From NCBI GenBank assembly GCA_965202665.1, contig OZ241841.1, forward strand, positions 288,001 to 352,000: a stretch of 64,000 nucleotides of DNA. Direction: 5' to 3'. The DNA is from Candidatus Spongiisociaceae bacterium. Its GTDB lineage: Bacteria > Actinomycetota > Acidimicrobiia > Spongiisociales > Spongiisociaceae. Position 1 is the stretch's first letter. Every line of letters starts with the position of its first letter. The notes below the pieces were generated by a model. That model had not been told where the DNA came from. It did not search any database and saw nothing but the letters and a program-made list of their open reading frames with translations. This document shows positions 1 to 64,000 of the stretch, one piece after another. A program made the translations under genes and the position numbers.

Positions 1-256
1 CCGCCGAGTCGGTGAACAGGTAGGTGGACCAGGAGACCGGCATGCCCGCCATTTCCGGGATGATCTGGTACAGGCCGGCCGCTTTGCACCCGTCCAACAT
101 GGCGTAAAAATAGTTTACGCCCCCCTCCGGGCCGGGAGCCCGCTCCCAAGTCCAGCCGAACATTCCGGAATAGAACTCCCGGGCGGCTTCCCCGTCCTTT
201 GCCGCCAACTCCGTCCAAGCCGGAGTTCCCACCGGATGGCCGTCTCTTTTAGGCAT
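1..256 (-). CDS. VOC/glyoxalase family protein, 5' part (runs off the left edge)
   Basis: Manual translation MPKRDGHPVGTPAWTELAAKDGEAAREFYSGMFGWTW; paralog of the adjacent gene; GGAGG RBS upstream. Confidence 0.8.
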   Translation of the reverse strand, partial: MPKRDGHPVGTPAWTELAAKDGEAAREFYSGMFGWTWERAPGPEGGVNYFYAMLDGCKAAGLYQIIPEMAGMPVSWSTYLFTDSA

Positions 257-319
257 TGTTTCCCTCCTTGCTGTCGGGGATACTCATCGAGGGGTTCCGT
301 ATGAACCGAACCCGGAGGA

Positions 320-1177
320 CTACTGGGCGGGCCACTCCCGCATCTGCAACACTGAGAACACTCCGCCCTGCGGATCTTGCAAAACGGCTACATCCCCGCC
401 GGGGGTGGGGAAGGGACCCCTCAGAACCCGCCCGCCCAACTCGGCCGTCCGGGCGGCGGCGCCGGCGGCGTCGGCGGTCCCGAAATAAATGTTCCAACAG
501 TTGTGAACTTCGGGGGAAGGGAGTTGCATCAGGCCAGCCACCATGCCGCCCTCCCGCATCCACAGCTTGTAGACCGGGCCGTCGCCGTAGGGGGCGTCTT
601 CCAGCCCCCAGCCGAACACCGCGCCGTAAAACCGGGCGGCCCGTTCCAGATTGGGCACGATCAGCTCCGTCCAACTGTGGGCGCCCGGTTCCAACACCAC
701 CCCCATTCCCCGATGGGACCGCGGCTCCCACAACCCGAAAGGCGCCCCCTGGTCGTCAGCTGCGATAGCCATCCGGCCCGTATCCATTATGTCGCAGGGG
801 GGCATTATTTCCGTCCCGCCTGCCGCCAGAACGGCGGCGTGCGACTCATCCGCCGAGTCGGTGATGAAATAGGTGCTCCACACGGTGGGAATGTCCCCCA
901 TCTCGGGGGTGATCTGCGACTTTCGGGACATCAAGAAATTAACAATGGGGGGGTGGGGGGGAATGTCCCCCATCTCGGGGGTGATCTGCGATATCCCCGC
1001 CACCAGCCGTCCCGCCAGCGAACTCGTGGAATACATCACGCCCCCGTCCGGGCCGGGCACGTCCTCCCATTCCCATCCGAACAGGCCGCCGTAGAACTCT
1101 TTGGCCCCTGCGGCGTCGGCGGTGGCCAGGTCCACCCATCCCGGGGTTCCCGCCGGGTAATTGTCGCGATTGGGCAT
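320..1177 (-). CDS. Two-domain VOC/glyoxalase family protein with a 24-aa in-frame insertion
   Basis: GTPGWVDL...FYGGLFGW and WTEL...FYGAVFGW motifs; start MPNRDNY chosen by analogy to the paralog. Confidence 0.85.
   Translation of the reverse strand: MPNRDNYPAGTPGWVDLATADAAGAKEFYGGLFGWEWEDVPGPDGGVMYSTSSLAGRLVAGISQITPEMGDIPPHPPIVNFLMSRKSQITPEMGDIPTVWSTYFITDSADESHAAVLAAGGTEIMPPCDIMDTGRMAIAADDQGAPFGLWEPRSHRGMGVVLEPGAHSWTELIVPNLERAARFYGAVFGWGLEDAPYGDGPVYKLWMREGGMVAGLMQLPSPEVHNCWNIYFGTADAAGAAARTAELGGRVLRGPFPTPGGDVAVLQDPQGGVFSVLQMREWPAQ
887..991. repeat. Perfect 33-bp direct repeat (887-919, 959-991) around a 39-bp unique insert
   Basis: gggaatgtcccccatctcgggggtgatctgcga occurs twice, period 72. 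Confidence 0.95.
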
Positions 1178-1284
1178 TGCTTTTATCCTTCTGCTCGCTT
1201 CACCGGTTTGCCTCACCGGTAGAAACCCGATGGTAGTCCGCCGGTGCGACAAAACCCCTATTCGAGGGGGGTAATCTTGATATC

Positions 1285-2010
1285 ATGACCGTCGACCCGA
1301 CCCCTCCGGAGGAAAGCCAAGAGGAAAACCAGCCGGAGCCCGCTTCGGCGGGAAACAAACCGGGTTGGCGGAGCCGGGCGGCGGTGGGAGCGGCGCTGGC
1401 GGCGGCGATGCTGATTTCCCTGGTGATAGCCCTCCGGGAAGGCGACTCGGGCGCCGGCGAAGTTTGGGAAACCCCGGGGGCGGCCGTAGTTTCCGGACAG
1501 GCCACCGGGGAAAGCCCGGACGGAGCGGCGGGGGGCGAACCGATCCCGGCGATCGACCCCGCCCAATTCGATGTATCCCAATTTCCGCGGGGGAGCCTGG
1601 CCGGACAACCGGCCCCTGATTTTTCCTTCCCCCTGTTCGACGGGTCGCGGTTCGACCTGGCCCGGTTCTTCGCCGACGACGGCCGTCCGCTGGTTTTGAA
1701 CATTTGGGCCTCCTGGTGCGGACCGTGCCGCAACGAGATCCCCGCCATCTCCCGGGTGGCCGTCGCCAACCCCGACGTGGCCTTCGTGGGGGTGGCGGCC
1801 GAGGATCGCTTCTCGGAAGCGCAGCGGTTCGCCTTGGAAATAAACGCCTCCTACCCGATGGGCATCGAAGAAGACCCGGTGTCGGGGGTGTTCCCTTACG
1901 TGGGCCTGCCCACCACTTACTTGATTAACAGCGACGGGGTGGTGGTGCGCCAAATACAGGGGGAAGTGACGGCGGCCATCCTGCAGGCCTTCATCGACTA
2001 CGACTTCTAA
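1285..2010 (+). CDS. Membrane-anchored TlpA/ResA thioredoxin-like disulfide reductase
   Basis: N-terminal TM helix; LNIWASWCGPCRNEIP; GLPTTY. Confidence 0.9.
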   Translation: MTVDPTPPEESQEENQPEPASAGNKPGWRSRAAVGAALAAAMLISLVIALREGDSGAGEVWETPGAAVVSGQATGESPDGAAGGEPIPAIDPAQFDVSQFPRGSLAGQPAPDFSFPLFDGSRFDLARFFADDGRPLVLNIWASWCGPCRNEIPAISRVAVANPDVAFVGVAAEDRFSEAQRFALEINASYPMGIEEDPVSGVFPYVGLPTTYLINSDGVVVRQIQGEVTAAILQAFIDYDF

Positions 2011-2039
2011 GCCGGGACGCGCAACCGGGAAACGGGGAT

Positions 2040-2822
2040 CTAAGCGGGGGCCGGCTCCGACCATTCCGGAGGGCGTTTTTCCATAAAAGCGGCCACTCCC
2101 TCCCGGGCTTGGTCGCTCATCGTCACCGCCGTCAGCCCGGTCTGCAAAAAATCCAAAGCCCGGTCCAGGCCCATGTCCTGTATCAGGTAAAAACTGTCCC
2201 GGCCCAACTGCATGACCTCCGCCGGGGCCCGGGACAGAACCTCCGCGTACTCGTCCACCATCCGATCCAACTCCTCCAAGTCGGAGGCCACCGCGGTCAC
2301 CACCCCCAGCCGCACCCCTTCGGCGGCGTCGAATATCCGCCCGGTCATAAACAATTCCAAGGCTTGGCGGGCGGGCATCAAACGTTGCAGCACCGCCGAA
2401 ATCTGCATGGGCCACAAGCCTACTTTGATTTCGGTGGTTCCCAGCTTGGCCCCCTCCACCGCCAGCACGATGTCGCAGGCGGCCGCCAACCCGAACCCGC
2501 CCGCCAAAGCGTGCCCGTTGACGCGGGCGATGATCGGCTTCCCACCCCGGCGCATCACCCGGAACACATCGGATATCAGCCCCCGCATCCGGTGCAAACC
2601 CACCGGGTCGTCGAAAAACCCGCCCCCCAGGTCCCCCCCGGCGGAAAAGGCCCGCTCCCCCGCCCCGGTGAGGATTATCACCCGCACCTGCGGGTCGGCG
2701 ACCGCCTCCCGCAACCCCCGGTGCAACCGTTCCATCACCTCCCCGGACAAAGGGTTGCGCCGTTGCGGATCGTTAATGGTCAAAACGGCCCGGGTCCCGA
2801 ATGTTTCACAGTCCAGCATCAT
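2040..2822 (-). CDS. Enoyl-CoA hydratase/isomerase family protein
   Basis: AFSAGGDL, NGHALAGGFGLAAACD, EGVAAFMEKRPP; ATGA overlap with the add stop. Confidence 0.9.
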   Translation of the reverse strand: MMLDCETFGTRAVLTINDPQRRNPLSGEVMERLHRGLREAVADPQVRVIILTGAGERAFSAGGDLGGGFFDDPVGLHRMRGLISDVFRVMRRGGKPIIARVNGHALAGGFGLAAACDIVLAVEGAKLGTTEIKVGLWPMQISAVLQRLMPARQALELFMTGRIFDAAEGVRLGVVTAVASDLEELDRMVDEYAEVLSRAPAEVMQLGRDSFYLIQDMGLDRALDFLQTGLTAVTMSDQAREGVAAFMEKRPPEWSEPAPA

Positions 2823-3835
2823 CCCGCCCCGGACATCCCCGCCTCGGAAACGTAATCGGTGATCTCCTCCTGCAGGGCGGCTTTCCTCTCTTCGGGCAAA
2901 AAGGAGGCCCGCACCGAATTGCGGGCCAGCTGCTCCAAATCCCCCCGGGACAGGTTCAAAGCCCGGGCGATGGCCAAATAGTTGTCGGCTACGTAACCGC
3001 CGAAGTAGGCCGGGTCGTCGGAGTTGACGGTCACCACCGCCCCGGCGTCCATCAGCCGTTTCAGGTTGTGGTCGGCCAAATCGGGAAACACTTGCAGCCG
3101 CTGGTTGGACAGGGGGCACATGGTGAGGGGAATGCGCTCGGCGACCAGCCGTTCCACCAGCCGCGGGTCGTCCTCGGAACGCACCCCGTGATCCACCCGC
3201 TCCGCCCCCAGTTCGTCCAAAGCCGTCCACACGTATTCGGCGGGTCCCTCCTCCCCGGCGTGGGCCACCGCCCGCAGTCCGGCGGCGGCCGCCATCCGGT
3301 AGGCGGGGGCGAACGGCCCGGGCGGGTTGCCCCGCTCCCCCGAATCCAAACCCACCCCTTGGATGTGCCGCAGGTAGGGGCGGGCCTGCTCCAACGTTTC
3401 CAAAGCCGACTCGGGGGACAGGTGCCGCAGAAAACAGAGAATGAGAGTGGAGGTGATTTCCGGGGCCGCCTCTTCTTGCGCCCGTAGGAACCCGGCGATC
3501 ACCGTTCCCATGGCCACCCCCCGTTCGGTGTGGGTCTGCGGGTCGAAGAAAATTTCGGCGTGGCGCACGTTGTCCTCCGCCGCCCGTTGCAGATAAGCGG
3601 CCATCAGCCGGTAGAAGTCGTCTTCGGTCTGCAAAACGGCCGCCCCCCGGTAGTAGATGTCCAGAAACGACTGCAGGTCTTGGAACTGGTAGGCCCGCCG
3701 GATTTCCTCCACCGACCGGAACCCGATGTCCGTCCCGTTGCGAGCCGCCATTTCCAGCATCATCTCCGGCTCCAACGTCCCCTCGATGTGGATATGCATC
3801 TCCACCTTCGGCAATTCCCGCACGAACCGTTCCAT
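2819..3835 (-). CDS. add: Adenosine/adenine deaminase
   Basis: LPKVEMHIHIEGTLEP, HAGEE, DHGV, NSDDPAYFGGY. Confidence 0.9.
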   Translation of the reverse strand: MERFVRELPKVEMHIHIEGTLEPEMMLEMAARNGTDIGFRSVEEIRRAYQFQDLQSFLDIYYRGAAVLQTEDDFYRLMAAYLQRAAEDNVRHAEIFFDPQTHTERGVAMGTVIAGFLRAQEEAAPEITSTLILCFLRHLSPESALETLEQARPYLRHIQGVGLDSGERGNPPGPFAPAYRMAAAAGLRAVAHAGEEGPAEYVWTALDELGAERVDHGVRSEDDPRLVERLVAERIPLTMCPLSNQRLQVFPDLADHNLKRLMDAGAVVTVNSDDPAYFGGYVADNYLAIARALNLSRGDLEQLARNSVRASFLPEERKAALQEEITDYVSEAGMSGAG

Positions 3836-3906
3836 AACCTCCCTCCCTATGCCGCGGCCTTCCCGTAATCTTATCCCCGCCGCCTCCCCCGCCCTCCGGA
3901 AACTGC

Positions 3907-3942
3907 TAAAGAAGAGCGAGGGCGCCCGCAGGCGCCCTCGCT
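3907..3942 (-). terminator. Intrinsic terminator after the NCS2 permease
   Basis: 12-bp stem agcgagggcgcc/ggcgccctcgct with 4-nt loop, followed by CTTCTTT on the minus strand. Confidence 0.7.
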
Positions 3943-3967
3943 TGTTTCACGCAACCAACAGGTAAGA

Positions 3968-5332
3968 CTATAGCCAGTTGGAAACCACTGATTGGCCGAA
4001 GAATACAACGCAGGCCACGGTCACCACCCACATCAGCGGATGGATCTGGGCCATCTTGCCTTTCACGATCTTAATCAGCGAATGCATCACGAACCCGGCG
4101 GCGATCCCCACCGTAATGGAGTAGGTCAACGGCATGAGCACGATGGCCAGCAAAGCCGGGAAGCCCTCCTCCAAATCCGTGAAGTCGATGTGCCGCAACA
4201 GGCCGACCATCAGGAAGCCGATCACGATCAGCACCGGGGCGGTGGCCTGGCTTGGCACCACCAGGGCCAGCGGCGACAGCACGATGGCGATCAGGAACAA
4301 TATCCCGCACACCACCGAGGTCAGGCCGGTGCGTCCGCCTTCGGCAACCCCCGCCGAACTTTCGATGTAGCTGGTGTTGGAGCTGACGCCCCCCAGCCCG
4401 CCCAGGGCCGCTCCCAGCGAGTCCACCAAGAGCAGGGAGAACAGTCTGGGCATCCGACCGTTTTCCTCCACCAGTCCGGCCTGCTCGGCGATGGCGGTGG
4501 CGGTGCCCATCGTGTCGAAGAAGTCGGTGAGCATGAAGGTAAAAATGGTCAGAATGGCCGCCATGATCCCAATCTCGGTGAACGGGTTGGCCAAGTCCAC
4601 TCGGAACAGGGTGTCGAAGCTGACCGAAGCGTTGATGTTGTCCGGGAGGTTCGCCACATCCATAAACAGGGCGATGACGGTGGTGGCGACGATGGTTAAG
4701 ATCATCGCCCCTTTCACCCGCAGGCTCATCAGCACCACCGCGATCAGCAATCCGATGAGAGTGATCGCCGCCCCCCGGGAGTTCGGGTTGACGAACTCGA
4801 CAATCGCCCCGCCCTGCTGGATCAGTCCGCCGTTGACGAAACCGATGAACAGAATGAACAAGCCGATGCCCACCCCGATGGCGTATTTGAGGCTGTCCGG
4901 GATGGCGGTCATCACCGCTTCCCGCAAACCCAGCAACACCAAGACGGTGACCAGAATGCCTTCCATCAAGATCACGCCCATCGCCCCGGCCGGAGACAGC
5001 CCTTCAGTGAACACCAGCCCGAAAGCGACCGCCGCGTTTATTCCCAGCCCGGCCGCCATGGCGATCGGATAGTTGGAAAACACCCCCATGGCGATGGTCA
5101 TAATCCCGGCGATGAGGGCCGTGGCCGCCGCAATGGCCGGCGCGTTAAAGGCTGAGTCAATTTCGCCCAGGGCGCCGAGGATATCGGCGTTTACGAACAG
5201 GATGTAGGCCATCACCAGGAAAGTGGTGACGCCCGCCCTAACCTCGGTTCCGAGCGTGGAACCCCGCTCGGCTACCTTGAAAAAGGACAGCAAACCAGGC
5301 TCCGTGGTGGTCCCTCCTTCTACGGATTTCAT
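3968..5332 (-). CDS. NCS2/AzgA-family purine permease
   Basis: TEVRAGVTTFLVMAYI, DFFDTMGT, YIESSAGVAEGGRTGL; about 13 TM segments. Confidence 0.92.
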   Translation of the reverse strand: MKSVEGGTTTEPGLLSFFKVAERGSTLGTEVRAGVTTFLVMAYILFVNADILGALGEIDSAFNAPAIAAATALIAGIMTIAMGVFSNYPIAMAAGLGINAAVAFGLVFTEGLSPAGAMGVILMEGILVTVLVLLGLREAVMTAIPDSLKYAIGVGIGLFILFIGFVNGGLIQQGGAIVEFVNPNSRGAAITLIGLLIAVVLMSLRVKGAMILTIVATTVIALFMDVANLPDNINASVSFDTLFRVDLANPFTEIGIMAAILTIFTFMLTDFFDTMGTATAIAEQAGLVEENGRMPRLFSLLLVDSLGAALGGLGGVSSNTSYIESSAGVAEGGRTGLTSVVCGILFLIAIVLSPLALVVPSQATAPVLIVIGFLMVGLLRHIDFTDLEEGFPALLAIVLMPLTYSITVGIAAGFVMHSLIKIVKGKMAQIHPLMWVVTVACVVFFGQSVVSNWL

Positions 5333-5490
5333 AATCCCTCCTATCGCTGGCTTCCACTTTGCGCCGCCCGCCCGGACGGCGTCTCGCCCGCCAGGTTAGT
5401 CAAGCAAATCCGGATGGTGCGGTATTTGTTCCAAACTTTTTGACCGGCTACGGAAAAGAAAGGTTACCGGCGCCCGGGCGCTCCCGGAGG

Positions 5491-6681
5491 TTACTTGAGA
5501 ACGTCACCGGTTTCTTTGTCGAAGAAATGCAATTTGGCGGTGTCCACCACCAATTCGGCCGGACCGCCCACCGCCGGGGCGTAGTCGGGATTGACGCGGG
5601 CGGTGAACTTGGTTTCGTCGCCCAGGGACGAAGTGTCGGCGCCTTCGTCGGCCAGCAGGGCTTCAATGTCGGCGGTGACCACCGGCGGCACCGGGGCCGT
5701 GAAATGGACGAAGGCCTCCGAGCCCAGCTGTTCCACCAAATTGACCTGCACGGTGATGGAAGAACCGCCCTCCCCGGCCGCGGAGCGTATTTCGAAGGCT
5801 TCCGGGCGCACCCCCATCACCACCTCCTCCCCCGCCCGGTCGGCCAGGGACTCCGGCAGGTCGGAGGGGCTGACCGCCAGCGAATGGGGGCCGAAGGCGA
5901 GATGGACTTCGCTCCCGTTGGCGGAGGCGGCGGCGTATACGAAGTTCATGGCCGGCGACCCGATGAACCCGGCCACGAACAGGTTGACCGGATTGTCGTA
6001 GAGTTCCCGGGGGGCGGCTATCTGCTGCAGGTTGGACTCTTCGGAGGTGATGGCTTTCAGGACCGCCACCCGATCCCCCATGGTCATCGCCTCCACCTGG
6101 TCGTGGGTCACGTAGAGGGTGGTGGTTTCCAGCCGGGAGTGGAGCAACCCCAGTTCGGAGCGCATCTGCACCCGCAGTTTGGCGTCCAAGTTGGACAGCG
6201 GCTCGTCCATCAGGAAAGCGGCCGGTTCCCGCACGATGGCACGCCCCATCGCCACCCGTTGCCGCTGGCCGCCGGACAGGGCCCGCGGTTTGCGGTTCAG
6301 GTATTCGGTGATTTCCAGGATGCGGGCCGCCTCCTCCACCCGCTCGGCGATTTCCTTCTTGGGGGTGTTGCGCAGTTTGAGGCCGAAAGACATGTTGTCC
6401 CGAACGGTCATATGGGGGTAGAGGGCGTAGTTCTGAAAAACCATGGCGATGTCCCGGTCTTTGGGGGCCACATCGTTGACCACCCGCTCGCCGATTCGGA
6501 TTTGGCCTTCGGTGATGTCCTCCAACCCGGCCACCATCCGCAACAGGGTGGACTTGCCGCACCCGGACGGGCCGACCAGCACCACAAACTCGCCGTCTTC
6601 CACGTCGATGCTCACATCGGCGATGGCCCGGGTGTCGTCGCCGTAGACCTTGCCGACCGTCTCAAAGGTTATTCCAGCCAT
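5491..6681 (-). CDS. Sugar ABC transporter ATPase (MalK/MsiK family), no permease adjacent
   Basis: [38 protein letters not shown]. Confidence 0.93.
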
Positions 6682-6853
6682 AGTCCGCTCCTCGCTATAC
6701 CGGTTTTAGCCGCCGAGATAAAATAGTAGCAAAGAAAACCGCACCCGGCGCGCCGAGGCCGTCCCCTTCCCCAAAGCTTGGCCTAAAACGCGAAAAAAAT
6801 ACTTAGCGGCCATACTTATTCCCCACTGGAACCCCCGTTCCCCGTTGCGCCGG

Positions 6854-7738
6854 TTACGGGCGGCGGAAAGGGCCGGGCACCCGGGCCACCGCCACATCGC
6901 AGGGGGCGCGGAACAGCGCCGCCTCGGCCACGCTCCCCAACAGCACCATGTTGGATCCCCCCATCCCCCGGTTGGAGACCGTCAGCAGATCGGCGCGGCG
7001 GGTGCGGGCCAGCTCGGCCAACGCCTCCGCCGGGGGGCCCTGCGCCACATAAACCGACACCCGGCCCTCCCAACGGCCCGCGAACTCCTCCGCCGACGCC
7101 CGCAAGGCCGACGCCCGCATCTGCCGCAACCGGTCCAACTCTTCCCGGCGCACCCCCGCATCCGACAGCGCCATCTCCGCATGGGCGGGCAGGGAAACCG
7201 CGGCGGTCACGCTCTCCCGTCCGGGGGACAACCGCAGGGCCAACTCCACCGCTTCGGCGCTGGATTCCGACAGATCCACGGCCGCTATCGCCCGCCGGTA
7301 CGGAACGCGGGGCTGGCGGCGTACGCACAACACCGGGGAATGCGCCTTGCGCGCCAAACGGGTGGTGCGCGGTCCCACCCGGAGATGGTCCAACGACGAG
7401 GTGCCGGTCACCAGCAGGTCCGCCGCCCGCGACCGCTTCACCACTTCCGTAGCCACCCGCCCGTCCACCAATTTCAACTCCACCGGGCAGGCGGCCCGGG
7501 CGTTGATCCAAGCCAACAGGTTTTCGGCTTCGCCGTGCCGATACAGCATCATCCGCTTCAGCATCTCGCCGGGCAGGCTCACATCGGGCGGTTCCGCCAC
7601 GTGCGCCAGCGTAAGGGACGCCCCCTGCTCCTCAGCCACCCGGCGGGCCCGATCCGCCACCCGCCGGGAAAGCGGGCTCAGGTCAACCGCCGCCAATATC
7701 CGCTTCATTCCCGTCCCGCTCGCCTCGTCCGCTTCCAT
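6854..7738 (-). CDS. Universal stress protein, two USP domains
   Basis: ILAAVDLS, AIAAVDLSESS, LLGSVAEAALFRAPCDV. Confidence 0.88.
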   Translation of the reverse strand: MEADEASGTGMKRILAAVDLSPLSRRVADRARRVAEEQGASLTLAHVAEPPDVSLPGEMLKRMMLYRHGEAENLLAWINARAACPVELKLVDGRVATEVVKRSRAADLLVTGTSSLDHLRVGPRTTRLARKAHSPVLCVRRQPRVPYRRAIAAVDLSESSAEAVELALRLSPGRESVTAAVSLPAHAEMALSDAGVRREELDRLRQMRASALRASAEEFAGRWEGRVSVYVAQGPPAEALAELARTRRADLLTVSNRGMGGSNMVLLGSVAEAALFRAPCDVAVARVPGPFRRP

Positions 7739-7794
7739 CCGGTTTCCCCGCTTCGGATCACTCTAACGGCGCGAGCCGGGCCGGAACCCCCGAT

Positions 7795-8895
7795 CTAACC
7801 GCTTTCTTCGGGAATAAACGCGGGGCGGAACTCCCCGGCCGTCCCTTTGTCCAACTCCCGGCCGCCGGCGGGCGGGGCCTGGTCCTGGCGCATCCACACC
7901 GTGCGTTGCGGGAAAGGAATCTCGATTCCGCACTCGTCGAAGGCTTCTTTCAGACGGCGGCGTATCTCCCGGCTGACCGCCCATTGCTCCCCCGGCTCCA
8001 CTTTGGCCATCAGGCGAATGGCGATGGAATTCTCGCCGAAGGCCTGCACCCCGGCGATGGCCGGTTCCTCCAGAATGGTGGCGTGCGGCAGATTGTCCCG
8101 CCACACCCCGTCGGCCGCTTCTTTGATGACCGTCATGGCCTGTCCCAAGTCGGTGTCGTAGGCGACTTCGATGTCCAGCACCGCCCGCGCCCATTCCTGC
8201 GACATGTTCGCCACCCGGCTGATCTCCCCGTTGGGAATGTGCCACAGGGAGCCGTTGATGTCCCGTATCTGGGTGGTGCGCAGTTTGACCTCCTCCACCA
8301 CCCCCACCGCCGAACCCACGTCCACCACGTCCCCCACCCCGTACTGGTCTTCCAGCAACATGAAAATGCCGGTCAGGAAATCCCGCACCAGGCTTTGCGC
8401 CCCGAAGCCGATCGCCACCCCCACGATCCCCGCTCCGGCGATCATCGGCCCCAGGTTGATGCCGAACTCGCCCAGGGAGATGAGAATCGCCAAGCCGTAC
8501 ACCGCCAGGGACGCCGTGGAGCGGAGCACGGTGCCCAAAGTGCGGGCCCGTTGCTCGGAGCGTTCCTTCTGCTCCATCAGCCGCCGCGCCCGGCGCAGGG
8601 CGGCTTCCCGCAAACCCCCCTCCTCCCCCGTCGCCCGCTCCGCGGAGGCGTCGGCGAAGGCCTGCTCCCGATGTCCCAGCCAGGTTTCCACCCCCCGGTC
8701 CACCCAGCGCCGCGCAATGCGGGCCGCGATCACCGCCACCAGCAGAATCAGGGCTACCTTGAGAGGTATGCTGATAGCCCCCAAAATCTGGGCCAGGGTG
8801 GCGTTGGAAGTCCATTCGTAGACGAGGCTGCAAACAGTGCCCGGTTCGGCCCCGCATGCATCCGTTACCGATTGTCCTATTAGAAGTGGGAACAT
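7795..8895 (-). CDS. Small-conductance mechanosensitive channel (MscS family)
   Basis: GAGIVGVAIGFGAQSLVRDFLTG, IPNG, IEIPFPQ. Confidence 0.92.
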   Translation of the reverse strand: MFPLLIGQSVTDACGAEPGTVCSLVYEWTSNATLAQILGAISIPLKVALILLVAVIAARIARRWVDRGVETWLGHREQAFADASAERATGEEGGLREAALRRARRLMEQKERSEQRARTLGTVLRSTASLAVYGLAILISLGEFGINLGPMIAGAGIVGVAIGFGAQSLVRDFLTGIFMLLEDQYGVGDVVDVGSAVGVVEEVKLRTTQIRDINGSLWHIPNGEISRVANMSQEWARAVLDIEVAYDTDLGQAMTVIKEAADGVWRDNLPHATILEEPAIAGVQAFGENSIAIRLMAKVEPGEQWAVSREIRRRLKEAFDECGIEIPFPQRTVWMRQDQAPPAGGRELDKGTAGEFRPAFIPEESG

Positions 8896-8990
8896 GTCCC
8901 AACCATACCACAGAGGAGGCTCCCTTATATGACTATGACGTTCCGGGGCCGGACTATCCGGGTTTGCCCGCCTCCGGGCCGGGGAGGGCG

Positions 8991-9644
8991 ATGACCCTGT
9001 TCGCCGACCGGACGGAGGCCGGGGAGGCTTTGGCGGCGGAAGTGGAGCATCTGCGCGGCGGGGACTGCCTGGTGCTGGGGCTGCCCCGGGGCGGGGTTCC
9101 GGTGGGATTCCGGGTAGCCGAACGGCTGGAAGCCCCTTTGGACGTGTTGCTGGTGCGCAAGTTGGGGGCTCCCCGTCGGCCGGAGTTGGCTTTGGGCGCC
9201 ATCGGGGAAGGCGGGGTGAAGGTGGTGGATTGGGAACGGGCGGAGCGGTTGCGGGTGAGCGAAGAGTACCTGCGGGAAGTGGAGGAACGGGAGCGGGCCG
9301 AACTGCGACGGCAGGCCGAACTGTTCCGGGCGGGGCGGCCGGGGATGGATCCGACCGGGCGGACGGCGGTGATAGTGGACGACGGGGTGGCTACCGGCTC
9401 CACCGCTTTGGCGGCGTGCCGGGTGGCCCGCCGGGCGGGGGCCCGCCGGGTGGTGATGGCGGCCCCGGTGGCGCCCCGCGGCTGGGAGGAGAATTTCCGG
9501 GGGGCGGCCGACGAATGCGCGGCGGTGGCCGCCCCCGCCCGCTTCTGGGCCATCGGCCTGTTTTACCAAGATTTCCGCCCCACCCCCGACCGGGAGGTGA
9601 TGGACCTGCTGGCCCGCTCCCGGCCGGACGGCGAAAACCGGTAA
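8991..9644 (+). CDS. Phosphoribosyltransferase family protein
   Basis: FADRTEAG, LGLPRGGVPV, VIVDDGVATGST; start uncertain. Confidence 0.85.
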   Translation: MTLFADRTEAGEALAAEVEHLRGGDCLVLGLPRGGVPVGFRVAERLEAPLDVLLVRKLGAPRRPELALGAIGEGGVKVVDWERAERLRVSEEYLREVEERERAELRRQAELFRAGRPGMDPTGRTAVIVDDGVATGSTALAACRVARRAGARRVVMAAPVAPRGWEENFRGAADECAAVAAPARFWAIGLFYQDFRPTPDREVMDLLARSRPDGENR

Positions 9645-9684
9645 CCGGCCCTCAGCCGGGACGCGGGGATATGCGAGAAAGGGG

Positions 9685-9758
9685 CTCCGGGGGTGGGACT
9701 TGAACCCACAACCTTCGGATTAACAGTCCGCTGCTCTGCCGAATTGAGCTACCCCGGA
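9685..9758 (-). tRNA. tRNA-Asn(GTT), CCA not encoded
   Basis: TCCGGGGTAGCTCAATTCGGCAGAGC...CTGTTAA...GGTTCAAGTCC...CCCCGGAG cloverleaf. Confidence 0.95.
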
Positions 9759-9831
9759 ACAGGGCGCGCATAATGCTAACAGACGCAAACGGCGGGTTGC
9801 GCCATGACCGGCCTCGTCGGTCGGGCGGCTG

Positions 9832-11034
9832 TTACCAGTCGTTTTCCCACAGGTAGGCCGCGAACTCCTCGTCCCCTTCTTTGCGTTGGCGCAGTTTCTC
9901 CAAAGCCCGGATTTCCATTTGGCGGACGCGCTCCGGGGACACCCGCATCATCTCGGCCACTTCTTTGAGGGGACGGGGATGGCCGTCCGCTAAGCCGTAG
10001 CGGAGCAAAATCACGTCCCGTTGCCGGCCGTCTAAGCATTCCAAGGCCAACGCCATGTATTCCTCCAACATCCGCTGGGCTACCGGCTTGACCGGGGAAG
10101 CCTCTCCCTGGTCGGTCAGGAAGCGTCCGTAGGTGGTCGCCGCCCCTTCGATTTCCGCTTGGTCGGGCTCGGCGAAGGCGTCCAGCGACACGCCGTCGGC
10201 CAAAACCTCCCGCAAATGCTCCACCCGGCCCCGCTCCATCCCCATATCCAGGCTCAGTTCGTCCACAGTCGGCGTCCTGCCCAGTTTCTGATAAAGGGCG
10301 ACCTGGGAGGAGTGGAATCGCGCCGCCAGTTCGGTAATATGGCTGGGCAACCGCAACAGCCTGCCCTGATCGTCCAAACCCCGGAAAATGGCCTGTTTGA
10401 TCCACCAGGCGGAGTAGGTGGAGAAGCGGAACCCCAGCCGGTAATCGAACCTGTCCACCGCCCGCATCAAACCCAGGTTGCCTTCCTGCACCAGATCCAG
10501 CAAAGGGACGTTGCCTTTCCTGTAAAGGCCGCGGGCGATTTTCACCACCAGCCGCAGGTTGGCTTCCACCAGCAGGACGGCCGCCCGCCTTCCCTCCGCC
10601 GCTTCCCGCGCCAGCCGGGCCTTTTCCCGACGGGCGGGGGAGCCCGCCGATCCGTTTCCGGCCCCCGCCGCCTCCAGCCGGGCCGCGGCCAGCCGGCCTT
10701 CGGCGACCACCAGGGCCGTCTTCACTTCCTGCCGCAAGGTCAACCGGGGGACTCGGCCGATGGAGCGCATGTACATGCCGACCGGGTCACCGGTGGCCGG
10801 CGTTTCGTCCTCGTTGAATTCCCGGAGCGGCGGGTCGGCGACGTCCGCCGCCACCCTCACCCCGCCTTCCCGCACCCGTTGCGCGATCTTGCGGAAGTCG
10901 CCGTCCGGGCGGTAAAGGGAGGGGAACAGCAACCTGATTTCAGCCGGTATTTCGCCTTCGATGACAAAGCCCCGCCGCCGGCCGCGCTGAACCAGATTGT
11001 CGACCACCGTTTGCAATTCCGGGCGCACGCGCAC
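9832..11034 (-). CDS. RpoD/SigA-family sigma-70 factor, divergent
   Basis: DPVGMYMRSIG, EANLRLVV, DLVQEGNLGLMRAVDRFDY, FSTYSAWWI; dnaG-rpoD-tRNA synteny. Confidence 0.88.
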   Translation of the reverse strand: MRVRPELQTVVDNLVQRGRRRGFVIEGEIPAEIRLLFPSLYRPDGDFRKIAQRVREGGVRVAADVADPPLREFNEDETPATGDPVGMYMRSIGRVPRLTLRQEVKTALVVAEGRLAAARLEAAGAGNGSAGSPARREKARLAREAAEGRRAAVLLVEANLRLVVKIARGLYRKGNVPLLDLVQEGNLGLMRAVDRFDYRLGFRFSTYSAWWIKQAIFRGLDDQGRLLRLPSHITELAARFHSSQVALYQKLGRTPTVDELSLDMGMERGRVEHLREVLADGVSLDAFAEPDQAEIEGAATTYGRFLTDQGEASPVKPVAQRMLEEYMALALECLDGRQRDVILLRYGLADGHPRPLKEVAEMMRVSPERVRQMEIRALEKLRQRKEGDEEFAAYLWENDW

Positions 11035-11067
11035 CGCTCCTGTGAAGAGAGTACGCCCGGCTCCCCG

Positions 11068-12828
11068 CTACAACTGTAACAGCTCCCTGGATATACGCGA
11101 CACCTCCTCCCGGTCCAAACGGCGCTCCGCCTCCAGCAGGAGCCGCCGCAGTTCCTCCTTGCGGCGCTTAAGCCGTTTGTCCCGCAGGTAGGCCAGCAGA
11201 TCCTCCGCCGGTTCCAGCGGTTTGTTCAGCAACGCCAGCGGGCGGAGCATCTCCTCCAAGCCGGGGGACCCGAGCCCCGCCAGCGGAACGGGCTTCCCCG
11301 GGGGCAATTTCATTTTACGGACCGCCTCCAGCAACTGGGCGGCGACCTCCACCCCTTGGCCGGTGAACAAGTCCAGATCCACCTGCTCCAAGGGGGCGGT
11401 CCCGGCCAGCAGATGCCGGATCATTCCCTCTTGGGCCGGTTCTATTTCTTCTTCCCGCACCGGGCCGGATTCGGCCCTTGGGCCGGGGGCCGGCCGGGGC
11501 GCGGACGATGCGGAACGGGACTCAGCCGGACGGGCCGACCGGCGGGCCCGCTCTATCTCCCGGCGCACCGTTCCCAGCTTCATGCCGGTATGCCTGGCTA
11601 CATACCCTGCCAGCTGGTCGCGCTCCCCGCTATTGGGCCTGAGCGCAATCAGGGGGGCGGCCTCGCCCATCGCGCGGCCTTGGGAAACCTCGTCTTCCAA
11701 GTCATGCCGATTGAGGATTGCCCGCACATGAAAACGAACCATCGATTCGGATTGCTTCACGTATTTCCGTAGCAGTTGCGGACCGTCTTGCTCTTTCACC
11801 AGATCGGCCGGGTCTTGGCCGGCGGGCATCATCGCCACCCGCAGATCCAAGTCCAGATTGGAGGAAATGCGCAACTCTTCCCCCCGCACCGCGGCCCGCT
11901 CCCCGGCCGCGTCGGCGTCGAAAGCCAAAATGATGGTGGAGGCGAACCGGCCCAGCAGTTCCAAGTGCCGCTTGCCCAGGGCGGTGCCGCAGGTGGCCAC
12001 CGCCGCCGGGTAGTCGGCCAAATGAAAGGCGATTACATCGGTGTAGCCTTCCACCACCACCGCCCGCCCGGCGCGGCTGATTTCGGCCCGGGCCATGTCC
12101 AGGCCGTACAGCAACTCGCTTTTTTTGTAGAGGGGGGTTTCGGGGGTGTTCAAATATTTGGGCTGTTCGTCCCCCAACGCCCGGCCCCCGAACCCGACCA
12201 GGGCCCCGGACACGTTGCGGATGGGAAAAATAAGCCGCCCCCGGATGTGGTCGAAGAGCCGGCCCTCCCGGTTGCGTTTGGCCAATCCCGCCTCCAGTAT
12301 CACCCGCTCCGCAAACCCCTGCTGGTGCAGAAAGCGGGACAGGGCATCCCAACCGGGGGGGGAGAAACCCAACCCAAATTTCTCAACTATCTCCCGGCCG
12401 TAGCCCCGTCCCCGCACGTAGTCGCGGGCGGCCGCCGCCTCTTTCGATTGATTGAAAAAATCGCGATAAAACCGTCCCGCCTCTTCCACCGCGTCCAGCA
12501 GGCGGCGACGCTTCTCCCGGTTGCGGTCGGCGCCGGGCGTCGCGGCCAGGGTGATGCCCGCCCGGTCGGCCAGCTCCTGCAAAGCCTCCCGGAATTCCAG
12601 CCCCTCGGTCAGTTGCAGGAAGGTGAACACATCCCCGCCCTCATCGCAACCGAAGCAGTGGAACAGCCCCCGCCCGGGGTCGATGGACAGGGAAGGGGTT
12701 TTTTCGGAATGGAACGGGCAGATAGCCTGCCAAGAAGCTCCCGATTTCTTGACGGTGGTCACCGCCTCGAACATCGCAACCAGGTTGGTGGATTGCCGAA
12801 CCCGCTCCACATCATCGCGACCAGCCAT
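11068..12828 (-). CDS. dnaG: DNA primase
   Basis: CPFH..KTPS...CFGC zinc finger, KYLNTPET, VVEGYTDV, AFDADAAG; TACACT-N7-ATG leaderless start. Confidence 0.95.
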   Translation of the reverse strand: MAGRDDVERVRQSTNLVAMFEAVTTVKKSGASWQAICPFHSEKTPSLSIDPGRGLFHCFGCDEGGDVFTFLQLTEGLEFREALQELADRAGITLAATPGADRNREKRRRLLDAVEEAGRFYRDFFNQSKEAAAARDYVRGRGYGREIVEKFGLGFSPPGWDALSRFLHQQGFAERVILEAGLAKRNREGRLFDHIRGRLIFPIRNVSGALVGFGGRALGDEQPKYLNTPETPLYKKSELLYGLDMARAEISRAGRAVVVEGYTDVIAFHLADYPAAVATCGTALGKRHLELLGRFASTIILAFDADAAGERAAVRGEELRISSNLDLDLRVAMMPAGQDPADLVKEQDGPQLLRKYVKQSESMVRFHVRAILNRHDLEDEVSQGRAMGEAAPLIALRPNSGERDQLAGYVARHTGMKLGTVRREIERARRSARPAESRSASSAPRPAPGPRAESGPVREEEIEPAQEGMIRHLLAGTAPLEQVDLDLFTGQGVEVAAQLLEAVRKMKLPPGKPVPLAGLGSPGLEEMLRPLALLNKPLEPAEDLLAYLRDKRLKRRKEELRRLLLEAERRLDREEVSRISRELLQL

Positions 12829-13066
12829 ACCCCAGAGTGTAGGCGCCCCCAGCGACAAAACCCCCCGCCAGCTCCGGAGGGAGCATCCGCTTACCGCAAT
12901 TTTCCCCCGCGAGGCCGAAATCGGCGACCTACCTCCTACCCCAACCCTCTAGGCGAGAACCTCCATTCCCCCACCCGAACCCGGACAGGGACATCGGCTG
13001 GACGCACAACGCGACCATCATGCATAGAGTGGGTAGTACTAATATACAACCGAAGCTATTATACTA

Positions 13067-13498
13067 TTAAAAGATCCATCTGATTATCAAAATAGATAAA
13101 GCTAGTATAGAATAAAATATATAAATAGAAAATGACGTCAAACTACGTAAGAATACTTTCGGAATGGAACCGGTAGGTTTCACAACATATAAATCAGATG
13201 ACACCAAGTTGCCTTTTTCTAAATTACTGACAAAGTCGTTATAAGAATCACGAAACGCTCTTTCCAAGGCAAGATAATATGTGTCAAGTATCAGAAAAAG
13301 TAATATTGGCACAAATACAAACAGAATATAATCGGGCCTATCAATCCTGGCAACCAAAATCAGGCTTGCCGACACTAGAGTAACGCACCAAACCTTGCAA
13401 GCGCGACTATTATCTGCCATCCTCTCAATTACCCTTTGCGTAATTGTCAGATGGGTTTGCACCGAAGAAGATTCTGCATTCAGAGCAACATTGTCCAT
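13067..13498 (-). CDS. Small membrane protein (about 3 TM) coupled to the TIR gene, candidate defence effector
   Basis: HLTITQRVIERMADNS..CKVW, LDTYYLALERAFR; TAATG overlap; low GC. Confidence 0.7.
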   Translation of the reverse strand: MDNVALNAESSSVQTHLTITQRVIERMADNSRACKVWCVTLVSASLILVARIDRPDYILFVFVPILLFLILDTYYLALERAFRDSYNDFVSNLEKGNLVSSDLYVVKPTGSIPKVFLRSLTSFSIYIFYSILALSILIIRWIF

Positions 13499-13995
13499 TA
13501 TTTACTCCCTCTGATTCTGATAGCTTCCTCTACCCAATTTGCAAGATTATCGTGAATATAACTGTAAACATTATTGCTTATATTGGATGGAGGATCATAG
13601 GTTTTAATGATATCAGACAAAGATTGTATTCCTATCGCAGGATGGGCAAATGGATTAGTGCCTTTGTAAGATTGCTCTTTTTCCCGGTTCTTTAGGTTGT
13701 GTATATAGATTCCTAACAAACCTTTCTTGTCTATCCAAGCTTTTTTGATTTCATAATTAATCCACCTACGGCCTGCTGTTTTGGCACCAATTAAAACAAC
13801 CGCGCAAGACCTTCCTTCCATTTGATGGTCAATCCACCACTTGATGGCTGCATCCCCACCGCTCTTAATTTCCTCCCAGTCGTTACCCGAGACGGGTTGG
13901 TTGCCTTCCAGCACGCCCATCTCACGAACCTGAGCGGCGCGCCAAGCATCTTGATGATAATCGAAGCTGTAGAATACTCTACGTTTAGTTGCCAT
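13498..13995 (-). CDS. TIR-domain protein (ThsB/DUF1863-like)
   Basis: RVFYSFDY..D.WRA.QVR, CAVVLIG..T..RRWINYEI with the catalytic-type Glu; alternative TTG start at 14043. Confidence 0.85.
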   Translation of the reverse strand: MATKRRVFYSFDYHQDAWRAAQVREMGVLEGNQPVSGNDWEEIKSGGDAAIKWWIDHQMEGRSCAVVLIGAKTAGRRWINYEIKKAWIDKKGLLGIYIHNLKNREKEQSYKGTNPFAHPAIGIQSLSDIIKTYDPPSNISNNVYSYIHDNLANWVEEAIRIRGSK

Positions 13996-14049
13996 TTTGG
14001 ACTCCTGCCTGTTGTTCGCCACTGCATCGGGCAGTGCCTTCAAACCTCC

Positions 14050-14077
14050 AGTATACCCTCAGGCGTACTTGTGTCAA
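14050..14077 (-). promoter_or_regulatory. Near-consensus sigma-70 promoter for the TIR operon
   Basis: TTGACA-N16-TATACT on the minus strand. Confidence 0.7.
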
Positions 14078-14080
14078 GGC

Positions 14081-14160
14081 TAGGGGGATAGGGTTTGCTA
14101 AGTTTACGGCTAGTAGCACCCCTTCGCTTACGCTGGCTAGTGTTGGGGCGGCGGGGATAC
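14081..14160 (-). pseudogene. Degenerate copy of the yceI 3' end (original about 15799-15878)
   Basis: tagggggataggg...gtttacggctagtag...tcgctta.gctggcta aligns by eye. Confidence 0.8.
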
Positions 14161-14167
14161 CCGTCTC

Positions 14168-14303
14168 GGCGACGGTAGCGGCACCCGATGGCCTGCGTCA
14201 CAATCACCTCCACCTCCCACAACGGACGCAAAACGGAAACAACCTGTTCGGTCGCTTCCGTCAACTCCGATTTGCGGGGAAGGAGCAACATAGCCGTCCT
14301 CAG
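14168..14303 (-). pseudogene. Degenerate copy of a glyQS 3' segment (original about 16639-16775)
   Basis: Encodes VSVLRPLWEVEVIVTQAIGCRYRR versus ASVLRPLWEVEVDVTQAIGRRYRR. Confidence 0.9.
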
Positions 14304-14422
14304 TCGACTTGATCGTCCCGCCAAACGAAAAACCTCCACCGCACATATGCAACCAAAGTACGCAACGGGCACCTGCCCGGTCAACTGGGAGCTCTGAACC
14401 AATGGGGCATTGCTTCTTCTCG

Positions 14423-14851
14423 CTAGCCTCGTTGGTTCACATGCCTGATGATCTCCAAATCAGGAATGCCCTGAAAATCGCTATCATCTGTAGCCAAAGG
14501 GCAATCGATCAATAAAGCGGTAGCGGCGATCCAGGCATCAGCGGAATTAAGTGTATGCCCTACTTTTTTCTGCTGGCTACGCAAAGAAGCGGACTGTTCA
14601 CTCAATTGTATATCTGATTCTATTATATTATACTCTCTTATATGTTTTAGTAGATTGCTATATCTTGTTTCTCCCCAATCGCGAGAATGAGCCCAAAATA
14701 AAAGCTCTTCTACGGTTTGAAACGAGATAATCAATTCCCGTCCTTCAGTAGCATTATGATAATAGTCTACCTTTGCAGGTGGTCTTTTTTCAGGGTTAAA
14801 CAATATAGATACAACACTAGTATCTACTACCAAAGGACTAAAATCAGACAT
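14423..14851 (-). CDS. PIN-domain (VapC-like) ribonuclease
   Basis: VVDTSVVS, QTVEEL, ADAWIAATA, LATDDSDF. Confidence 0.9.
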   Translation of the reverse strand: MSDFSPLVVDTSVVSILFNPEKRPPAKVDYYHNATEGRELIISFQTVEELLFWAHSRDWGETRYSNLLKHIREYNIIESDIQLSEQSASLRSQQKKVGHTLNSADAWIAATALLIDCPLATDDSDFQGIPDLEIIRHVNQRG

Positions 14852-15746
14852 CAATTTCACGACTCTTGCTTAAATTTCTATCGTTTCTAATTTCTTTGCG
14901 GAACTCTTGATATTCTTTGTAGTCCATATCTACTTTATTGGTTTGATTAGGGTAGTATATTTTAGGATTAGGATTATTTTTATACTCTTCCACGGTAAGT
15001 GTCATAGAGCGAGTATCCTCAATTTCTTCTACTTGTAAATAATCTAATTTGTTGTCTTTTTTGAACTGACCATGTCCTCTTACTTCAACATGCTTAGTGG
15101 CTAGTTTAGTCATCTGATCTTTCAGTTTCTTATCAAAACGAAGCCGTATGTAGTCAGCCCCATGAAATTCGTGCAGTTGAGCGGTGTTTTTGGCCCAGTT
15201 TATCTCTTTGAGCCAACCCCACAAAAGCATATGTTCGGATTCCAGGGGGGACTTAGCGGGGCGGGGCAAGGGTCGGACCTCCGTTTGGCGGGGCTGGGCC
15301 ATGTCGCCCAGCCAAACCTTGGTCCCGTCGGGCAGGCAGGAACTCATCTCGCCCAACTTGTTCAACACCTGCTCCGGCAAGGCGGGCTGCCCGTTGGCCT
15401 TCTGTCTTCGCAGGGCCCTCATAGCCTGAATTCCGAGATTTTGGCCATCGGGGCCTGCCTCTGCCGCCTTTGGGGCCAACTCGGTGATCATAGAACCTTT
15501 ATGAATGGCGACCAGCCGCAGGGCGCTTTGCTCGCGAGCCCACTTAGGCGGGGGACCGGGTTTGCCCATCTCCCCTCCGCCCAAATGGACAACTAAGAGC
15601 CGCATTGCATCCTGCAGGCCGCCCAACGCGCTCAAAAAGGATTCCAGGGGCAAGCCGGCATCTTCAATGCCCGCCCCCTCAAAGGTAATCGTCAGATTGT
15701 CGGTTGAGATGCGCCTCCTCGCCTCGCCGTCCATCAGTTTAGGCAT
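14844..15746 (-). CDS. Hypothetical 300-aa protein overlapping the PIN gene, possible antitoxin or partner
   Basis: Long ORF coupled to PIN; no family recognised. Confidence 0.7.
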   Translation of the reverse strand: MPKLMDGEARRRISTDNLTITFEGAGIEDAGLPLESFLSALGGLQDAMRLLVVHLGGGEMGKPGPPPKWAREQSALRLVAIHKGSMITELAPKAAEAGPDGQNLGIQAMRALRRQKANGQPALPEQVLNKLGEMSSCLPDGTKVWLGDMAQPRQTEVRPLPRPAKSPLESEHMLLWGWLKEINWAKNTAQLHEFHGADYIRLRFDKKLKDQMTKLATKHVEVRGHGQFKKDNKLDYLQVEEIEDTRSMTLTVEEYKNNPNPKIYYPNQTNKVDMDYKEYQEFRKEIRNDRNLSKSREIDV

Positions 15747-15797
15747 GACGCGCCGCTACCGGAAAACAAGCATGCGGATGCAACAGCCGCCCCGGGC

Positions 15798-16490
15798 TTA
15801 GGGGGATAGGGCTACTAGGTTTACGGCTAGTAGGACCTCGTCGCTTATGCTGGCTACCATTGGGACTGCGGGGATGCTTAGGTTGAAATCGGCGTGGAGG
15901 ACGGAGGCGGTTGCTTCTATTTCCAGGCGGGAGCGGCTGGCCAAGGTTATTTGGCCCGCAAAAGTTACCGGCTGGGTCGTTCCGCTCAGCGTCAAATCGC
16001 CGGTTACCGTTACTGGGAGACTTTCTCCGACCGCTACCTCCCCGGGCAGCCCCTCCAACGCGGTGGGGACGAACCGGGCGAACTCGTTTTCCTCGTCGGA
16101 GGTGTTGAGAATCCGGCTGCGTATGGCCCGGTCCCGCAGGGAATCGTCGGTGGACAGGGTGCGCACGTTGATAACTATCTCCCCCACCTCGGAGGCGGAC
16201 GGGTCGTCGAAATCCACCCTGATCTGGCCGGCCACTTCGCTGGTGGTCCCCGTCACTCGGAAGTCGTTCCCCCGCAGCACCTCGTCTATCTCGAACCGCA
16301 CCTCGGACTGGGTTTTGTCGATTTCGAAGACGGCTTGGGAAGCCCCCTCCTCCACCGCCACCGAAGCGGCGGTCACTTCCACACTGGGTTCGCCGCTGCC
16401 CCCCGAAAACCAGATGTAGGCCAGCCAGCCGACGACGGCCAACACCGCCAGCCCCACCAACCAGACGAGACGAATCAACCAGCGGGTCAT
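15798..16490 (-). CDS. YceI-family protein with N-terminal TM anchor
   Basis: FEIDKTQSEVRF, TDDSLRDRAI, VTGDLTLSGTTQPVTF. Confidence 0.88.
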   Translation of the reverse strand: MTRWLIRLVWLVGLAVLAVVGWLAYIWFSGGSGEPSVEVTAASVAVEEGASQAVFEIDKTQSEVRFEIDEVLRGNDFRVTGTTSEVAGQIRVDFDDPSASEVGEIVINVRTLSTDDSLRDRAIRSRILNTSDEENEFARFVPTALEGLPGEVAVGESLPVTVTGDLTLSGTTQPVTFAGQITLASRSRLEIEATASVLHADFNLSIPAVPMVASISDEVLLAVNLVALSP

Positions 16491-17797
16491 ACCGGCAGTT
16501 TATCCCGCAGATACTCCGCCAGGCGGCCAATCCCCACCCGGTCCTGGGCCATCGTGTCCCGGTCCCGCACCGTCGCCGCCTGATCGTCCAAAGTTTCAAA
16601 GTCGATGGTGACGCAAAACGGGGTGCCGATCTCGTCCTGGCGGCGGTAGCGGCGCCCGATGGCCTGCGTCACATCCACCTCCACCTCCCACAACGGACGC
16701 AAAACGGAAGCGACCCTTTCGGTTGCCTCCACCAAATCCGGTTTGCGGGACAGGGGCAGCACGGCCGCTTTCACCGGGGCCAGCCGGGGATCCAACCGGA
16801 GCACGGTGCGGTTCTCGTCGTTGACTTTTTCCTGATGGTAGGCGTCTATCAAAAAAGCGAATGTGGCCCGGGTGGCCCCCGCCGCCGGTTCGATCACATA
16901 CGGGAAAAAACGCTCCCCGGTGTCGGCTTCGAAGTAGGTCAAATCTTTGCCGGAATGTTCGGCGTGGGCCCGCAGGTCGTAGTCGGTGCGGTTGGCGATG
17001 CCCTCCAACTCGTCCCACCCCCACGGGAAACGGTATTCCACGTCATACGTCCCGGCCGCGTAATGGGCCAGCTCGTCCGGTTCGTGCTCCCGCAAACGCA
17101 AATTTTCGGATTTCATCCCCAACTCCAGATACCAGTTGCGGCGCTCCTCCACCCAGTATTCAAACCACTGGTCGGCCTGGTCCGGCGGAGTGAAAAACTC
17201 CATTTCCATCTGCTCGAACTCGCGGGTGCGGAACACGAACTGGCCGGGGGTGATCTCGTTGCGGAACGATTTGCCCACTTGGGCGATCCCGAACGGAAGT
17301 TTTTTGCGGGACACCCGCCGCACGTTCTCAAAGTTGATGAAAATCCCCTGGGCGGTCTCCGGGCGCAGAAACACCAGGTTTTCCTCGGAGGCCACCGGCC
17401 CCATATGGGTGCGGAACATCAGGTTGAACTCCCGGGCTTCGGTGAAAGTCCCTTTGCCCCCGCACCGAGGACACTGATCGGGCCGCTCCAGTTTGTCCAA
17501 CCGATGACGGATGTTGCAGGCAGTGCATTCCACCATCGGGTCGTGAAAGGCGGAAACGTGCCCGGAGGCCTCCCACACCGCCGCCGCCTGGATGATGGCC
17601 GAATCCAGACCGACCACATCGTCCCGCAACCGCACCATGGACCGCCACCACTGCTCTTTCACGTTGCGCAACAGGGCCGTCCCCAACGGGCCGTAGTCGT
17701 AGGAGGAACGCAGGCCGCCGTAGATGTCGGAAGCCTGAAAAACGAACCCACGCTTTTTGGACAGGTTGACGATGTCGTCGAAGACGGGGACGGGCAT
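16487..17797 (-). CDS. glyQS: Glycine--tRNA ligase, homodimeric type
   Basis: KRGFVF...IYGG...YDYGPLG, LRPETAQGIF, FRNEITPG.F.FRTREFEQME, YVIEP, RYRRQDEIGTP. Confidence 0.95.
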   Translation of the reverse strand: MPVPVFDDIVNLSKKRGFVFQASDIYGGLRSSYDYGPLGTALLRNVKEQWWRSMVRLRDDVVGLDSAIIQAAAVWEASGHVSAFHDPMVECTACNIRHRLDKLERPDQCPRCGGKGTFTEAREFNLMFRTHMGPVASEENLVFLRPETAQGIFINFENVRRVSRKKLPFGIAQVGKSFRNEITPGQFVFRTREFEQMEMEFFTPPDQADQWFEYWVEERRNWYLELGMKSENLRLREHEPDELAHYAAGTYDVEYRFPWGWDELEGIANRTDYDLRAHAEHSGKDLTYFEADTGERFFPYVIEPAAGATRATFAFLIDAYHQEKVNDENRTVLRLDPRLAPVKAAVLPLSRKPDLVEATERVASVLRPLWEVEVDVTQAIGRRYRRQDEIGTPFCVTIDFETLDDQAATVRDRDTMAQDRVGIGRLAEYLRDKLPV

Positions 17798-17904
17798 GGC
17801 GGTTGCTGTTCCAATCAGGGTCGGGGGCGGTCAAAGTTGGGTTGGGTTGTGGGCCGAACGACGTCGGCCGCCCGCCAATCCTACCCGCTCCCCCGCCCGC
17901 CGCC

Positions 17905-18672
17905 CTACCGCGCCCCGCCGAACCGCCGTCCCCGCCGCTGGTATTCGACTATGCAATCCACCAACGACTGGGCGCCGAAGTCCGGCCAGCGGGTTTCGGT
18001 GAAAACCAGTTCGGAGTAGGCCCCCGACCAGAGCCAGAAGTTGGAAACCCGCATCTCCCCGGAGGTTCGCACGATCATATCCGGGTCGGGCATCTCCGGG
18101 ATGAACATCGCCTGCGCCACCGCCCGCTCGTCGATGTCCCCCGCAACGAGCTCGCCGGCCGCAACCCCGACGGCCAGGGCGCGCGCCGCCCGCACCACTT
18201 CGTCCCGGCCCCCGTAGTTGAAAGCCAGAACCAGATGCAACCGGTCGTTGCCGGCGGTGACCCGTTCCGCCTCCGCCATATGGGCCCGGTTGCGCTCCGG
18301 AATGCGTGGGTCGGCCAAATCACCGGCGAAGCGAAACCGAACCCCCCGTTCCGCCAGCGCGTCCCGGCGGCGGAGCAACAGGTCCTCGTTGAACCACATC
18401 AGAAACTCCACTTCTGCCGGGTCCCGCGTCCAGTTTTCGGTGGAAAAAGCGTAGGCGGACAGCCATCCCACCCCGGCCGCCAACGCCCCTTCCACGCAGT
18501 CGAACAGGGCCGCCTCCCCGGCCGCGTGCCCGGCGGTGCGGGGCAGGCCCCGCTCCTGCGCCCAACGCCCGTTGCCGTCCATAATCAACCCGACATGGAC
18601 GGGAACCCTCCCCGGATCCAACTCAGAAAGGTCTATACCGCGGCGATCATCAGCCATTACATCCTTTTCCAT
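17905..18672 (-). CDS. uppS: Polyprenyl diphosphate synthase
   Basis: HVGLIMDGNGRWA, YAFSTENW, NYGGR, RTSGEMRVSNF. Confidence 0.95.
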   Translation of the reverse strand: MEKDVMADDRRGIDLSELDPGRVPVHVGLIMDGNGRWAQERGLPRTAGHAAGEAALFDCVEGALAAGVGWLSAYAFSTENWTRDPAEVEFLMWFNEDLLLRRRDALAERGVRFRFAGDLADPRIPERNRAHMAEAERVTAGNDRLHLVLAFNYGGRDEVVRAARALAVGVAAGELVAGDIDERAVAQAMFIPEMPDPDMIVRTSGEMRVSNFWLWSGAYSELVFTETRWPDFGAQSLVDCIVEYQRRGRRFGGAR

Positions 18673-18690
18673 TTTCCTCTCCCAAGTTGC

Positions 18691-19662
18691 TTATTCTATT
18701 GGTAAAAGACCGGATGTGGGATGACTCAGTCGACTGAGGGCTTTCTTTTCCAATTGCCGAATCCGTTCTCTTGTCAAACCATATTTGGAGCCTATTTGCT
18801 CAAGCGTATGACGTTTATTTCCGTTGAGAGCAAAACGGAGACTTAGAATCACTTGTTCCCGAGCAGGAAGGTTTTGAAATCTGGTCAGAAACGGTTGATC
18901 TAACATACTTTCTTCGATATAGCGAAGTTGATCCATCGAGCTAACCTCCTCTAAATAATCAACTAATCGATAAGTTTCTTGGAATATAGTTGGATTATCG
19001 GGATCGTCTATTTTGGGTTTGGAATCAAAGATTGGAGAAAGTTCATTAAGTATTTCATCCCATTTCACCATATCCTCCAAAGCATCTCGCATACGAAGAA
19101 TCTTGATCAAGGGCAATTCCAAATATTGACTCATCTGTTCCGGGGCTGGCGGTTCGCCAGTCACTTCATATCTATTGTTATATATTTTTTGATACTTATA
19201 CACCTCTTTCCAATTATGTACGGGGATGCGTATTGTGTGAGAATGATTTTGAATTTCCTGGGTTATAGCCTGCCGTATCCACCAAACAGCATAGGTTGAG
19301 AACTTGGTCCCCCTACGCCAATCCCATTTTTCCACCGCTCTGATCAAACCAAGGTTGCCCGCCTGTATTAAGTCAAGTAGTTCTATGCCGGAATCATCAA
19401 ATTTTCTTTGCGCCTGACTGACCACTAGCCGCAGATTAGCGGTCAAAAACCTGTTTTTAGCATCTCGCGCCCCCCGTCTTCTGCGGGCAACTTCCCGACA
19501 CGAGGGCTCATCAAGTATGATGACTCCTTTTTCCAACAGACGCTCCGTCCGTTGCGCCTTCTCCATGATTTTGGCTAACGCCACCTCCTCCTCGGCTGTC
19601 AGCAAATCGTGCTGTCGGACACTGGCCAGATAGGTTTCAAGCGGATCCAGATCAGCAGACAT
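18691..19662 (-). CDS. Second sigma-70 (RpoD-like) factor, low GC
   Basis: LLTAEEEV.LA, ANLRLVV, DLIQAGNLGLIRAVEK, FSTYAVWWIRQAI, TLEQIG...LTRERIRQ. Confidence 0.9.
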   Translation of the reverse strand: MSADLDPLETYLASVRQHDLLTAEEEVALAKIMEKAQRTERLLEKGVIILDEPSCREVARRRRGARDAKNRFLTANLRLVVSQAQRKFDDSGIELLDLIQAGNLGLIRAVEKWDWRRGTKFSTYAVWWIRQAITQEIQNHSHTIRIPVHNWKEVYKYQKIYNNRYEVTGEPPAPEQMSQYLELPLIKILRMRDALEDMVKWDEILNELSPIFDSKPKIDDPDNPTIFQETYRLVDYLEEVSSMDQLRYIEESMLDQPFLTRFQNLPAREQVILSLRFALNGNKRHTLEQIGSKYGLTRERIRQLEKKALSRLSHPTSGLLPIE

Positions 19663-19680
19663 CGGCCCTCCCGATAAACG

Positions 19681-20400
19681 CTATCCCGAGGCGGCGGTTA
19701 GGGAGGATAGGGGGGTTTCCAGGTGGTATTCCATGAACCGGCGGGCTATGCCGGCGGCGTCGGCGGAGGCGGGGCCGTCGCCTTCGGTCAGGTCCTCCAA
19801 GCGGGTTTCGGCCAGGCGGACCAGATGGCGGTCCAAGCCGGGGCGCAGGCGCACCGCCCCCGGCTTCTGGCATCGGCCGCACACCATCCCCCCGCCGGAC
19901 ACGCTGAACCGGCCCAGGGAATCCTCCCTCCCGCACTCGGCGCAGTTGCGCAAAGCCGGGGCCTGCCCCAGGGCGTCGGCCAACTGCAACAGGAAAGCGG
20001 CCATCAGGTCGTTGCCCCTGACGCCCCCCTCCAAAGCGGCCAGGCCCCGTTGCAGCAACAGAAACATCCGCAGGGACGGCTCGCCTTCCACCGTGGCCTT
20101 GTCCGCCGCCTCGGCCATGGCCCCCGCCGCCAGCACCGCCTCCAGTTCCAGGCGCAACCGGGGATGGGCCTCCACCACCGACGCCCCGGTGATGGTGTCC
20201 AGGTTGCGCCCCTCGTACAGCACCAGATCCACATGGGTGAGCGGCTCCAACCGGGCCCCAAAACGGCTTTTTGTTTTGCGCACCCCTTTGGCCACCGCCC
20301 GGATTTTCCCGTGATTGGGGGTGAGCAGCACCACCACCCGGTCGGCCTCCCCGAACGGATAGCCGCGCAACACGATCCCCTGGTCATTGCGCAACGACAT
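19681..20400 (-). CDS. recO: DNA repair protein RecO
   Basis: GIVLR...GEADRVV.LLT..HGK..AVAKGVRK.KSRFG; C-terminal Cys4 zinc site. Confidence 0.95.
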   Translation of the reverse strand: MSLRNDQGIVLRGYPFGEADRVVVLLTPNHGKIRAVAKGVRKTKSRFGARLEPLTHVDLVLYEGRNLDTITGASVVEAHPRLRLELEAVLAAGAMAEAADKATVEGEPSLRMFLLLQRGLAALEGGVRGNDLMAAFLLQLADALGQAPALRNCAECGREDSLGRFSVSGGGMVCGRCQKPGAVRLRPGLDRHLVRLAETRLEDLTEGDGPASADAAGIARRFMEYHLETPLSSLTAASG

Positions 20401-20475
20401 TCCGTCAGGCTACCCTCCGCCCCCGCCCAAAGCGCGGTTATCCCCCGGCCGGGAACGCCGGTAGAATAACCCCTC

Positions 20476-20754
20476 ATGACGCTCGACCGAGCCTCCCGGC
20501 AGGTTTTCCAAGCCGCCCACCCCGACTGGGCCGCGGATGGGGAAACCATCGCCCGCACCTTCGTCTTCCCCGACTTCGCGCAGGCGGTCGGGTTCGTCGC
20601 CGCGGTGGGGGTGCTGGCCGAAAAAGCCTTTCACCATCCCGACATCGACATCCGTTACAACCGGGTGACGCTGGCCCTCACCACCCACGACCAAGGCGGC
20701 CTGACCGAAAAAGACACCGCCCTGGCCGCCCAGATAGACCAACTCTTCCAGTAA
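20476..20754 (+). CDS. Pterin-4a-carbinolamine dehydratase
   Basis: HHPDIDIRYNRV.L.LTTHD.GGLTEKD; TAGAAT -10 just upstream. Confidence 0.92.
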   Translation: MTLDRASRQVFQAAHPDWAADGETIARTFVFPDFAQAVGFVAAVGVLAEKAFHHPDIDIRYNRVTLALTTHDQGGLTEKDTALAAQIDQLFQ

Positions 20755-20813
20755 CTTCCAACTTCCCCGAAAAACCGGGTCCGACCGGCAAGGTTCCACC
20801 CCGGGCCCTCCGA

Positions 20814-21764
20814 TTACAGGCCGAGCCGTTGAATAATCTCCGGACGGCTCTGCCAGTCCCGCTCCACTTTCACCCGCAAGTCCAGGAAAATCTTGCGGCC
20901 CAGGCGGGCCTCCAACTCCCGGCGGGCCAGAATCCCCGCTTCTTTCAACAACGACCCGCCGGCCCCGATGACGATCCCCTTCTGGGAGTTGCGCTCCACG
21001 TAGATCACCGCCCCCACCCGCAACAGGTTCCCGCCGCCCGCCTCCTCCAGCTCGGAAACCACCGCCACCGAATGGGGCAACTCCTCCCGCAACCGCCCCA
21101 GCAGCTTCTCCCGTATGATTTCGGAGACCATCACCTCCGGCGGCTGGTCGCTGACCTGCCCTTCCGGGAAAAAAGCCGGGCCGGCCGGCAAACGGGAAAC
21201 CACCTCGTCCGCCACCCGTTCCAGGCCGTCCCCGGTGCGGGCGGAGACCGGCACGTAGGCCCCGAAGTCCCACAGGGCGGCTTGCGCCAAACGCTCGGCC
21301 ACCTGTTCTTTGCCCGTCTTGTCCACCTTGTTGAGGACCGCCACCACCCCCTCCGGCGGGACCTCCTCCCGCAAACGGTCGGCGGTCATCCGATCCCCCG
21401 GTCCGATGGGGGCGGAGACGTCGAATACGGCCAAAACGCAGTCCGCTTCGGACAGGGCCCGGTACACGGCCTCGTTCAAACGTTTCCCCAAAGCGGTGCG
21501 GGGCTTGTGCAAGCCGGGGGTGTCCACCAGTATCGCCTGCGACGTCCGCGCCGCGGCCCCTCCCGCCCCACCCCCGTCCTGCTGGTAAAGGTTCATCACC
21601 CCCCGGGAGACGAAGCGAGTGGTCTGCGGACGCCGGGAGGTGATGGAAACTTTCTCGCCGACCAGGGCGTTGACCAGGGTGGATTTGCCCACGTTGGGGC
21701 GGCCCGCCACCACCGCCAGACCGGACTTGTGTTCCCCGCCCGGCCGGGTTTTATTTGCCGTCAA
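20814..21764 (-). CDS. era: GTPase Era
   Basis: GRPNVGKST, PQTTR, DTPG, NKVD, KH motif SQKGIVIG; TTG start inferred. Confidence 0.93.
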   Translation of the reverse strand: MTANKTRPGGEHKSGLAVVAGRPNVGKSTLVNALVGEKVSITSRRPQTTRFVSRGVMNLYQQDGGGAGGAAARTSQAILVDTPGLHKPRTALGKRLNEAVYRALSEADCVLAVFDVSAPIGPGDRMTADRLREEVPPEGVVAVLNKVDKTGKEQVAERLAQAALWDFGAYVPVSARTGDGLERVADEVVSRLPAGPAFFPEGQVSDQPPEVMVSEIIREKLLGRLREELPHSVAVVSELEEAGGGNLLRVGAVIYVERNSQKGIVIGAGGSLLKEAGILARRELEARLGRKIFLDLRVKVERDWQSRPEIIQRLGL

Positions 21765-22947
21765 CCGGCGGCTCCAAAACCTGCACCCGCACCCGCTCCA
21801 CCCGGCGCCCCTGCACCCGCTCGGAGGTGAGACGCGCCCCCCCGTATTCAAAACTTTCCCCGATGTTGGGCACCCGTCCGGCCAAACCGAGCACCAGCCC
21901 GCCCACCGTGTCCCACTCCTCGTCCGGGAGTTGGCCGCCGATCATCCGGTTCAGGTCGTCCACCGCGAACCGGGCGTCCACCAGGTAGGCCCCGTCCTCC
22001 AAAGTCTGCACCATGGGCGGTTCGTTGTCGTATTCATCCACGATCTCCCCCACCAGTTCCTCCAACAGGTCTTCGATGGTCACCAGCCCGGCGGTGCCTC
22101 CGAACTCGTCCACCGCCACCGCCATATGCACCTGCGAGGTTTGCATCTCGCGCAACAACCCCCGCACCGTTTTGGTTTCAGGCACGAAATGCACCGGGCG
22201 GATAATTTCCGGCAAAGGGGTGTCGGGCGAATATTCGCCCACCAGGCGCAACAGGTCTTTGGCGTACAGCAAACCGATGATGTCGTCCGCCCCTTCGCCG
22301 GTCACCGGGATCCGGGAAAAACCGCTCCCCACCGCCTGCTCGCGGGCTTCCCGCATGGTCAGGCCGGAGGACAGGGTGACCATGTCGGTGCGGGGCACCA
22401 TCACTTCCCGTACGATGGCGTCGGAGAATTCCAGCACCGAGGAAATCAGGCGTATTTCCTCCCGGTCGGCCTCGTCGTGGTCGTAATCCGGATGGGGCTC
22501 CGGCTCATCGTCTTCGTCGATGACCAGATCCACGGTGCGCCGGCCCACCGCTATGGCCGCCGTCAGCAGCCACCAAAACCAGTAGGCCACCCGTCGGGGA
22601 TGGCTACGGCCGAAAGTGCGGGGAAATAATTCCACTAAAGCCACCAAACCGGCCCCGAAAGCCAGCAGGGCGAAAGCCAAAGCCCATCCGCTGAACACCA
22701 TCACCGCCGCCCACACCGCCGGCATCACCGCCATAGCCAGCAACACGGAATGCACCAGGGAGATGGAGGGTTGGATGCTGGCCCGGTCTTCCAGCAACCG
22801 GGCTACCGCCGCCGCCCGCCGGTTGCCTTCGGCCGCGTCATGCAAAGCGTCCGCCCGGGGAGTGCGCACCAGCGACGCCCCCGCCGCCCGCAACGACCCG
22901 GCCGCGGCCACCATCACCCCGGTGATCGCCAGCGCTAAAAGTATCAT
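21751..22947 (-). CDS. Hemolysin/CorC-HlyC family protein (CBS pair)
   Basis: VREVMVPRTDM, FSRIPV, VDEFGGTAGLVTIEDLLEELVGEI. Confidence 0.92.
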   Translation of the reverse strand: MILLALAITGVMVAAAGSLRAAGASLVRTPRADALHDAAEGNRRAAAVARLLEDRASIQPSISLVHSVLLAMAVMPAVWAAVMVFSGWALAFALLAFGAGLVALVELFPRTFGRSHPRRVAYWFWWLLTAAIAVGRRTVDLVIDEDDEPEPHPDYDHDEADREEIRLISSVLEFSDAIVREVMVPRTDMVTLSSGLTMREAREQAVGSGFSRIPVTGEGADDIIGLLYAKDLLRLVGEYSPDTPLPEIIRPVHFVPETKTVRGLLREMQTSQVHMAVAVDEFGGTAGLVTIEDLLEELVGEIVDEYDNEPPMVQTLEDGAYLVDARFAVDDLNRMIGGQLPDEEWDTVGGLVLGLAGRVPNIGESFEYGGARLTSERVQGRRVERVRVQVLEPPVDGK

Positions 22948-23411
22948 TCCCGGACTCCGGCCAACCCCGCCTCGGAGAGGGCCTCCCGTTGCCGGTTTTC
23001 CATCCGCCGGGCCTGCCCGGACCGCTCATGGTCGTAACCGAGCAGGTGCAGGAGGCCGTGCGCCACCGTCAGTCCCAATTCGTATTCAGGGTCGGTTCCG
23101 CCGGCGGACGCCCGGCGGCGCACGTAGGCGGGGGCGGCGAACACGTCCCCCAGGTTGAGGGGGGCTCCGCCGGTGTCCGGCCATCCCCCGCCCGGTCGCA
23201 GGTTTTCTATAGGCAGGGACAGCACGTCGGTGGGGCCCTCCCGTCCCAGGTACCGGCGGTTGAGATCGGCCATCCGGCCGTCGTCTACGAAAAAAATTCC
23301 CACCTGGGCGTGGTCCGGCAGACCTTCCCGCTCCAACACCAACTCGGCCAGCTTCCTCAACCGGCCGGCCGGTAAAGGAACGTCCTGTTCGTCCGCTAAA
23401 TGAATGTCCAC
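22944..23411 (-). CDS. ybeY: rRNA maturation endoribonuclease YbeY
   Basis: LNRRY...GPTDVLS, HGLLHLLGYDH. Confidence 0.95.
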   Translation of the reverse strand: MDIHLADEQDVPLPAGRLRKLAELVLEREGLPDHAQVGIFFVDDGRMADLNRRYLGREGPTDVLSLPIENLRPGGGWPDTGGAPLNLGDVFAAPAYVRRRASAGGTDPEYELGLTVAHGLLHLLGYDHERSGQARRMENRQREALSEAGLAGVRE

Positions 23412-23462
23412 GAGTCCCGCCAGGCTAACAGAACCGCCCGTCTAAGAGAGCCCGGCCCGGTC

Positions 23463-26243
23463 TTACCAGTCATCGCCGCGGTTCTCATAGGCTGTTTCAT
23501 ACTCCCCCATCTCATACTCCCCGCTTTCATATGCGACCGGGGAACCATCTCCCTTGGGGAAGTTCGGATAGTCGATGCGCGGGTGGTAGTGGCCGCTGGC
23601 CAGCGCATCCACCATGGCTTCTTTGGCCGCCGTCAGATCGCCCAGCGTTAATTCGCTTTCCGACAGTTGCCCGTCGGACACTTTCACCCCCACCACCCGC
23701 TCCACCACATCGGCAATTTTCCCCACCGTGGGATCTTCCTTCTCGAACGTGGCCCGGCACGCCGCTTCCACCGAGTCGGCCATCATCACCAGGGCCATCT
23801 CTTTGCGCACCGGTTTGCTTCCAGTGTGGCGGTAATCCTCCACGTTAACCGCCTCCGCCCCGTACATTTCCACCGCCTTGTCGTAGAAGAAGTGCATCAC
23901 CCCGTCGCCGTGATGGGTGCGCACCGCCGCCGCCACCTCGGAGGGGATGCGGTAGCGCCGGGCCAGTTCCACCCCGTGTTCGACATGGCTTCTGATCACT
24001 TCGGCCGAGTGCTCGGGGGGCAGATCGTCATGCGGGTTGCGCTTCCCGTGCTGGTTTTCGATGAAATAATAGGGGGCGCGGGTTTTGCCCAAATCGTGAT
24101 AATAGGCGGCGGCCCGGGCCAGCAACGGGTCGGCCCCGATGGCCCGGGCGGCCCGGTCGGCCAGGGTGCCCACCAACAGCGAATGGTTGAAGGTGCCCGG
24201 GGCTTTCTCCTCCAACAGGCGCAGGGCGGGATGGTTGCGGTCGGTGAGGTCCAAAAGCCGCAGGGAAGTGGTCAGATCGAAGGCGATTTCCAAAAAGGAC
24301 AACAGGGCGCTGCCCAAAAGCCCGGACGCGAACCCGTTCAGGGCCCCGATGCCGATCACCGTCAGCAGATTGGCGTCCACTTGGAAAAACCAGGCTATGC
24401 CGCCCGCCAGCGCCCCCAGCATCACCACCATGTACAGCACCGCCATCCGCAACGCCCCCCGGGCGGATATGGCGGAGACGAAGAGCACCGGGACCAGGGT
24501 GGAAAGCAGGGCGAACAGGGCGTGGGCGGGGTCCAGGGTGGCGATGGCCGTCATGGAGCCGGTCGTCACCGCGAACAGGACCGCTATCCGGGCGTCGAAG
24601 AGGATGGCGGACATCAAACCGAAGGCGGCGGCCGGCACTAGGAAACCGAGGGCCGGGTTGGCGTCGGTGAACAGGGCCGCGCTGCGGGCGGAGAGGGCAA
24701 CCAGCACGATCAGCAACCCCACCAGGGACAGGCGGCGCAGCGAACCCCACACCGCCGGTCGGAAGCGCATCAAGTAGGCCCACAGCAACCCCACCACCAT
24801 CATCACCACCACCGCCAAGGCGATGTATCCGGGAGCGGCCAGCCCCAGGGCCCCCGCCGCCTGCAGCAACCGCATGTCTTCGTCGGTTATCTCCGCCCCC
24901 GCTTCCACGATTACCGTGCCCGCCTCGTATTCGATCATGGCCGGCTCCACCGCGTCGGACGCCTCCGCCCGCAACCGTTCGGTTTCCGCATCGTCCACCG
25001 TTTTGTTGGCCTGCAGCAGTTCGGTGGCCACCTGCGTCACCACCCCCGACACCGAGCGCCACATCTCCGGGTCGGCGTCGGGGAGTTGCACCAGCACGGT
25101 GCGCAGGCGGTAGTCCTGTTTCACATCGGACAGTTCCTCGTTGGCGATGCCCCCGTTTTGGGCCAAAGCCTCCCCGGCCAGGCGGGCCGTTTCCTGCTCC
25201 ACCAGATCCAACCAGGACTGCCGGCCCAGTATTTCCCGCAGCACGTCCCGTTCGGCCAAATCCACCAGCGTCACGATGGCGTCCTCCGGCAGCAGATGAC
25301 GGCCGGTGCGCAGGGTTTCCAACCGGGTCTGCCGGGGGGTGATCTGCATCCACAGGGGAAGGGGATCCAGGGCCAAGGTTCCGCCTTCGGGCAACTCCAC
25401 CGTCCGCAACAGACGGTCGGAGGTGGTAGTGAGCCGGTCGGGGACGGTGGAGGTGTCCACCAGCAAGGTGGCCGGACCGGGGGCCAGGCCGGTCAGGATG
25501 AAGGAGCCGCGGGGGGAGGTGTTGGCCGAATACTGGTCGCCGGCGGAGTCGTAGGCCACCAGCCGCACATCGCCCAGCCCGGCGTCCGGGTCTTCGTCGT
25601 AGGTCACGTTCAAGCCGACGTCCACGAACACCCTCCCGCTGATTCCCGACGATCGGACGATGTCGGGAATGGTGGGCCCCGGGGCCGGTTGCGCCTGTTC
25701 CGTTACGGGCGGGGCGGCGGGTTCCCCGCCCTCCCCGGCCGCGGTTGTTTCCGGCGCGCCTTCCTCGGGGGGTGTTTCCCCTTCCCCGGCCCCGGTCTCA
25801 TCGGGAGCGGCGCCCTCCGCCGAGTCATCAGCGGGGACGGAGGTCGTGGTGGCGGGCGCGGCGGTGGTAACGGGCGCGGTGGTGGGGGGGGCGAGGGTGG
25901 TGGAGGTGGTTACGACCGGCAGGGGTTGGGCGTCGGCCGGAACCGTGTCCTCTTTCACTCCCCGGAACAGGGACCGTATTTCCTCGATCACCAGCTGGTC
26001 CACGCTTTCGTCCCGCCGGTGGACGGGGGCTACGGCCGCCGCCGCTTCCGCCCGCAGCTGTTCCGTCCGCGCCTCGTCTTCGATGGAAAAGTCGTTTTCG
26101 GCTATGTAAGCCTCCGGGGCCCGTTGCCCGGCCTCGGCGGTGGTGAAACGCTGGCCGATCAGCAACGAGGCGCACGACAGGCCGGTCACCAGCAACAGCA
26201 ACAGCAACCGGACCAGGAAAGAGCGGGAGGCCATGGTTCTCAT
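23463..26243 (-). CDS. 7TM-HD (HDIG) phosphohydrolase, PgpH-like
   Basis: APGTFNHS, YYHDLGK, YFIENQ, HHG, MMADSVEAA; large extracellular domain; typical phoH-HD-ybeY context. Confidence 0.88.
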   Translation of the reverse strand: MRTMASRSFLVRLLLLLLVTGLSCASLLIGQRFTTAEAGQRAPEAYIAENDFSIEDEARTEQLRAEAAAAVAPVHRRDESVDQLVIEEIRSLFRGVKEDTVPADAQPLPVVTTSTTLAPPTTAPVTTAAPATTTSVPADDSAEGAAPDETGAGEGETPPEEGAPETTAAGEGGEPAAPPVTEQAQPAPGPTIPDIVRSSGISGRVFVDVGLNVTYDEDPDAGLGDVRLVAYDSAGDQYSANTSPRGSFILTGLAPGPATLLVDTSTVPDRLTTTSDRLLRTVELPEGGTLALDPLPLWMQITPRQTRLETLRTGRHLLPEDAIVTLVDLAERDVLREILGRQSWLDLVEQETARLAGEALAQNGGIANEELSDVKQDYRLRTVLVQLPDADPEMWRSVSGVVTQVATELLQANKTVDDAETERLRAEASDAVEPAMIEYEAGTVIVEAGAEITDEDMRLLQAAGALGLAAPGYIALAVVVMMVVGLLWAYLMRFRPAVWGSLRRLSLVGLLIVLVALSARSAALFTDANPALGFLVPAAAFGLMSAILFDARIAVLFAVTTGSMTAIATLDPAHALFALLSTLVPVLFVSAISARGALRMAVLYMVVMLGALAGGIAWFFQVDANLLTVIGIGALNGFASGLLGSALLSFLEIAFDLTTSLRLLDLTDRNHPALRLLEEKAPGTFNHSLLVGTLADRAARAIGADPLLARAAAYYHDLGKTRAPYYFIENQHGKRNPHDDLPPEHSAEVIRSHVEHGVELARRYRIPSEVAAAVRTHHGDGVMHFFYDKAVEMYGAEAVNVEDYRHTGSKPVRKEMALVMMADSVEAACRATFEKEDPTVGKIADVVERVVGVKVSDGQLSESELTLGDLTAAKEAMVDALASGHYHPRIDYPNFPKGDGSPVAYESGEYEMGEYETAYENRGDDW

Positions 26244-27247
26244 CGGCTTTTCTTTTTTCCGCCGACCCGTTCCGCCGCCTGGTAGGCCTCGATTATGGAG
26301 GCCACGATCCGGTGCCGCACCACGTCGGCGCTGGACAGGCGCACCACCGCCACATCCGGGATGGAAGCCAGAATGGACCCGGCGTGGTTGAGGCCGGAAC
26401 GGCGGTCGGGGGGGAGATCCACTTGCGTGTCGTCCCCGGTGATGACCATTTTCGAGTTGAAGCCCAGCCGGGTGAGGAACATTTTCATCTGGGCGGGGGA
26501 GGTGTTTTGGGCTTCGTCCAGAATGACCATGGCGTCGTTGAGGGTGCGCCCCCGCATATAGGCCAGGGGGGCGATTTCAATCTCCCCCCGCTCCATGCGC
26601 CGGGACACCTCCTCGGAACCCAGCATTTCATACAGGGCGTCGTACAGGGGGCGCAGATAAGGGTTGATTTTGGCTTCCAGATCGCCGGGCAGAAAACCCA
26701 GCCGCTCCCCCGCTTCCACCGCCGGACGGGTCAACACGATGCGCCGAACCGCTTCTCCCAGCAGGGACTCCACCGCCGCCGCCATCGCCAGATAGGTTTT
26801 GCCGGTGCCCGCCGGGCCGATGCCGAACACCAGGGTATGGTCGCGGATGGCGGAAACGTAACGGTGCTGGCCCACCGTTTTGGGGCGGATGAGTTTGCCG
26901 CGGCCCACCGCCACCGCCTCCCCCAGCACCCCGCTGGGCGAAGCCCCGGCGTCGTCGTTGATCATGGAAATCACCCGGCGCACCCCGTCTTCCTCCAAAG
27001 GGTGGCCTTGCTGCACCAAAAGGAGCATTTCCTCCACCGCCTTGTAGGCGCGGCGGGCCGGGTCTTCCCCGCCGCTGAACATCAACTGGTCGCCGCGGGC
27101 CACGATGTCCACTTCGGGAAAAGCCGATTCCAGGGCCCGTAAGTGGCGGTCGTGTTCGCCCAGCAAGTCGACCATCAAGCCGACGCTGGGAACGCGCAGG
27201 GAAAAACGGGACGCGGCCGGGGGCATCAGGGGAACCTGGGGAAGCAT
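26240..27247 (-). CDS. phoH: PhoH-family ATPase
   Basis: GPAGTGKTYLA, TRPAVEAGERLGFLPGD, APLAYMRGRTL, LDEAQN. Confidence 0.95.
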   Translation of the reverse strand: MLPQVPLMPPAASRFSLRVPSVGLMVDLLGEHDRHLRALESAFPEVDIVARGDQLMFSGGEDPARRAYKAVEEMLLLVQQGHPLEEDGVRRVISMINDDAGASPSGVLGEAVAVGRGKLIRPKTVGQHRYVSAIRDHTLVFGIGPAGTGKTYLAMAAAVESLLGEAVRRIVLTRPAVEAGERLGFLPGDLEAKINPYLRPLYDALYEMLGSEEVSRRMERGEIEIAPLAYMRGRTLNDAMVILDEAQNTSPAQMKMFLTRLGFNSKMVITGDDTQVDLPPDRRSGLNHAGSILASIPDVAVVRLSSADVVRHRIVASIIEAYQAAERVGGKKKSR

Positions 27248-27267
27248 AGGTTGGGATGTTCTGTAAG

Positions 27268-27304
27268 TTCCCTCTTAGTTATGGTCACTTCCCTCTTGAT
27301 TATA
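27268..27304 (-). promoter_or_regulatory. Duplicated -10/RBS-like module upstream of phoH
   Basis: ttccctcttagttat and ttccctcttgattat, period 21; TATAAT on the minus strand at 27299-27304. Confidence 0.55.
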
Positions 27305-27400
27305 ACCGGTTTGCGTTTCCCCTTGAAACATCAACCAACAACCGGCGACCGACAACGGGTTGCGTGGGCGAGGGGCGGGCGGAGGCGGTCGCTTACCCGG

Positions 27401-28480
27401 TCAGCCCAGCACCTGCTCGCCCCGGGCGTCGGCGTAGCGGCGCAGGATTTCTTTTTCCGACCGGCCCAGTTTGCGGGGGACATCCACTTCCACCTGCAGG
27501 AACATGTCCCCCCTTCCGCGCCGGCCCAACCGTCCGGTTCCTTCGCCCCGCAGCCGGATCATCTCCCCCGGCTGGGTTCCGGCGGGGAGGCGCACCTGCT
27601 CGGTTTTTCCCCCCAGCAGCGGTATCTCCACTTCCGTCCCCAGGGCGGCGGCGGCTATCCCGATTCGTATCTGATAGAACAGATCCGACCCCCGCCGGGT
27701 GAAAAGTTGGTGCGGGCGCACCGTCAGATCCACGTACAGATCGCCGGGGGCCGCCCCCCGCGCCCCATCCTCCCCTTTCCGTCCGATGCGCAGGCGGGTG
27801 CCGTCTTCCGCCCCGGGCGGGATTTCCACTTCCGTCTCCCGTATTCCTTCGGTTACCCCCGCCCCGGAACAGTCGGCGCACCGGTCTTCAATGACCGTGC
27901 CCGCGCCGGAGCAGTCCCGGCAGGCGGCGACCGTCATCATGGAACCGAAGATGCTTTGCCGGGCCACCCGCACCCGCCCCGCCCCGCCGCAGGCGGCGCA
28001 GGTGCGAATGTCGGAACCGGGGCGGGCCCCGGAACCGGAACAGGTTTCGCAGGACACGGCCGCCCGAAACTGCACTGAGCGTTGGCCGCCGAAGGCCGCC
28101 TCCTCCAGTTCCAAAGCCAGCGAAAGGCGGATGTCGCGGCCGCGGGAGCGGGCGCCCTCCCCGGTTCCCTCCCAGCCGGACCCGCCGAACATCCCCCCGT
28201 TCCCGAACACCGAACGCAGCAAATCGTCCAACGATCCCATGCCCGACCCGCCGAAAAGGCTGGAGAAGTCAAAGGTGTCCCCCCGGTCGTAACGGGCCCG
28301 CTTTTCCGGGTCGGACAGCACCTCGTAAGCTTCCGCAACCTTTCGAAACCGGGCTTCGGCGGCCGGGTCGTCCGGATGGGAATCAGGGTGGGTTTCCCGG
28401 GCCAGCTTGCGAAAAGCCCTTTTGATTTCATCCTGTTCGGCGGTGCGCGCCACCCCCAGAATCTCGTAGTAATCGGCCAT
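27401..28480 (-). CDS. dnaJ: Chaperone DnaJ
   Basis: DYYEILGV, HPD, four CxxCxGxG repeats. Confidence 0.96.
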   Translation of the reverse strand: MADYYEILGVARTAEQDEIKRAFRKLARETHPDSHPDDPAAEARFRKVAEAYEVLSDPEKRARYDRGDTFDFSSLFGGSGMGSLDDLLRSVFGNGGMFGGSGWEGTGEGARSRGRDIRLSLALELEEAAFGGQRSVQFRAAVSCETCSGSGARPGSDIRTCAACGGAGRVRVARQSIFGSMMTVAACRDCSGAGTVIEDRCADCSGAGVTEGIRETEVEIPPGAEDGTRLRIGRKGEDGARGAAPGDLYVDLTVRPHQLFTRRGSDLFYQIRIGIAAAALGTEVEIPLLGGKTEQVRLPAGTQPGEMIRLRGEGTGRLGRRGRGDMFLQVEVDVPRKLGRSEKEILRRYADARGEQVLG

Positions 28481-28533
28481 GGATATTTATTTACCCGGCG
28501 ACCCGGCTTCGGGAAAAATGCGCCGGGGGGGCA

Positions 28534-29574
28534 TCAACCGGAACCGGCCAGGCTTTCATCCAGGTTCTCCCCCACCTGTTCCACCGCCGAAATGGTCCGC
28601 CCGTAATCCATCCGCATGGGCCCGATCACCCCCACCCGGCCGGCCGGGTCGCCCTCATCGGCCCCGTAACTGGTGGAAACCAGGGAAATGTCGGCCGGGG
28701 CCTCCAAACCCAGTTCCCCGCCGATGCGCACCGAAGTTCCGTCCGGCATACGGGACAGCGCTTCCAACAGGGCCGCTTCCCGCTCCAGCACCTCCAACAC
28801 CCCCCGCACCTTGGCCATGTCCCCCCAGGCGTCGGCCAGGTAACTGGCGGGCCCCACGAACAGCTGGCGATCCTCGTCGGCGATGCGCGACAAGGCTTCG
28901 GAGACGGCCCGCACCATGTCGGCCACCGCCTGGTTCTCCCCTTCCCCGATGTCCGCAGAGTCGGGGGCCGCCTCGGGCGCGGGGGCGGAGTCGGCCCCCA
29001 CCGAGGCGTCCACCAGCCGGCGGCGGATGATGCGCTCCGCCTCCTCCACCTCCCGCGGGTCGGCGGAGACGGCCAAGTTGAGGATGGCCTGGGACACCCG
29101 GCCCGACCGGGTGACCACCACCAACAGCACGGCGCTGGGCGCGGTTTGCACCAGATGCGCCGCTTTGATGATCTCCACTCCCAGTCCGGGGGCGGTCACC
29201 ACCGCCGGATAGCGGGTGATGTCGCTGAGCAGGGCGGTGGTGGCTTTCAGCAACCGTCCCAACTCGGAATGAACCGTTCCGAAAAATTCGGCGACGCGGA
29301 CGGCGGCGGCGGCATCGGGGGCGTAGGCCGGATGGCCCAGGGCGTCCACGTAACATCGGTAGGCGCGGGAGGTGGGCACCCGCCCGGCGGAGGTGTGCGG
29401 TTGCACGGCGTAGCCTTCCGCTTCCAGGACGGCCAGTTCGTTGCGCACCGTGGCCGCCGACACCGTCAGCCCGCCCGCTTCCAGGATGGCCCGCGAGCTG
29501 ACCGGCCCCCCGGTGCGGATATGCTCCTCCACCAGTATGCGGAGAATCTCCGACTTTCTCTCGTCCAGCATCAC
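28534..29574 (-). CDS. hrcA: Heat-inducible transcription repressor HrcA
   Basis: VSAATVRNEL..LE..G...QPHTSAGRVPT, GVIGPMRMDY. Confidence 0.95.
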   Translation of the reverse strand: MMLDERKSEILRILVEEHIRTGGPVSSRAILEAGGLTVSAATVRNELAVLEAEGYAVQPHTSAGRVPTSRAYRCYVDALGHPAYAPDAAAAVRVAEFFGTVHSELGRLLKATTALLSDITRYPAVVTAPGLGVEIIKAAHLVQTAPSAVLLVVVTRSGRVSQAILNLAVSADPREVEEAERIIRRRLVDASVGADSAPAPEAAPDSADIGEGENQAVADMVRAVSEALSRIADEDRQLFVGPASYLADAWGDMAKVRGVLEVLEREAALLEALSRMPDGTSVRIGGELGLEAPADISLVSTSYGADEGDPAGRVGVIGPMRMDYGRTISAVEQVGENLDESLAGSG

Positions 29575-29681
29575 CTTGAGTATATGCCGCCGATGTTCAT
29601 ACGGGGCGTCAGCCTGCGCGCCGCCTTGAACTTGTTCTCCCGCCTTGAACTTGCCGGCTGGGGCTGCTAACCTGCCGGGCG

Positions 29682-29969
29682 ATGGCTCACACCAAGTCGC
29701 AGAAGAAACGCAACCGGCAGACGATCGCCCGCAACCGGCGCAACCGCGCCATTCGCTCCGAGTTGAACACCCGCACCCGCACCGTGCACGAGGCGGCGGA
29801 GGCCGGGGATGCGGAGCAGGCGGAGGCCGCGTTGCGGATGGCCCAAAAGCGCCTGGACCAGGCGGTTTCCAAAGGGGCCCTCAAGGCCAACACCGCCGCC
29901 CGCCGCAAATCAAGCCTGACCCGCCGGGTGCGTACCATGGAAACATCCAGCACCCCCACCGGGGAGTAA
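29682..29969 (+). CDS. rpsT: 30S ribosomal protein S20
   Basis: MAHTKSQKKRNRQ...KG.LKANTAARRKS. Confidence 0.95.
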   Translation: MAHTKSQKKRNRQTIARNRRNRAIRSELNTRTRTVHEAAEAGDAEQAEAALRMAQKRLDQAVSKGALKANTAARRKSSLTRRVRTMETSSTPTGE

Positions 29970-30023
29970 AGGCCCTCCGCCTCCTCCCGCAACCCGCCCC
30001 TCCGGGACGTTGGCCGGGAACTT

Positions 30024-31013
30024 TTACCGGGAATACCATCTGGCCAGGGCGACGGTGAGGCGCTCCATGGTCACCAGGTGGGTTTCCTCCGGCTTGCTCT
30101 TCAAAGTTTCATCGGCCCAACACAGGATGCCGATGGCCCGGCGTAAATTCTGGGCCGACATGGAGTTTCTCGCCCGCCAGGCTTTCTTAGTGGGGTAGGC
30201 CCCCGGAGAGGAGTTTATCCAGGCGGCGAAGGTGGCGATGTCGGGGGCGGCGGCGGCCAGGGCCCGCTTGCGGACATCGGTTTCCAGTACCGCGATCAGC
30301 ACCAGCGGATGGTTGTGCGTCAAAAAGTTGCGCAGGAAGCGCAGGGCCTTCACTTGATCGCCGTCGCTTATGGCGTCGGTGTAATCCCAAGTGGGGACGA
30401 CCGGGCGGTTGTCGAACCGTTCCTTGATCATCTCCGGGGTGATGTTCCCCTCCGCCATCTCCAACTGGCTGAGGGCCTGCTCCATCGCCCCCAAGTCGGA
30501 ACCGAATTTTTCTTTGAGGGCGGCGGCCGCCGCTTTCGGCAAACGCAGACCGTGCCGGCGGACGGCGGAGGCCAGCCACTCGGAGGCGTCCCCGGGTCGT
30601 ATTGGTTTAACGGAAACCGCCCGGCCATGCTCTTTGACGGTTTTTTTCAAAGGGGCGGCTACTTCCCCGGCGGAGACCAGCACCGCCCGGCACAGTTCCC
30701 GATCGGCGTTGTTCAGCAACTCGGCCAGCGCCTGGGCTTCAGCCGCTTTCAACTGCTGGGCGTCGACTATCAACACCCCGGTTTTGTCCATGAACATCGA
30801 GCCGGACTGCAGGGCGGGCACGGCCGGTTCCACCTCCGGGCGGATGGCCGCCTCCCCGGCCGCCGACTGGCCCCGGCCGGGGACGTCCACCCGCACCACG
30901 GAATCTTTCGGCCAGCCTTCTTCTTCAAAAACTTCCCCGGCCCGTTCCAGCATCTGATGGCGCTCCCCCGAACCGGCCGAGGGGGGTCCTTTGACATGAA
31001 CCAGAAAACTCAC
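30024..31013 (-). CDS. holA: DNA polymerase III delta subunit
   Basis: Position between the comEC block and rpsT; LQSGSMF, GSDLGAMEQAL, WDYTDAI; GTGA overlap start. Confidence 0.75.
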   Translation of the reverse strand: MSFLVHVKGPPSAGSGERHQMLERAGEVFEEEGWPKDSVVRVDVPGRGQSAAGEAAIRPEVEPAVPALQSGSMFMDKTGVLIVDAQQLKAAEAQALAELLNNADRELCRAVLVSAGEVAAPLKKTVKEHGRAVSVKPIRPGDASEWLASAVRRHGLRLPKAAAAALKEKFGSDLGAMEQALSQLEMAEGNITPEMIKERFDNRPVVPTWDYTDAISDGDQVKALRFLRNFLTHNHPLVLIAVLETDVRKRALAAAAPDIATFAAWINSSPGAYPTKKAWRARNSMSAQNLRRAIGILCWADETLKSKPEETHLVTMERLTVALARWYSR

Positions 31014-31738
31014 AGGTTCCACCCGCCCCCCACTTGCAGGAAGGCGCCGGTGACGTAGCCGGCCTGCGGGCTGAGCAGGTAATCCACCGCCCCCAGCGCG
31101 TCCTGAAATTTTCCCAGCCGTCCGGCCGGTATTTTCTCCGGGTCCCCCGGGGGATCGGAATTTTCCAGAACGCCGGGCAGGAGGGCGTTGACCGTCACCC
31201 CGTGGCGGGCTTCGGTGCGGGCCAAAGTGCGGGTTAAAATCAAAACCCCGGTTTTCCCCACCTGGTAGGGAAGAGTGCGGGGGCTGGCGACGATCCGTTC
31301 CGCCCGGGAGTCGGAAATGTTGATGATCCGCCCCCCGCCGTCCCGCAACAGGGGCAGGCAGGCCCGGCTGACGTAGAAGGCAGCCGAGACGGTGGAGGCC
31401 AGCTGGCGGTCCCACTGTTCAACGGAAATTTCATCGGGGTAGCCGGGCAGGAACTCGCCCACGTTGTTGACCAGGACATCCAGCCCGCCCATGGCCCGCG
31501 CCGCCTCCCCCACCAGGGATTCCGCCTCGGCGGGCTTGGCTACGTCGCCGGACACCAGGTGCGCCCGCCCCCCGGCCTCGCGGATGGCCCGCGCCGTCTC
31601 TTCCGCCTGCGGGCGGCTGCGCCGGTAGTGGACCGCCACTTCCCATCCCTTCTCGCCCAAATGCCGGGCGATGGCCCGGCCCAAGCCCCGGGCGGAACCG
31701 GTGACCAGCGCCCGTTGAAAAGTGTTTTCACCTTCCAT
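31010..31738 (-). CDS. SDR oxidoreductase, pteridine reductase/FolM-like
   Basis: ALVTGSARGLG, VAVHYRRS, LVNN, YQVGK. Confidence 0.85.
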   Translation of the reverse strand: MEGENTFQRALVTGSARGLGRAIARHLGEKGWEVAVHYRRSRPQAEETARAIREAGGRAHLVSGDVAKPAEAESLVGEAARAMGGLDVLVNNVGEFLPGYPDEISVEQWDRQLASTVSAAFYVSRACLPLLRDGGGRIINISDSRAERIVASPRTLPYQVGKTGVLILTRTLARTEARHGVTVNALLPGVLENSDPPGDPEKIPAGRLGKFQDALGAVDYLLSPQAGYVTGAFLQVGGGWNL

Positions 31739-31744
31739 GGGCGG

Positions 31745-32635
31745 CTACCTCGCTGCGACCGGGACGGGGCGGAGCGGGGTTTCCGCCGGAGAACCGGGCA
31801 AGCGGCCCATCAGCCGGGCGATGTCGGAGATGATTTCCGCATCGTGGATCCGCAACATGTCCGCCCCGGCCGCCATCGCCAGCGCCGCCAGGGCCGGAAT
31901 GCGGTGCCGGTCGTCTTTGCGGGGCACGGTGTACATCACCGGGGCCGGGGAGGCGGCGAAGACCCCCAGTTCTTCGGCCAACGCGAACTGCACCCGGGCG
32001 TAGCGGCGGTAGTCGGTGTCGTAGTTGATGCCGGTTCCCGTGTCCAAAATCACCTGCGTTATCCCCTCTTCGGCCAGTTCCCGCCGCCGGGCCTCCAAGC
32101 GGGCCGCCGCCCGTTGCGGCTTGCCCGCCCCGTCGTCGCGCAGGCGCACTTTATGCGGGTCGGCTCCTTCGATGTACATCAGCACGAAAGGAACCTGCGA
32201 CCGGACCGCCAAACGGATCATTTCCGGGTTCTGCAAACCGGAGGTGTCGTTGACCAGAACCGCCCCGGCGTCCAGCGCCGCCTCCGCCACCGCCGGGTTG
32301 AAAGTGTCGATGGAAACCGCCCATCCCCGGGCGGCCAGGGCGGCCACGGTGGGAACCGCCCGGTCGGTTTCTTCGCCGGTGGACAGCCGGGGAGCCAGGA
32401 AGCTGGAGGACTGCCCGCCCACGTCCACCACCCGCACCCCCAGTTCCCGGTAACGGTCGGCCGCCAACACCGCCTGGCCGGGGTCGGCGGCGTAGCAGTC
32501 CCGGCTGATGGACTCCGGCGAGCGGTTGATCACCCCCATCAGGACAACCCCGCCCTCCCCCACCGCAACCGAATCCCCGCCCATCGGGTTGCGGAGGGTG
32601 ACAGCAAGCGGGGTTTCGGTGGGCGGGGCCATCAC
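31745..32635 (-). CDS. folP: Dihydropteroate synthase, divergent
   Basis: MGVINRSPES, VDVGGQSS, SIDTF, VNDTSG, ILDTG.G, LRIHD. Confidence 0.8.
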   Translation of the reverse strand: MMAPPTETPLAVTLRNPMGGDSVAVGEGGVVLMGVINRSPESISRDCYAADPGQAVLAADRYRELGVRVVDVGGQSSSFLAPRLSTGEETDRAVPTVAALAARGWAVSIDTFNPAVAEAALDAGAVLVNDTSGLQNPEMIRLAVRSQVPFVLMYIEGADPHKVRLRDDGAGKPQRAAARLEARRRELAEEGITQVILDTGTGINYDTDYRRYARVQFALAEELGVFAASPAPVMYTVPRKDDRHRIPALAALAMAAGADMLRIHDAEIISDIARLMGRLPGSPAETPLRPVPVAAR

Positions 32636-32642
32636 CCGGATA

Positions 32643-34850
32643 TTACGCGGCCGGGGCGGCTACGGGCAGGGGAATCACCACATCGCCTTCCCGGTCGGTG
32701 CGGCGGACGGCCATGCCGGCTTGGGCGAGACGGGCCAGCAAAGTTTCCGACGGGTGGCCGTAACTGTTGGGGCCGACGCTCACCACCGCCAAGCGGGCTT
32801 GGGTTTCCGTCAGCCACTCCGGATGGGAGGTGTCCGCCCCCTGATGGGGGACTTTCAAAATGTCCACCGGCGGCGGGGGCATTTCCCGCTGGGCGATGGT
32901 TTCAATGTCGCCGCTGAGCAGGATGCGGGTGTTCGCATATTCCGCCACCGCCACCAGGGACTGGTCGTTGCGGGAGGCGTAACGGCGCCGGGGTCCTATT
33001 ACCTGCAAAGTGACGGACCCGACGCGGTAGGTTCCCAGTTGCGGGGCGATCACCGCGGTGCGGGCGGCGGCGTCCCGGATGAACTCGGTGAACCCCGCCC
33101 CCTGGCCGGGAAAGGGGGCGTGCCACAGCATCCCCACCGAGTGGGCGGCCAGCACGTCCCGCAACCCCCCGTAGTGGTCGAAATGGGAGTGGGAAACCAC
33201 CAGAAGATCTATATGGCGCACCCCGTGCCGGGCCAGGCCGTCCAACACCAGCACCCCGTCGGAGCCTCCGTCCACCAGGATGGTTTCCCCGTCCGCCCCC
33301 AGCAGCAGCAACGAGTCGCCTTGGCCCACGTCCAGGGCGACGAAGGCCGGGCCGGAGGTTCCTCCCGCCGCGGGCAGGGTCAGGGCCAGGACGATCCCCG
33401 CTCCGGCAATGGCCGCCGCCGGCCGGGTTTTTTTCCAGAACAGCCCCGCCCCGCCCGCCGCCAACAGGATGAAAACCGCCCAGCCCGCCTGGGGGAGGTG
33501 GGCGGCCGCCCGGGCTACGCCCAGCACCAGTTCGGCGAGGAAACTTCCCACCGCCAGCAGGGGCCCGAATCCGGTCAAAGCCCCCAGCCCGCCGGCGATG
33601 GTGGCGGCGGCCACCAACGGGGCGGACAGCACATTGGCCAGCGGGGACCACAGGGGGATGGAGCCGATGGCCAGGAGCAAAACGGGGGCCACCGCCGCCT
33701 GCGCTCCGCACGAAGCTCCCAGCGATGTTCCCAGCCAGCGGGGTTTCACCGCCGGGAACCATGCCGACCCGACCACCACTCCGGCGGTGGCGGCCACCGA
33801 CAGCGCAAAACCCAGGCTGAAAGCCAACTCCGGGGAGATCAACAGCAACATTCCCACCCCCGCCCCCATTACTTTCCAGATGCCCGGCAACAGGCCGAAG
33901 GGGATGGCGACCAACACCAGCCCGGCCATCACCGCCGCCCGCAGCACCGACGGGTCGGGCCCGATTAGCAGAACGAAAAACACCAGCCCGGCCAGGCCCA
34001 GGGCCGCCCGCCGCCGGGAGTTCCATCCCAGCGGCCCGGCCGCCAAAAACAACGCCCCCAGAAACAAAGCCACGTTGCTGCCCGACACCGCCACGTAGTG
34101 GGACATGCCGGAGCGGCGCATTCTTTCCACGTCGATGCTTTCCAAATGGGAGGTGTCGCCCAGCAGGAACCCGGCCAAAAGGGCCCGCCCCCGTGCGGTG
34201 TGCGGTTGCAGCCTGTCCAGCAGATAGTCGCGAAACCCGGCCACCATCCCGCCCGGCCACCCGCCTCCGTAGCCCAGGAAACGGGGAGTTTTGGCGGTGC
34301 CAGACCAGGCGACGGGACGTCCGATGCCTCCGCCGGGGGCGGGGCGCATGACGGTGCGGATTTCCCAAAGTTGGCCGAGGCGCCAGTCGGACACCTCCCC
34401 CCGCAGCCACCCGGGCGGCCCGTCCCAGGGCCGGGACTGCCCGTCCCGGACGACGGCCGTCGGTTTCACCAGCGCCGAGCCGTTGTCCGGCGACCCGCGG
34501 CCGGGGGTTACGGCCCGCACCTCCATTCGCAACTGCCCGGCGGGGAGTTCCGCCTCCCGCACATTCTGCTCGCGGTCGGCGAGCAACATCCCGCTGAGCG
34601 CCCCCGCCGCGGCCAACCCGAGAAGAACCCCCCAAGTCGCAGTTTTGGCAAACCTCGGAGCGAACTTGGGGGCTATCAGCAATATCCCGCCGGCCGCGGC
34701 GAAAACTACGATCACCGTCGCCGTCAAAACCGCCGGCCGCAATTTGACCCCGGCCGCCACTCCCGCCCAGATAGCGGCCGCCGCCAGCGGCCAGGCCATC
34801 TCTTTTTTATCCGGAAAACGGCCCAGGAGGGAACGTTTGCCCGTTGTCAT
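32643..34850 (-). CDS. comEC: Competence protein ComEC/Rec2
   Basis: SGMSHYVAVSGSNV, PSVLRA, DVGQGD, SHSHFDHYGG, NSYGHP. Confidence 0.92.
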   Translation of the reverse strand: MTTGKRSLLGRFPDKKEMAWPLAAAAIWAGVAAGVKLRPAVLTATVIVVFAAAGGILLIAPKFAPRFAKTATWGVLLGLAAAGALSGMLLADREQNVREAELPAGQLRMEVRAVTPGRGSPDNGSALVKPTAVVRDGQSRPWDGPPGWLRGEVSDWRLGQLWEIRTVMRPAPGGGIGRPVAWSGTAKTPRFLGYGGGWPGGMVAGFRDYLLDRLQPHTARGRALLAGFLLGDTSHLESIDVERMRRSGMSHYVAVSGSNVALFLGALFLAAGPLGWNSRRRAALGLAGLVFFVLLIGPDPSVLRAAVMAGLVLVAIPFGLLPGIWKVMGAGVGMLLLISPELAFSLGFALSVAATAGVVVGSAWFPAVKPRWLGTSLGASCGAQAAVAPVLLLAIGSIPLWSPLANVLSAPLVAAATIAGGLGALTGFGPLLAVGSFLAELVLGVARAAAHLPQAGWAVFILLAAGGAGLFWKKTRPAAAIAGAGIVLALTLPAAGGTSGPAFVALDVGQGDSLLLLGADGETILVDGGSDGVLVLDGLARHGVRHIDLLVVSHSHFDHYGGLRDVLAAHSVGMLWHAPFPGQGAGFTEFIRDAAARTAVIAPQLGTYRVGSVTLQVIGPRRRYASRNDQSLVAVAEYANTRILLSGDIETIAQREMPPPPVDILKVPHQGADTSHPEWLTETQARLAVVSVGPNSYGHPSETLLARLAQAGMAVRRTDREGDVVIPLPVAAPAA

Positions 34851-34880
34851 CCGCCCGCCCCGTTGCCGCGCCGGGCCCGC

Positions 34881-35609
34881 TCAACCGACCATCGCGTAGT
34901 CGCGGATGGCGGCCAGTTTGCCTTCCCCGATGCCGGGCACGTCCAGCAGGTCCTCCACCGTCCCGAACGGGCCGTTGGCCTCGCGGTAGGAAATGATTCT
35001 CTGGGCGATCACCTCCCCCACCCCCGGCAACCGGGTCATATCCGACGGGCCCGCCCGGTTGATATCCACTTTCCCGTCTCGCGAAACGCCCGTTCCCATG
35101 TCGCCGCCGGCCCCGGCGGGGGCCTCGCCCGCCCAGGGCACCGCCAGGCGCATTCCATCCCGCACCGTCTCCGCCAGGTTGATGGAGCCGAAACCGGCCC
35201 CGGGCCGCATCCCTCCGGCGGCCCGGATGACATCCGCCACGCGGCTTCCTTCAGCCACCGACACCAGTCCCGGGTCGGCCACCGCCCCCGACACATGCAC
35301 GGTGAGCATTCGGGACGGAGCGGACGGGACGGGCGGGGTAGCCGCCACCGGGGCGGCGGGAAGAGTCTGGGCGGGCGGCGGCGGGGAGTCCCCGGAGCGG
35401 GTTCCGTACCACAGGGCCGCCCCGACGGTCACCGCCAGCCCCCCGGCCAGCACGGCCGCCATCAGCCGCCGGTTGCCCCCGAAGCCGGGGGCGCGGGATT
35501 CGGACATCCCGGCGGGGCTAACGGTCCGTTCCATCTGCTCCGTCTGTTCCGCGCTTTGAGCCTGGTTGGCCTGGGTTTGGGTGTGGTTGGCGTATTCCAT
35601 ATCTTTCAT
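34881..35609 (-). CDS. comEA: Competence protein ComEA
   Basis: VHVSGAV..PG, VDINRA, LPGVGEV.A..II.YRE.NGPF, VPGIG. Confidence 0.92.
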   Translation of the reverse strand: MKDMEYANHTQTQANQAQSAEQTEQMERTVSPAGMSESRAPGFGGNRRLMAAVLAGGLAVTVGAALWYGTRSGDSPPPPAQTLPAAPVAATPPVPSAPSRMLTVHVSGAVADPGLVSVAEGSRVADVIRAAGGMRPGAGFGSINLAETVRDGMRLAVPWAGEAPAGAGGDMGTGVSRDGKVDINRAGPSDMTRLPGVGEVIAQRIISYREANGPFGTVEDLLDVPGIGEGKLAAIRDYAMVG

Positions 35610-35765
35610 ATACCCAATAAATCGTCAAAAAATAAGGGGGTTGTTTTCAGCCAACCTGTCCCGGGCAGGCGAAAACCCACTCTGACCAGGCGAAACGGGG
35701 AAATAAAATTTTTGCTCCCAGGAGGGTTTTTCAAACCTGGGCGGCGCAAACCCGGGTTTTAACCC

Positions 35766-38561
35766 TCAAACGACGATGTTCAGCAAATGGGGCAGCCGGT
35801 ACACCACTCGGCGGATTTCGGACCCGCCCAGGGAACGCTGGATGTTGGCGGAGCCCGCCACCAGGGCCATGGCTTCCTCCCTGGTGATTCCCACCGGAGC
35901 CGGGAAGCGGTCCCGCACTTTGCCGTTGACCTGCACCACCAGGGTCACCTGTTCGTCGGCGGCCGCCTCCGGGTCGGATTCCGGCCACGGCTGCAGGTGG
36001 ATGCTTTGCCGATGTCCCAGCCGATGCCAGGCTTCTTCAGTTACATGGGGGGCGATGGGGGCGGCCAGCAAAAGCAAAATCTCCAAAGCTTCCCGCCATA
36101 TCCCTTCGGAAACATCGCGGGCGGCGCGGACTTTGAACAGGGCGTTGCGCAACACCATCAGTTCGGCCACGGCCGTGTTCCAATGCAGGTTTTCCATGTC
36201 GCCGCCCACCCGTTCGATGGCCTGATGGGCCCGGCGCCGCAGTTCCTTCTCCGCGTCGGGAGAAACTTCCCCGGGCCGGTAGCCGGTTTCGCCCAGCCGC
36301 CACAGGTCGGTGATGAACCGGTGCGCCCCCCGGATGCCCCGGCTGTTCCAAGGGCCGCCTTTCTCCCATTCGAAGGCGAACATCAGGTAGGTGCGCACCG
36401 TGTCCGCCCCGTATTCCCCCACCAGCTCGTCCGGGTTGACCACGTTGCCTTTCGATTTGGACATCCGTTGCACGTCCAACCTTTCCCGCAGTTGCAAGAG
36501 GGCGTTGTCGCCCGGTATCCCGGGGATGTCCACTACGGCGTCCGCCGGGACCGCCACTTCCATTTCCGCCGGATGGGCTTCCCCGTCCCGGGCCCCGGCC
36601 CCGGCGAAGGGGCGCACCCACAGTATTTTTTCACTGCGGCGGATCACTTCGCCCGCCACCTCCCCGTTCTTTGGCTCACCGTTCTGAGGCCGGGCGGGCT
36701 CTTCCACTACCCGCACCCGGCGGGCCGTCGCCCGACCCCCCTCCCCCCCCGGTTTTAGTTCTACGACTACCAGGTCTCCGGACCGTTCTTCTCCCAGCAC
36801 TTGCCCCTGGTTGCGGAGCATCAACATCGGTTCGTCCAACAGCCCCGCCGGGTCCCGCCCCCGGGCCCGCATGGCTTCCATAGTGGAGTCGAAAATTCCC
36901 ATGTCACGCAGGGCTTTGTTGAAAAACCGGGTGTAGAGCAGGTGCATCACGGCGTGTTCCGCCCCGCCGGTGTAGAGGTCGACGGGCAGCCAGTAGGCGG
37001 CCTCTTCCGGATCGAACGGCCCCTGTTCGTAACGGGGGCTCAGGTAGCGCAGGTGGTACCAGGAGGAGCACATGAAAGTGTCCATGGTGTCGGTTTCCCG
37101 GGCGGCGGGGCTTCCGTCGGGGGCTGCGGCGCGCCGGAAACCGTCGTGTTCCAGGAGCGGACTGCGGCCGGTGGGTTTGAAATCCACATCGGCGGGGAGT
37201 TCCACCGGCAGCTGGCCGTCGGGGACGGGCATCGCCCGGCCGTCCTCTCCGTAGAGGATGGGGATGGGGCATCCCCAGTAGCGCTGGCGGCTGATCAGCC
37301 AGTCCCGCAAGCGGTATTGGACTTCCCGCCGCCCGTGGTTGTTTTCCTCCAGCCAGTCCATCATCGCCCGCTTGGAGTCCTCCATGTTTTTGCCGTCCAG
37401 GAAACCGGAGTTGATGGAGGGGCCGTCCCCCAGGTAGGCCCCGCCCGCGAAGTCGGCGGGGGGCTGGACGGTACGCAGGATGGGCAGGCCGTAACGTTCG
37501 GCGAACTCCCAGTCCCGTTCGTCTTCCCCGGGCACGGCCATGATGGCCCCGGAGCCGTAACTCATCAGCACGTAGTCGGCCACCCACACCGGAATGCGCT
37601 CCCCGTTGACCGGGTTGACGGCGAATCCGCCGGTGTCCACCCCGGTTTTTTCCTTGCCCAGGTCGGTGCGTTCCATCTCCGTCCGGGCGGCGGCCGCCTC
37701 CCGGTAGTCGGCCACCGCCCTGCTCTGCCCTTCGGAGGTGAGATCCTCCACCAGCGGATGTTCGGGGGCCAGCACCATAAAAGTGGCTCCGAACAGGGTG
37801 TCGGGCCGGGTGGTGAAAACTTCGATGGCCCGGTCGGGGTCGGCTTCGCCTTGGACGACCAACGGGAAGGCCACCCGGGCTCCTTCGGAACGGCCGATCC
37901 AGTTGGTCTGCATGGCCACCACCGGGTCCGGCCAGTCGATGCCGTCGTATTGCAGCAGCTCCTCGGCGTAGCGGGTGATGCGGTAGAACCATTGTTCCAT
38001 CATCTTCTGCACCACCGGCTGGCCGGTGCGTTCGTCCCGGCCGTTGATGACCTGTTCGTTGGCCAGCACGGTCTGCATGCTGGGCGACCAGTTGACCAGC
38101 GCCTCCCCCCGGTAGGCCAAGCCCGCCTGGTAGAGGCGGGAGAAGAACCATTCCGACCAGCGGTAGTACTCGGGGGTGCAGGACACCGCCTCCCGCCGCC
38201 AGTCGATCATGGTCCCCATGGAACGCAACTGGCCCCGCATCCGTTCGATGTTGGCGTAGGTCCATTCCCAGGGATGGATGTTGGCTTGGATGGCTGCGTT
38301 TTCAGCGGGGAGGCCGAAGGCGTCGAACCCCATCGGGAACAGCACGTTGAAGCCCCGCATGCGCATGTAACGGGCGCGGGCGTCGGAGGGGGTCATGGCG
38401 TACCAGTGGCCGATGTGCAGGTCGCCGCTGGGGTAGGGCAACATGGTCAGGGCGTAGTGCTTGGGGCGCGACCAGTCCACATCGGAGTGGTATATGCCGG
38501 CTTCTTCCCAATGCCGTTGCCATTTTGTTTCCACGGCGCGATGGTCGTAGCGTTGCGTCAC
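35766..38561 (-). CDS. leuS: Leucine--tRNA ligase
   Basis: MLPYPSG.LHIGH, DWLISRQRYWG, RMSKSKGN; GTG start 7 nt after TAACAT. Confidence 0.96.
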   Translation of the reverse strand: MTQRYDHRAVETKWQRHWEEAGIYHSDVDWSRPKHYALTMLPYPSGDLHIGHWYAMTPSDARARYMRMRGFNVLFPMGFDAFGLPAENAAIQANIHPWEWTYANIERMRGQLRSMGTMIDWRREAVSCTPEYYRWSEWFFSRLYQAGLAYRGEALVNWSPSMQTVLANEQVINGRDERTGQPVVQKMMEQWFYRITRYAEELLQYDGIDWPDPVVAMQTNWIGRSEGARVAFPLVVQGEADPDRAIEVFTTRPDTLFGATFMVLAPEHPLVEDLTSEGQSRAVADYREAAAARTEMERTDLGKEKTGVDTGGFAVNPVNGERIPVWVADYVLMSYGSGAIMAVPGEDERDWEFAERYGLPILRTVQPPADFAGGAYLGDGPSINSGFLDGKNMEDSKRAMMDWLEENNHGRREVQYRLRDWLISRQRYWGCPIPILYGEDGRAMPVPDGQLPVELPADVDFKPTGRSPLLEHDGFRRAAAPDGSPAARETDTMDTFMCSSWYHLRYLSPRYEQGPFDPEEAAYWLPVDLYTGGAEHAVMHLLYTRFFNKALRDMGIFDSTMEAMRARGRDPAGLLDEPMLMLRNQGQVLGEERSGDLVVVELKPGGEGGRATARRVRVVEEPARPQNGEPKNGEVAGEVIRRSEKILWVRPFAGAGARDGEAHPAEMEVAVPADAVVDIPGIPGDNALLQLRERLDVQRMSKSKGNVVNPDELVGEYGADTVRTYLMFAFEWEKGGPWNSRGIRGAHRFITDLWRLGETGYRPGEVSPDAEKELRRRAHQAIERVGGDMENLHWNTAVAELMVLRNALFKVRAARDVSEGIWREALEILLLLAAPIAPHVTEEAWHRLGHRQSIHLQPWPESDPEAAADEQVTLVVQVNGKVRDRFPAPVGITREEAMALVAGSANIQRSLGGSEIRRVVYRLPHLLNIVV

Positions 38562-38661
38562 GCCGGTAATGTTACCCCGTCCCGTGATTTGTCCCGCCGC
38601 CGCGCAAAACCGGTAAATTCCAGGCAAACGGAGAGCAAACGTCTATATTTCTGCTGACCCG

Positions 38662-39441
38662 ATGAATTCTATGAACCCTAAACCGCTGATAGCCCTCACC
38701 ACCACCGTGCGGGTGGCCGACACTTATCTGGGCCCGAAGACCCGGTTGCACGGCCTGGGGCTGTACTACACGGAGGCGGTGCGGCGCGCCGGGGCGGCGA
38801 TTGTGGCGCTGGCGGAAATGGACCCGGAGGACGCGCCGTTGCTGCTGACCGGGGCGGACGGGTTGCTGGTGACCGGCGGGCACGACATTGATCCGGTGTT
38901 ATACGGTCAGGATAACACGGCCAGCGTGGATCTGGACCGAGCCGACGACGACCGCGACTTGGCCCTGGTGTTGGAGGCTCGGCGGCGGCGCATTCCGGTG
39001 CTGGCCATCTGCCGGGGAATCCAGGTTCTGAACGTGGCCCTGGGAGGGACCCTGCACCAGCATATTCTGTCCGACGACGACCCGGACCATCCGGCGATGG
39101 CCGACTCGGCGGAGATACGAAACGCCCACCGGCATAGGGTCAAGTTTGAACCGGACAGCCGCTTGGCCGATATCTATCAAAACGGGGAACGCCAGGTGAA
39201 TTCCCTGCACCATCAGGCCATTGACCGGTTGGGACGCGGCCTGCGGGTGGTGGGGAAAACCACCGGGGGGCACATTGAGGCGGTGGAAAGCTCTGATACG
39301 GAATGGCGGGCTCTGGCCGTGCAATGGCACCCGGAAATGCTGGACGACCCCGAAGAACAGGCCCTGTTCGAAGCCTTCGCTCTAGACGCCCGCGACTTCC
39401 GCCGCCGTCGCCGAGGCATGGGCTACCGCACCGACTCTTAG
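38662..39441 (+). CDS. Peptidase C26 / gamma-glutamyl-GABA hydrolase family
   Basis: DGLLVTGGHDIDP, LAICRGIQ, VNSLHHQ, VQWHPE. Confidence 0.92.
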   Translation: MNSMNPKPLIALTTTVRVADTYLGPKTRLHGLGLYYTEAVRRAGAAIVALAEMDPEDAPLLLTGADGLLVTGGHDIDPVLYGQDNTASVDLDRADDDRDLALVLEARRRRIPVLAICRGIQVLNVALGGTLHQHILSDDDPDHPAMADSAEIRNAHRHRVKFEPDSRLADIYQNGERQVNSLHHQAIDRLGRGLRVVGKTTGGHIEAVESSDTEWRALAVQWHPEMLDDPEEQALFEAFALDARDFRRRRRGMGYRTDS

Positions 39442-39468
39442 TCCCAACCCCAGGTTCCCAGGCCGGTC

Positions 39469-40710
39469 TCAACCAGGCCCGGCGCGAACAGGCGGCCCGG
39501 GCCGGGGCCGGGTTTTCCATCGGCCGTCTTGCTGGAAAAGTTCCAGGTTGTCGTCCTGCAGTTGGCGGTGGTGTGACCCGCAGAGGGAGGCCAAGTTGTC
39601 GATGTCGGTGGGGCCGCCGTCGTACCAGTCCCAAATATGGTGCAACTGGGTCTGGTGGGTGGAAATGTCACATCGGACGCATCCCCCGTCCCGCACCGCG
39701 GCCGCCATCCGCTGAGCGGCGTTGCCCAGACGTTGTTTGCGCCCCAGCCACAGCACCCGTCCTTTCCCCCCGAAGATAATCCCACTCAGCGAAGTATCAG
39801 GCGAGAGACGTCCCAGAACGGAAGGCGGCACCGGCCCGCTCCCCAAAACCTCACACCGCCCCCCTGGACGGGAGCCGTCCAAAACCCCAATGTCGGCCAC
39901 CACCACCAGCTGAGTAGAAGGCTTGCCCGTTTGAGCCCCCGCCTCGGAAAGGGGTTGAAAAGTTTCAGAATCGCGGCCGGTCAACAGCTCAAACAGGGCG
40001 TCCGCCCGCCGTTGCTCGTTGGAACGAAACTCATCCGGGGAAACTCCGCGGCCGGAATCATCCCGTCGCAACCGATCTACGCCCAAGTCCAAAGCCTGCC
40101 GGACCTGCCCAAAAGCAATCCGGTCCAACTCAGCGTGCAACACCCCCATATCCTTAGCCGGGTCCCAAAACATATAAGCCTTACGCCGCCCACGTTGCCG
40201 CCGCAAAGACTCTTCTTCCCGGTCCCGGCTGTTAGCGGAAGTCCACTCCCGGGCCTTCTTGCGGAACCCATCCGGATTGGAAGCAACCGCCTCCCCCAAC
40301 AACCCCGCGTCCTGATCCACCCGCCGCGCACCGCACTCTCGGGCGGCGCCGGTCAAGGCGGAGGCGTGCTCCAAAGTGATTTCCCCCGCCGCCAACTTGG
40401 CCCGCGTGTTGGGCATCTCCGCCAACCCCTCCGACACTTTGGTGATGTATTTGGCCTGGTGGGAAGTCATCCCCATCTGGTCTTGCATAATCTCAGCCGC
40501 CTCCCGCTTCCCCTCCTCCCGGGACAGACGCAACGCGATAGCGGTCTCCAAGCCGGCCAAACGGGCCTTGGCCCGCTTCACCGCCCCCGCCACCTCCTCC
40601 AACTCAGCCCGAGACCCAGCACCAGCGGCCTCCTCCCCCAGGATGCCCAACCCGGCCCCGATCTGCTCATCAGCCGCCCGAACCCGCTCGGAATTAGCAA
40701 CACGTTTCAT
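39469..40710 (-). CDS. DUF222 (13E12-repeat type) HNH endonuclease
   Basis: QRRADAL, LGRKQR, RDGGC..C, HHI..W.DGGPTDIDNL..LC..HH; start placed 7 nt after the TACGTT -10. Confidence 0.85.
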   Translation of the reverse strand: MKRVANSERVRAADEQIGAGLGILGEEAAGAGSRAELEEVAGAVKRAKARLAGLETAIALRLSREEGKREAAEIMQDQMGMTSHQAKYITKVSEGLAEMPNTRAKLAAGEITLEHASALTGAARECGARRVDQDAGLLGEAVASNPDGFRKKAREWTSANSRDREEESLRRQRGRRKAYMFWDPAKDMGVLHAELDRIAFGQVRQALDLGVDRLRRDDSGRGVSPDEFRSNEQRRADALFELLTGRDSETFQPLSEAGAQTGKPSTQLVVVADIGVLDGSRPGGRCEVLGSGPVPPSVLGRLSPDTSLSGIIFGGKGRVLWLGRKQRLGNAAQRMAAAVRDGGCVRCDISTHQTQLHHIWDWYDGGPTDIDNLASLCGSHHRQLQDDNLELFQQDGRWKTRPRPGPPVRAGPG

Positions 40711-41075
40711 ACTTTCCAACGTAACCGGAGGCTGTGACAAATTCCCCCCACTCGTCGCAACGCCCGCGTCGACGCGCTCAGCCGCCTGCGGCAACCGCCC
40801 GGAATTAGCAATGTGCTTCATACCCCCCACGTAACCGGAGGGTGTGACAAATCCTCCCCGCCCATAGCAACACCCACGCCGACGCGCTCAGCAACCTGCG
40901 GCAACCGCCCAGAATCGGATATACGCTTCATACCCCCCAACGTAATAGAGGGGTGTGACAAATTCTCCCCACCCGAAGTTACGCCCGCCTTGGCGCGCTC
41001 AGCGACCTGCGGCAACCGCCCGGAATTAGCTATGTGCTTCATACTCCCTAACGTAATAGGGGGGTGTGACAAATT
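40690..41075 (-). repeat. About 3.5 tandem copies of a 110-111 bp unit (four promoter/ATG modules)
   Basis: gtgacaaat anchors at 40734, 40844, 40955 and 41066. Confidence 0.92.
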
Positions 41076-41103
41076 CGTTTGGGGGAGGCGAGCATCCTCC
41101 AAA

Positions 41104-43861
41104 TCAAGTGGGAATTGCGGTCTGGGTGGGACCTTGGGCGCGGCGGGCCTCTTGGGATATGCTTTCCCAGGCGGTGACCAAGCTGTTGTAGGCCACGGCG
41201 TCCTCGGTGGCACCCTCGGAGTCCGCCACCTGGTAGAGCAGATAGGCAAGATGGCGGGCTTGGTCGCTCATCCCGCCCCCCACCTTGGCTAACAACTCCC
41301 CAGCCTTGCCTTCGGATTTTTCCATTCGGGCGATGAGGTGCTGGGTAATCTCCCAAACGGTCAATCTTCGGTCGGTCCTAGGATCCCACTCTGGGTCCAA
41401 CTCGTCCCGGCGCAACAACCGAACCTTGCCGCCCTTGGACTCCACAACCCCCGCATCCTCCACCCCCTCCACCGCCACCCCCATCGCCTTCGCCAAAACC
41501 TCAGCATCCCCGAACGATCCCAATTCGAATCCGTATTGGCGATACCAGGTAAGAGCAAACCGACTGTCGGAATCCAATTCAGACTCTTCCGCCGACAAAA
41601 TCTCCTCCAATTTTTCGTTGATGAGACCCAACGCCGTACGAACCGACATCGTGGACCCATCCGCCTCCACCACCCGGGCATAGCGGGAGAAAATACGCAT
41701 TCCCGGCCCGATAGCCGACTGAGCCATATCCACCGGCGGAATAGCCTGCTCCTGAAGTAACTCTATGGCCTCCGGCATCTCATCCCGCAAGGCGGCTATA
41801 AACCCACCCCTCGTTTCTAACTGAGCATTATCAGAACGAGGACGGCAAACCAACACCACCGAAGAGGCCAACGCTGCCGTACCTTGTGAAATCATTCGGC
41901 CAGTTGTTTCAGTATGAATGGGCCAAGTGGCGGTTATCTGTAAACCAGCATCTACCAATCCTTGAAGGAAAGTTTCCCAACCAGTAGAAGTGATTTTTCC
42001 GTTCTTCTTTTCTTGTTGCTTAAATGCGTAAAAAATGGTAGCAGGAAACTTCCGGTTTTGAGCGAGGGCTATTCCCTTCATTACGTTTTTCATACCCTCC
42101 TCAAAATTTTTTTGAGCAATTGTCATTGAACCTACCCTCCATGGACTAGCTACCAATTCATCGAGTTTAGGGGTTAATAAAGTAGAGCATTCATCTGGCC
42201 ACAAATCAAACAAATTATGACGTAACCATACATAGAAAAAATCTGAAATATCTGCATATTGAATGTTGTCATAGTAAGGAGGATCGGTGCAAATTATTGG
42301 TGATACTATCTCCTCTAATCTAGTTTTTGATTCGCGTTGTTTAATATCAGATAGGACAGTATCTTGGATTAAAGGCCAATCTTTAGATGAAAAAGATAGT
42401 AGGACTCCATCAACCATTCCTTTCCAGGAACCTGAAGAATTGCTTAACGGATTGGCTTCCGCATAATCCCATATCATAGGAATAGCTTGCCGACCAAATA
42501 AACCAACAGGACATTCTGAGCTTGGCCTCCATCGAACTAATGAATTATTTGCTTCCGCTAACTTATCAAAAGCAAAAGATAAGTATGTAACAACTGCATC
42601 CGCATAAGCTACAGAACCAGCCCCTCCATCTCGTAAACGTATTCCATCATTGGCTAAGCCTGCTTGCTCAGAATCTGATTTTATAGTATTCCATACTTCC
42701 AACAAAAGAGTAGACAATGTACCAAGTGATATTAATTGTCGAGTAGTAAAGAGATCACTCCATTTTGTCATTCCATATAAAGAAACGCTGTCGGTAGCCT
42801 TACCCAATAAATTCCCTTTAGGAATGAAGTTAGGTTCTGGGAGATTTGGCAACACAGTAGGATTAAAATACATCCTACCAGACTCACCTTCCACAGCAAC
42901 CGCAATCATTGTTTCACTCATCAATCCTTGTTGACTTTGATACTGTATATATTTGGAACTAACTGACGCCCCAGTAGCAATACAAATACCACCTCCTCTA
43001 GCGATTGTCCTCTTTATAGGAGTACCACCCTCCCTAATATTATATCTCACAGTGTGCGTTGAACGATCAACAATCGGTTCTACCCAAATCAAAGGCTTGC
43101 CCTCTTTCTTACGTAATATCCAATTACTTACTAGTGGAATATGACCACTCCAAGATGGATCAGGAGATTTAACGGAACGAGCCCAAATCCATGCTATTAC
43201 CGTTGAATCCTCCACCCTTGGATATATATAACCGATATGTTCCTGTGCTCCCCTATGAATTAAGTCTCCATAGAACTTGATATCCTCCGCTAAACCTTGA
43301 GCTCTATTCCATGTTTTGAGGGTAGTAACATCCTTAGATGCAGGATTAACCGGTGGATAATTTTTAAACCGGGGCGGAATTTCTACCATAGCCTTGGAAA
43401 TTAACACTGCTACTGGATTTAAATCGCCTCCAAACGATGGTAAACCCAAACGCTGGGCCTCCAGTGGAATAATTCCTCTCCCGCAAAAGGGGTCTAAAAC
43501 CCTTACCCCCCCCCCCGTTTATAGAAGGCTCTATCTCCCTCCGGGCCTCGTCCAATACTTGAGGATTGTTAGAATTCTCTCGCGTCAACAACCTTTCCAA
43601 AATACTAAACAGCCGCTTGCGCTCCAGTGTTCTATCCTCCTCTGTAGGAAACCTATCAGGATCAGCAAGGGGATCATCCACTAAGGATGCCCACAAAACC
43701 GCCCGTGCGGCAGGCAATGGACGACGCGCCCACCACCTATGAAGATTAGAAGGATGACCCATCTTGACATTTATATCCCGCACAGACGCTTCATTTATGG
43801 CCTGGAGGGGGAGGGCCACCTCTATTAGTTTGGGGCCGCGGGGGAGGACTACGTCGGCCAT
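41104..43861 (-). pseudogene. DUF1156 adenine-specific DNA methyltransferase, frameshifted at a G11 tract
   Basis: KLIEVALPL, HRWWARRPL; LDPFCG.G.IPLEA in the other frame; TDPPYYDN; C11 at 43506-43516 on the + strand. Confidence 0.85.
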
Positions 43862-43867
43862 TAGGGG

Positions 43868-43944
43868 TGGTGGAGCTGACGGGATTTGAACCCGTGGCCT
43901 CTTGCATGCCATGCAAGCGCTCTGCCGACCTGAGCTACAGCCCC
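43868..43944 (-). tRNA. tRNA-Ala(GGC)
   Basis: GGGGCTGTAGCTCAG...CTTGCATGGCATGCAAG...GGTTCAAATCC...CTCCACCA. Confidence 0.96.
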
Positions 43945-43958
43945 TTTGATTGGTTCCA

Positions 43959-44405
43959 TCATAGTGGGGATTTTACATTCCGCAAACCATCCTCCAAATC
44001 CGCCAAATTCCCGGCGGGGGCGGGAGGCGGCGTCCACTCCACGCGGGGGGCGTCCCCCCACAGGCGCTCCAGGGCGTAGAATTCACGGGCTTGCTGGGAG
44101 AACAGGTGCACCACCAGGTCGCCGTAGTCCATCAGCAGCCAGTCGCCCTCCTCCCGGCCTTCGATGCGCACCGGCTCCCGGTGGTGGCCTTTCAGCCGCT
44201 CCTCCACCTCTTCGGCCATAGTGCGGATCTGCCGTTTGGACGAACCGGTGGCGATCACGAACACGTCCGCCACCCGCAACAGATCCCCCACCCACAGAAT
44301 CGCCACCTCCCTCCCCTGTTTGCCGTCGATCGCGTCCGCGGACGCCCGGGCCAAATCCGCCGAAGACAGTTCCGCAATCGTAACGGCCCGTTCGGTGATA
44401 TTCAC
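43959..44405 (-). CDS. rsfS: Ribosome silencing factor
   Basis: ADVFVIATG.S.RQ, EG....WLLMDYGDLVVHLF...R.FY.LERLW. Confidence 0.93.
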   Translation of the reverse strand: MNITERAVTIAELSSADLARASADAIDGKQGREVAILWVGDLLRVADVFVIATGSSKRQIRTMAEEVEERLKGHHREPVRIEGREEGDWLLMDYGDLVVHLFSQQAREFYALERLWGDAPRVEWTPPPAPAGNLADLEDGLRNVKSPL

Positions 44406-45034
44406 CCCCCTTGGCTGGCAACGGCGTTCATCAACCCCACTTTAGCATCCCCCGCCCCGTATCCGTACAACCCGTGCACCAGGATGTACGCCCACACCGG
44501 TTGGGGAAGCAGATAGTGGATGTTCCCCCTCCGCTCCGCCTTGGCCCGGATTTCGGAGCCGGACACGGGAAACTCCGGCATATCCAGCCATTCCGCCCGA
44601 CCGCCCAGGGCCTCATCCACCGCCGCCCGCTCCTCCCCGGGACGGGGAACCACCGCCACCCGGGCCAAGCCCATCACCTCCCCCGCCCGATGCCAGGTGG
44701 GAAGCCCGCGGGCGGCGTCCGCCCCCAGAATCAAAACCGGTTCGGCGTCCCCCCGTTCCAGCAACGTGTCAATCGTGTAGGTGGGGCCGGGGCGGCGCAC
44801 CTCCCGGTCGTCCACTTCCGCAACATCCCAGTCGGCGACGGCGGCCAACGTCATCCCCAGGCGATGTTCGGCGGAGGCGACCGTCTCCCCCGTTTTCTGC
44901 CAGGGCGAGCCGGCGGGAACGAAAACCACCCGCTCCAAACCCAGTTGCCTGTATGCGGCTTCGGCGATCAGCACATGGATGATGTGGGGAGGATCGAACG
45001 TCCCTCCGAAAATCCCGACCGGCCCGCCGTCCAT
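44402..45034 (-). CDS. nadD: Nicotinate-nucleotide adenylyltransferase
   Basis: GIFGGTFDPPH..H, FVPAG.PWQK, TYTIDT, LILGAD, VSGSEIR. Confidence 0.93.
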   Translation of the reverse strand: MDGGPVGIFGGTFDPPHIIHVLIAEAAYRQLGLERVVFVPAGSPWQKTGETVASAEHRLGMTLAAVADWDVAEVDDREVRRPGPTYTIDTLLERGDAEPVLILGADAARGLPTWHRAGEVMGLARVAVVPRPGEERAAVDEALGGRAEWLDMPEFPVSGSEIRAKAERRGNIHYLLPQPVWAYILVHGLYGYGAGDAKVGLMNAVASQGG

Positions 45035-45059
45035 AACCCCTACCTCCTGCCGCCGCCCA

Positions 45060-45842
45060 TCACATTTCCAACAGGGCGTCCAACCCCACCGTCACCGGCT
45101 CGGCCAAATCCGCCACCGACCGCAACGCCAGCACAATCCCCGGGGCGAACGCCCGGTAGTCGGTGGTGTCGTGGCGGATGGTCAGATATTCGCCGACCCC
45201 GCCCAGCACCACCTCCTGATGGGCCACCGACCCGTGGGCGCGCAACGAATGAACGGCCACCCCTTCCACCGTCGCCCCCAACGCACCCGCCGCCAACTCC
45301 CGCCCCCGGCCGTGCGTCTCCACCCCCGCCCGCCTCCGGGCGGCCCCCATGCGGGCGGCCGTGTTCAGGCTGGTGCCGGACGGGGCGTCCGGTTTGTCGT
45401 GATGGTGCATTTCAACGATCTCCGCCGAAGCGAAATGGGGGGCGGCCAGTTCGGAGAACAGCATCATCAGCACCGCCCCCACCGAAAAGTTGGGGACCAC
45501 CAAGCAACGCCCCCCGGCCCCCGCCCATTCTTCCCGCAGAGCCGCCACTTTGCCCTCATCGTATCCGGAGGTTCCGATCACCACATCCGCCCCGAAAGTC
45601 CGCCAGCGGGAAACGTTTCCGGGCGCGGCATCCGGGTTGGTAACTTCCAAAATCACATCGCATCCCCGCAGGGCCTCCGGGTCGCCGGAGCAAACAACCC
45701 CTCCCAGGTCTTCCCCGTCGTGCCCGGGAGCGTACAAACCCGCCGCTTCCAAATCAGGTTCGGGCAAAAGGGCGCCCAAAGCCAACCGGCCCATTTTGCC
45801 CGGAGCCCCCGAAATCCCCACCCGCAACTTTTCGGCGGTCAT
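45060..45842 (-). CDS. dapB: 4-hydroxy-tetrahydrodipicolinate reductase
   Basis: GAPGKMG, VIGTSG, PNFSVG, EMHHHDKPDAPSGT. Confidence 0.95.
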   Translation of the reverse strand: MTAEKLRVGISGAPGKMGRLALGALLPEPDLEAAGLYAPGHDGEDLGGVVCSGDPEALRGCDVILEVTNPDAAPGNVSRWRTFGADVVIGTSGYDEGKVAALREEWAGAGGRCLVVPNFSVGAVLMMLFSELAAPHFASAEIVEMHHHDKPDAPSGTSLNTAARMGAARRRAGVETHGRGRELAAGALGATVEGVAVHSLRAHGSVAHQEVVLGGVGEYLTIRHDTTDYRAFAPGIVLALRSVADLAEPVTVGLDALLEM

Positions 45843-47095
45843 AGCATCATCACCGTCAGCTCCGCCGAATCGAGCGGCCCCACCGCCCCCATCACCAGCG
45901 GCCCCCGCAACACCCGCCCCGCCACTTCCAACACTTCCCCGACGGTGATCCGGTCGATGCGGGCCAGCCGCTCATCCAAAGAAAGTTGGGGCAAACCGCA
46001 CAGGTGGTTGCGTCCCAGGCGCACCATCCGGGTTTGGGTGTCCTCCATGGACAGGGCCAGCGACCCCCGCATATGGCCTTTGGCCCGTTCCAGTTCCGCC
46101 TCGGTCACCCCCTGTTCGATCATCGTCGCGATTTCGTCGATCAGAATCTCCATCACTTCCGGCACGGTAGCCGGAGTGGTGCCCACATACACCCCCCAGG
46201 CCCCGGTTTCGGTGAAAGGCACACTGAAACTGTGCACGGCGTAAGCCAGCCCCCGTTCCTCCCGGATTTTTTGGAACAGACGGGAGGACATTCCCCCGCC
46301 CAAGATATGCTGCATGGCGGAATGGGCGAACCGCCCCTCGTCGGAGGCGGTGATGGACAGCCCCCCCATCGCCAGATGGGCCTGTTCGGTGTCCCGCCAC
46401 ACCACCATCGTCCTCACCGGAGTCTCCAAGACGACTTCCCGCAAAGGGCGTCCCGTCTCCGGGGTGTCCCATTCCCCGAAATGCTTCTCCACCAGTTCCA
46501 TCACCCGCTCATGTTGCACGTTGCCCGCCACCGCCACCACGCAACTGTCCGACCCGTAGCGCCGCCCCCAGTAGCCGGCCAGGTCGTCCCCGGTCATCGC
46601 CCCGATGGATTCCCTGGTGCCCAGCACCGGCGGCCCCAGGTAATGGCTGGAGAACATGGTGCGTATGAAAGTTTCAAAGGCGGTGTCGGACGGGTCGTCC
46701 TCGTTCATGTTGATTTCTTCGATCACCACCTGCCGTTCCGAGTCGATTTCATGCGGGCGGAAGGCGGGGCGCTGCAGCATTTCCGCCAACAGGTCCATTC
46801 CGGTGTCCAACTCCGAGTCCAGCAGGTGCGCCCAAAAGCAGGTGCGTTCTTTGGAGGTGAAGGCGTTGCTTTGGGCGCCGATGGCGTCGAACGTTTCGGA
46901 AATGTCGCGGGCCGACAGCCGGTCGGTGCCTTTGAAAAGCAGATGTTCCAAAAAATGGGCGGCCCCCGCCTCATGGGGTCGTTCGTCGCGGCTGCCGGTG
47001 TCCAGCCAGCATCCGACGGCCACCGAACGCACCGCCGGAACGGTTTCGGTTACCACCGTGACGCCGGTGGAGGACCGCGAGGTGACGATGCTCAT
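45839..47095 (-). CDS. M16-family zinc peptidase
   Basis: GSRDE, HFLEHLLFKGT, NAFT, LGGGMSSRLFQ.IREERGLAY. Confidence 0.93.
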   Translation of the reverse strand: MSIVTSRSSTGVTVVTETVPAVRSVAVGCWLDTGSRDERPHEAGAAHFLEHLLFKGTDRLSARDISETFDAIGAQSNAFTSKERTCFWAHLLDSELDTGMDLLAEMLQRPAFRPHEIDSERQVVIEEINMNEDDPSDTAFETFIRTMFSSHYLGPPVLGTRESIGAMTGDDLAGYWGRRYGSDSCVVAVAGNVQHERVMELVEKHFGEWDTPETGRPLREVVLETPVRTMVVWRDTEQAHLAMGGLSITASDEGRFAHSAMQHILGGGMSSRLFQKIREERGLAYAVHSFSVPFTETGAWGVYVGTTPATVPEVMEILIDEIATMIEQGVTEAELERAKGHMRGSLALSMEDTQTRMVRLGRNHLCGLPQLSLDERLARIDRITVGEVLEVAGRVLRGPLVMGAVGPLDSAELTVMML

Positions 47096-47197
47096 ACCCC
47101 GATGTTACCCCGCCCCGCCCGCTTCCGCCCCGCCCGCCGGGAGCCCCCTCCTTAATTAAAGGGGCTTAGAGGAGCGCCCCTCCCCTACAATGGGGGA

Positions 47198-48049
47198 ATG
47201 GACCTCACCCAGCCGGTATGCCATCGGCACCGCGACCGGATCACTTTTCTGCGTTGCTCCCGATGCGAACGGCACATCTGCCCGGACTGCTCCATCGACT
47301 CGGCGGTCGGACAGCGGTGCCCGGACTGCAGCCCGCAGCAACCCCGCCGGGTGGCGTCCCGCGCCTCCGGCCCGGCCCGGACGGGCGGCGGCTCCCGCGC
47401 CCGCAACATCGGCGGTTCGCTCACCCCGGCTACCCTGGCCATCCTCATCATCACCGCCGTCGTCTACCTGTTGCAGTGGGTGATGGGGAATACCATCTTC
47501 AACTATTTCGCCCACGCCACCTGGCTGGTCGCCGAAGGAGAATGGTGGCGGGGCGTCACCGCCGCTTTCCTGCACAGCGAAGGCTTCATCTTTCACATTC
47601 TCTTCAACATGTATTTCCTGTACGTGCTGGGCCCCCGCATGGAACAGCAGGTGGGGTCGGCTTCTTTCATCGCCCTCTATCTGGGGTCGGCGGCGGGCGG
47701 CGGGGCGGCCTTCCAGTTTCTGGTGGACGGACGGGCGGTGGCCCTGGGGGCGTCGGGGGCGGTGTTCGGTTTGCTGGGGGCGGCCCTGGCGGGGGCTTTC
47801 CGGGTGCGCAACACCCCCGCGGGCAGGGCCGCCTTCCGGCAGTTGGCGTTCCTGCTGGCCATCAACCTGGTTCTTCCTTTCGTCATCGGGAACGTGGCCT
47901 GGCAGGCCCATTTGGGCGGACTGGCGGCGGGCCTGGTGATCGCCGGCCTCTGGCAGCGCATCCCCCCCGGCCCGAAACTGAACCGGTCCCGCACTTTGAC
48001 GGCTTGGGCTGTGGCGGCCATCGCCTTGGCTTTGCTGTGGGCGGCCTGA
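47198..48049 (+). CDS. Rhomboid intramembrane serine protease with N-terminal B-box-like zinc finger
   Basis: CHRH...C.RC...ICPDC, AFLH, HILFNM, GASGAVFG, AHLGG. Confidence 0.92.
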   Translation: MDLTQPVCHRHRDRITFLRCSRCERHICPDCSIDSAVGQRCPDCSPQQPRRVASRASGPARTGGGSRARNIGGSLTPATLAILIITAVVYLLQWVMGNTIFNYFAHATWLVAEGEWWRGVTAAFLHSEGFIFHILFNMYFLYVLGPRMEQQVGSASFIALYLGSAAGGGAAFQFLVDGRAVALGASGAVFGLLGAALAGAFRVRNTPAGRAAFRQLAFLLAINLVLPFVIGNVAWQAHLGGLAAGLVIAGLWQRIPPGPKLNRSRTLTAWAVAAIALALLWAA

Positions 48050-48116
48050 ACCGCCGCCCCGCCCCCCTTTCCGACCGGGGGATTTTTGTCGGACGGGTAT
48101 GGCAAACTGAAGAACC

Positions 48117-50306
48117 ATGACCCAAACCCGGCCCCCTGCCCCCGGCGCCCTGCTGGGGGAAATCCTGCCCGCGGAGGAACGGGCCATCGAGTCGGTGGTG
48201 GCCCGCTACCAGCGGGTGTCGGGAGCGGTGACCCGGGTGGCCCGCGCCCTCACCGGCCGGGAGGATCTGCGGGTGACGCTGGGTTCGTCCAGCCGGGCGG
48301 AGGGGGACGAAGTGGTGATCGACCCCGGACTTTTCCAGGCGGCGTACGGGCGGCGGGCCCCGGTCACCCCGGAGGAAACAGCCCTGGCTTCCGCCTTGCA
48401 CGAGGTGATCCATTTGGTGTCCACCGACTTGGAGGAAACCCGCCCCCCGCCGCCCGACTGGGAACCGGAAGCCGACGGGGAGCCGATGACCCTGCTGGAG
48501 GCCCTGCACGAGGCGGGCGGCCCCCCGGCCGAGGCCCTGTTTTTCGCAGTGGAGGACGCCCGCCAGGAAAACCAGGGGCTGGCCGCCTACCCGGGGGCCT
48601 GCTCGGTGCTGGAGGATCTGTACCGGGCGGCGCTGAACGATGGACTGCGGGGGCGGGGGGCGGGGGCCCAGTTCGCGGTGGCATGTTTCATGCTGGTGGG
48701 CGGCTACGCCGACCCCGGCTTTTTGAACCCCCTCCTGCAATCGGAAGTGGCGGAAGCCCTGGGGGAAGCCGCCCCGTTGCTGGCCGCGGCCGCCGCCGCC
48801 GCCGACCCGTGGGAGACGGCCGGGCTGGCTTTGAAGTTGCTGGAAATAGCCCGCCGCCGCGGTTTGGCGTCGGCGGGAGGCGGGGAGGGCGGCGAAGGCG
48901 GGGACCGGCGGCGGCAGGAGGCGGAGCGGGAGGCGATGGCCGACGGCTTGGACCGGGTCCGCCTGCTGTCCCCGGTGGTGTCCGACGCCGACTCCTATGA
49001 GGAAACCCGGCGGGGCGGGGAGGCGATGGAATCCAGCAACGGGGACCGCCGCGAGCAGGCCGAGCGGGCGGGCGAGGAAGGCGCCGAGCAGTTGCTGACC
49101 GTCAGCCAGGCCCCGCTGGTGTACCTGCCCACCGGCCAGAGCGGCAAGCTGGTGGTGGGTCCGGTGCCCGACTCTTTCCGGGGGTTCGCCTCCCAGGGAA
49201 GGGCGGCCCTCATGGAAGCGGCCCGTTCCTGGCAGGTGGATCAGCACCGGGTGTCGGGCGAGCTGTTTCCGCTGTTCGCGGCCAACCAGCGGCGGGGGTT
49301 GCGTTCCGGCTACGACGCGGGCGACCTGTCCCCCTATTCGGCCCTGTTGCTGGGGGGCGGCCTCTATCAGCGGATGTTCGAACGGCGCTCCCGTTCCACC
49401 CGCCGTTCCTACGCGGTGAGCGTGCTGGTGGACGGTTCGGCCTCCATGTTGCAGCCCCGGCGCCTGGCTTCCGCCGGCGACCGGCAGCCGTGGGGCCTGT
49501 CGGCGGCCATGCTGGGGGCGTGGACGTTGGCGGCGATGTGCAACGAGTTGCAGGTGGATTTCGAAGTGTCCCTGTTCAACCGGGCTTTCGCCGCCAAAGC
49601 GGACGACACCGAATGGTCCTATTCCCGGCGCCGGAGCACCGCCGCCGGCCAACTTCGGCAAAGCCGGGGGGAGGCTGCCAAACGGCTCACTTCCACCGTC
49701 AACCACTATTTGCTGTCCACCTTCGATCAGCCGTGGCGGCGCGCCGAGGACGTGCTGGCCGGGCTGTTCTGGGCGGCGGCCCGCACCGGGGAGGCGAACA
49801 TGGCCGCCCGCCGCGCCCCCCGGGAGTGCGCCCCGGTGTCCATGTTCGAAAACGCGGCCAACGTGGACGAGTTCAACCTGACCTACGCCGCCGGGCGGCT
49901 GTCCGCCCATCGCGCCCGGGTGTCGGTGATGGTGGTGCTGGCCGACGGGATGACGCGGGGGTCGGTGGAGAACCTGTCCCGGGCGGTGGCGGAAATAGAC
50001 GGCTTGGGGATCACGGTGCTGGGAATCGGAGTGGGGGACGATACGGTGGTGGCCGCCTACCCCCGGCATCAGGTGGTGACGCGCCCCAATGAGCTGGCCG
50101 CTTCCATGGTGGACGGGGTGCGGCTGGCCCTGCGGCGGGGCTTGGCCCTGTTCGGGGAGGACCGCTGGTGGAGCGGGGCGTGCCGGGCCGGAACCGGGGA
50201 GGCCGCCCGCCCCGGGGCGGTCGACGGCCGGCCCCTGCCTCCGGGCGGCCGGATGCGCCCCCCCGGCCGCCTATCATCCGGGCGGGCGGCGGAACCGATC
50301 CGCTGA
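48117..50306 (+). CDS. CobT/NorD-like VWA protein with N-terminal HExxH motif
   Basis: LHEVIH, VEDAR.E, MIDAS VLVDGSASM, VLADG, VLGIGVG. Confidence 0.75.
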   Translation: MTQTRPPAPGALLGEILPAEERAIESVVARYQRVSGAVTRVARALTGREDLRVTLGSSSRAEGDEVVIDPGLFQAAYGRRAPVTPEETALASALHEVIHLVSTDLEETRPPPPDWEPEADGEPMTLLEALHEAGGPPAEALFFAVEDARQENQGLAAYPGACSVLEDLYRAALNDGLRGRGAGAQFAVACFMLVGGYADPGFLNPLLQSEVAEALGEAAPLLAAAAAAADPWETAGLALKLLEIARRRGLASAGGGEGGEGGDRRRQEAEREAMADGLDRVRLLSPVVSDADSYEETRRGGEAMESSNGDRREQAERAGEEGAEQLLTVSQAPLVYLPTGQSGKLVVGPVPDSFRGFASQGRAALMEAARSWQVDQHRVSGELFPLFAANQRRGLRSGYDAGDLSPYSALLLGGGLYQRMFERRSRSTRRSYAVSVLVDGSASMLQPRRLASAGDRQPWGLSAAMLGAWTLAAMCNELQVDFEVSLFNRAFAAKADDTEWSYSRRRSTAAGQLRQSRGEAAKRLTSTVNHYLLSTFDQPWRRAEDVLAGLFWAAARTGEANMAARRAPRECAPVSMFENAANVDEFNLTYAAGRLSAHRARVSVMVVLADGMTRGSVENLSRAVAEIDGLGITVLGIGVGDDTVVAAYPRHQVVTRPNELAASMVDGVRLALRRGLALFGEDRWWSGACRAGTGEAARPGAVDGRPLPPGGRMRPPGRLSSGRAAEPIR

Positions 50307-51322
50307 TGGGAAAGAAAGCGACCGTGTCCGACGAAGTTACCTTCACCGACCCGTCCGGCGCGGGCCAGCCGATCGTTTTGGAACGGTTCGCCCTCCCGGC
50401 GCGGGGGTTGGCCGACCTGTCCCACCGCCGAGGGAAAATCCCCTCCCCCGATCCGCATTACGTGGATGTGGGGATGCTGTACCGGTTCGCGGCGGTGGAG
50501 GCCGTCCGCCGGGCCGAGCCGCCGGGAACCGTCCCCCTCCATTTGGCGGTGCGGGGCCATATGGGCACCGGCAAAGACCACGACATCGAGCAGTTCGCGG
50601 CCCTGCTGGGCTTGCCCTATTACCGCATTCCGCTCACCGGGGAGGTGCGTGACATCACCCTCATCGGGTCGGTCAAATTGTACGGGGACGGGAAGGGCGG
50701 CACCGAAAGTCGCTGGGAGGACGGCGACATCACCCGCGCCCTGCGCGGGCCGGCCCTGGTCAACCTGTCCGAGTTGAACGCGGCCGGGGCGGAAACCCTG
50801 TTCGCTTTGCACAGCCTGCTGGACCGCTACGGGGCCCTGGACTTGCCCACCGGGGAGTCGGTGCCGTTGCGGGGCGACGTGCGGCTGTTCGGGACGATGA
50901 ACCCCACCGACCTGCGCGACTACGCCGGCACCCAGACTTTGAACAAGGCCTTCGCCGACCGGTGGGTGATCTGGGAGAAGAGTTTCCCCACCGCCGACGA
51001 GATTAAAGCCATGTTGCGGCGGCGCTACCGGGGGTTGGACGATGAATACATCGGCCACATCTGCCGCCTGGCCTCCGAAGTGAACGATTCTTTTACGGCC
51101 GCCGACCCGGCCGGGCGGGTGGAGACTCCGATGAGCCTGCGCACCGTGCTGGACCGCCTCCCCGCCGGGCTGCTGATGTTCGCCGACCGGCCCGACCCGT
51201 TGCGTTCCGCCTGGGAGACGATGGTGCTGCCCCACATCGACTCCTATGACGTGGACCACTACGAGACGGTGTGGTCGGCCTGCGTTCGGAAAGGCCCCGG
51301 CCATCCCCCGTTCGCTTCCTGA
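50306..51322 (+). CDS. MoxR/CobS/NorQ-clade AAA+ ATPase
   Basis: GHMGTGKD, W.DG.IT.A, LVNLSELN, FGTMNP, YAGT..LNKAFADRW; TGATG overlap. Confidence 0.85.
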   Translation: MGKKATVSDEVTFTDPSGAGQPIVLERFALPARGLADLSHRRGKIPSPDPHYVDVGMLYRFAAVEAVRRAEPPGTVPLHLAVRGHMGTGKDHDIEQFAALLGLPYYRIPLTGEVRDITLIGSVKLYGDGKGGTESRWEDGDITRALRGPALVNLSELNAAGAETLFALHSLLDRYGALDLPTGESVPLRGDVRLFGTMNPTDLRDYAGTQTLNKAFADRWVIWEKSFPTADEIKAMLRRRYRGLDDEYIGHICRLASEVNDSFTAADPAGRVETPMSLRTVLDRLPAGLLMFADRPDPLRSAWETMVLPHIDSYDVDHYETVWSACVRKGPGHPPFAS

Positions 51323-51349
51323 ACGCCCGGTCGGCAAACGGGGGCGGAG

Positions 51350-52234
51350 ATGAGCGGGCGGGCCGCGGCGGTGGACATCGGCACCAACAGCGTCCGGTTG
51401 CTGATCGCCGAGCCGGATGCGGGGGCGGACGGCGGGTTGGCGGATGTGATGCGCCGGGAGGAGGTAACCGGCTTGGGGCGGGGGGCGGACGGCTCCGGGC
51501 GGCTGGACCGGACGGCAATGGAGCGCACCGCGGAGGCCCTGGCCGAATACGGGGGGGAGATTCGCCGGGCGGGTGCGGAGCGGGTGCGGGCGGTGGCCAC
51601 CGCCGCCGTCCGGGACGCCCCCAACCGGGAAGAGTTTTTGGAGTCGGCGGCCGGGGCGTTGGGTTTGCGGCCGGAGTGCGTCACCGGGGAGGAGGAGGGA
51701 CGGCTGGCCTTTGCGGGGGCGACCCTGGGTTCGGCCGACCCGGAGCGGACGACGGTGGTGGACATCGGCGGGGGCAGCACCGAGTTCATCACCGCCGCGC
51801 GGTGCGTTTCGGCGGACATCGGTTCGGTGCGTTTGACGGAGCGGCTCCTGCCCGGCCATCCGGCCACGGAGGATCAGGTCATCGCCGCCAAAATGACCGT
51901 CGCCTCCCTGTTCAACCATCTCCGCCCGCCGGTGCGGGAACGGGTGACGGGGGCGGCCGGAACTTGGACCAGCTTGGCTTCCATCCTGGTTTATCCGGCG
52001 GGAGCGGACGGGGCGGAGGTGGGTTTGACCGACCTGCTGGGGCTGATCGACCGCTTAGCGGGGATGACTTTGGAGGAGAAAAGGAGAATTCCCGGGCTGG
52101 ACCCGAAACGGGCCCCGGTGATCCTGGGCGGGGCGGTGACCGCGGCGGGGGCCTTGCAGGCGATGGGTCGCACTGAGGCGGCGGTTTCCGCCCGCGACCT
52201 GTTGGACGGGGCGGCGCTTTCGTTGCTCGGCTGA
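51350..52234 (+). CDS. Ppx/GppA exopolyphosphatase family
   Basis: AAVDIGTNSVRLLI, VATAAVRDA.N, GEEEG, VDIGGGSTE, IGSVRLTER. Confidence 0.92.
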   Translation: MSGRAAAVDIGTNSVRLLIAEPDAGADGGLADVMRREEVTGLGRGADGSGRLDRTAMERTAEALAEYGGEIRRAGAERVRAVATAAVRDAPNREEFLESAAGALGLRPECVTGEEEGRLAFAGATLGSADPERTTVVDIGGGSTEFITAARCVSADIGSVRLTERLLPGHPATEDQVIAAKMTVASLFNHLRPPVRERVTGAAGTWTSLASILVYPAGADGAEVGLTDLLGLIDRLAGMTLEEKRRIPGLDPKRAPVILGGAVTAAGALQAMGRTEAAVSARDLLDGAALSLLG

Positions 52235-52267
52235 CCGGGAGAGCCGCCCGCCCCGCCGGGCGCGCCC

Positions 52268-52480
52268 TTAGTGAATAAGCAACCGGCCCGTCGGGTTGAC
52301 CAGGGCGGGGGCGATGGCGGACATGTCCTCCATCTCCGGGTGGTCGCCCCACGCGGAGTCGGCGTGGTGGTCGGCGTGCCAGTGGTCATGGACGTCGTGG
52401 TGGGGTATCCCCAACGGACGTTGCAAAGACCGGGACAGGGTGAGTCCGATCCGCCTTCTGAGGTCTCGTTCGATCAGCAT
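52268..52480 (-). CDS. 70-aa His-rich small protein, hypothetical
   Basis: AAAGGAG RBS; HHDVHDHWHADHHAD. Confidence 0.55.
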   Translation of the reverse strand: MLIERDLRRRIGLTLSRSLQRPLGIPHHDVHDHWHADHHADSAWGDHPEMEDMSAIAPALVNPTGRLLIH

Positions 52481-52746
52481 CGCGCTTCGTCTCCTTTCGC
52501 CCAAACGAAGAAACCGGACGATACCCTACCCGAATGCCGGGGACGGGGGGCGGATTTCCCCCGCCTAGCCGACGCGGCCCCGCGGGACGGCCCCCCGCCG
52601 CCCGCCCAAACCGGGCCGGCACCCGCCTGACCAGGCAAAACAAGGGGGTGTTTTTTGTCACGGAAGTAGGCTATATTGAAAATAGCGGGACAAACGAAGC
52701 GGACGGAGGCAACCAAGCCGCCCCTGGGGCGGAAAGGAGTCACAAG

Positions 52747-53007
52747 ATGGCCAAAAACAAGGCCGCGCGCCTGGCCAGAAAGGCCGCGCGCAAAAGGAAA
52801 AGGGAGTTCGCCCGGGCGAATAAGTTGTTCCTCCGTTCACTCAACTCGGGGGTTCCCATTTCTATTTTGATGCCCGACACCCCCGTACACCCCAATCCCC
52901 CCTGTGCGTTGCTGAACCCCCCGTACAAGACCAAACCTCCCAGCCGGTCAAAATCCAAGGAGGAGACCCGATATTGCCGCACACGACGCTGGGTTTGCAA
53001 ACCGTAA
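52747..53007 (+). CDS. Small basic hypothetical protein (86 aa)
   Basis: GAAAGGAG RBS; MAKNKAARLARKAARKRKR. Confidence 0.55.
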   Translation: MAKNKAARLARKAARKRKREFARANKLFLRSLNSGVPISILMPDTPVHPNPPCALLNPPYKTKPPSRSKSKEETRYCRTRRWVCKP

Positions 53008-53045
53008 TAAGCAGGCAAGTAAATCCCGTTTCAGAAAGGAAGGCG

Positions 53046-53306
53046 ATGTTCAACCGTAAGCCCAAAATGGGCTCACGCTCACAGCGGAGTTCCAGACGCG
53101 AACGTCTGCGCTCCAAGCGGGAATATCGGCGACGCCAGCACTTTGAGCCGAAAGGCGCGCAAGTGGTGCCAATAGTGCCGGTCACCGTTAAAACGGACGC
53201 TCCGTCCGCTATTCCATTGCCTCCCCTGCAAGAGGATACAGATCAGGCAACAGCAAATACTACCTCCCTAGAGACCAAGTTGTTATACCCAAAAAGAGAA
53301 TGGTAA
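53046..53306 (+). CDS. Small basic hypothetical protein (86 aa)
   Basis: GAAAGGA RBS; Arg-rich N-terminus. Confidence 0.55.
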   Translation: MFNRKPKMGSRSQRSSRRERLRSKREYRRRQHFEPKGAQVVPIVPVTVKTDAPSAIPLPPLQEDTDQATANTTSLETKLLYPKREW

Positions 53307-53399
53307 GTGATGGTGTTATATGAGGAGCACGGCCGTGGGACATCATCTCAGCCGCGAGGCGAAGCGGCGAACATGATGGGCGGAGGAAGGTGAGTCGTC

Positions 53400-54470
53400 A
53401 TGGGCGGGTATGACACGGGGCGGGAGGAGTTGGACCGTCTGATTGGGCGGGTCGTGGCCGCGGCCGGGGAGGGGGGGCATCCGGATCTGATCGCCGAAAT
53501 CATCACCACCGCCGTGAAACTGCATCGGGACGGGGCGGACAAAGGCGAGTTGAAACTGTTCAACGCCGCCCTCAAGGAAATGCGCTACTCGTCGCTGGTG
53601 TTCAACAATGCGGGCGAAATCCCCAAACTGACCATCTTCGGTTCGGCCCGCACCGCGCCCGACCATCCCGACTACCGGCTGGCCGGCGACCTGGCCGGGC
53701 ATATGCGCCAACTGGGCTGGATGGTGGTTACCGGGGCCGGGCCGGGAATCATGGAGGCGGGCAACCGGGGGGCGGGGCCGGGCGGGTCGTTCGGGGTGAA
53801 CATCCGCCTCCCCTTCGAAGCATCCGTCAACCCTTATATCGATCCGGAGCTGATCATCAACTTCAAATATTTTTTCACCCGCAAACTGGGGTTCGTGAAA
53901 GAGTCGCACGCCTTCGCCATCTTCCCGGGCGGGTTCGGCACGATGGACGAGGCTTTCGAACTGCTGACTCTCATCCAAACCGGCAAAGCCCCCGTCCAGC
54001 CGGTGGTGATGATGGAAGCGGAAGGCGGGTCCTACTGGGAGCACTGGCAGCGGTTCGTGTCGGAGCAACTGGCGGCGGGCGGAATGGTCGGCGAAGATGA
54101 CCGGCACCTGTACCGCTTCACCCATCGGGTGGAGGAGGCCGCCGGGGAAATATGCGACTTCTACCGTAATTACCTTTCGCAACGGCGGGTGGGTTCCATG
54201 CTGGTGTTGCGCCTGCGCCATGCCCCCTCCGACGAACAGGTGGAACTTTTGAACAACGAGTTCGGCCATCTGGCCCCCGGCGGGCGCATCGTGAAGATGG
54301 AACCGACCGCGGCCGAGCGGCGGGACGGCGACCTGTTGCATTGCGCCCGGCTGGGCCTGCCTTTCTCCGGCCGCCGCTACGGGATGCTGCGGGCGATGAT
54401 CGACCGCATCAACTCTTTCCCCGCCGAAGACGAAGGCTATACCGGCCCGCTCCCCCGCCCGCTTTCGTAA
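53400..54470 (+). CDS. LOG-family (TIGR00730-like) protein, long form
   Basis: IFGSART, TGAGPGIMEAGN.GA, FKYFFTRK, PGGFGTMDE. Confidence 0.92.
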   Translation: MGGYDTGREELDRLIGRVVAAAGEGGHPDLIAEIITTAVKLHRDGADKGELKLFNAALKEMRYSSLVFNNAGEIPKLTIFGSARTAPDHPDYRLAGDLAGHMRQLGWMVVTGAGPGIMEAGNRGAGPGGSFGVNIRLPFEASVNPYIDPELIINFKYFFTRKLGFVKESHAFAIFPGGFGTMDEAFELLTLIQTGKAPVQPVVMMEAEGGSYWEHWQRFVSEQLAAGGMVGEDDRHLYRFTHRVEEAAGEICDFYRNYLSQRRVGSMLVLRLRHAPSDEQVELLNNEFGHLAPGGRIVKMEPTAAERRDGDLLHCARLGLPFSGRRYGMLRAMIDRINSFPAEDEGYTGPLPRPLS

Positions 54471-54552
54471 CCCGCCCCAACGCCCGGCGCGTCCGCCCGC
54501 CGTCAGCCCCCGCCAAATTGTTAGTAATCCGCCAAACCTGTAAAATGGCCCC

Positions 54553-55290
54553 GTGAGGCAAATACTTTCCGATCTGGTGGCGGAACAACAACATCTGGAC
54601 CAGTTCCTGCAGCAAATCAACATTCGCAACTGGTCGCTGGAAACTCCGGCGGAGGGCTGGGACATCCGGGACACGGTTTCCCATTTGGCCCACATTGAAG
54701 AGTACGCCGGCGACGCCCTGAACGGGAGCGGCTCCCGCCTGGACGAGTTGGACGACTACCGGGATTTGAACGAGTTGACCGAAGCGGGGGTGCGCCGGGG
54801 CCGGAACATGCGCCCGCAGGATGTGATCGAATGGTGGCGGCTGGAGCGGGCCAAAGTGGTGGAGGCCCTGAGCCGAACCAAAGCCCGGGAACGGGTGCCC
54901 TGGTTTTTCGGGGACATGTCGGCCCGCAGTTTCGCCACTATGCGCCTGGCCGAAACCTGGGCCCACGGCCTGGACGTGTACGCGGCGGTGGGCGAGGAAG
55001 CGGAAGATTCGGAACGGTTGCAACATGTGCTGTTGCTGGCGCAGATGAGCCTGCCGTGGGCTTTCCGGATGGCGGGCTTCGACTACGACCAAGCGGTTCG
55101 GTTGGAGGGAATAGGGCCCATGTACGCCAAATACGTGGCTGGCCCGGAAGACACCGACCAGCTGATCCGGGGGCCGGTGGGGGAAATCTGCCGTATCGCC
55201 CTGCAACGGCTGGACCCTGATGACGCCGAAAACCTGATAGTCAAGGGGGACACGGCCGCCGCCGCCGTGCAAGTAATGCGCACCTATTAA
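54553..55290 (+). CDS. Mycothiol-dependent maleylpyruvate isomerase (MDMPI) family protein
   Basis: TPAEGWDIRD.VSHLA, RLAETWAHGLD. Confidence 0.85.
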   Translation: MRQILSDLVAEQQHLDQFLQQINIRNWSLETPAEGWDIRDTVSHLAHIEEYAGDALNGSGSRLDELDDYRDLNELTEAGVRRGRNMRPQDVIEWWRLERAKVVEALSRTKARERVPWFFGDMSARSFATMRLAETWAHGLDVYAAVGEEAEDSERLQHVLLLAQMSLPWAFRMAGFDYDQAVRLEGIGPMYAKYVAGPEDTDQLIRGPVGEICRIALQRLDPDDAENLIVKGDTAAAAVQVMRTY

Positions 55291-55331
55291 ACGGGCCGCC
55301 CCGCACCCGTTTAGACGGGCCGCCCCGCACC
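55289..55331. repeat. 17-bp direct repeat (period 24) overlapping a weak hairpin
   Basis: acgggccgccccgcacc at 55291 and 55315; aaacggg/cccgttt arms. Confidence 0.7.
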
Positions 55332-55355
55332 GGTCGGCACGCCCGGAGGACGACG

Positions 55356-56132
55356 ATGGGTGATTTGTTTATGGTCGGGATGGTCCATCTGGGCCCGCTC
55401 CCCGGCTCCCCCCGCTATACCGGCGACTTCCCGCAGGTGCTGGAACAGGCGGTCGCCGATGCGGCCATCCTGCAGGAAACCGGGTGGAATGCGGCGTTGG
55501 TGGAAAACTTCGGAGACGCCCCTTTCTACGCCGATGACGTCCCGGACATTACGGTGGCGGCGATGACCCGGGCGGTGGCGGAGGTGCGGCAGGCGGTAAC
55601 CATCCCGGTGGGGGTGAACATGTTGCGCAACGATGCGCAGGCGGCCCTGGCGGTGACGGCGGCCTGCGGAGGAAGTTTCATCCGGGTGAATGTGCTGTCG
55701 GGGACGATGTTCACCGACCAGGGAATAATCGAAGGCAAAGCGGCCGAGTTGTCCCGCCTGCGCCGCACCCTGGGAGCGGAAGTGGAATTCTGGGCGGACG
55801 TGTTCGTAAAACACGCCGTCCCGCCCCCCGGCACAGAAATAGGAGCCGCCGCCAAAGACCTGTGGGAGCGAGCCGGGGCCGACGCCCTGATAGTGTCCGG
55901 CCCCGCCACCGGCCATCCGCTAAACGACCAGGACCTACGCCAGGTGCGGCAGGCCCTCCCCCAAGCCCGCCTAATAGCCGGTTCCGGAGTAACCCCCGCC
56001 AACATAACCGCCCTAACCCCCCACATAGACGGAGCCATAGTAGGAACCGCCCTAAAACAAGAAAACCAACCCCAAAACCCAATAGACCCCACCCAAGCCC
56101 AAACTATAATAAAAGCCGCCCACCCCCGCTAA
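55356..56132 (+). CDS. BtpA/SgcQ family protein
   Basis: GMVHL.PLPGSP, VENFGDAPF, GVNMLRND, FIRVNV, ADVFVKH, IVSG.ATG. Confidence 0.92.
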   Translation: MGDLFMVGMVHLGPLPGSPRYTGDFPQVLEQAVADAAILQETGWNAALVENFGDAPFYADDVPDITVAAMTRAVAEVRQAVTIPVGVNMLRNDAQAALAVTAACGGSFIRVNVLSGTMFTDQGIIEGKAAELSRLRRTLGAEVEFWADVFVKHAVPPPGTEIGAAAKDLWERAGADALIVSGPATGHPLNDQDLRQVRQALPQARLIAGSGVTPANITALTPHIDGAIVGTALKQENQPQNPIDPTQAQTIIKAAHPR

Positions 56133-56135
56133 CCT

Positions 56136-58265
56136 CTACAACGGGCCATCTCCCCTCGGTTGCCAAGCCCATCTAGAAACATGATCAGCCAGCTTACGAA
56201 CACCAGAACCGTCCAACTCCACCACCCACAACCCCCCGTCACTCGCAGTAAAGGAGATCCGTCCATCATCCGGCGACTCTTCCCACCGTGTAACATCGTC
56301 TGCTAATAGACGATTGCCCGAACCATCCAAACCCATCACCCACAACTCCCTAGTCGCGTTGTTAGAAGAATCTCGCACAGCCACCTCATATATTATTTGG
56401 TCTCCAGTCCCCTTTCCGTAACTATAAATAGTGACATCGCTAGTCAACTGACGATTGCCCGAACCGTTCAACCCCGCCACCCATAACTCCGAGCCTACCA
56501 CAGTCCGACTAGAATTCCTCACTTTTATCTCATAGATAATGCTCTCCCTACTCAATATCCAATTCCAACCTCCCACAATATCATCGGCCAGTTGACGAGC
56601 GTTCGAACCATCCGCCTCCGCCACCCACAACCCCGTACCCAACCATTTACCAAACTCCCACACTTTCGACTCAAAAGCTATCCGATCTCCACTGGACGAC
56701 CACGCCCACCTATAAGCAAAATCTTTAGTTAACTGATGCTCCATCAAACCATCCAATTTCATCACCCACAACTCATCTGCCATTTTATTACCAGAATTAT
56801 CTCGCATCCTCACCATATAAACAATCCGCTCCCCATCAGGTGACCACTCCCAATCACCAACGTCATCGGTTAAACGATTAATACCCGAACCATCCACCGC
56901 TACCACCCATAACTCCTCATAGGTATGCCGACCATAAGTCTTATAGGCGATCCGTTCCCCATCTGGTGACCACTCCAAATCCTGATTCCAACGAAACTCG
57001 TTACTCAACCGACGAGCACCCGAACCATCCACCGTCGCCACCCACAACTCATACTCCTCAGATCCCAAATTCCCTTGCTTATTTACTAGATACGCAATCC
57101 TTTCCCCATCCGGCGACCACCACCAACGATAAAAATCATCTGTCAACTGACGAGGGCTTGAACCATCTGCACCCGCTACCCACAAATTCTGGCCAGCCTC
57201 ATTACCGCGAAAATCGCGTAACGCAATATTATAGGCGATTCTATTCCCATCTGGCGACCACTCCCAGCTCCAACCAACATCGTAGCGGCGGAGCGGTCTT
57301 TCAATATAACGGAGGGCATCCGGCGACCACTCCCCAGTCCAACCAACATCAGTCCAACCAACATCGTTCGTTAACCGACGAGCACCCGAGCCATCCGCAC
57401 CCGCTACCCACAACTCATAAGCCACCTCTTCGCCAAGTGAATCGTACACCGAAACCCGATACCCAATTCGCTCCCCACCCGGCGACCACCCATAAACACC
57501 AAAATCATAGGGTAGATCATCGGTCAACCGACGAGTGCCCGAACCATCAGACTCCTCCACCCACAATTCCCCACCCACTCGATACGCAATCCGTTCCCCA
57601 TCGGGCGACCAATAATCATCATCAGAGACCCAACCGGGTAACCGACGCGCACTCGAACCATCGGCCTCAACTACCCACTCCTCAGAGGATACTTGATCGC
57701 CAGCTGAATCGTATTTTGGGACTGTGTAGGCGATTTTGCGGGCGGGCGGGGTCAGGTCGTTTAGGGCTTGGGTGCCTTGGCGCATGAATGTTGCTAGGTC
57801 TGCCCGGGTGGAACCGGCGGGGAACGCCCGACTGGCTACCGTTGCGATCTGGTTGGGGGTTATGGTTCGGTCGGGGCGGAAGGCGCCGTCTGGGTAGCCT
57901 TGGAACCAGCCCTGTTCCACCGCGTAGGCTATATCCCCGCTTTGGGGGTGCGACTCTGCCACATCGTCGAAATCGGCGGAACCGTCGGGGTCGCCCGGGT
58001 TGCCTCCCCTTAGGAAAGTGGCTAGATCGGCCCGGGTGGAACCTGTGGGGAACGCCCGGTTGATTACCGTCGCTATCTGATTTTGGGGAACCTCCCGATT
58101 GGGGCTGAAAGTCCCCCCGGGGTAGCCCTGAAACCAGCCTTGTTCACAGGCGTAGACGATGTCAGCCTGTTGCGGACCGGACTGCGGCACATCGGAAAAC
58201 CGGCAACCAGTCCCATCCTGGGCACCAAGCGGGGAGACGGCCGCCGTCAAACACGCCGCCGCCAA
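56136..58265 (-). CDS. SLH-domain protein with TolB/PD40-like beta-propeller repeats, paralog 1
   Basis: GWFQGYP.G.F.P..TR motifs; many WSPDGERIAY / LWV...DGS..RRLT repeats. Confidence 0.85.
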   Translation of the reverse strand: MAAACLTAAVSPLGAQDGTGCRFSDVPQSGPQQADIVYACEQGWFQGYPGGTFSPNREVPQNQIATVINRAFPTGSTRADLATFLRGGNPGDPDGSADFDDVAESHPQSGDIAYAVEQGWFQGYPDGAFRPDRTITPNQIATVASRAFPAGSTRADLATFMRQGTQALNDLTPPARKIAYTVPKYDSAGDQVSSEEWVVEADGSSARRLPGWVSDDDYWSPDGERIAYRVGGELWVEESDGSGTRRLTDDLPYDFGVYGWSPGGERIGYRVSVYDSLGEEVAYELWVAGADGSGARRLTNDVGWTDVGWTGEWSPDALRYIERPLRRYDVGWSWEWSPDGNRIAYNIALRDFRGNEAGQNLWVAGADGSSPRQLTDDFYRWWWSPDGERIAYLVNKQGNLGSEEYELWVATVDGSGARRLSNEFRWNQDLEWSPDGERIAYKTYGRHTYEELWVVAVDGSGINRLTDDVGDWEWSPDGERIVYMVRMRDNSGNKMADELWVMKLDGLMEHQLTKDFAYRWAWSSSGDRIAFESKVWEFGKWLGTGLWVAEADGSNARQLADDIVGGWNWILSRESIIYEIKVRNSSRTVVGSELWVAGLNGSGNRQLTSDVTIYSYGKGTGDQIIYEVAVRDSSNNATRELWVMGLDGSGNRLLADDVTRWEESPDDGRISFTASDGGLWVVELDGSGVRKLADHVSRWAWQPRGDGPL
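57248..57350. repeat. 34-bp direct repeat (30/34 identical) around a 35-bp unique insert
   Basis: 57248-57281 versus 57317-57350, period 69. Confidence 0.8.
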
Positions 58266-58319
58266 CCACAGCCACCACCATCGAAACCGGCCCTGATTAA
58301 CGATGATATGCGTCTTCCA

Positions 58320-58456
58320 CTACGAACTGGACGGTTCGGAGAAGCCCACGCCTAGCAGGTACCGTTGGGCGTCGGGATCGTTGATTATCTCGTTGGTGGA
58401 CATTCGGCGACTATGTTACAGGAAACCACCACCAGATGCCGTTCCGCCACCGCCGA
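58320..58456 (-). pseudogene. Degenerate copy of the livF-like 3' end
   Basis: ccacgcctagcagg...caccagatgccgttccgccaccgccga matches about 62476-62587. Confidence 0.88.
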
Positions 58457-58571
58457 CCTGCGGGAGCGCGCCGGAGCCGACGCCCTGACAGTGTCCAGCC
58501 CCGCAACCGGCCATCCGCTAAACAACCAATATCTACGCCAGGCGCGACAAGTTCTCCCCCAAGTCTAATAG
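58455..58571 (+). pseudogene. Degenerate copy of a btpA 3' segment
   Basis: Matches about 55857-55977 (DLRERAGADALTVSSPATGHPLN). Confidence 0.9.
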
Positions 58572-58636
58572 AGGCCACCCGACCCCGCTAACCACCACCT
58601 GAACCCCACCCCGCCTATTTCAGCAATGAAACGGGC

Positions 58637-60796
58637 CTAACGCTCCATTGGTTGCCATAACCAAATATCAACATCTTCAACCAATTTACGAACACCCGAA
58701 CCATCAGCCCCTGCCACCCACAACTCTGAGCCTGCTTTACTACCAGAAGAATCTACTACATAGGCAATCCACTCCCCATCAGATGACCACCTCCAATCAT
58801 TAATGGCAACCGCATCAGCTATCTTATGGGGGGAGGTATCCCCTCCCGTTACCCATAACTCCACGCCCACCTTATTTCCAGAAGAATCTCGTTTATTTAC
58901 CCCATAAACTATTTTCTCGCTATTAGGCAACCATCCCCAAATATTATTAGCAATATCATCTATTAACCGATTAGGGTTCAATCCACCCGACTCCACTATC
59001 CACAACTCAGAGCCCACCACACTCCGTCGAGGATCCCTTTTTTTGACCTCATAGGCAATCCTCTCCCCACTCGGCGACCATCCCCAACTTTGAATATCAT
59101 TTGCTATCTGCCTAGTATTCGAACCATCAGCATCCGCCAACCACAACCCCGTACCCAACCATTTACCAAACTCATATACTCTCGACTCATAAGCGATACG
59201 ATCCCCACCGGACGACTTCCCCCAGTTATAAGCAAAATCATCAGTTAATCGACGAGTGCTAGACCCATCCACACCGGCAACCCACAGCTCTTTAGCCTCC
59301 ACGCTTCCAGGAGAATAAGGACACTCGTCTAAAGTTACCTCTAAAACAATACTCTGCCCATCGGACCACCACAAATCGCTAAACGGCGATCCCCCACACC
59401 TATTATCACTTGGGATTAACCGACGAGCACCCGAACCATCTAGTCCCACCACCCACAACTCCCAACCAAAGTCCATTGAAATACTTTCATAAGCAATCCA
59501 CCTACCCCCCGGTGACCACCAAAAATCTTCCCTGATGTTGTTTATCAGCTGACGAGCACCCGAACCATCCGCCTCCTCTACCCATAACTCCTCATCCACC
59601 CGATACGCAATCCGCTCCCCATCTGGTGACCACCCCATGAGAGACCCCCACCACCATCTAGAAGCAAGGTCCGTCATCTGACGAGAATTTGAACTATCCG
59701 CACCTGCTACCCACAACTTCTCCCCAATCTCATTACCGCGAAAATCGCGTAATACAACATTATAGGCGATGCGATTTCCATCCGGTGACCACCGCCAAGC
59801 AGAACCAACATCGTCCGTCAGTCTACGAGCACCCGAACCATCCGCTTCCTCCACCCATAACTCATAAGCCACCTCGTCGCCAAGTTTATCGTATACCGGA
59901 ACCCTAAACGCAATCCGCTCCCCATCCGGCGACCACTCCCAACCAGGGCGCCACCCCCAACCACGAACATCGTCGGTTAAACGCTTGGCATCTGAACCAT
60001 CCGCCTCCTCCACCCATAACTCTTCATCCACCCGATACGCAATCCGCTCCCCATCCGGTGACCACTGCCACCACCGCCACCAATAATAATCATGAGAGAC
60101 ATAACCGGTTAACCGACGGGTGCCCGAACCATCGGCTTCAGCTACCCATACCTCAGAGGCTACCTGATCGCCGGATGAATCGTATTGTGGGACTGTGTAG
60201 GCTATTTTGCGGGGGGAGGATGGGGTCAGGTCGTTTAGGGCTTGGGAGCCCCTTCGCATGAATGTCGCTAAGTCGGCACGGGTGGAACCGGCGGGGAACG
60301 CCCGACTGGCCACCACCGCTATCTGGGTTGGGGTTATGGTTCGGTCGGGTCGGAAGGTGCCGTCCGGGTAGCCCTGGAACCAGCCCTGCTCCACCGCGTA
60401 GGCTATATCCCCGTTTTGGGGGTGCGACTCTGCTACATCGTCGAAATCGGCGGAACCGTCGGGGTCGCCCGGGTTGCCTCCCCTCAGGAACGTGGCTAGA
60501 TCGGCCCTGGTGGAACCGGTGGGGAACGCCCGGCTGACAACCACCGCTATCTGATTTTGGGGAACCTCCCGATCGGGGCTGAAAGTGCCACCCGGGTAAC
60601 CCTGAAACCACCCTTGTTGGCAGGCGTAGACGATGTCAGCCTGTTGCGGACCGGACTGCGGCACATCGGAAAACCGACACCCCGTCCCGTCCTGGGCGCC
60701 GAGCGGGGAAACGGCCGCCGTCAAACACGCCGCCGCCAACCACAGCAACCACCATAGGAGCCGACTCTGCTTGCCGATGATGCGCATCATTCCCAT
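58637..60796 (-). CDS. SLH-domain protein with TolB/PD40-like beta-propeller repeats, paralog 2
   Basis: Signal peptide, SLH region nearly identical to paralog 1, WSPDG repeats. Confidence 0.88.
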   Translation of the reverse strand: MGMMRIIGKQSRLLWWLLWLAAACLTAAVSPLGAQDGTGCRFSDVPQSGPQQADIVYACQQGWFQGYPGGTFSPDREVPQNQIAVVVSRAFPTGSTRADLATFLRGGNPGDPDGSADFDDVAESHPQNGDIAYAVEQGWFQGYPDGTFRPDRTITPTQIAVVASRAFPAGSTRADLATFMRRGSQALNDLTPSSPRKIAYTVPQYDSSGDQVASEVWVAEADGSGTRRLTGYVSHDYYWWRWWQWSPDGERIAYRVDEELWVEEADGSDAKRLTDDVRGWGWRPGWEWSPDGERIAFRVPVYDKLGDEVAYELWVEEADGSGARRLTDDVGSAWRWSPDGNRIAYNVVLRDFRGNEIGEKLWVAGADSSNSRQMTDLASRWWWGSLMGWSPDGERIAYRVDEELWVEEADGSGARQLINNIREDFWWSPGGRWIAYESISMDFGWELWVVGLDGSGARRLIPSDNRCGGSPFSDLWWSDGQSIVLEVTLDECPYSPGSVEAKELWVAGVDGSSTRRLTDDFAYNWGKSSGGDRIAYESRVYEFGKWLGTGLWLADADGSNTRQIANDIQSWGWSPSGERIAYEVKKRDPRRSVVGSELWIVESGGLNPNRLIDDIANNIWGWLPNSEKIVYGVNKRDSSGNKVGVELWVTGGDTSPHKIADAVAINDWRWSSDGEWIAYVVDSSGSKAGSELWVAGADGSGVRKLVEDVDIWLWQPMER

Positions 60797-60821
60797 TTTC
60801 TATGAAGCGGACGATTCGGAA

Positions 60822-62306
60822 TCACTTTTGGATCACTCCGTCCACGACCGGAGTGGAGTTGCCGATCCAGGACAGGCTGCGGGGCTCGCAGGTGGGAATC
60901 TCACGGCTGGGCATGGTTCCCTGCGCGAAAGATCCTCCGAAGGTCTGATCCACCCCCGGAATGACCGCCACCGTCGTCAACCCCAAAGCCCCGTCCGGGC
61001 CGGCCACCAACTGCCGAACGTAGGAGTCGACGATGGCCTGACGGTTGGAATCCAAGGAGATAGGCCCGTAGGGGCCGTCCACTGTCAAACCGGACAAAGC
61101 CGCCTGCAGAGCCTGATGGTCATCGGAGATATCCCCGCCCACCTCCTCCAAAGCCTGAATAAGGGCTTTGGCGGCCACGAAGTAGTGAACCAAGAACCCA
61201 GAGTGGGCTTGCGCCCCCGGAGGAACCGGATCGCCGCCCGGACCCTGGAAATCATCGTAATGCCGGTCGATAATAGCCGTATGCTCGCCCACCGACGGAA
61301 TGTCCAAATCGGCGGCGGTGCCGAAACCGCCCACATGAGCCCCTTCCATACTGGAATCCATTCCCCCAGGCGTAAACTCCCAGAACAGGTTGCCCATATG
61401 CTGCTCCGGATTAAGGTCGCCTTTGGCGTCTTCGAAGGCTTTCAAGGCGGGCAGGGTGCCGGCTCCGCCCACCACCCAAAAGTAGCCGTCCACCTCGTCG
61501 GGATCGGGCAACCGGGCGGCGAAAGTGGAATAATCGGTGGTGTTCAAAGGCGGGAAAACCCGCGAAGTCACATCACCGCCCGCCGCGCAGAATCCAGCAA
61601 TGAAACCGGCGGCCGACGTCCAGCCGAAGCTGTAGTCGTCCATCATCACCGCCGCCGTGTCCCAGCCGAGGACGTTTTTGGCGTAATCGCCGGTGCCGGC
61701 GTTCCACTGCGCCCCATCCCCGTTAAAACTAAAAAAGTTGGGAGCCTGCACCTCCAAAGTGGTCTCCATGGCGCCAGCAGTGCCGTTCACGAAAGTCTGC
61801 GTGGGATGATCTTTGGCGTAGTTGGCCACCGCAATCGACTCGTCTTCGGATGACGGGCCGATCATAATGTCGGCGCCCAGCTGCTCCATCAGGCGGCGGG
61901 TTTCCTCAATGGCTTTGTCGGCCGTGTCATCGGCGCATCCGATTCCGACCAACTCCACCGGCACTCCCGCCACCGACGCCCCGGTGAACCCGTCCGTAGG
62001 CTTGTTCGGGTTAGTGATAGTCGCCCCCGCAAACTCGGCGAAAGCAGCCCCCACCCCGGCTACGTCCTGCTCATGGAACCCGCCGAAAACCCCTTCGCAG
62101 TCCGACAAGACGGCCAGGTTGATCACCTCGGTTCCCATCACGGAAGCTTCGGTGGTGGTCGTCGCCTCGGTGTCCCGCGGGGCCGCGGCGGTGGTGATGG
62201 TGGTGGTCTCCGCCGCGCCGTCCCGGCCGCAGGCGACGGCCGCTAAAGCCAACGCGGCCAGCAAGCCCAGGGCCTTCCCGGTCCGCGTCCTCAACAAGTT
62301 ATGCAC
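60822..62306 (-). CDS. ABC substrate-binding lipoprotein, branched-chain amino acid type
   Basis: Lipobox LAAVAC, T-rich linker, DDYSFGW, TTDYS; GGAGG RBS before GTG at 62306. Confidence 0.88.
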   Translation of the reverse strand: MHNLLRTRTGKALGLLAALALAAVACGRDGAAETTTITTAAAPRDTEATTTTEASVMGTEVINLAVLSDCEGVFGGFHEQDVAGVGAAFAEFAGATITNPNKPTDGFTGASVAGVPVELVGIGCADDTADKAIEETRRLMEQLGADIMIGPSSEDESIAVANYAKDHPTQTFVNGTAGAMETTLEVQAPNFFSFNGDGAQWNAGTGDYAKNVLGWDTAAVMMDDYSFGWTSAAGFIAGFCAAGGDVTSRVFPPLNTTDYSTFAARLPDPDEVDGYFWVVGGAGTLPALKAFEDAKGDLNPEQHMGNLFWEFTPGGMDSSMEGAHVGGFGTAADLDIPSVGEHTAIIDRHYDDFQGPGGDPVPPGAQAHSGFLVHYFVAAKALIQALEEVGGDISDDHQALQAALSGLTVDGPYGPISLDSNRQAIVDSYVRQLVAGPDGALGLTTVAVIPGVDQTFGGSFAQGTMPSREIPTCEPRSLSWIGNSTPVVDGVIQK

Positions 62307-62377
62307 TTTCCCTCCAAACACAGCCACCACCATACAAACCGGCTCTGCTTGCCGATGACGCGCGTCATTCCCGTTTT

Positions 62378-63187
62378 CTACGAAGCGGGAGTTTCGGAGG
62401 AGTCCACCTCTGGCCCTGGCGGTCCCTCCGCCGCCTCCTCGGCCGTTTCCAACGCTCTGGTCGGTTCGGAGGAGTCCACGCCTAGCAGGCGCCTTTGGGC
62501 GTCGGGGTCGTTTATCAGCTCGTGGGGGGACATTTCGGCGGCTATGTTGCCGGAAACCATCACCAGATGCCGTTCCGCCACCGCCGAGGCCACCGCCAGG
62601 TTCTGCTCCACCAGCAGCACCGCTTGGCCTTCCGACACCAAAGTGCGGCAGGTTTCAATCAGGTCTTCCACGATGGTGGGGGCCAAGCCTTCCGACGGTT
62701 CGTCCATTATCAGCAACGGGGCGTTCAACAGCAAAGCCCGGCCGATGGCCAGCATCTGCTGCTCCCCCCCGGACAACCGGGCCCCGCCCACCTCTTTGCG
62801 CTCCACCAACCGGGGAAACAATTCATACACCGCCTGCGGCGTCCAACGTTTGCCCCGCGTGTTGCGGGCCAGCATGGTCAGATGCTCGTCCACGCTCAAC
62901 GACGGGAACAGTCGCCGCCCCTGCGGGACGTATCCGATCCCCCGGGCGGCTATCTTGTAGGATTTTTGGCCGGTCAACTCCTCCCCCATAAACTTGATGC
63001 TCCCGGAACGGGCGGGCAACATTCCCATGATCGTTCCGCACAAAGTGGTTTTGCCCATCCCGTTGCGCCCGACGAGGGCCACCGCCTCCACCCCCATCTC
63101 AAACGACACCCCGTGCAGCACCTCGGCCGCCCCGTATCCGGACACCAGGTTGTCCACCGCCAGCAACGGCGCCCCGCCTTCAGACAT
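62378..63187 (-). CDS. ABC ATPase, LivF-like
   Basis: GRNGMGKTT, YVPQGRRLF, LSGGEQQMLAI, MDEPSEGLAP. Confidence 0.92.
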   Translation of the reverse strand: MSEGGAPLLAVDNLVSGYGAAEVLHGVSFEMGVEAVALVGRNGMGKTTLCGTIMGMLPARSGSIKFMGEELTGQKSYKIAARGIGYVPQGRRLFPSLSVDEHLTMLARNTRGKRWTPQAVYELFPRLVERKEVGGARLSGGEQQMLAIGRALLLNAPLLIMDEPSEGLAPTIVEDLIETCRTLVSEGQAVLLVEQNLAVASAVAERHLVMVSGNIAAEMSPHELINDPDAQRRLLGVDSSEPTRALETAEEAAEGPPGPEVDSSETPAS

Positions 63188-63947
63188 ATCCTTCCCTCCG
63201 CCCCAGGTAAATGTCGTGCACCATCTGGTTGGCCCGGATTTCGGCGGGGGTGCCTTCGGCCACCGTCAAGCCGTCCAGCATCACCACCACCCGCTCCGCC
63301 ACTTTCAGGGCCACGTCCATGTCATGTTCGATCAGCACCAAAGTGACGGCCCGGTCCAGCCCCAGCAACAGTTCGGTGAGACGCTCCCGCTCCCCCCGGG
63401 ACAGGCCGGAGGCCGGTTCGTCCAACAGCAACAGGGACGGCTCCACCGCCATCGCCATCCCCACCTCCAACTGGCGCTGCTCCCCATGCGACAGGTCGGC
63501 CACCGGGGCCTCCAGCCGATCCGACAGCCACACTTCGGCCGCCGCCCGCCGGGCCCGCTCCCGGTATTCGGCGTCGTCCCGGGAAGGGTAGAAACGTATC
63601 CGCCCCCCCCGTTTCCCGGCCAGGGCCACGAACAGGTTGTCGGCCACCGTCAACCCGGGAAACAGCCGGGTTTGCTGATAGGTGCGGGCCACCCCCAACG
63701 CGGGCCGCCACCGGGGCGGGGCGAAACTCACGTCCCGCCCGGCCACGGCCACCCGCCCTTCGGTGGGGGGCAGGTCGCCGGCGATCACGTTGAACAGGGT
63801 GGTTTTGCCCGCCCCGTTCGGCCCCAGAATGCCCAGGCGCTCGCCCTGCGCGACGTCCAAGTCGACGCCGCGCAGGGCTTGCACGCCTCCGACGGTTACC
63901 GCAATCCCGGCCAGTCGCAGGATCGGGGTTTCGCCGGTTTCGGCCAC
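63180..63947 (-). CDS. ABC ATPase, LivG-like
   Basis: GPNGAGKTT, LSHGEQRQLE, LDEP, EHDM, GTPAEIR. Confidence 0.92.
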   Translation of the reverse strand: MAETGETPILRLAGIAVTVGGVQALRGVDLDVAQGERLGILGPNGAGKTTLFNVIAGDLPPTEGRVAVAGRDVSFAPPRWRPALGVARTYQQTRLFPGLTVADNLFVALAGKRGGRIRFYPSRDDAEYRERARRAAAEVWLSDRLEAPVADLSHGEQRQLEVGMAMAVEPSLLLLDEPASGLSRGERERLTELLLGLDRAVTLVLIEHDMDVALKVAERVVVMLDGLTVAEGTPAEIRANQMVHDIYLGRREGYV

Positions 63948-63958
63948 GCGACCGTTGA

Positions 63959-64000
63959 TCAGTTTTGGATTACCCCGTCCACGACCGGAGTGGAGTTGCC
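63959..64000 (-). CDS. 3' end of a substrate-binding protein paralog (runs off the right edge)
   Basis: GNSTPVVDGVIQN* versus GNSTPVVDGVIQK* at 60822. Confidence 0.75.
   Translation of the reverse strand, partial: GNSTPVVDGVIQN

Follow-up and report, generated by a model that had tools for sequence, protein, structure and literature searches.

Fungal repeat-induced point mutation (RIP) inactivates repeats and strikes coding positions. Strand asymmetry left by replication and transcription is seen as chirochores and, on the non-transcribed strand, as excess C to T change. GC-biased gene conversion (gBGC), on which Lassalle et al. reportedly published in 2015, raises GC3, with G and C favored on both strands alike.

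Duplicate genes, for which tufA/tufB serve as the model, undergo concerted evolution by gene conversion (PMC5485169). EndoMS cuts G/T, G/G, and T/T mispairs (PMC6159521). In Mycobacterium smegmatis, annealed oligonucleotides giving G-T or G-G mispairs are rejected, with a patch of approximately 5 to 6 bp, and C-C, A-A, G-A, C-A, and A-C mispairs end up as mutations (PMC11551744). The available portions of these two NucS/EndoMS papers deal with replication errors and oligonucleotide editing and report no compositional footprint in repeated genes. In paralogous regions of NucS-only Mycobacterium tuberculosis, T>C is enriched, and the same preprint, in its accessible part, offers as a possibility that repair asymmetries linked to recombination might alter the composition of such regions (PMC13061034).

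Here, we describe strand-specific tracts in a window of 64,000 nucleotides (contig OZ241841.1, positions 288,001 to 352,000) from a Candidatus Spongiisociaceae bacterium. They resemble chirochores in a one-strand excess of G and T with an origin-like sign change. However, chirochore asymmetry is small and covers whole replichores or transcription units, whereas the silent-site skew (k3) reaches 0.5 to 1.0 over 0.4 to 6 kb here and flips inside ORFs. RIP is similar in that its C to T change is confined to repeated DNA, but in our case proteins are preserved, one strand per tract is affected, and G and C are exchanged as well. With gBGC the tracts would share a heteroduplex repair bias that shifts silent-site composition without selection at the protein level; unlike gBGC, they are enriched in G and T on one strand, GC3 is lowered at the locus, and the sign flips between adjoining tracts. 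In contrast to the homogenization treated in the available parts of the concerted-evolution literature, silent sites are rewritten to G/T strand specifically, with mirror tracts and sharp internal borders. Such strand-specific silent rewriting was not found described in that literature within the searches made. Strand-specific tracts, mirror tracts, and sharp borders are also not mentioned in the accessible part of the M. tuberculosis account.

Strand-specific tracts at the btpA/SLH locus

A sequence-only reading of this DNA had named nine points at which the plus strand turns abruptly from A/C-rich to G/T-rich. They were evaluated by a step statistic, D, obtained by subtracting the keto skew (G+T-A-C) of the left flank from that of the right flank, and ranked against all genome positions. 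The best values within 150 bp on either side of each point, using a flank of 300 bp, were as follows.

Switch 57,705: D = 0.63, top 0.02% of genome positions
Switch 60,180: D = 0.53, top 0.08%
Switch 53,300: D = 0.29, top 1.1%
Switch 15,795: D = 0.26, top 1.8%
Switch 43,800: D = 0.26, top 1.8%
Switch 27,356: D = 0.19, top 5.5%
Switch 945: D = 0.16, top 8%
Switch 19,690: D = 0.15, top 9%
Switch 14,065: D = 0.09, top 22%

Two of the nine switches (57,705 and 60,180) are extreme, three are modest and stand out at short scale only, and four are at background. With a flank of 500 bp, 57,705, 60,180, and 53,300 (top 1.3%) were outstanding, and at 1,000 bp this applied to the first two alone, with 53,300 in the top 4%. 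The remaining seven points are ordinary gene or island boundaries and composition noise. Both extreme points fall within a tandem pair of cell-surface SLH/beta-propeller genes beside btpA, and the parts of this locus are listed below.

55356..56132, plus strand: btpA (BtpA family; Pfam BtpA, 1.4e-79), its 3' third inside purged tract 1
55807..57697, strand-neutral: purged tract 1, plus strand A/C-rich; btpA 3' end and propeller part of SLH gene 1
56136..58265, minus strand: SLH/PD40 beta-propeller gene 1, 709 aa (Pfam SLH, PD40, DPPIV_N)
57697..58100, strand-neutral: mirror tract 1, coding for SLH repeats; plus strand G/T-rich, +0.40 decaying to about 0
58422..60168, strand-neutral: purged tract 2, forming the second tandem unit; propeller part of SLH gene 2 plus a copied btpA 3' fragment
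58637..60796, minus strand: SLH/PD40 beta-propeller gene 2, 719 aa, tandem paralog of gene 1
60168..60570, strand-neutral: mirror tract 2, the SLH-coding part of gene 2

At the silent sites of purged tract 1, the minus strand is poor in C and partly in A (C3 of 0.06 to 0.13, T3 of 0.31 to 0.41). The edges of this tract are sharp, with a down-step at 55,807 (D = -0.50) and an up-step at 57,684 (D = +0.63), and are also seen in a 100-bp profile. Purged tract 2 (k3 of +0.41 to +0.56) has edges backed by the step statistic and contains the btpA 3' fragment copy at about 58,431 to 58,563, as located by tblastn of a btpA segment; positions 55,846 to 55,965 match 58,444 to 58,563 at 84%. G3, C3, A3, and T3 in the propeller parts are 0.41, 0.07, 0.13, and 0.39, respectively, compared to a genome norm of 0.40, 0.39, 0.10, and 0.10. 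The trend extends to synonymous first positions, with TTR accounting for 78% of Leu and AGR for 25% of Arg codons. The composition of the SLH parts is the mirror image, their sense strand favoring A/C-ending codons (for the repeats of both genes pooled, CTA in 6/10 Leu, ATA in 8/13 Ile, and TAC in 10/10 Tyr codons). Codons 100 to 200 of the two SLH ORFs have k3 values of -0.42 and -0.38, and later codons +0.40 to +0.66; the skew flip previously claimed within both ORFs holds at third codon positions.

SLH gene 1 is convergent with btpA, from which 3 bp separate it. In a codon-window profile, the k3 of btpA is about 0 at codon 105 and drops to between -0.93 and -1.00 in the last 45 codons, where G3 is 0, T3 is 0 to 0.03, and A3 is 0.5. 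The plus strand is A/C-rich without a break from 55,807 to 57,697, bearing out the claim that the polarity is the same on btpA (plus) and the SLH gene (minus). Since the purged tract crosses the stop codons into convergent btpA, it is a DNA-level feature. As had been argued, neither codon usage nor the direction of a single gene suffices at this locus, where the asymmetry spans two convergent genes. Within the tandem SLH/beta-propeller pair, positions 57,697 and 60,168 mark conserved internal borders of these strand-specific tracts, in which G or T occupies the majority of silent sites on one DNA strand.

Inheritance and recombination at the locus

The sister species carries two counterpart genes with the same switch codon, the same pattern, and the same synteny, including the btpA fragment between the copies. 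In all four genes of the two species, the switch lies within about 10 to 18 codons past the KIAY motif, and the skew is shared codon for codon, with propeller parts just 51 to 59% identical in protein. The btpA gene is 76% identical in protein to its sister-species copy, and its BtpA domain is full-length. The region is present on contigs from three independent studies, and the pattern recurs in the sister species; an assembly artifact can be dismissed.

These data bear on the idea of a foreign mosaic, in which propeller and SLH parts came from differently composed donors and have not yet reached host composition. It would fit the sharp junction, the propeller GC3 of 0.48 versus 0.81 for the genome, and the fact that a codon-usage gene caller missed both SLH genes. 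Nevertheless, we consider it very improbable. The strongest purge is found in the tail of native btpA, and the state is kept in two species far enough apart that saturation of silent sites is expected, judging from the protein identities of btpA and the propellers. R-ending codons keep the host preference for G while Y-ending codons flip to T, which indicates strand asymmetry rather than a lower-GC donor.

Genes 1 and 2 are 92% identical in the SLH part and 59% in the propeller part at the protein level, the latter being 67% identical in DNA. Between paralogs, the SLH parts share 92% identity in this genome and 84% in the sister species, whereas between species the value is 61 to 63%. As in the tufA/tufB model, this suggests concerted evolution of the SLH parts at the tandem locus; the two tuf copies of the genome are identical. 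A second strain displayed no differences in 3,656 listed bases of the SLH genes, compared to 40 in the adjoining 1,755 (2.3%). The fall in strain divergence from 2.3% to 0 occurs at about 56,420 to 56,630 and is read as active recombination at the locus.

The sequence-only reading had proposed local, targeted hypermutation at accessory patches that diversifies defense, sigma, and surface genes, brought about by a nick with strand displacement, by re-initiation, or by a deaminase or polymerase. A duplex-level, strand-polarized process is indeed indicated at the btpA/SLH locus, and the sharpest steps in repeats have the origin-like polarity that it invoked. However, the changes are silent and not diversifying, pattern and border are kept in the sister species, and the strain comparison contradicts it, leaving hypermutation with hardly any probability. 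A search for a dedicated diversifying enzyme found no reverse transcriptase; a search for a DddA-like deaminase gave no match, nor did its control. The signature at the locus looks transitions-only (T3 of 0.39; A3 of 0.5 in the btpA tail), but the genome-wide purge has a large G<->C transversion component, which simple single-strand deamination does not explain. Resected 3' tails, if deaminated, would yield a polarity opposite to that seen.

Distribution of skewed segments in the window and the genome

The other features of the window are as follows.

12900..15746, minus strand: low-GC accessory island with a PDC-M50A/ThsB-like TIR pair, a PIN-domain gene, and unknown ORFs
18691..19662, minus strand: low-GC sigma-70 gene adjoining recO
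39469..40966, minus strand: HNH/DUF222 repeat element (Pfam), k3 of +0.34 to +0.50
41104..43912, minus strand: hmaB-type DNA adenine methylase (DUF1156), split into two ORFs (PADLOC HmaB, 3e-240 and 7e-35; Pfam DUF1156)
43868..43944, minus strand: tRNA-Ala(GGC), island edge
52500..53300, strand-neutral: lower-GC patch of unique DNA with no recognizable genes

The HNH/DUF222 element, the HNH example of the earlier reading, is G/T-rich on its sense strand at silent sites and has eight more matching loci in the genome, two at 88% and the rest at 67 to 72% identity. The hmaB gene lies in a low-GC island adjoining tRNA-Ala, with five related loci elsewhere (65 to 72%) and one segment at a k3 of +0.44; the 43,800 switch is the boundary of island, tRNA, and rsfS and has a modest step. 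Only mild silent-site skew (k3 of 0.03 to 0.26) was observed in the island at 12900..15746, of which 14,065 is the interior and 15,795 the edge. There is no significant step at 19,690, next to the sigma-70 gene, and the unique patch runs from a down-step at 52,499 to an up-step at 53,300 (top 1%). Genome-wide, |k3| exceeds 0.35 in 3.8% of unique low-GC segments versus 3.2% of other unique DNA. The proposed tie to accessory patches is not supported, as unique low-GC DNA is not enriched and the Thoeris-like, PIN, and sigma genes have k3 values of 0.03 to 0.26. This and the four background points among the nine also count against hypermutation.

Instead, the tracts are part of a genome-wide footprint concentrated in repeated genes, the enrichment being shown for repeats of at least 80% identity. 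Among 100-codon segments with |k3| > 0.5, 214 are repeated and 27 unique, compared to 1,015 and 5,875, respectively, at |k3| of 0.5 or less. Mean |k3| is 0.13 in unique segments and, by best paralog identity, 0.15 to 0.16 at 60 to 80%, 0.33 at 80 to 90%, 0.40 at 90 to 97%, and 0.44 at 97% or more. Strongly skewed segments make up 38 to 54% in repeats of at least 80% identity versus 3.4% of unique segments; with the largest family left out, 38% of repeat segments still have |k3| > 0.35. The median |k3| lies above the unique 95th percentile in 17 of 43 repeat families, and transposase repeats are affected, as are HNH repeats. Of the 22 window segments with |k3| > 0.35, 19 belong to HNH, hmaB, or SLH repeat genes (17 of them covered by DNA repeats), and the other three are unique (7,439 to 7,738, yceI, and the btpA 3' end). 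The G/T-rich class has a G3 of 0.58 and a T3 of 0.26, and the mirror class a C3 of 0.62 and an A3 of 0.21. Replication-linked skew is small (k3 of +0.04 in leading versus -0.08 in lagging genes).

The claim of a single recurrent polarity does not hold as stated. Steps with |D| > 0.25 (flank, 300 bp) were balanced, 27 up versus 25 down in the window and 728 versus 718 in the genome, and the down-steps at 55,807 and 58,002 to 58,184 (D of -0.35 to -0.41 for the latter) match most up-steps in sharpness. The polarity does apply to the sharpest steps (|D| of at least 0.5; flank, 200 bp) in repeats of at least 80% identity, with 31 up versus 3 down, compared to 34 versus 31 in unique DNA. These 31 up-steps represent only 12 sequence clusters, one of which, with 10 up-steps, is a change from a proline-rich to a glycine-rich linker and is a protein-level effect.

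Two explanations based on transcription have to be weighed against this distribution. Selection may favor a low C and A content in certain RNAs (tuf, abundant secreted or surface proteins), possibly since the sense RNA would deny Rho its C-rich loading sites while antisense RNA would be ideally suited to Rho; the tracts would in that case end at functional RNA borders. Such selection accommodates a purge that persists in both species, in the four diverged copies as well as in a unique gene pair, the use of all synonymous routes (including TTG Leu and AGG Arg), and the zero strain differences, which fit silent-site constraint. With btpA and SLH gene 1 only 3 bp apart, their transcripts must overlap and could extend the constraint into btpA. 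We nonetheless regard it as unlikely: mirror tracts occur within the same ORF and mRNA, enrichment in repeats of at least 80% identity, rising with identity, is unexpected, transposase and HNH repeats are affected too, ribosomal-protein genes and fusA beside tuf are normal, and the btpA tail is more fully purged than the SLH gene.

Somewhat less probable still is transcription-associated mutation, whereby the single-stranded non-template strand (bubble or R-loop) of extremely transcribed genes would be deaminated and lose C, SLH read-through carrying the effect into the btpA 3' end. The local signature, mainly sense-strand C to T, agrees with this, as do the presence of tuf and likely abundant surface proteins among the affected genes and of promoter-like elements just past several intergenic switches in giant gene arrays. 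Moreover, 283 of 375 strongly skewed repeated segments are G/T-rich on the leading strand, home of most highly expressed genes. However, the fusA and ribosomal protein operon flanking tuf has a k3 of about 0, the 57,697 border is sharp to about 10 codons in mid-ORF with the upstream SLH part mirrored, the C to G component is large genome-wide, and the repeat association is left unexplained.

Mismatch correction by NucS as a candidate origin of the tracts

The genome encodes NucS, and MutS_V and MutL_C were not found in this one-contig genome, rated 94% complete. According to the available portions of the NucS/EndoMS literature, the recognized mispairs (G/T, G/G, and T/T) fall on the keto-versus-amino axis that also describes the purge, and the annealed strand is corrected in short patches. 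A strand from a paralogous copy or another strain's allele would pair with a diverged partner to form heteroduplex, in which NucS, given its reported specificity, would act on G/T, G/G, and T/T mispairs alone and repair short patches of the incoming strand, and A/C, A/A, and C/C would escape. A habitually incoming strand would keep A and C alleles and lose G and T alleles, its complement drifting to G/T. A change of incoming strand, for instance between one side of an initiation site and the other or where homology ends, would make the skew flip abruptly. The mispair specificity of NucS also predicts G<->C exchange, which is present in the genome-wide purge.

Several observations weigh against a role of NucS. 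The propeller parts are too diverged for frequent mutual conversion and yet purged in all four copies, which requires a force there that needs no near-identical partner. Genome positions 637,571 to 640,443 hold a unique gene pair with k3 values of +0.65 to +0.98 (+0.65 in its 42%-identical sister-species ortholog), and 27 of the 241 extreme segments are unique. Conversely, tandem periplasmic-binding-protein genes at 60,821 to 62,000 and 63,958 to 65,137 are 95.7% identical and unskewed, and 20 of 43 repeat families lack strong skew. In the A/C-rich part of three giant paralogs, polarized singletons (C>T, 86 versus T>C, 37; A>G, 111 versus G>A, 68) show a net flux opposed to the skew, and a current drive is not seen. 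The purged strand is not derivable from the model; actively converting tuf and the SLH parts have opposite polarity relative to replication. The transition-like signature of the locus is also expected from deamination.

In favor of NucS are the keto axis, the duplex level of the effect, its inheritance, the link to repeats, concerted evolution, the presence of nucS, recombination, and the 31-versus-3 polarity. We tentatively propose, with a probability of about 0.4, that the tracts were written by strand-biased mismatch correction of recombination heteroduplex, with NucS as the presumed corrector, and not by local hypermutation.

Skew steps in the window and across the genome

Keto skew was calculated as (G+T-A-C)/length, and k3 denotes the same measure for third codon positions on the sense strand. 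The difference in keto skew between adjacent flanks (D, right minus left) was ranked against all genome positions; the genome is one contig of 2.77 Mb with a G+C content of 64%. Cumulative GC and keto skew reached their minimum at 1.346 Mb and their maximum at 2.715 Mb, so the + strand of the window is the lagging-type, C-rich strand. The window (288 to 352 kb) lies within one replichore, and the majority of its genes are on the - strand. Despite the high G+C content, Lys is encoded more often by AAA (0.62) than by AAG, and 46% of Glu codons are GAA.

The sequence-only reading had named nine points at which the + strand turns from A/C-rich to G/T-rich. At a flank length of 300 bp, D reached 0.63 (top 0.02%) near 57,705 and 0.53 (top 0.08%) near 60,180, followed by 53,300 with 0.29 (top 1.1%) and by 15,795 and 43,800 with 0.26 (top 1.8%). 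With 500-bp flanks, 53,300 still stood out (top 1.3%), and 15,795 and 43,800 weakened (top 5 to 8%); with 1,000-bp flanks, only the two points within the SLH genes were left. Values for 27,356, 945, 19,690, and 14,065 were at background level (top 5.5% to 22%). Skew in unique DNA is partly explained by gene strand (r = 0.43), with a within-class standard deviation of 0.09 per 400 bp, and divergent gene pairs produce a mean step of only +0.08. Given the step ranks and this gene-strand background, seven of the nine named switches are accounted for as ordinary borders of genes or islands. The points at 57,705 and 60,180 are real, extreme, and conserved. The ordinary borders include the following:

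43,800, edge of a low-GC island at tRNA-Ala
15,795, edge of an island with a ThsB-like pair and a PIN gene
19,690, border between the sigma gene and recO

The ThsB-like pair (13,067 to 14,043, -) matches the PADLOC candidate system PDC-M50 (A and B), its B protein being ThsB/TIR-like; its island has 36 to 45% GC, and the PIN-domain gene adjoins it. The sigma-70 family gene (18,691 to 19,662, -) is complete, with a GC3 of 0.43 and a GC content far below that of its neighbors uppS and recO. The 3' part of yceI (15,801 to 16,190, -), which is unique, displays a mild A/C-rich wobble (G3 0.25, C3 0.47, A3 0.22, T3 0.06; k3 -0.37).

A single recurrent polarity, as had been proposed, holds at the refined borders 57,697 and 60,168 but not overall, since steps of opposite sign are equally common (27 up versus 25 down in the window, 728 versus 718 in the genome). 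Some down-steps are equally sharp, for example, the one at 55,807 (D = -0.50). The two borders match the polarity of a replication origin on the + strand, from A/C-rich to G/T-rich. However, an origin or terminus switch is a global extremum of cumulative skew with hundreds of kilobases on each side, whereas the local tracts described here measure 0.4 to 1.9 kb inside one replichore. Twelve representative sharp switches were compared for motifs in their surroundings, which had nothing in common except C-runs and G-runs; two intergenic points in this set share a promoter-like element. Nor is skew tied to accessory patches, as unique low-GC segments are not enriched relative to other unique segments (3.8% versus 3.2% with |k3| > 0.35).

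A strand-asymmetric tract across btpA and the SLH/propeller genes

Both strong switches are located inside tandem genes that follow btpA:

55,356 to 56,132 (+), btpA, ending 3 bp from the stop of SLH gene 1
56,136 to 58,265 (-), SLH gene 1
58,637 to 60,796 (-), SLH gene 2

Each SLH gene codes for an SLH anchor at the N terminus and, after it, a PD40-type beta-propeller; both genes were missed by a gene caller based on codon usage. The propeller parts are purged, which we use for sequences with silent sites of one strand mostly G or T. Their third positions consist of about G 0.41, C 0.07, A 0.13, and T 0.39 (GC3 0.48), with k3 values of +0.40 to +0.66. Cytosine is avoided by all synonymous routes: TTT encodes 15 of 15 Phe, TAT 34 of 38 Tyr, and GAT 85 of 96 Asp, and TTR and AGR account for 54 of 69 Leu and 21 of 84 Arg, respectively. 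The SLH parts are the A/C-rich mirror (CTA for 6 of 10 Leu, ATA for 8 of 13 Ile, TAC for 10 of 10 Tyr), with k3 values of -0.42 and -0.38 for codons 100 to 200 of the two genes. The wobble class changes within approximately 10 to 18 codons past the motif KIAY, where the first propeller blade starts. We rejected a composition inherent to SLH modules, as the 19 SLH-coding stretches of the genome have a mean k3 of -0.06. A compositional shift at the amino acid level (slightly more G/V/W/F/L/C in purged propellers, 0.356 to 0.378 versus 0.338 to 0.347, and less Pro) is suggestive only.

On the opposite strand, k3 of btpA is about 0 at codon 105 and declines to between -0.93 and -1.00 in the last 45 codons, where G3 is 0, T3 is 0 to 0.03, and A3 is 0.50 to 0.57. 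Together with the purged part of SLH gene 1, this renders the + strand A/C-rich without a break from 55,807 to 57,697, over two convergent genes. The asymmetry at this locus is a property of the DNA duplex. The earlier argument that neither codon usage nor the direction of one gene can account for the pattern is thus borne out, since the tract crosses the convergent btpA/SLH border. The tandem repeat units extend from 55,846 to 58,340 and from 58,444 to 60,820; about 40 bp separate the left edge of the tract from where the repeat unit begins on that side, and a copy of a 3' fragment of btpA sits between the two SLH genes. Transcription-associated strand asymmetry would make the sense strand G/T-rich over the whole unit, scaling with expression. 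The SLH open reading frame flips midway, its SLH part being the mirror image of its propeller part.

The locus has the same arrangement in a sister species of the same genus, where btpA, at 76% identity, is followed by an SLH/propeller gene, then by a btpA fragment, and finally by a second SLH/propeller gene. The mosaic is also the same (C3 of 0.51 to 0.56 in the SLH part; C3 of 0.06 to 0.12 and T3 of 0.30 to 0.39 in the propeller part), with the switch at the same codon. Judged by this comparison, the mosaic is evidently inherited and not recent. Composition is normal in a third sister-species paralog and in two paralogs that lie 20 kb away from the window. Since both species share the tandem layout with the btpA fragment, duplication of the purged pair apparently predates the species split. 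Identity between SLH parts is 92% and 84% within species but 61 to 63% between species, and their clades group by species (support 86/92 and 87/89). This is the pattern characteristic of concerted evolution through gene conversion, in which paralogs resemble each other within a genome more than orthologs do between genomes, even though they duplicated before the split. Propeller parts of the four purged genes share 51 to 59% protein identity in any pair, with 59% and 58% within species versus 51 to 56% between them, a weak hint of concerted evolution. A contig joint from 57,830 to 60,592, found in two runs, has a 22-base side inside a repeat and is too weak to count as a conversion tract.

Three independent studies yielded contigs that contain the region. 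Relative to the window, one strain, represented by two runs of a single study, has 40 differing sites in 54,900 to 56,654 (1,755 bases), the last at 56,418. At matching depth, the same strain has 0 differences in 3,656 listed bases of 56,628 to 60,650, where approximately 84 would be expected at 2.3% divergence. Strain divergence thus falls from 2.3% to zero at 56,420 to 56,630 and stays there to about 60,650, a drop that looks like the end point of a recent interstrain recombination or sweep. The switches had been interpreted as a candidate local hypermutation system that diversifies defense, sigma, and surface genes. Targeted diversification systems combine a reverse transcriptase and a template/variable repeat pair, or employ a mutator enzyme such as a deaminase, and their targets vary between strains and in protein sequence. 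In contrast, the listed bases of the SLH pair are invariant in this strain, the tract-defining changes are silent, and no reverse transcriptase (RVT_1) was found in the one-contig genome, rated 94% complete. A search for a DddA-like deaminase gave no match, and its control was likewise without a match anywhere. Hypermutation is not supported by these data and can be set aside.

Skewed silent sites in repeated genes, tuf, and giant arrays

Non-self matches cover 16.7% of the genome. When 7,131 segments of about 100 codons were compared, 214 of the 241 with |k3| > 0.5 were repeated, versus 1,015 of the other 6,890. Mean |k3| was 0.13 in unique segments and 0.15 to 0.16, 0.33, 0.40, and 0.44 at best-paralog identities of 60 to 80%, 80 to 90%, 90 to 97%, and at least 97%, respectively. 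As segments are not independent, families were built on links of at least 80%. Median |k3| exceeded the 95th percentile of unique DNA in 17 of the 43 families and its median in 38, and 20 families were without strong skew. After the largest family was left out, 38% of the family segments exceeded 0.35, versus 3.4% of unique ones. Among those affected are two identical tuf genes, HNH/DUF222 elements, hmaB-type methylase genes, and arrays of giant SLH-anchored proteins, as well as transposases, which belong to the mirror class. Third positions average G 0.58, C 0.12, A 0.04, and T 0.26 in the G/T-rich class and G 0.12, C 0.62, A 0.21, and T 0.06 in the mirror class. GC-biased gene conversion, in contrast, raises G and C on both strands, whereas in these tracts G and T are raised and C and A lowered on one strand. 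Among the sharpest steps, those inside repeats favor the A/C-to-G/T polarity by 31 to 3, compared to 34 to 31 in unique DNA; as the 31 repeat steps represent only 12 sequence clusters, one of which (10 steps) is a Pro-rich/Gly-rich linker, this excess is suggestive.

In the window, the skewed HNH (39,469 to 40,966) and hmaB (41,104 to 43,912, -) stretches are such repeats. The latter, an hmaB-type (DUF1156) DNA adenine methylase gene, is split into two open reading frames, adjoins tRNA-Ala, and has at least five related copies elsewhere in the genome. Two tandem periplasmic-binding-protein genes (60,821 to 62,000 and 63,958 to 65,137, both -) are 95.7% identical over 1.18 kb and unskewed; they represent either a counterexample to the link between repetition and purging or a very recent duplication.

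The two tuf copies (k3 +0.92) are located as follows, in genome coordinates:

1,041,185 to 1,042,375 (-), tuf
2,035,689 to 2,036,879 (+), tuf

Their wobble positions are G3 0.73, C3 0.04, A3 0.00, and T3 0.22, with TTG for 29 of 29 Leu. The adjacent fusA, rpsL, rpsG, rpsJ, and rplC-B have k3 values of -0.27 to -0.02; with such normal neighbors, we rejected a general high-expression codon signature, and the same normality within the operon argues against transcription-associated asymmetry. In relatives, whose assemblies are fragmented, purging extends to 17 of 22 tuf loci (k3 +0.42 to +0.97). The five normal loci occur in genomes G005, G029, G028, and G022 (one full match each) and G025 (two matches, k3 +0.13). 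Copy number versus purging was not counted as evidence, owing to the fragmentation and to partial matches at contig ends in G022. Purging of tuf is absent from Streptomyces and other phyla.

Giant SLH-anchored arrays (genome 1,013,800 to 1,036,400 and 479 to 514, 767 to 782, 2,217 to 2,231, and 2,454 to 2,468 kb) form one repeat family of about 110 kb encoding proteins of approximately 1,900 to 2,100 amino acids or more. The sense strand of these genes is G/T-rich at its 5' end and becomes A/C-rich toward its 3' end, resulting in a sawtooth of keto skew with abrupt A/C-to-G/T steps at unit borders. At intergenic switch points in the arrays, a promoter-like TTGACA element precedes a G-run. When singleton changes were polarized among three giant paralogs, the G/T-rich part showed no net direction of flux, and flux in the A/C-rich part ran in reverse, a result that does not separate equilibrium drive from inheritance.

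Strong purging also occurs in a unique gene pair (genome 637,571 to 640,443, +; k3 +0.65 to +0.98), and it does so in both species. These adjacent, genus-specific genes encode secreted Thr/Pro-rich proteins without Pfam domains, and the sister-species ortholog (42% identical) has a k3 of +0.65.

Mismatch repair as a candidate cause

The genome contains nucS (NucS_C, 5.5e-33; genome 872,772 to 873,134), and it yielded no match to MutS_V or MutL_C at a rated completeness of 94%, with controls matched in 11 of 14 genomes; it thus presents a NucS-only mismatch repair background. NucS/EndoMS reportedly cuts only G/T, G/G, and T/T mispairs (PMC6159521). When an annealed oligonucleotide creates such mispairs in Mycobacterium smegmatis, a patch of about 5 to 6 bp is corrected, and C-C, A-A, G-A, C-A, and A-C mispairs end as mutations (PMC11551744). 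This mispair specificity is known for Corynebacterium and Mycobacterium (PMC6159521, PMC11551744). We assume that NucS of this bacterium shares the specificity and acts on the incoming strand. In a heteroduplex of diverged copies, the incoming strand would then keep and pass on A and C alleles and lose G and T alleles, because only G/T, G/G, and T/T are cut. The expected bias would be exactly the amino/keto axis of the tracts, G-C exchange included, and a change of incoming strand would produce an abrupt flip in sign.

On the boldest reading, to which we give a probability of roughly three in ten, strand-asymmetric biased gene conversion in NucS-only bacteria would rewrite silent sites of repeated, often-recombining genes into G/T-only or mirror A/C-only tracts, the sharp borders of which would mark where recombination started or homology ended. 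The involvement of NucS is what we infer from the match in axis. A weak point is that no polarity rule could be derived. In addition, the purged propeller parts (67% DNA identity) are too diverged for frequent mutual conversion, unique purged genes exist, and the signature at the btpA/SLH locus is transition-like. For these four reasons, two rivals stay live, an RNA constraint and a mutation bias tied to transcription that reads through into btpA, the latter with the midway flip of the SLH genes and the normal tuf neighbors against it. In the literature searched, with subscription journals outside its coverage, we found no description of such tracts, the nearest being a 2026 preprint on Mycobacterium tuberculosis, which considers it possible in general that recombination-associated repair asymmetry reshapes paralogous regions (PMC13061034). 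As far as searched, the phenomenon is unusual and unpublished.

Under either cause, the hypermutation reading is dropped. Should the repair bias be true, odd codon usage in tuf, surface proteins, and mobile elements would not indicate horizontal transfer, expression level, or selection; the tracts would provide a recombination map for uncultured bacteria that is obtained from sequence only, and the known specificity of NucS would gain a visible evolutionary consequence. Codon usage would then be subject to a new evolutionary force, strand-asymmetric conversion, which one genome would suffice to reveal. If selection on RNA is responsible instead, the tracts would reveal an unrecognized constraint on some of the most abundant transcripts of the cell.

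Follow-up and report, generated by a model that had tools for sequence, protein, structure and literature searches.

A btpA-family gene tail free of G-ending codons ends at a homology edge and shares a strand-polar base shift with other homology edges of a Spongiisociaceae genome

GC-biased gene conversion is a fixation bias that arises from unequal mismatch handling in recombination heteroduplex. It favours G/C over A/T on both strands alike, and it can override codon selection and fix amino-acid changes. Replication-associated GC/keto skew has the same direction on the leading strand as the pattern described here. In tufA/tufB concerted evolution, duplicates stay near-identical through conversion, for which a double-strand-break/heteroduplex model has been given; the parts of the two reports drawn on here mention no strand or base bias (PMC5485169, PMC6053082). 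NucS/EndoMS carries out a noncanonical mismatch repair that limits homeologous recombination, and the cited parts of this literature deal with mutation avoidance and recombination rate, not with a long-term compositional footprint at homology edges (PMC8228993, PMC11551744, PMC11109965).

Here we analyse a window of 64,000 nucleotides (contig OZ241841.1 of assembly GCA_965202665.1, positions 288,001 to 352,000) from the genome of a Candidatus Spongiisociaceae bacterium, G000 below. In the reading proposed below, the pattern would resemble GC-biased gene conversion as a heteroduplex-born fixation bias able to override codon selection. It differs in that G/T is favoured over A/C on one strand, the sign flips between homology edges and GC3 in tuf is lowered. 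Unlike tufA/tufB concerted evolution, the signal extends to single-copy genes. Unlike replication skew, for which G000 has a weak baseline of about -0.09 to +0.10, it is about ten times stronger and sharply bounded by homology, and even inside a single replichore the two ends of a block differ in sign. Searches of a mostly open-access literature listed no description of strand-polar G/T-biased conversion, and the footprint is apparently an undescribed, testable variant of biased gene conversion. To this footprint the window adds the mirror, G-purged side, the reach into single-copy genes and the tie to homology edges.

The gene at the centre of the window's signal is an ordinary btpA, and its tail is a real feature:

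55356..56132, + strand: intact btpA/sgcQ-family gene, 258 aa (Pfam PF03437, 267.6 bits; TIGR00259 above cut-off)
55704..55952, + strand: partly recoded zone of btpA, codons about 117-199 (from sliding residuals)
55953..56129, + strand: fully recoded btpA tail, 59 codons with 0 G-ending and 2 T-ending

The PF03437 score compares with a cut-off of 30, and TIGR00259 gives 258.7 bits against 153.4, which places the protein in the BtpA/SgcQ family. The profile of the photosystem I biogenesis BtpA equivalog (NF045918) gives 258.9 bits, under the required 400. The tail keeps the core residues G-S-G, D-G, I-V-G-T and P-D-A. We expressed the G/T excess at synonymous sites as K = (G3+T3-C3-A3)/n, with ATG and TGG excluded. 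Per fifth of btpA, K is +0.06, +0.24, -0.22, -0.49 and -0.92, a gradient rather than a step, with recoding setting in near codon 117 (codon 117-132); in the partly recoded zone, G/T-ending codons lie 0.14-0.19 under expectation. Codons 61-80 are G/T-rich in G000 (+0.31) and in its sister species G001 (+0.33) alike.

An earlier note, made from the sequence alone, had described G-ending codons as usual in the 5′ half, and 61 of codons 1-130 indeed end in G. Its count of no G-ending and two T-ending codons in the last 53 sense codons was also borne out (codons 206-258, 55971-56129: G3 0, C3 27, A3 24, T3 2), and the G-free run is longer, 59 codons. The dominant codons that it listed were roughly right: ATA (7), CCC (5) and CAA (5) are among the commonest, with GCC (8) and ACC (5), but CTA, GGA, GTA and AAA occur just 2-3 times each. 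Conditioned on the amino acids and on genome codon use on the same strand, 16.6 G-ending codons are expected in 53 and 19.6 in 59, and log10 P of finding none is -10.2 and -12.2, respectively. Only two of the 1867 called genes have a longer G3-free run. Among the 1755 genes scored over their last 53 codons, the tail has the third lowest K and is the sole case of G3 = 0 within the 45 most C/A-rich tails. An assembly artefact was rejected, as single contigs from other studies cross the tail (a contig of run X6 covers 54500-56654 with 45 differences, and one of run X13 covers 55311-56133 with 21).

For comparison, 30 btpA loci were fetched from 41 genomes, and the tail is alignable with all of them. 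The 28 loci outside the genus, with up to 1.5 kb of flank on each side, contain no SLH/PD40 match within that range, and the last 53 codons of these orthologs hold 13-24 G-ending codons; one of the 28 genomes (G039) is unpublished, and the conclusion holds without it. Thus an A/C-ending tail in orthologs away from SLH genes, which the earlier note had named as evidence against recoding, is absent from all 28. In G001, which has the same SLH neighbour, recoding is weaker (G3 = 6/53).

The note had also named closeness to a foreign donor as contrary evidence. The nearest match of the tail among 29 orthologs is instead the sister species' btpA, at 67%, with the next at 53%. If the tail had been taken over from a foreign btpA whose codons end in A/C, this would explain why the tail's identity to G001 falls under the 79% of the remaining protein. 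With a donor search covering 40 genomes, this reading is largely refuted and hardly credible: besides the tail being nearest to the sister species, the gradient is smooth over about 140 codons, recoded codons at 224-235 are common to G000 and G001, and a further strain-level step at 56103 goes toward C/A like the rest of the tail.

Substitution types along the tail were tabulated, as the note had proposed. Relative to the outgroup majority, the first- and second-position changes are G>A 11, G>C 5, T>C 4, C>A 2, A>C 2 and C>T 1, so that 20 of 25 run from G/T to C/A and one runs the opposite way; the outgroups are distant, and these counts may therefore include multiple hits. The products of G>A changes that the note had stressed do form the largest class, but G>C and T>C stand beside them, and 'G>A' is therefore too narrow. 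Cytidine-deaminase hypermutation would limit changes to G>A/C>T, and hypermutation by G>A only was rejected on the same G>C and T>C changes. The changes toward A and C and the degenerate copy nearby (below) also appear to misfit the adenine-specific pattern of a diversity-generating retroelement. The comparison supports the view that the tail is native and was recoded in place beside the SLH genes, as the note had held, with the + strand going from G/T to C/A by G>A, G>C and T>C.

Downstream of the tail lie the following features:

56130..56136, no strand: homology edge, made up of the btpA stop, a 3-nt gap and the stop of a convergent SLH gene (from strain contigs)
56136..58265, - strand: surface protein 1, with SLH and PD40/TolB-like beta-propeller repeats, start uncertain (profile and repeat evidence)
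57740..58039, no strand: SLH-domain block, 90% identical to 60214-60513 (self-comparison)
58444..58592, + strand: degenerate copy of the btpA 3′ end, 84% to 55846-55965
58637..60796, - strand: surface protein 2, SLH and PD40, tandem paralog (profile and self-comparison)

Contigs from runs X4 and X13 match btpA to 56133 and then carry a different SLH-type 3′ end, which by eye reads like an SLH C-terminus. Contigs from X6 and X17 stay with the window beyond 56133, and X4 carries both forms; the contig joint in the strain comparison is 56133-59433. Strains part right after 56133, and the btpA stop is therefore the border between conserved and strain-variable DNA. The stop codon is thus a homology edge, with strains diverging behind it and the 3′ third of the gene duplicated locally along with the SLH gene. 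G001 has the same layout of btpA, SLH genes and btpA 3′ fragment. Its fragment starts at about codon 147 and retains the whole 3′ copy; that of G000 starts at about codon 164, is without about codons 207-250 and has, after the matched part, a remnant resembling the last codons and stop (right end set by eye). Each fragment matches its own species' gene, at 11 sites versus 1 opposite (11:1:0) in the 119 nt that align reliably, the G000 fragment aligning spuriously past 55965. This implies either conversion or separate duplications.

These fragments raise the possibility of a purely local process, in which conversion between btpA and the tandem 3′ fragment, with replication skew amplified by the repeat genes, acted with no inter-strain exchange. 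The fragment starts lie near the onset of recoding, and the + strand is the C-rich strand at the locus in both species, as such a process would have it. We nevertheless regard it as quite improbable: recoding is strongest where the G000 fragment is deleted, G001 keeps the whole copy yet is less recoded, and single-copy genes with no duplicate detected reach similar values elsewhere (below).

Genome-wide, homology blocks tend toward G/T at the 5′ edge of either strand and toward C/A at its 3′ edge. IS elements and paralogs show this polarity, as do the tuf and recA pairs and single-copy genes at synteny breaks. It is therefore not special to SLH neighbours. The left edge is richer in G/T than the right on the top strand in 56 of 79 G000 repeat blocks and not richer in the other 23. 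Edge polarity of intragenomic repeats is stronger on the leading strand: with the origin placed at the cumulative skew minimum near 1.33 Mb, the origin-facing edge is the stronger one (right edges score -0.39 in the left replichore, and left edges score +0.39 in the right one). Transposase genes have a K gradient like that of btpA. The two recA copies (G000:C1:132501-133571 and 1276072-1277136, 95.7% identical, with one match in G001) have gradients in the same direction as btpA's: four fifths of their length are G/T-shifted, and the sign reverses in the final fifth. At the btpA locus, the SLH-domain block at 57740..58039 has a G/T-rich left edge. The propeller regions, including that of surface protein 1, are C/A-rich on the + strand throughout, which fits the leading-strand rule and misfits a simple edge rule.

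For single-copy genes, the comparison of G000 with G001 took in 800 kb of the latter's 3.18 Mb. The outermost 150 nt of 97 collinear single-copy blocks are shifted by +0.16 on the left and -0.16 on the right in both replichores; the 259 internal gene junctions of such blocks lie between -0.08 and +0.01. Taken individually, 55 of 82 collinear blocks have the expected sign and 27 are without a G/T-richer left edge. Convergent tails next to a break (n=41) average -0.30 and those whose neighbour is conserved (n=24) average -0.06 (p=0.004), and 8/41 versus 1/24 fall below -0.6. Tandem tails have -0.17 versus -0.05 (p=0.03) and divergent heads +0.09 versus -0.04 (p=0.01); tandem gene heads at breaks have no significant effect (p=0.64). 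Single-copy tails at breaks reach K -0.88 to -0.92 on either strand. Among them, G000:C1:1074802-1075605, presumably a SurE-like gene, and 976186-976755 lie at synteny-block edges with a tail K of about -0.9, and no duplicate of either was detected. As a side observation, the sign is weakly reversed 300-900 nt inside the edges of collinear blocks.

Convergent orientation as the cause of the tail shift was rejected, as convergent tails with a conserved neighbour are almost unshifted. The same observation bears on selection for a C-rich, G-poor transcript end, through Rho loading or blocked read-through into the convergent gene. Rho prefers C over G, rho is present in G000, and convergent tails are C-shifted genome-wide (four-fold G of 0.30 and C of 0.53 over the last 25 codons of lagging-strand genes), all in keeping with such selection. 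We hold it to be very unlikely, since besides the unshifted convergent tails G232 and G031 carry rho with no tail shift (-0.02 and +0.02), and the A-enrichment, the amino-acid changes and the mirror G/T signal in tuf and left edges would go unexplained. All five genomes sampled for tails (G232, G031, G058, G001 and G000) have rho. Tails shifted beyond -0.5 number 0/223 in G232 and 1/208 in G031, which are without NucS (400-kb samples). With NucS, the counts are 2/225 in G058 (400 kb), 35/438 in G001 (800 kb) and 46/494 in G000 (first 0.8 Mb).

The tuf genes serve as a natural experiment. We searched tuf, NucS and MutS in 41 relatives, 91 genomes of the class and 126 of the phylum, MutS only in the phylum sample and five further genomes; NucS was found in 81/91 class and 40/126 phylum genomes. 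G000 has NucS and no match to MutS or MutL. Its two tuf copies (G000:C1:1041185-1042375 and 2035689-2036879) are identical, and both run for 313 codons without C3, the signal ending at the homology border. Third positions are G3 279, T3 89, C3 15 and A3 1, and four-fold sites G 187, T 16, C 8 and A 0. The shift reaches the protein: EF-Tu has 58 Val and 51 Gly versus about 41 and 38 in unrecoded relatives, with 28 changes at conserved columns (including I>V 5, K>R 3 and E>G 3), and 7 of 10 AGG/AGA codons stand at Arg columns.

All 18 genomes with NucS and a near-identical tuf pair, from 10 families, 2 of them outside the class, have positive K (+0.23 to +0.93), and in 17 of the 18 it is higher in the 5′ half. 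None of five with NucS and a diverged pair is recoded (-0.22 to -0.07), nor is any of nine from 8 families with a near-identical pair and neither NucS nor MutS (-0.26 to +0.07, the upper value being from G031, an 85% complete genome). Pairs in six MutS genomes of one family have K -0.30 to +0.28, two of them at +0.21 and +0.28. Single-copy tuf in assemblies of at most 10 contigs gives -0.26 to +0.02 (nine genomes), and E. coli tufA -0.01. G086, G093, G106 and G065 have recoded tuf, with one copy found in assemblies of 50-190 contigs.

The groups omit genomes without a second copy fetched or compared (among them G033, G036, G038, G029, G058, G081, G118 and G182, all with K of at least 0.57, and G188 with -0.25), fragmented assemblies in which one copy was found, G066 with its three mixed copies and a lone G025 C1 copy (68% identity, K -0.49). 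Also omitted are G028 and G039 (K -0.15 and -0.20), in which no NucS was found and the pairs are probably collapsed. A family-level search around G028 for further NucS-negative genomes yielded only two genomes. The genomes compared are related, and therefore no p-value is given. Within these groups the tuf signature correlates with the joint presence of NucS and a near-identical pair; where one of the two is missing, so is the signature. Codon selection on tuf only was rejected, because IS elements, paralogs, recA and single-copy edges show the footprint, and single or diverged tuf copies do not. As biased gene conversion would have it, the signal is tied to a near-identical partner, in near-identical versus diverged tuf pairs and in its stops at homology borders. 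A strand-symmetric G+C gain, the mark of GC-biased gene conversion, is not what tuf shows: one of its strands loses C and gains T.

The mispair preference of NucS matches the G/T-versus-A/C split in this genome. In the parts of the reports cited here, G-T, G-G and T-T are the mispairs that NucS prefers, A-C being hardly acted on (PMC8228993), and in oligo recombination in M. smegmatis C-C, A-A, G-A, C-A, A-C and A-G mismatches pass, with G-T and G-G rejected (PMC11551744). The NucS link to the footprint is a correlation across related genomes. Genomes lacking NucS are without signal (0/9 near-identical tuf pairs, and 400 kb each of G232 and of the incomplete G031), and NucS looks necessary for the footprint. 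It looks not sufficient, because G058, which has NucS, has so few shifted tails next to G000; lifestyle or repeat load therefore confounds this control.

We consider it fairly probable that the btpA tail results from NucS-filtered, strand-polar biased gene conversion, in recurrent recombination ending at the stop codon. Repeated homologous recombination up to that edge would likely drive the + strand from G/T to C/A, the heteroduplex mispairs being filtered by the NucS endonuclease. The favoured strand would probably be the RecA-coated one whose homology begins at the edge, at btpA the - strand; this winning strand is chosen to fit the sign of the bias. Where it meets G or T with its own G or T, the mispair would be visible to NucS and the strand would keep its base; where A or C lies opposite A or C, the mispair would go unseen and the partner allele could pass on. 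Over many exchanges the favoured strand would fill with G/T, and the btpA coding strand would lose G- and T-ending codons and take on V>I, A>T, R>Q, V>A and E>Q changes. Such a bias in fixation would bring no benefit, and purifying selection would set its limits. The partners were likely btpA alleles from other strains, met when the SLH end was exchanged, and in earlier times the local copy; G000 has a ComEC-family gene. Codons 207-250, the most recoded, are absent from the G000 fragment, so that the partner there presumably came from other strains or was an older copy. An escape of C-C and A-C mispairs from NucS fits the G>C and T>C changes. Within-class changes, which NucS should ignore, fit badly, both in the tails of G001 versus G000 (11 C>A against 6 A>C) and at the AGG/AGA codons for Arg. 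Also counting against this reading are the two MutS genomes with positive K, the unaffected tandem heads, the collinear blocks and repeats whose left edge is not richer in G/T, the weak sign reversal inside blocks, the propeller regions and the four genomes with recoded tuf in which one copy was found.

The same edge geometry could also act by mutation, if exposed single strand were deaminated (C to U, A to hypoxanthine) or copied in an error-prone way and NucS were a correlate or the maker of breaks. The polarity matches exposure of 3′ overhangs, G>A is the largest class in the tail, four-fold T is raised in G/T-rich windows (0.21 vs 0.09), and on the leading strand, in the part of the report cited, nucS-null replication errors run A>G and C>T (PMC11109965). 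We think this mutational origin unlikely. The nine near-identical tuf pairs without NucS are unshifted, C in G000 tuf four-fold sites is mostly replaced by G and not T, the two copies are identical, and the btpA tail has G>C transversions. G000 has two genes of the uracil-DNA glycosylase family, which likewise speak against it; loss of uracil repair was rejected on the same finding. The base make-up leans somewhat toward a fixation bias rather than a mutation bias.

We are evenly divided on a broader statement, that in bacteria with only NucS every recurrent recombination edge is pushed toward G/T on one strand and C/A on the other, rewriting codons and residues even of EF-Tu, and that hot edges can be read from a single genome. 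If biased conversion filtered by NucS is real, a mismatch-repair enzyme of many Actinomycetota would exert a directional, non-adaptive force on the most-recombining sequences, visible even in EF-Tu. Codon-usage, horizontal-transfer and selection tests would then misread such tracts as foreign or adaptive, and in uncultured bacteria a single assembly would suffice to map, by this footprint, where recombination edges recur and which loci vary. It also makes testable which strand NucS keeps when acting on recombination heteroduplex.

Several further observations concern the same genomes. Three surface-protein paralogs of about 4490 aa are encoded at G000:C1:766738-780222, 2217478-2230974 and 2454493-2467905; in the one plotted, G/T and C/A zones alternate internally in a sawtooth, which perhaps marks older conversion-block borders. 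A 454-nt repeat near the inferred origin (G000:C1:1314799-1315252) is extreme in its C/A content (keto -0.75). At 52240-53340, upstream of an SLOG gene whose start is G/T-rich, a lower-GC stretch is not alignable with G001, which has another low-GC gene in its place. G001 also has a 442-aa ORF between its second and third SLH genes (L031:13852-15180), which we take to end in an HNH-like motif. The 5′ regions of both SLH genes (58259-58370 and 60733-60820) resemble the start and upstream region of the neighbouring ABC substrate-binding gene (62311-62500), which suggests that a start or signal segment may have been borrowed from it. The substrate-binding protein genes at 60822-62333 and G000:C1:351959-353461 are 93% identical and 3 kb apart and, unlike other repeats, show little G/T shift. 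The best-matching sequencing runs with habitat labels, four of which were compared with the window, are sponge and marine metagenomes.
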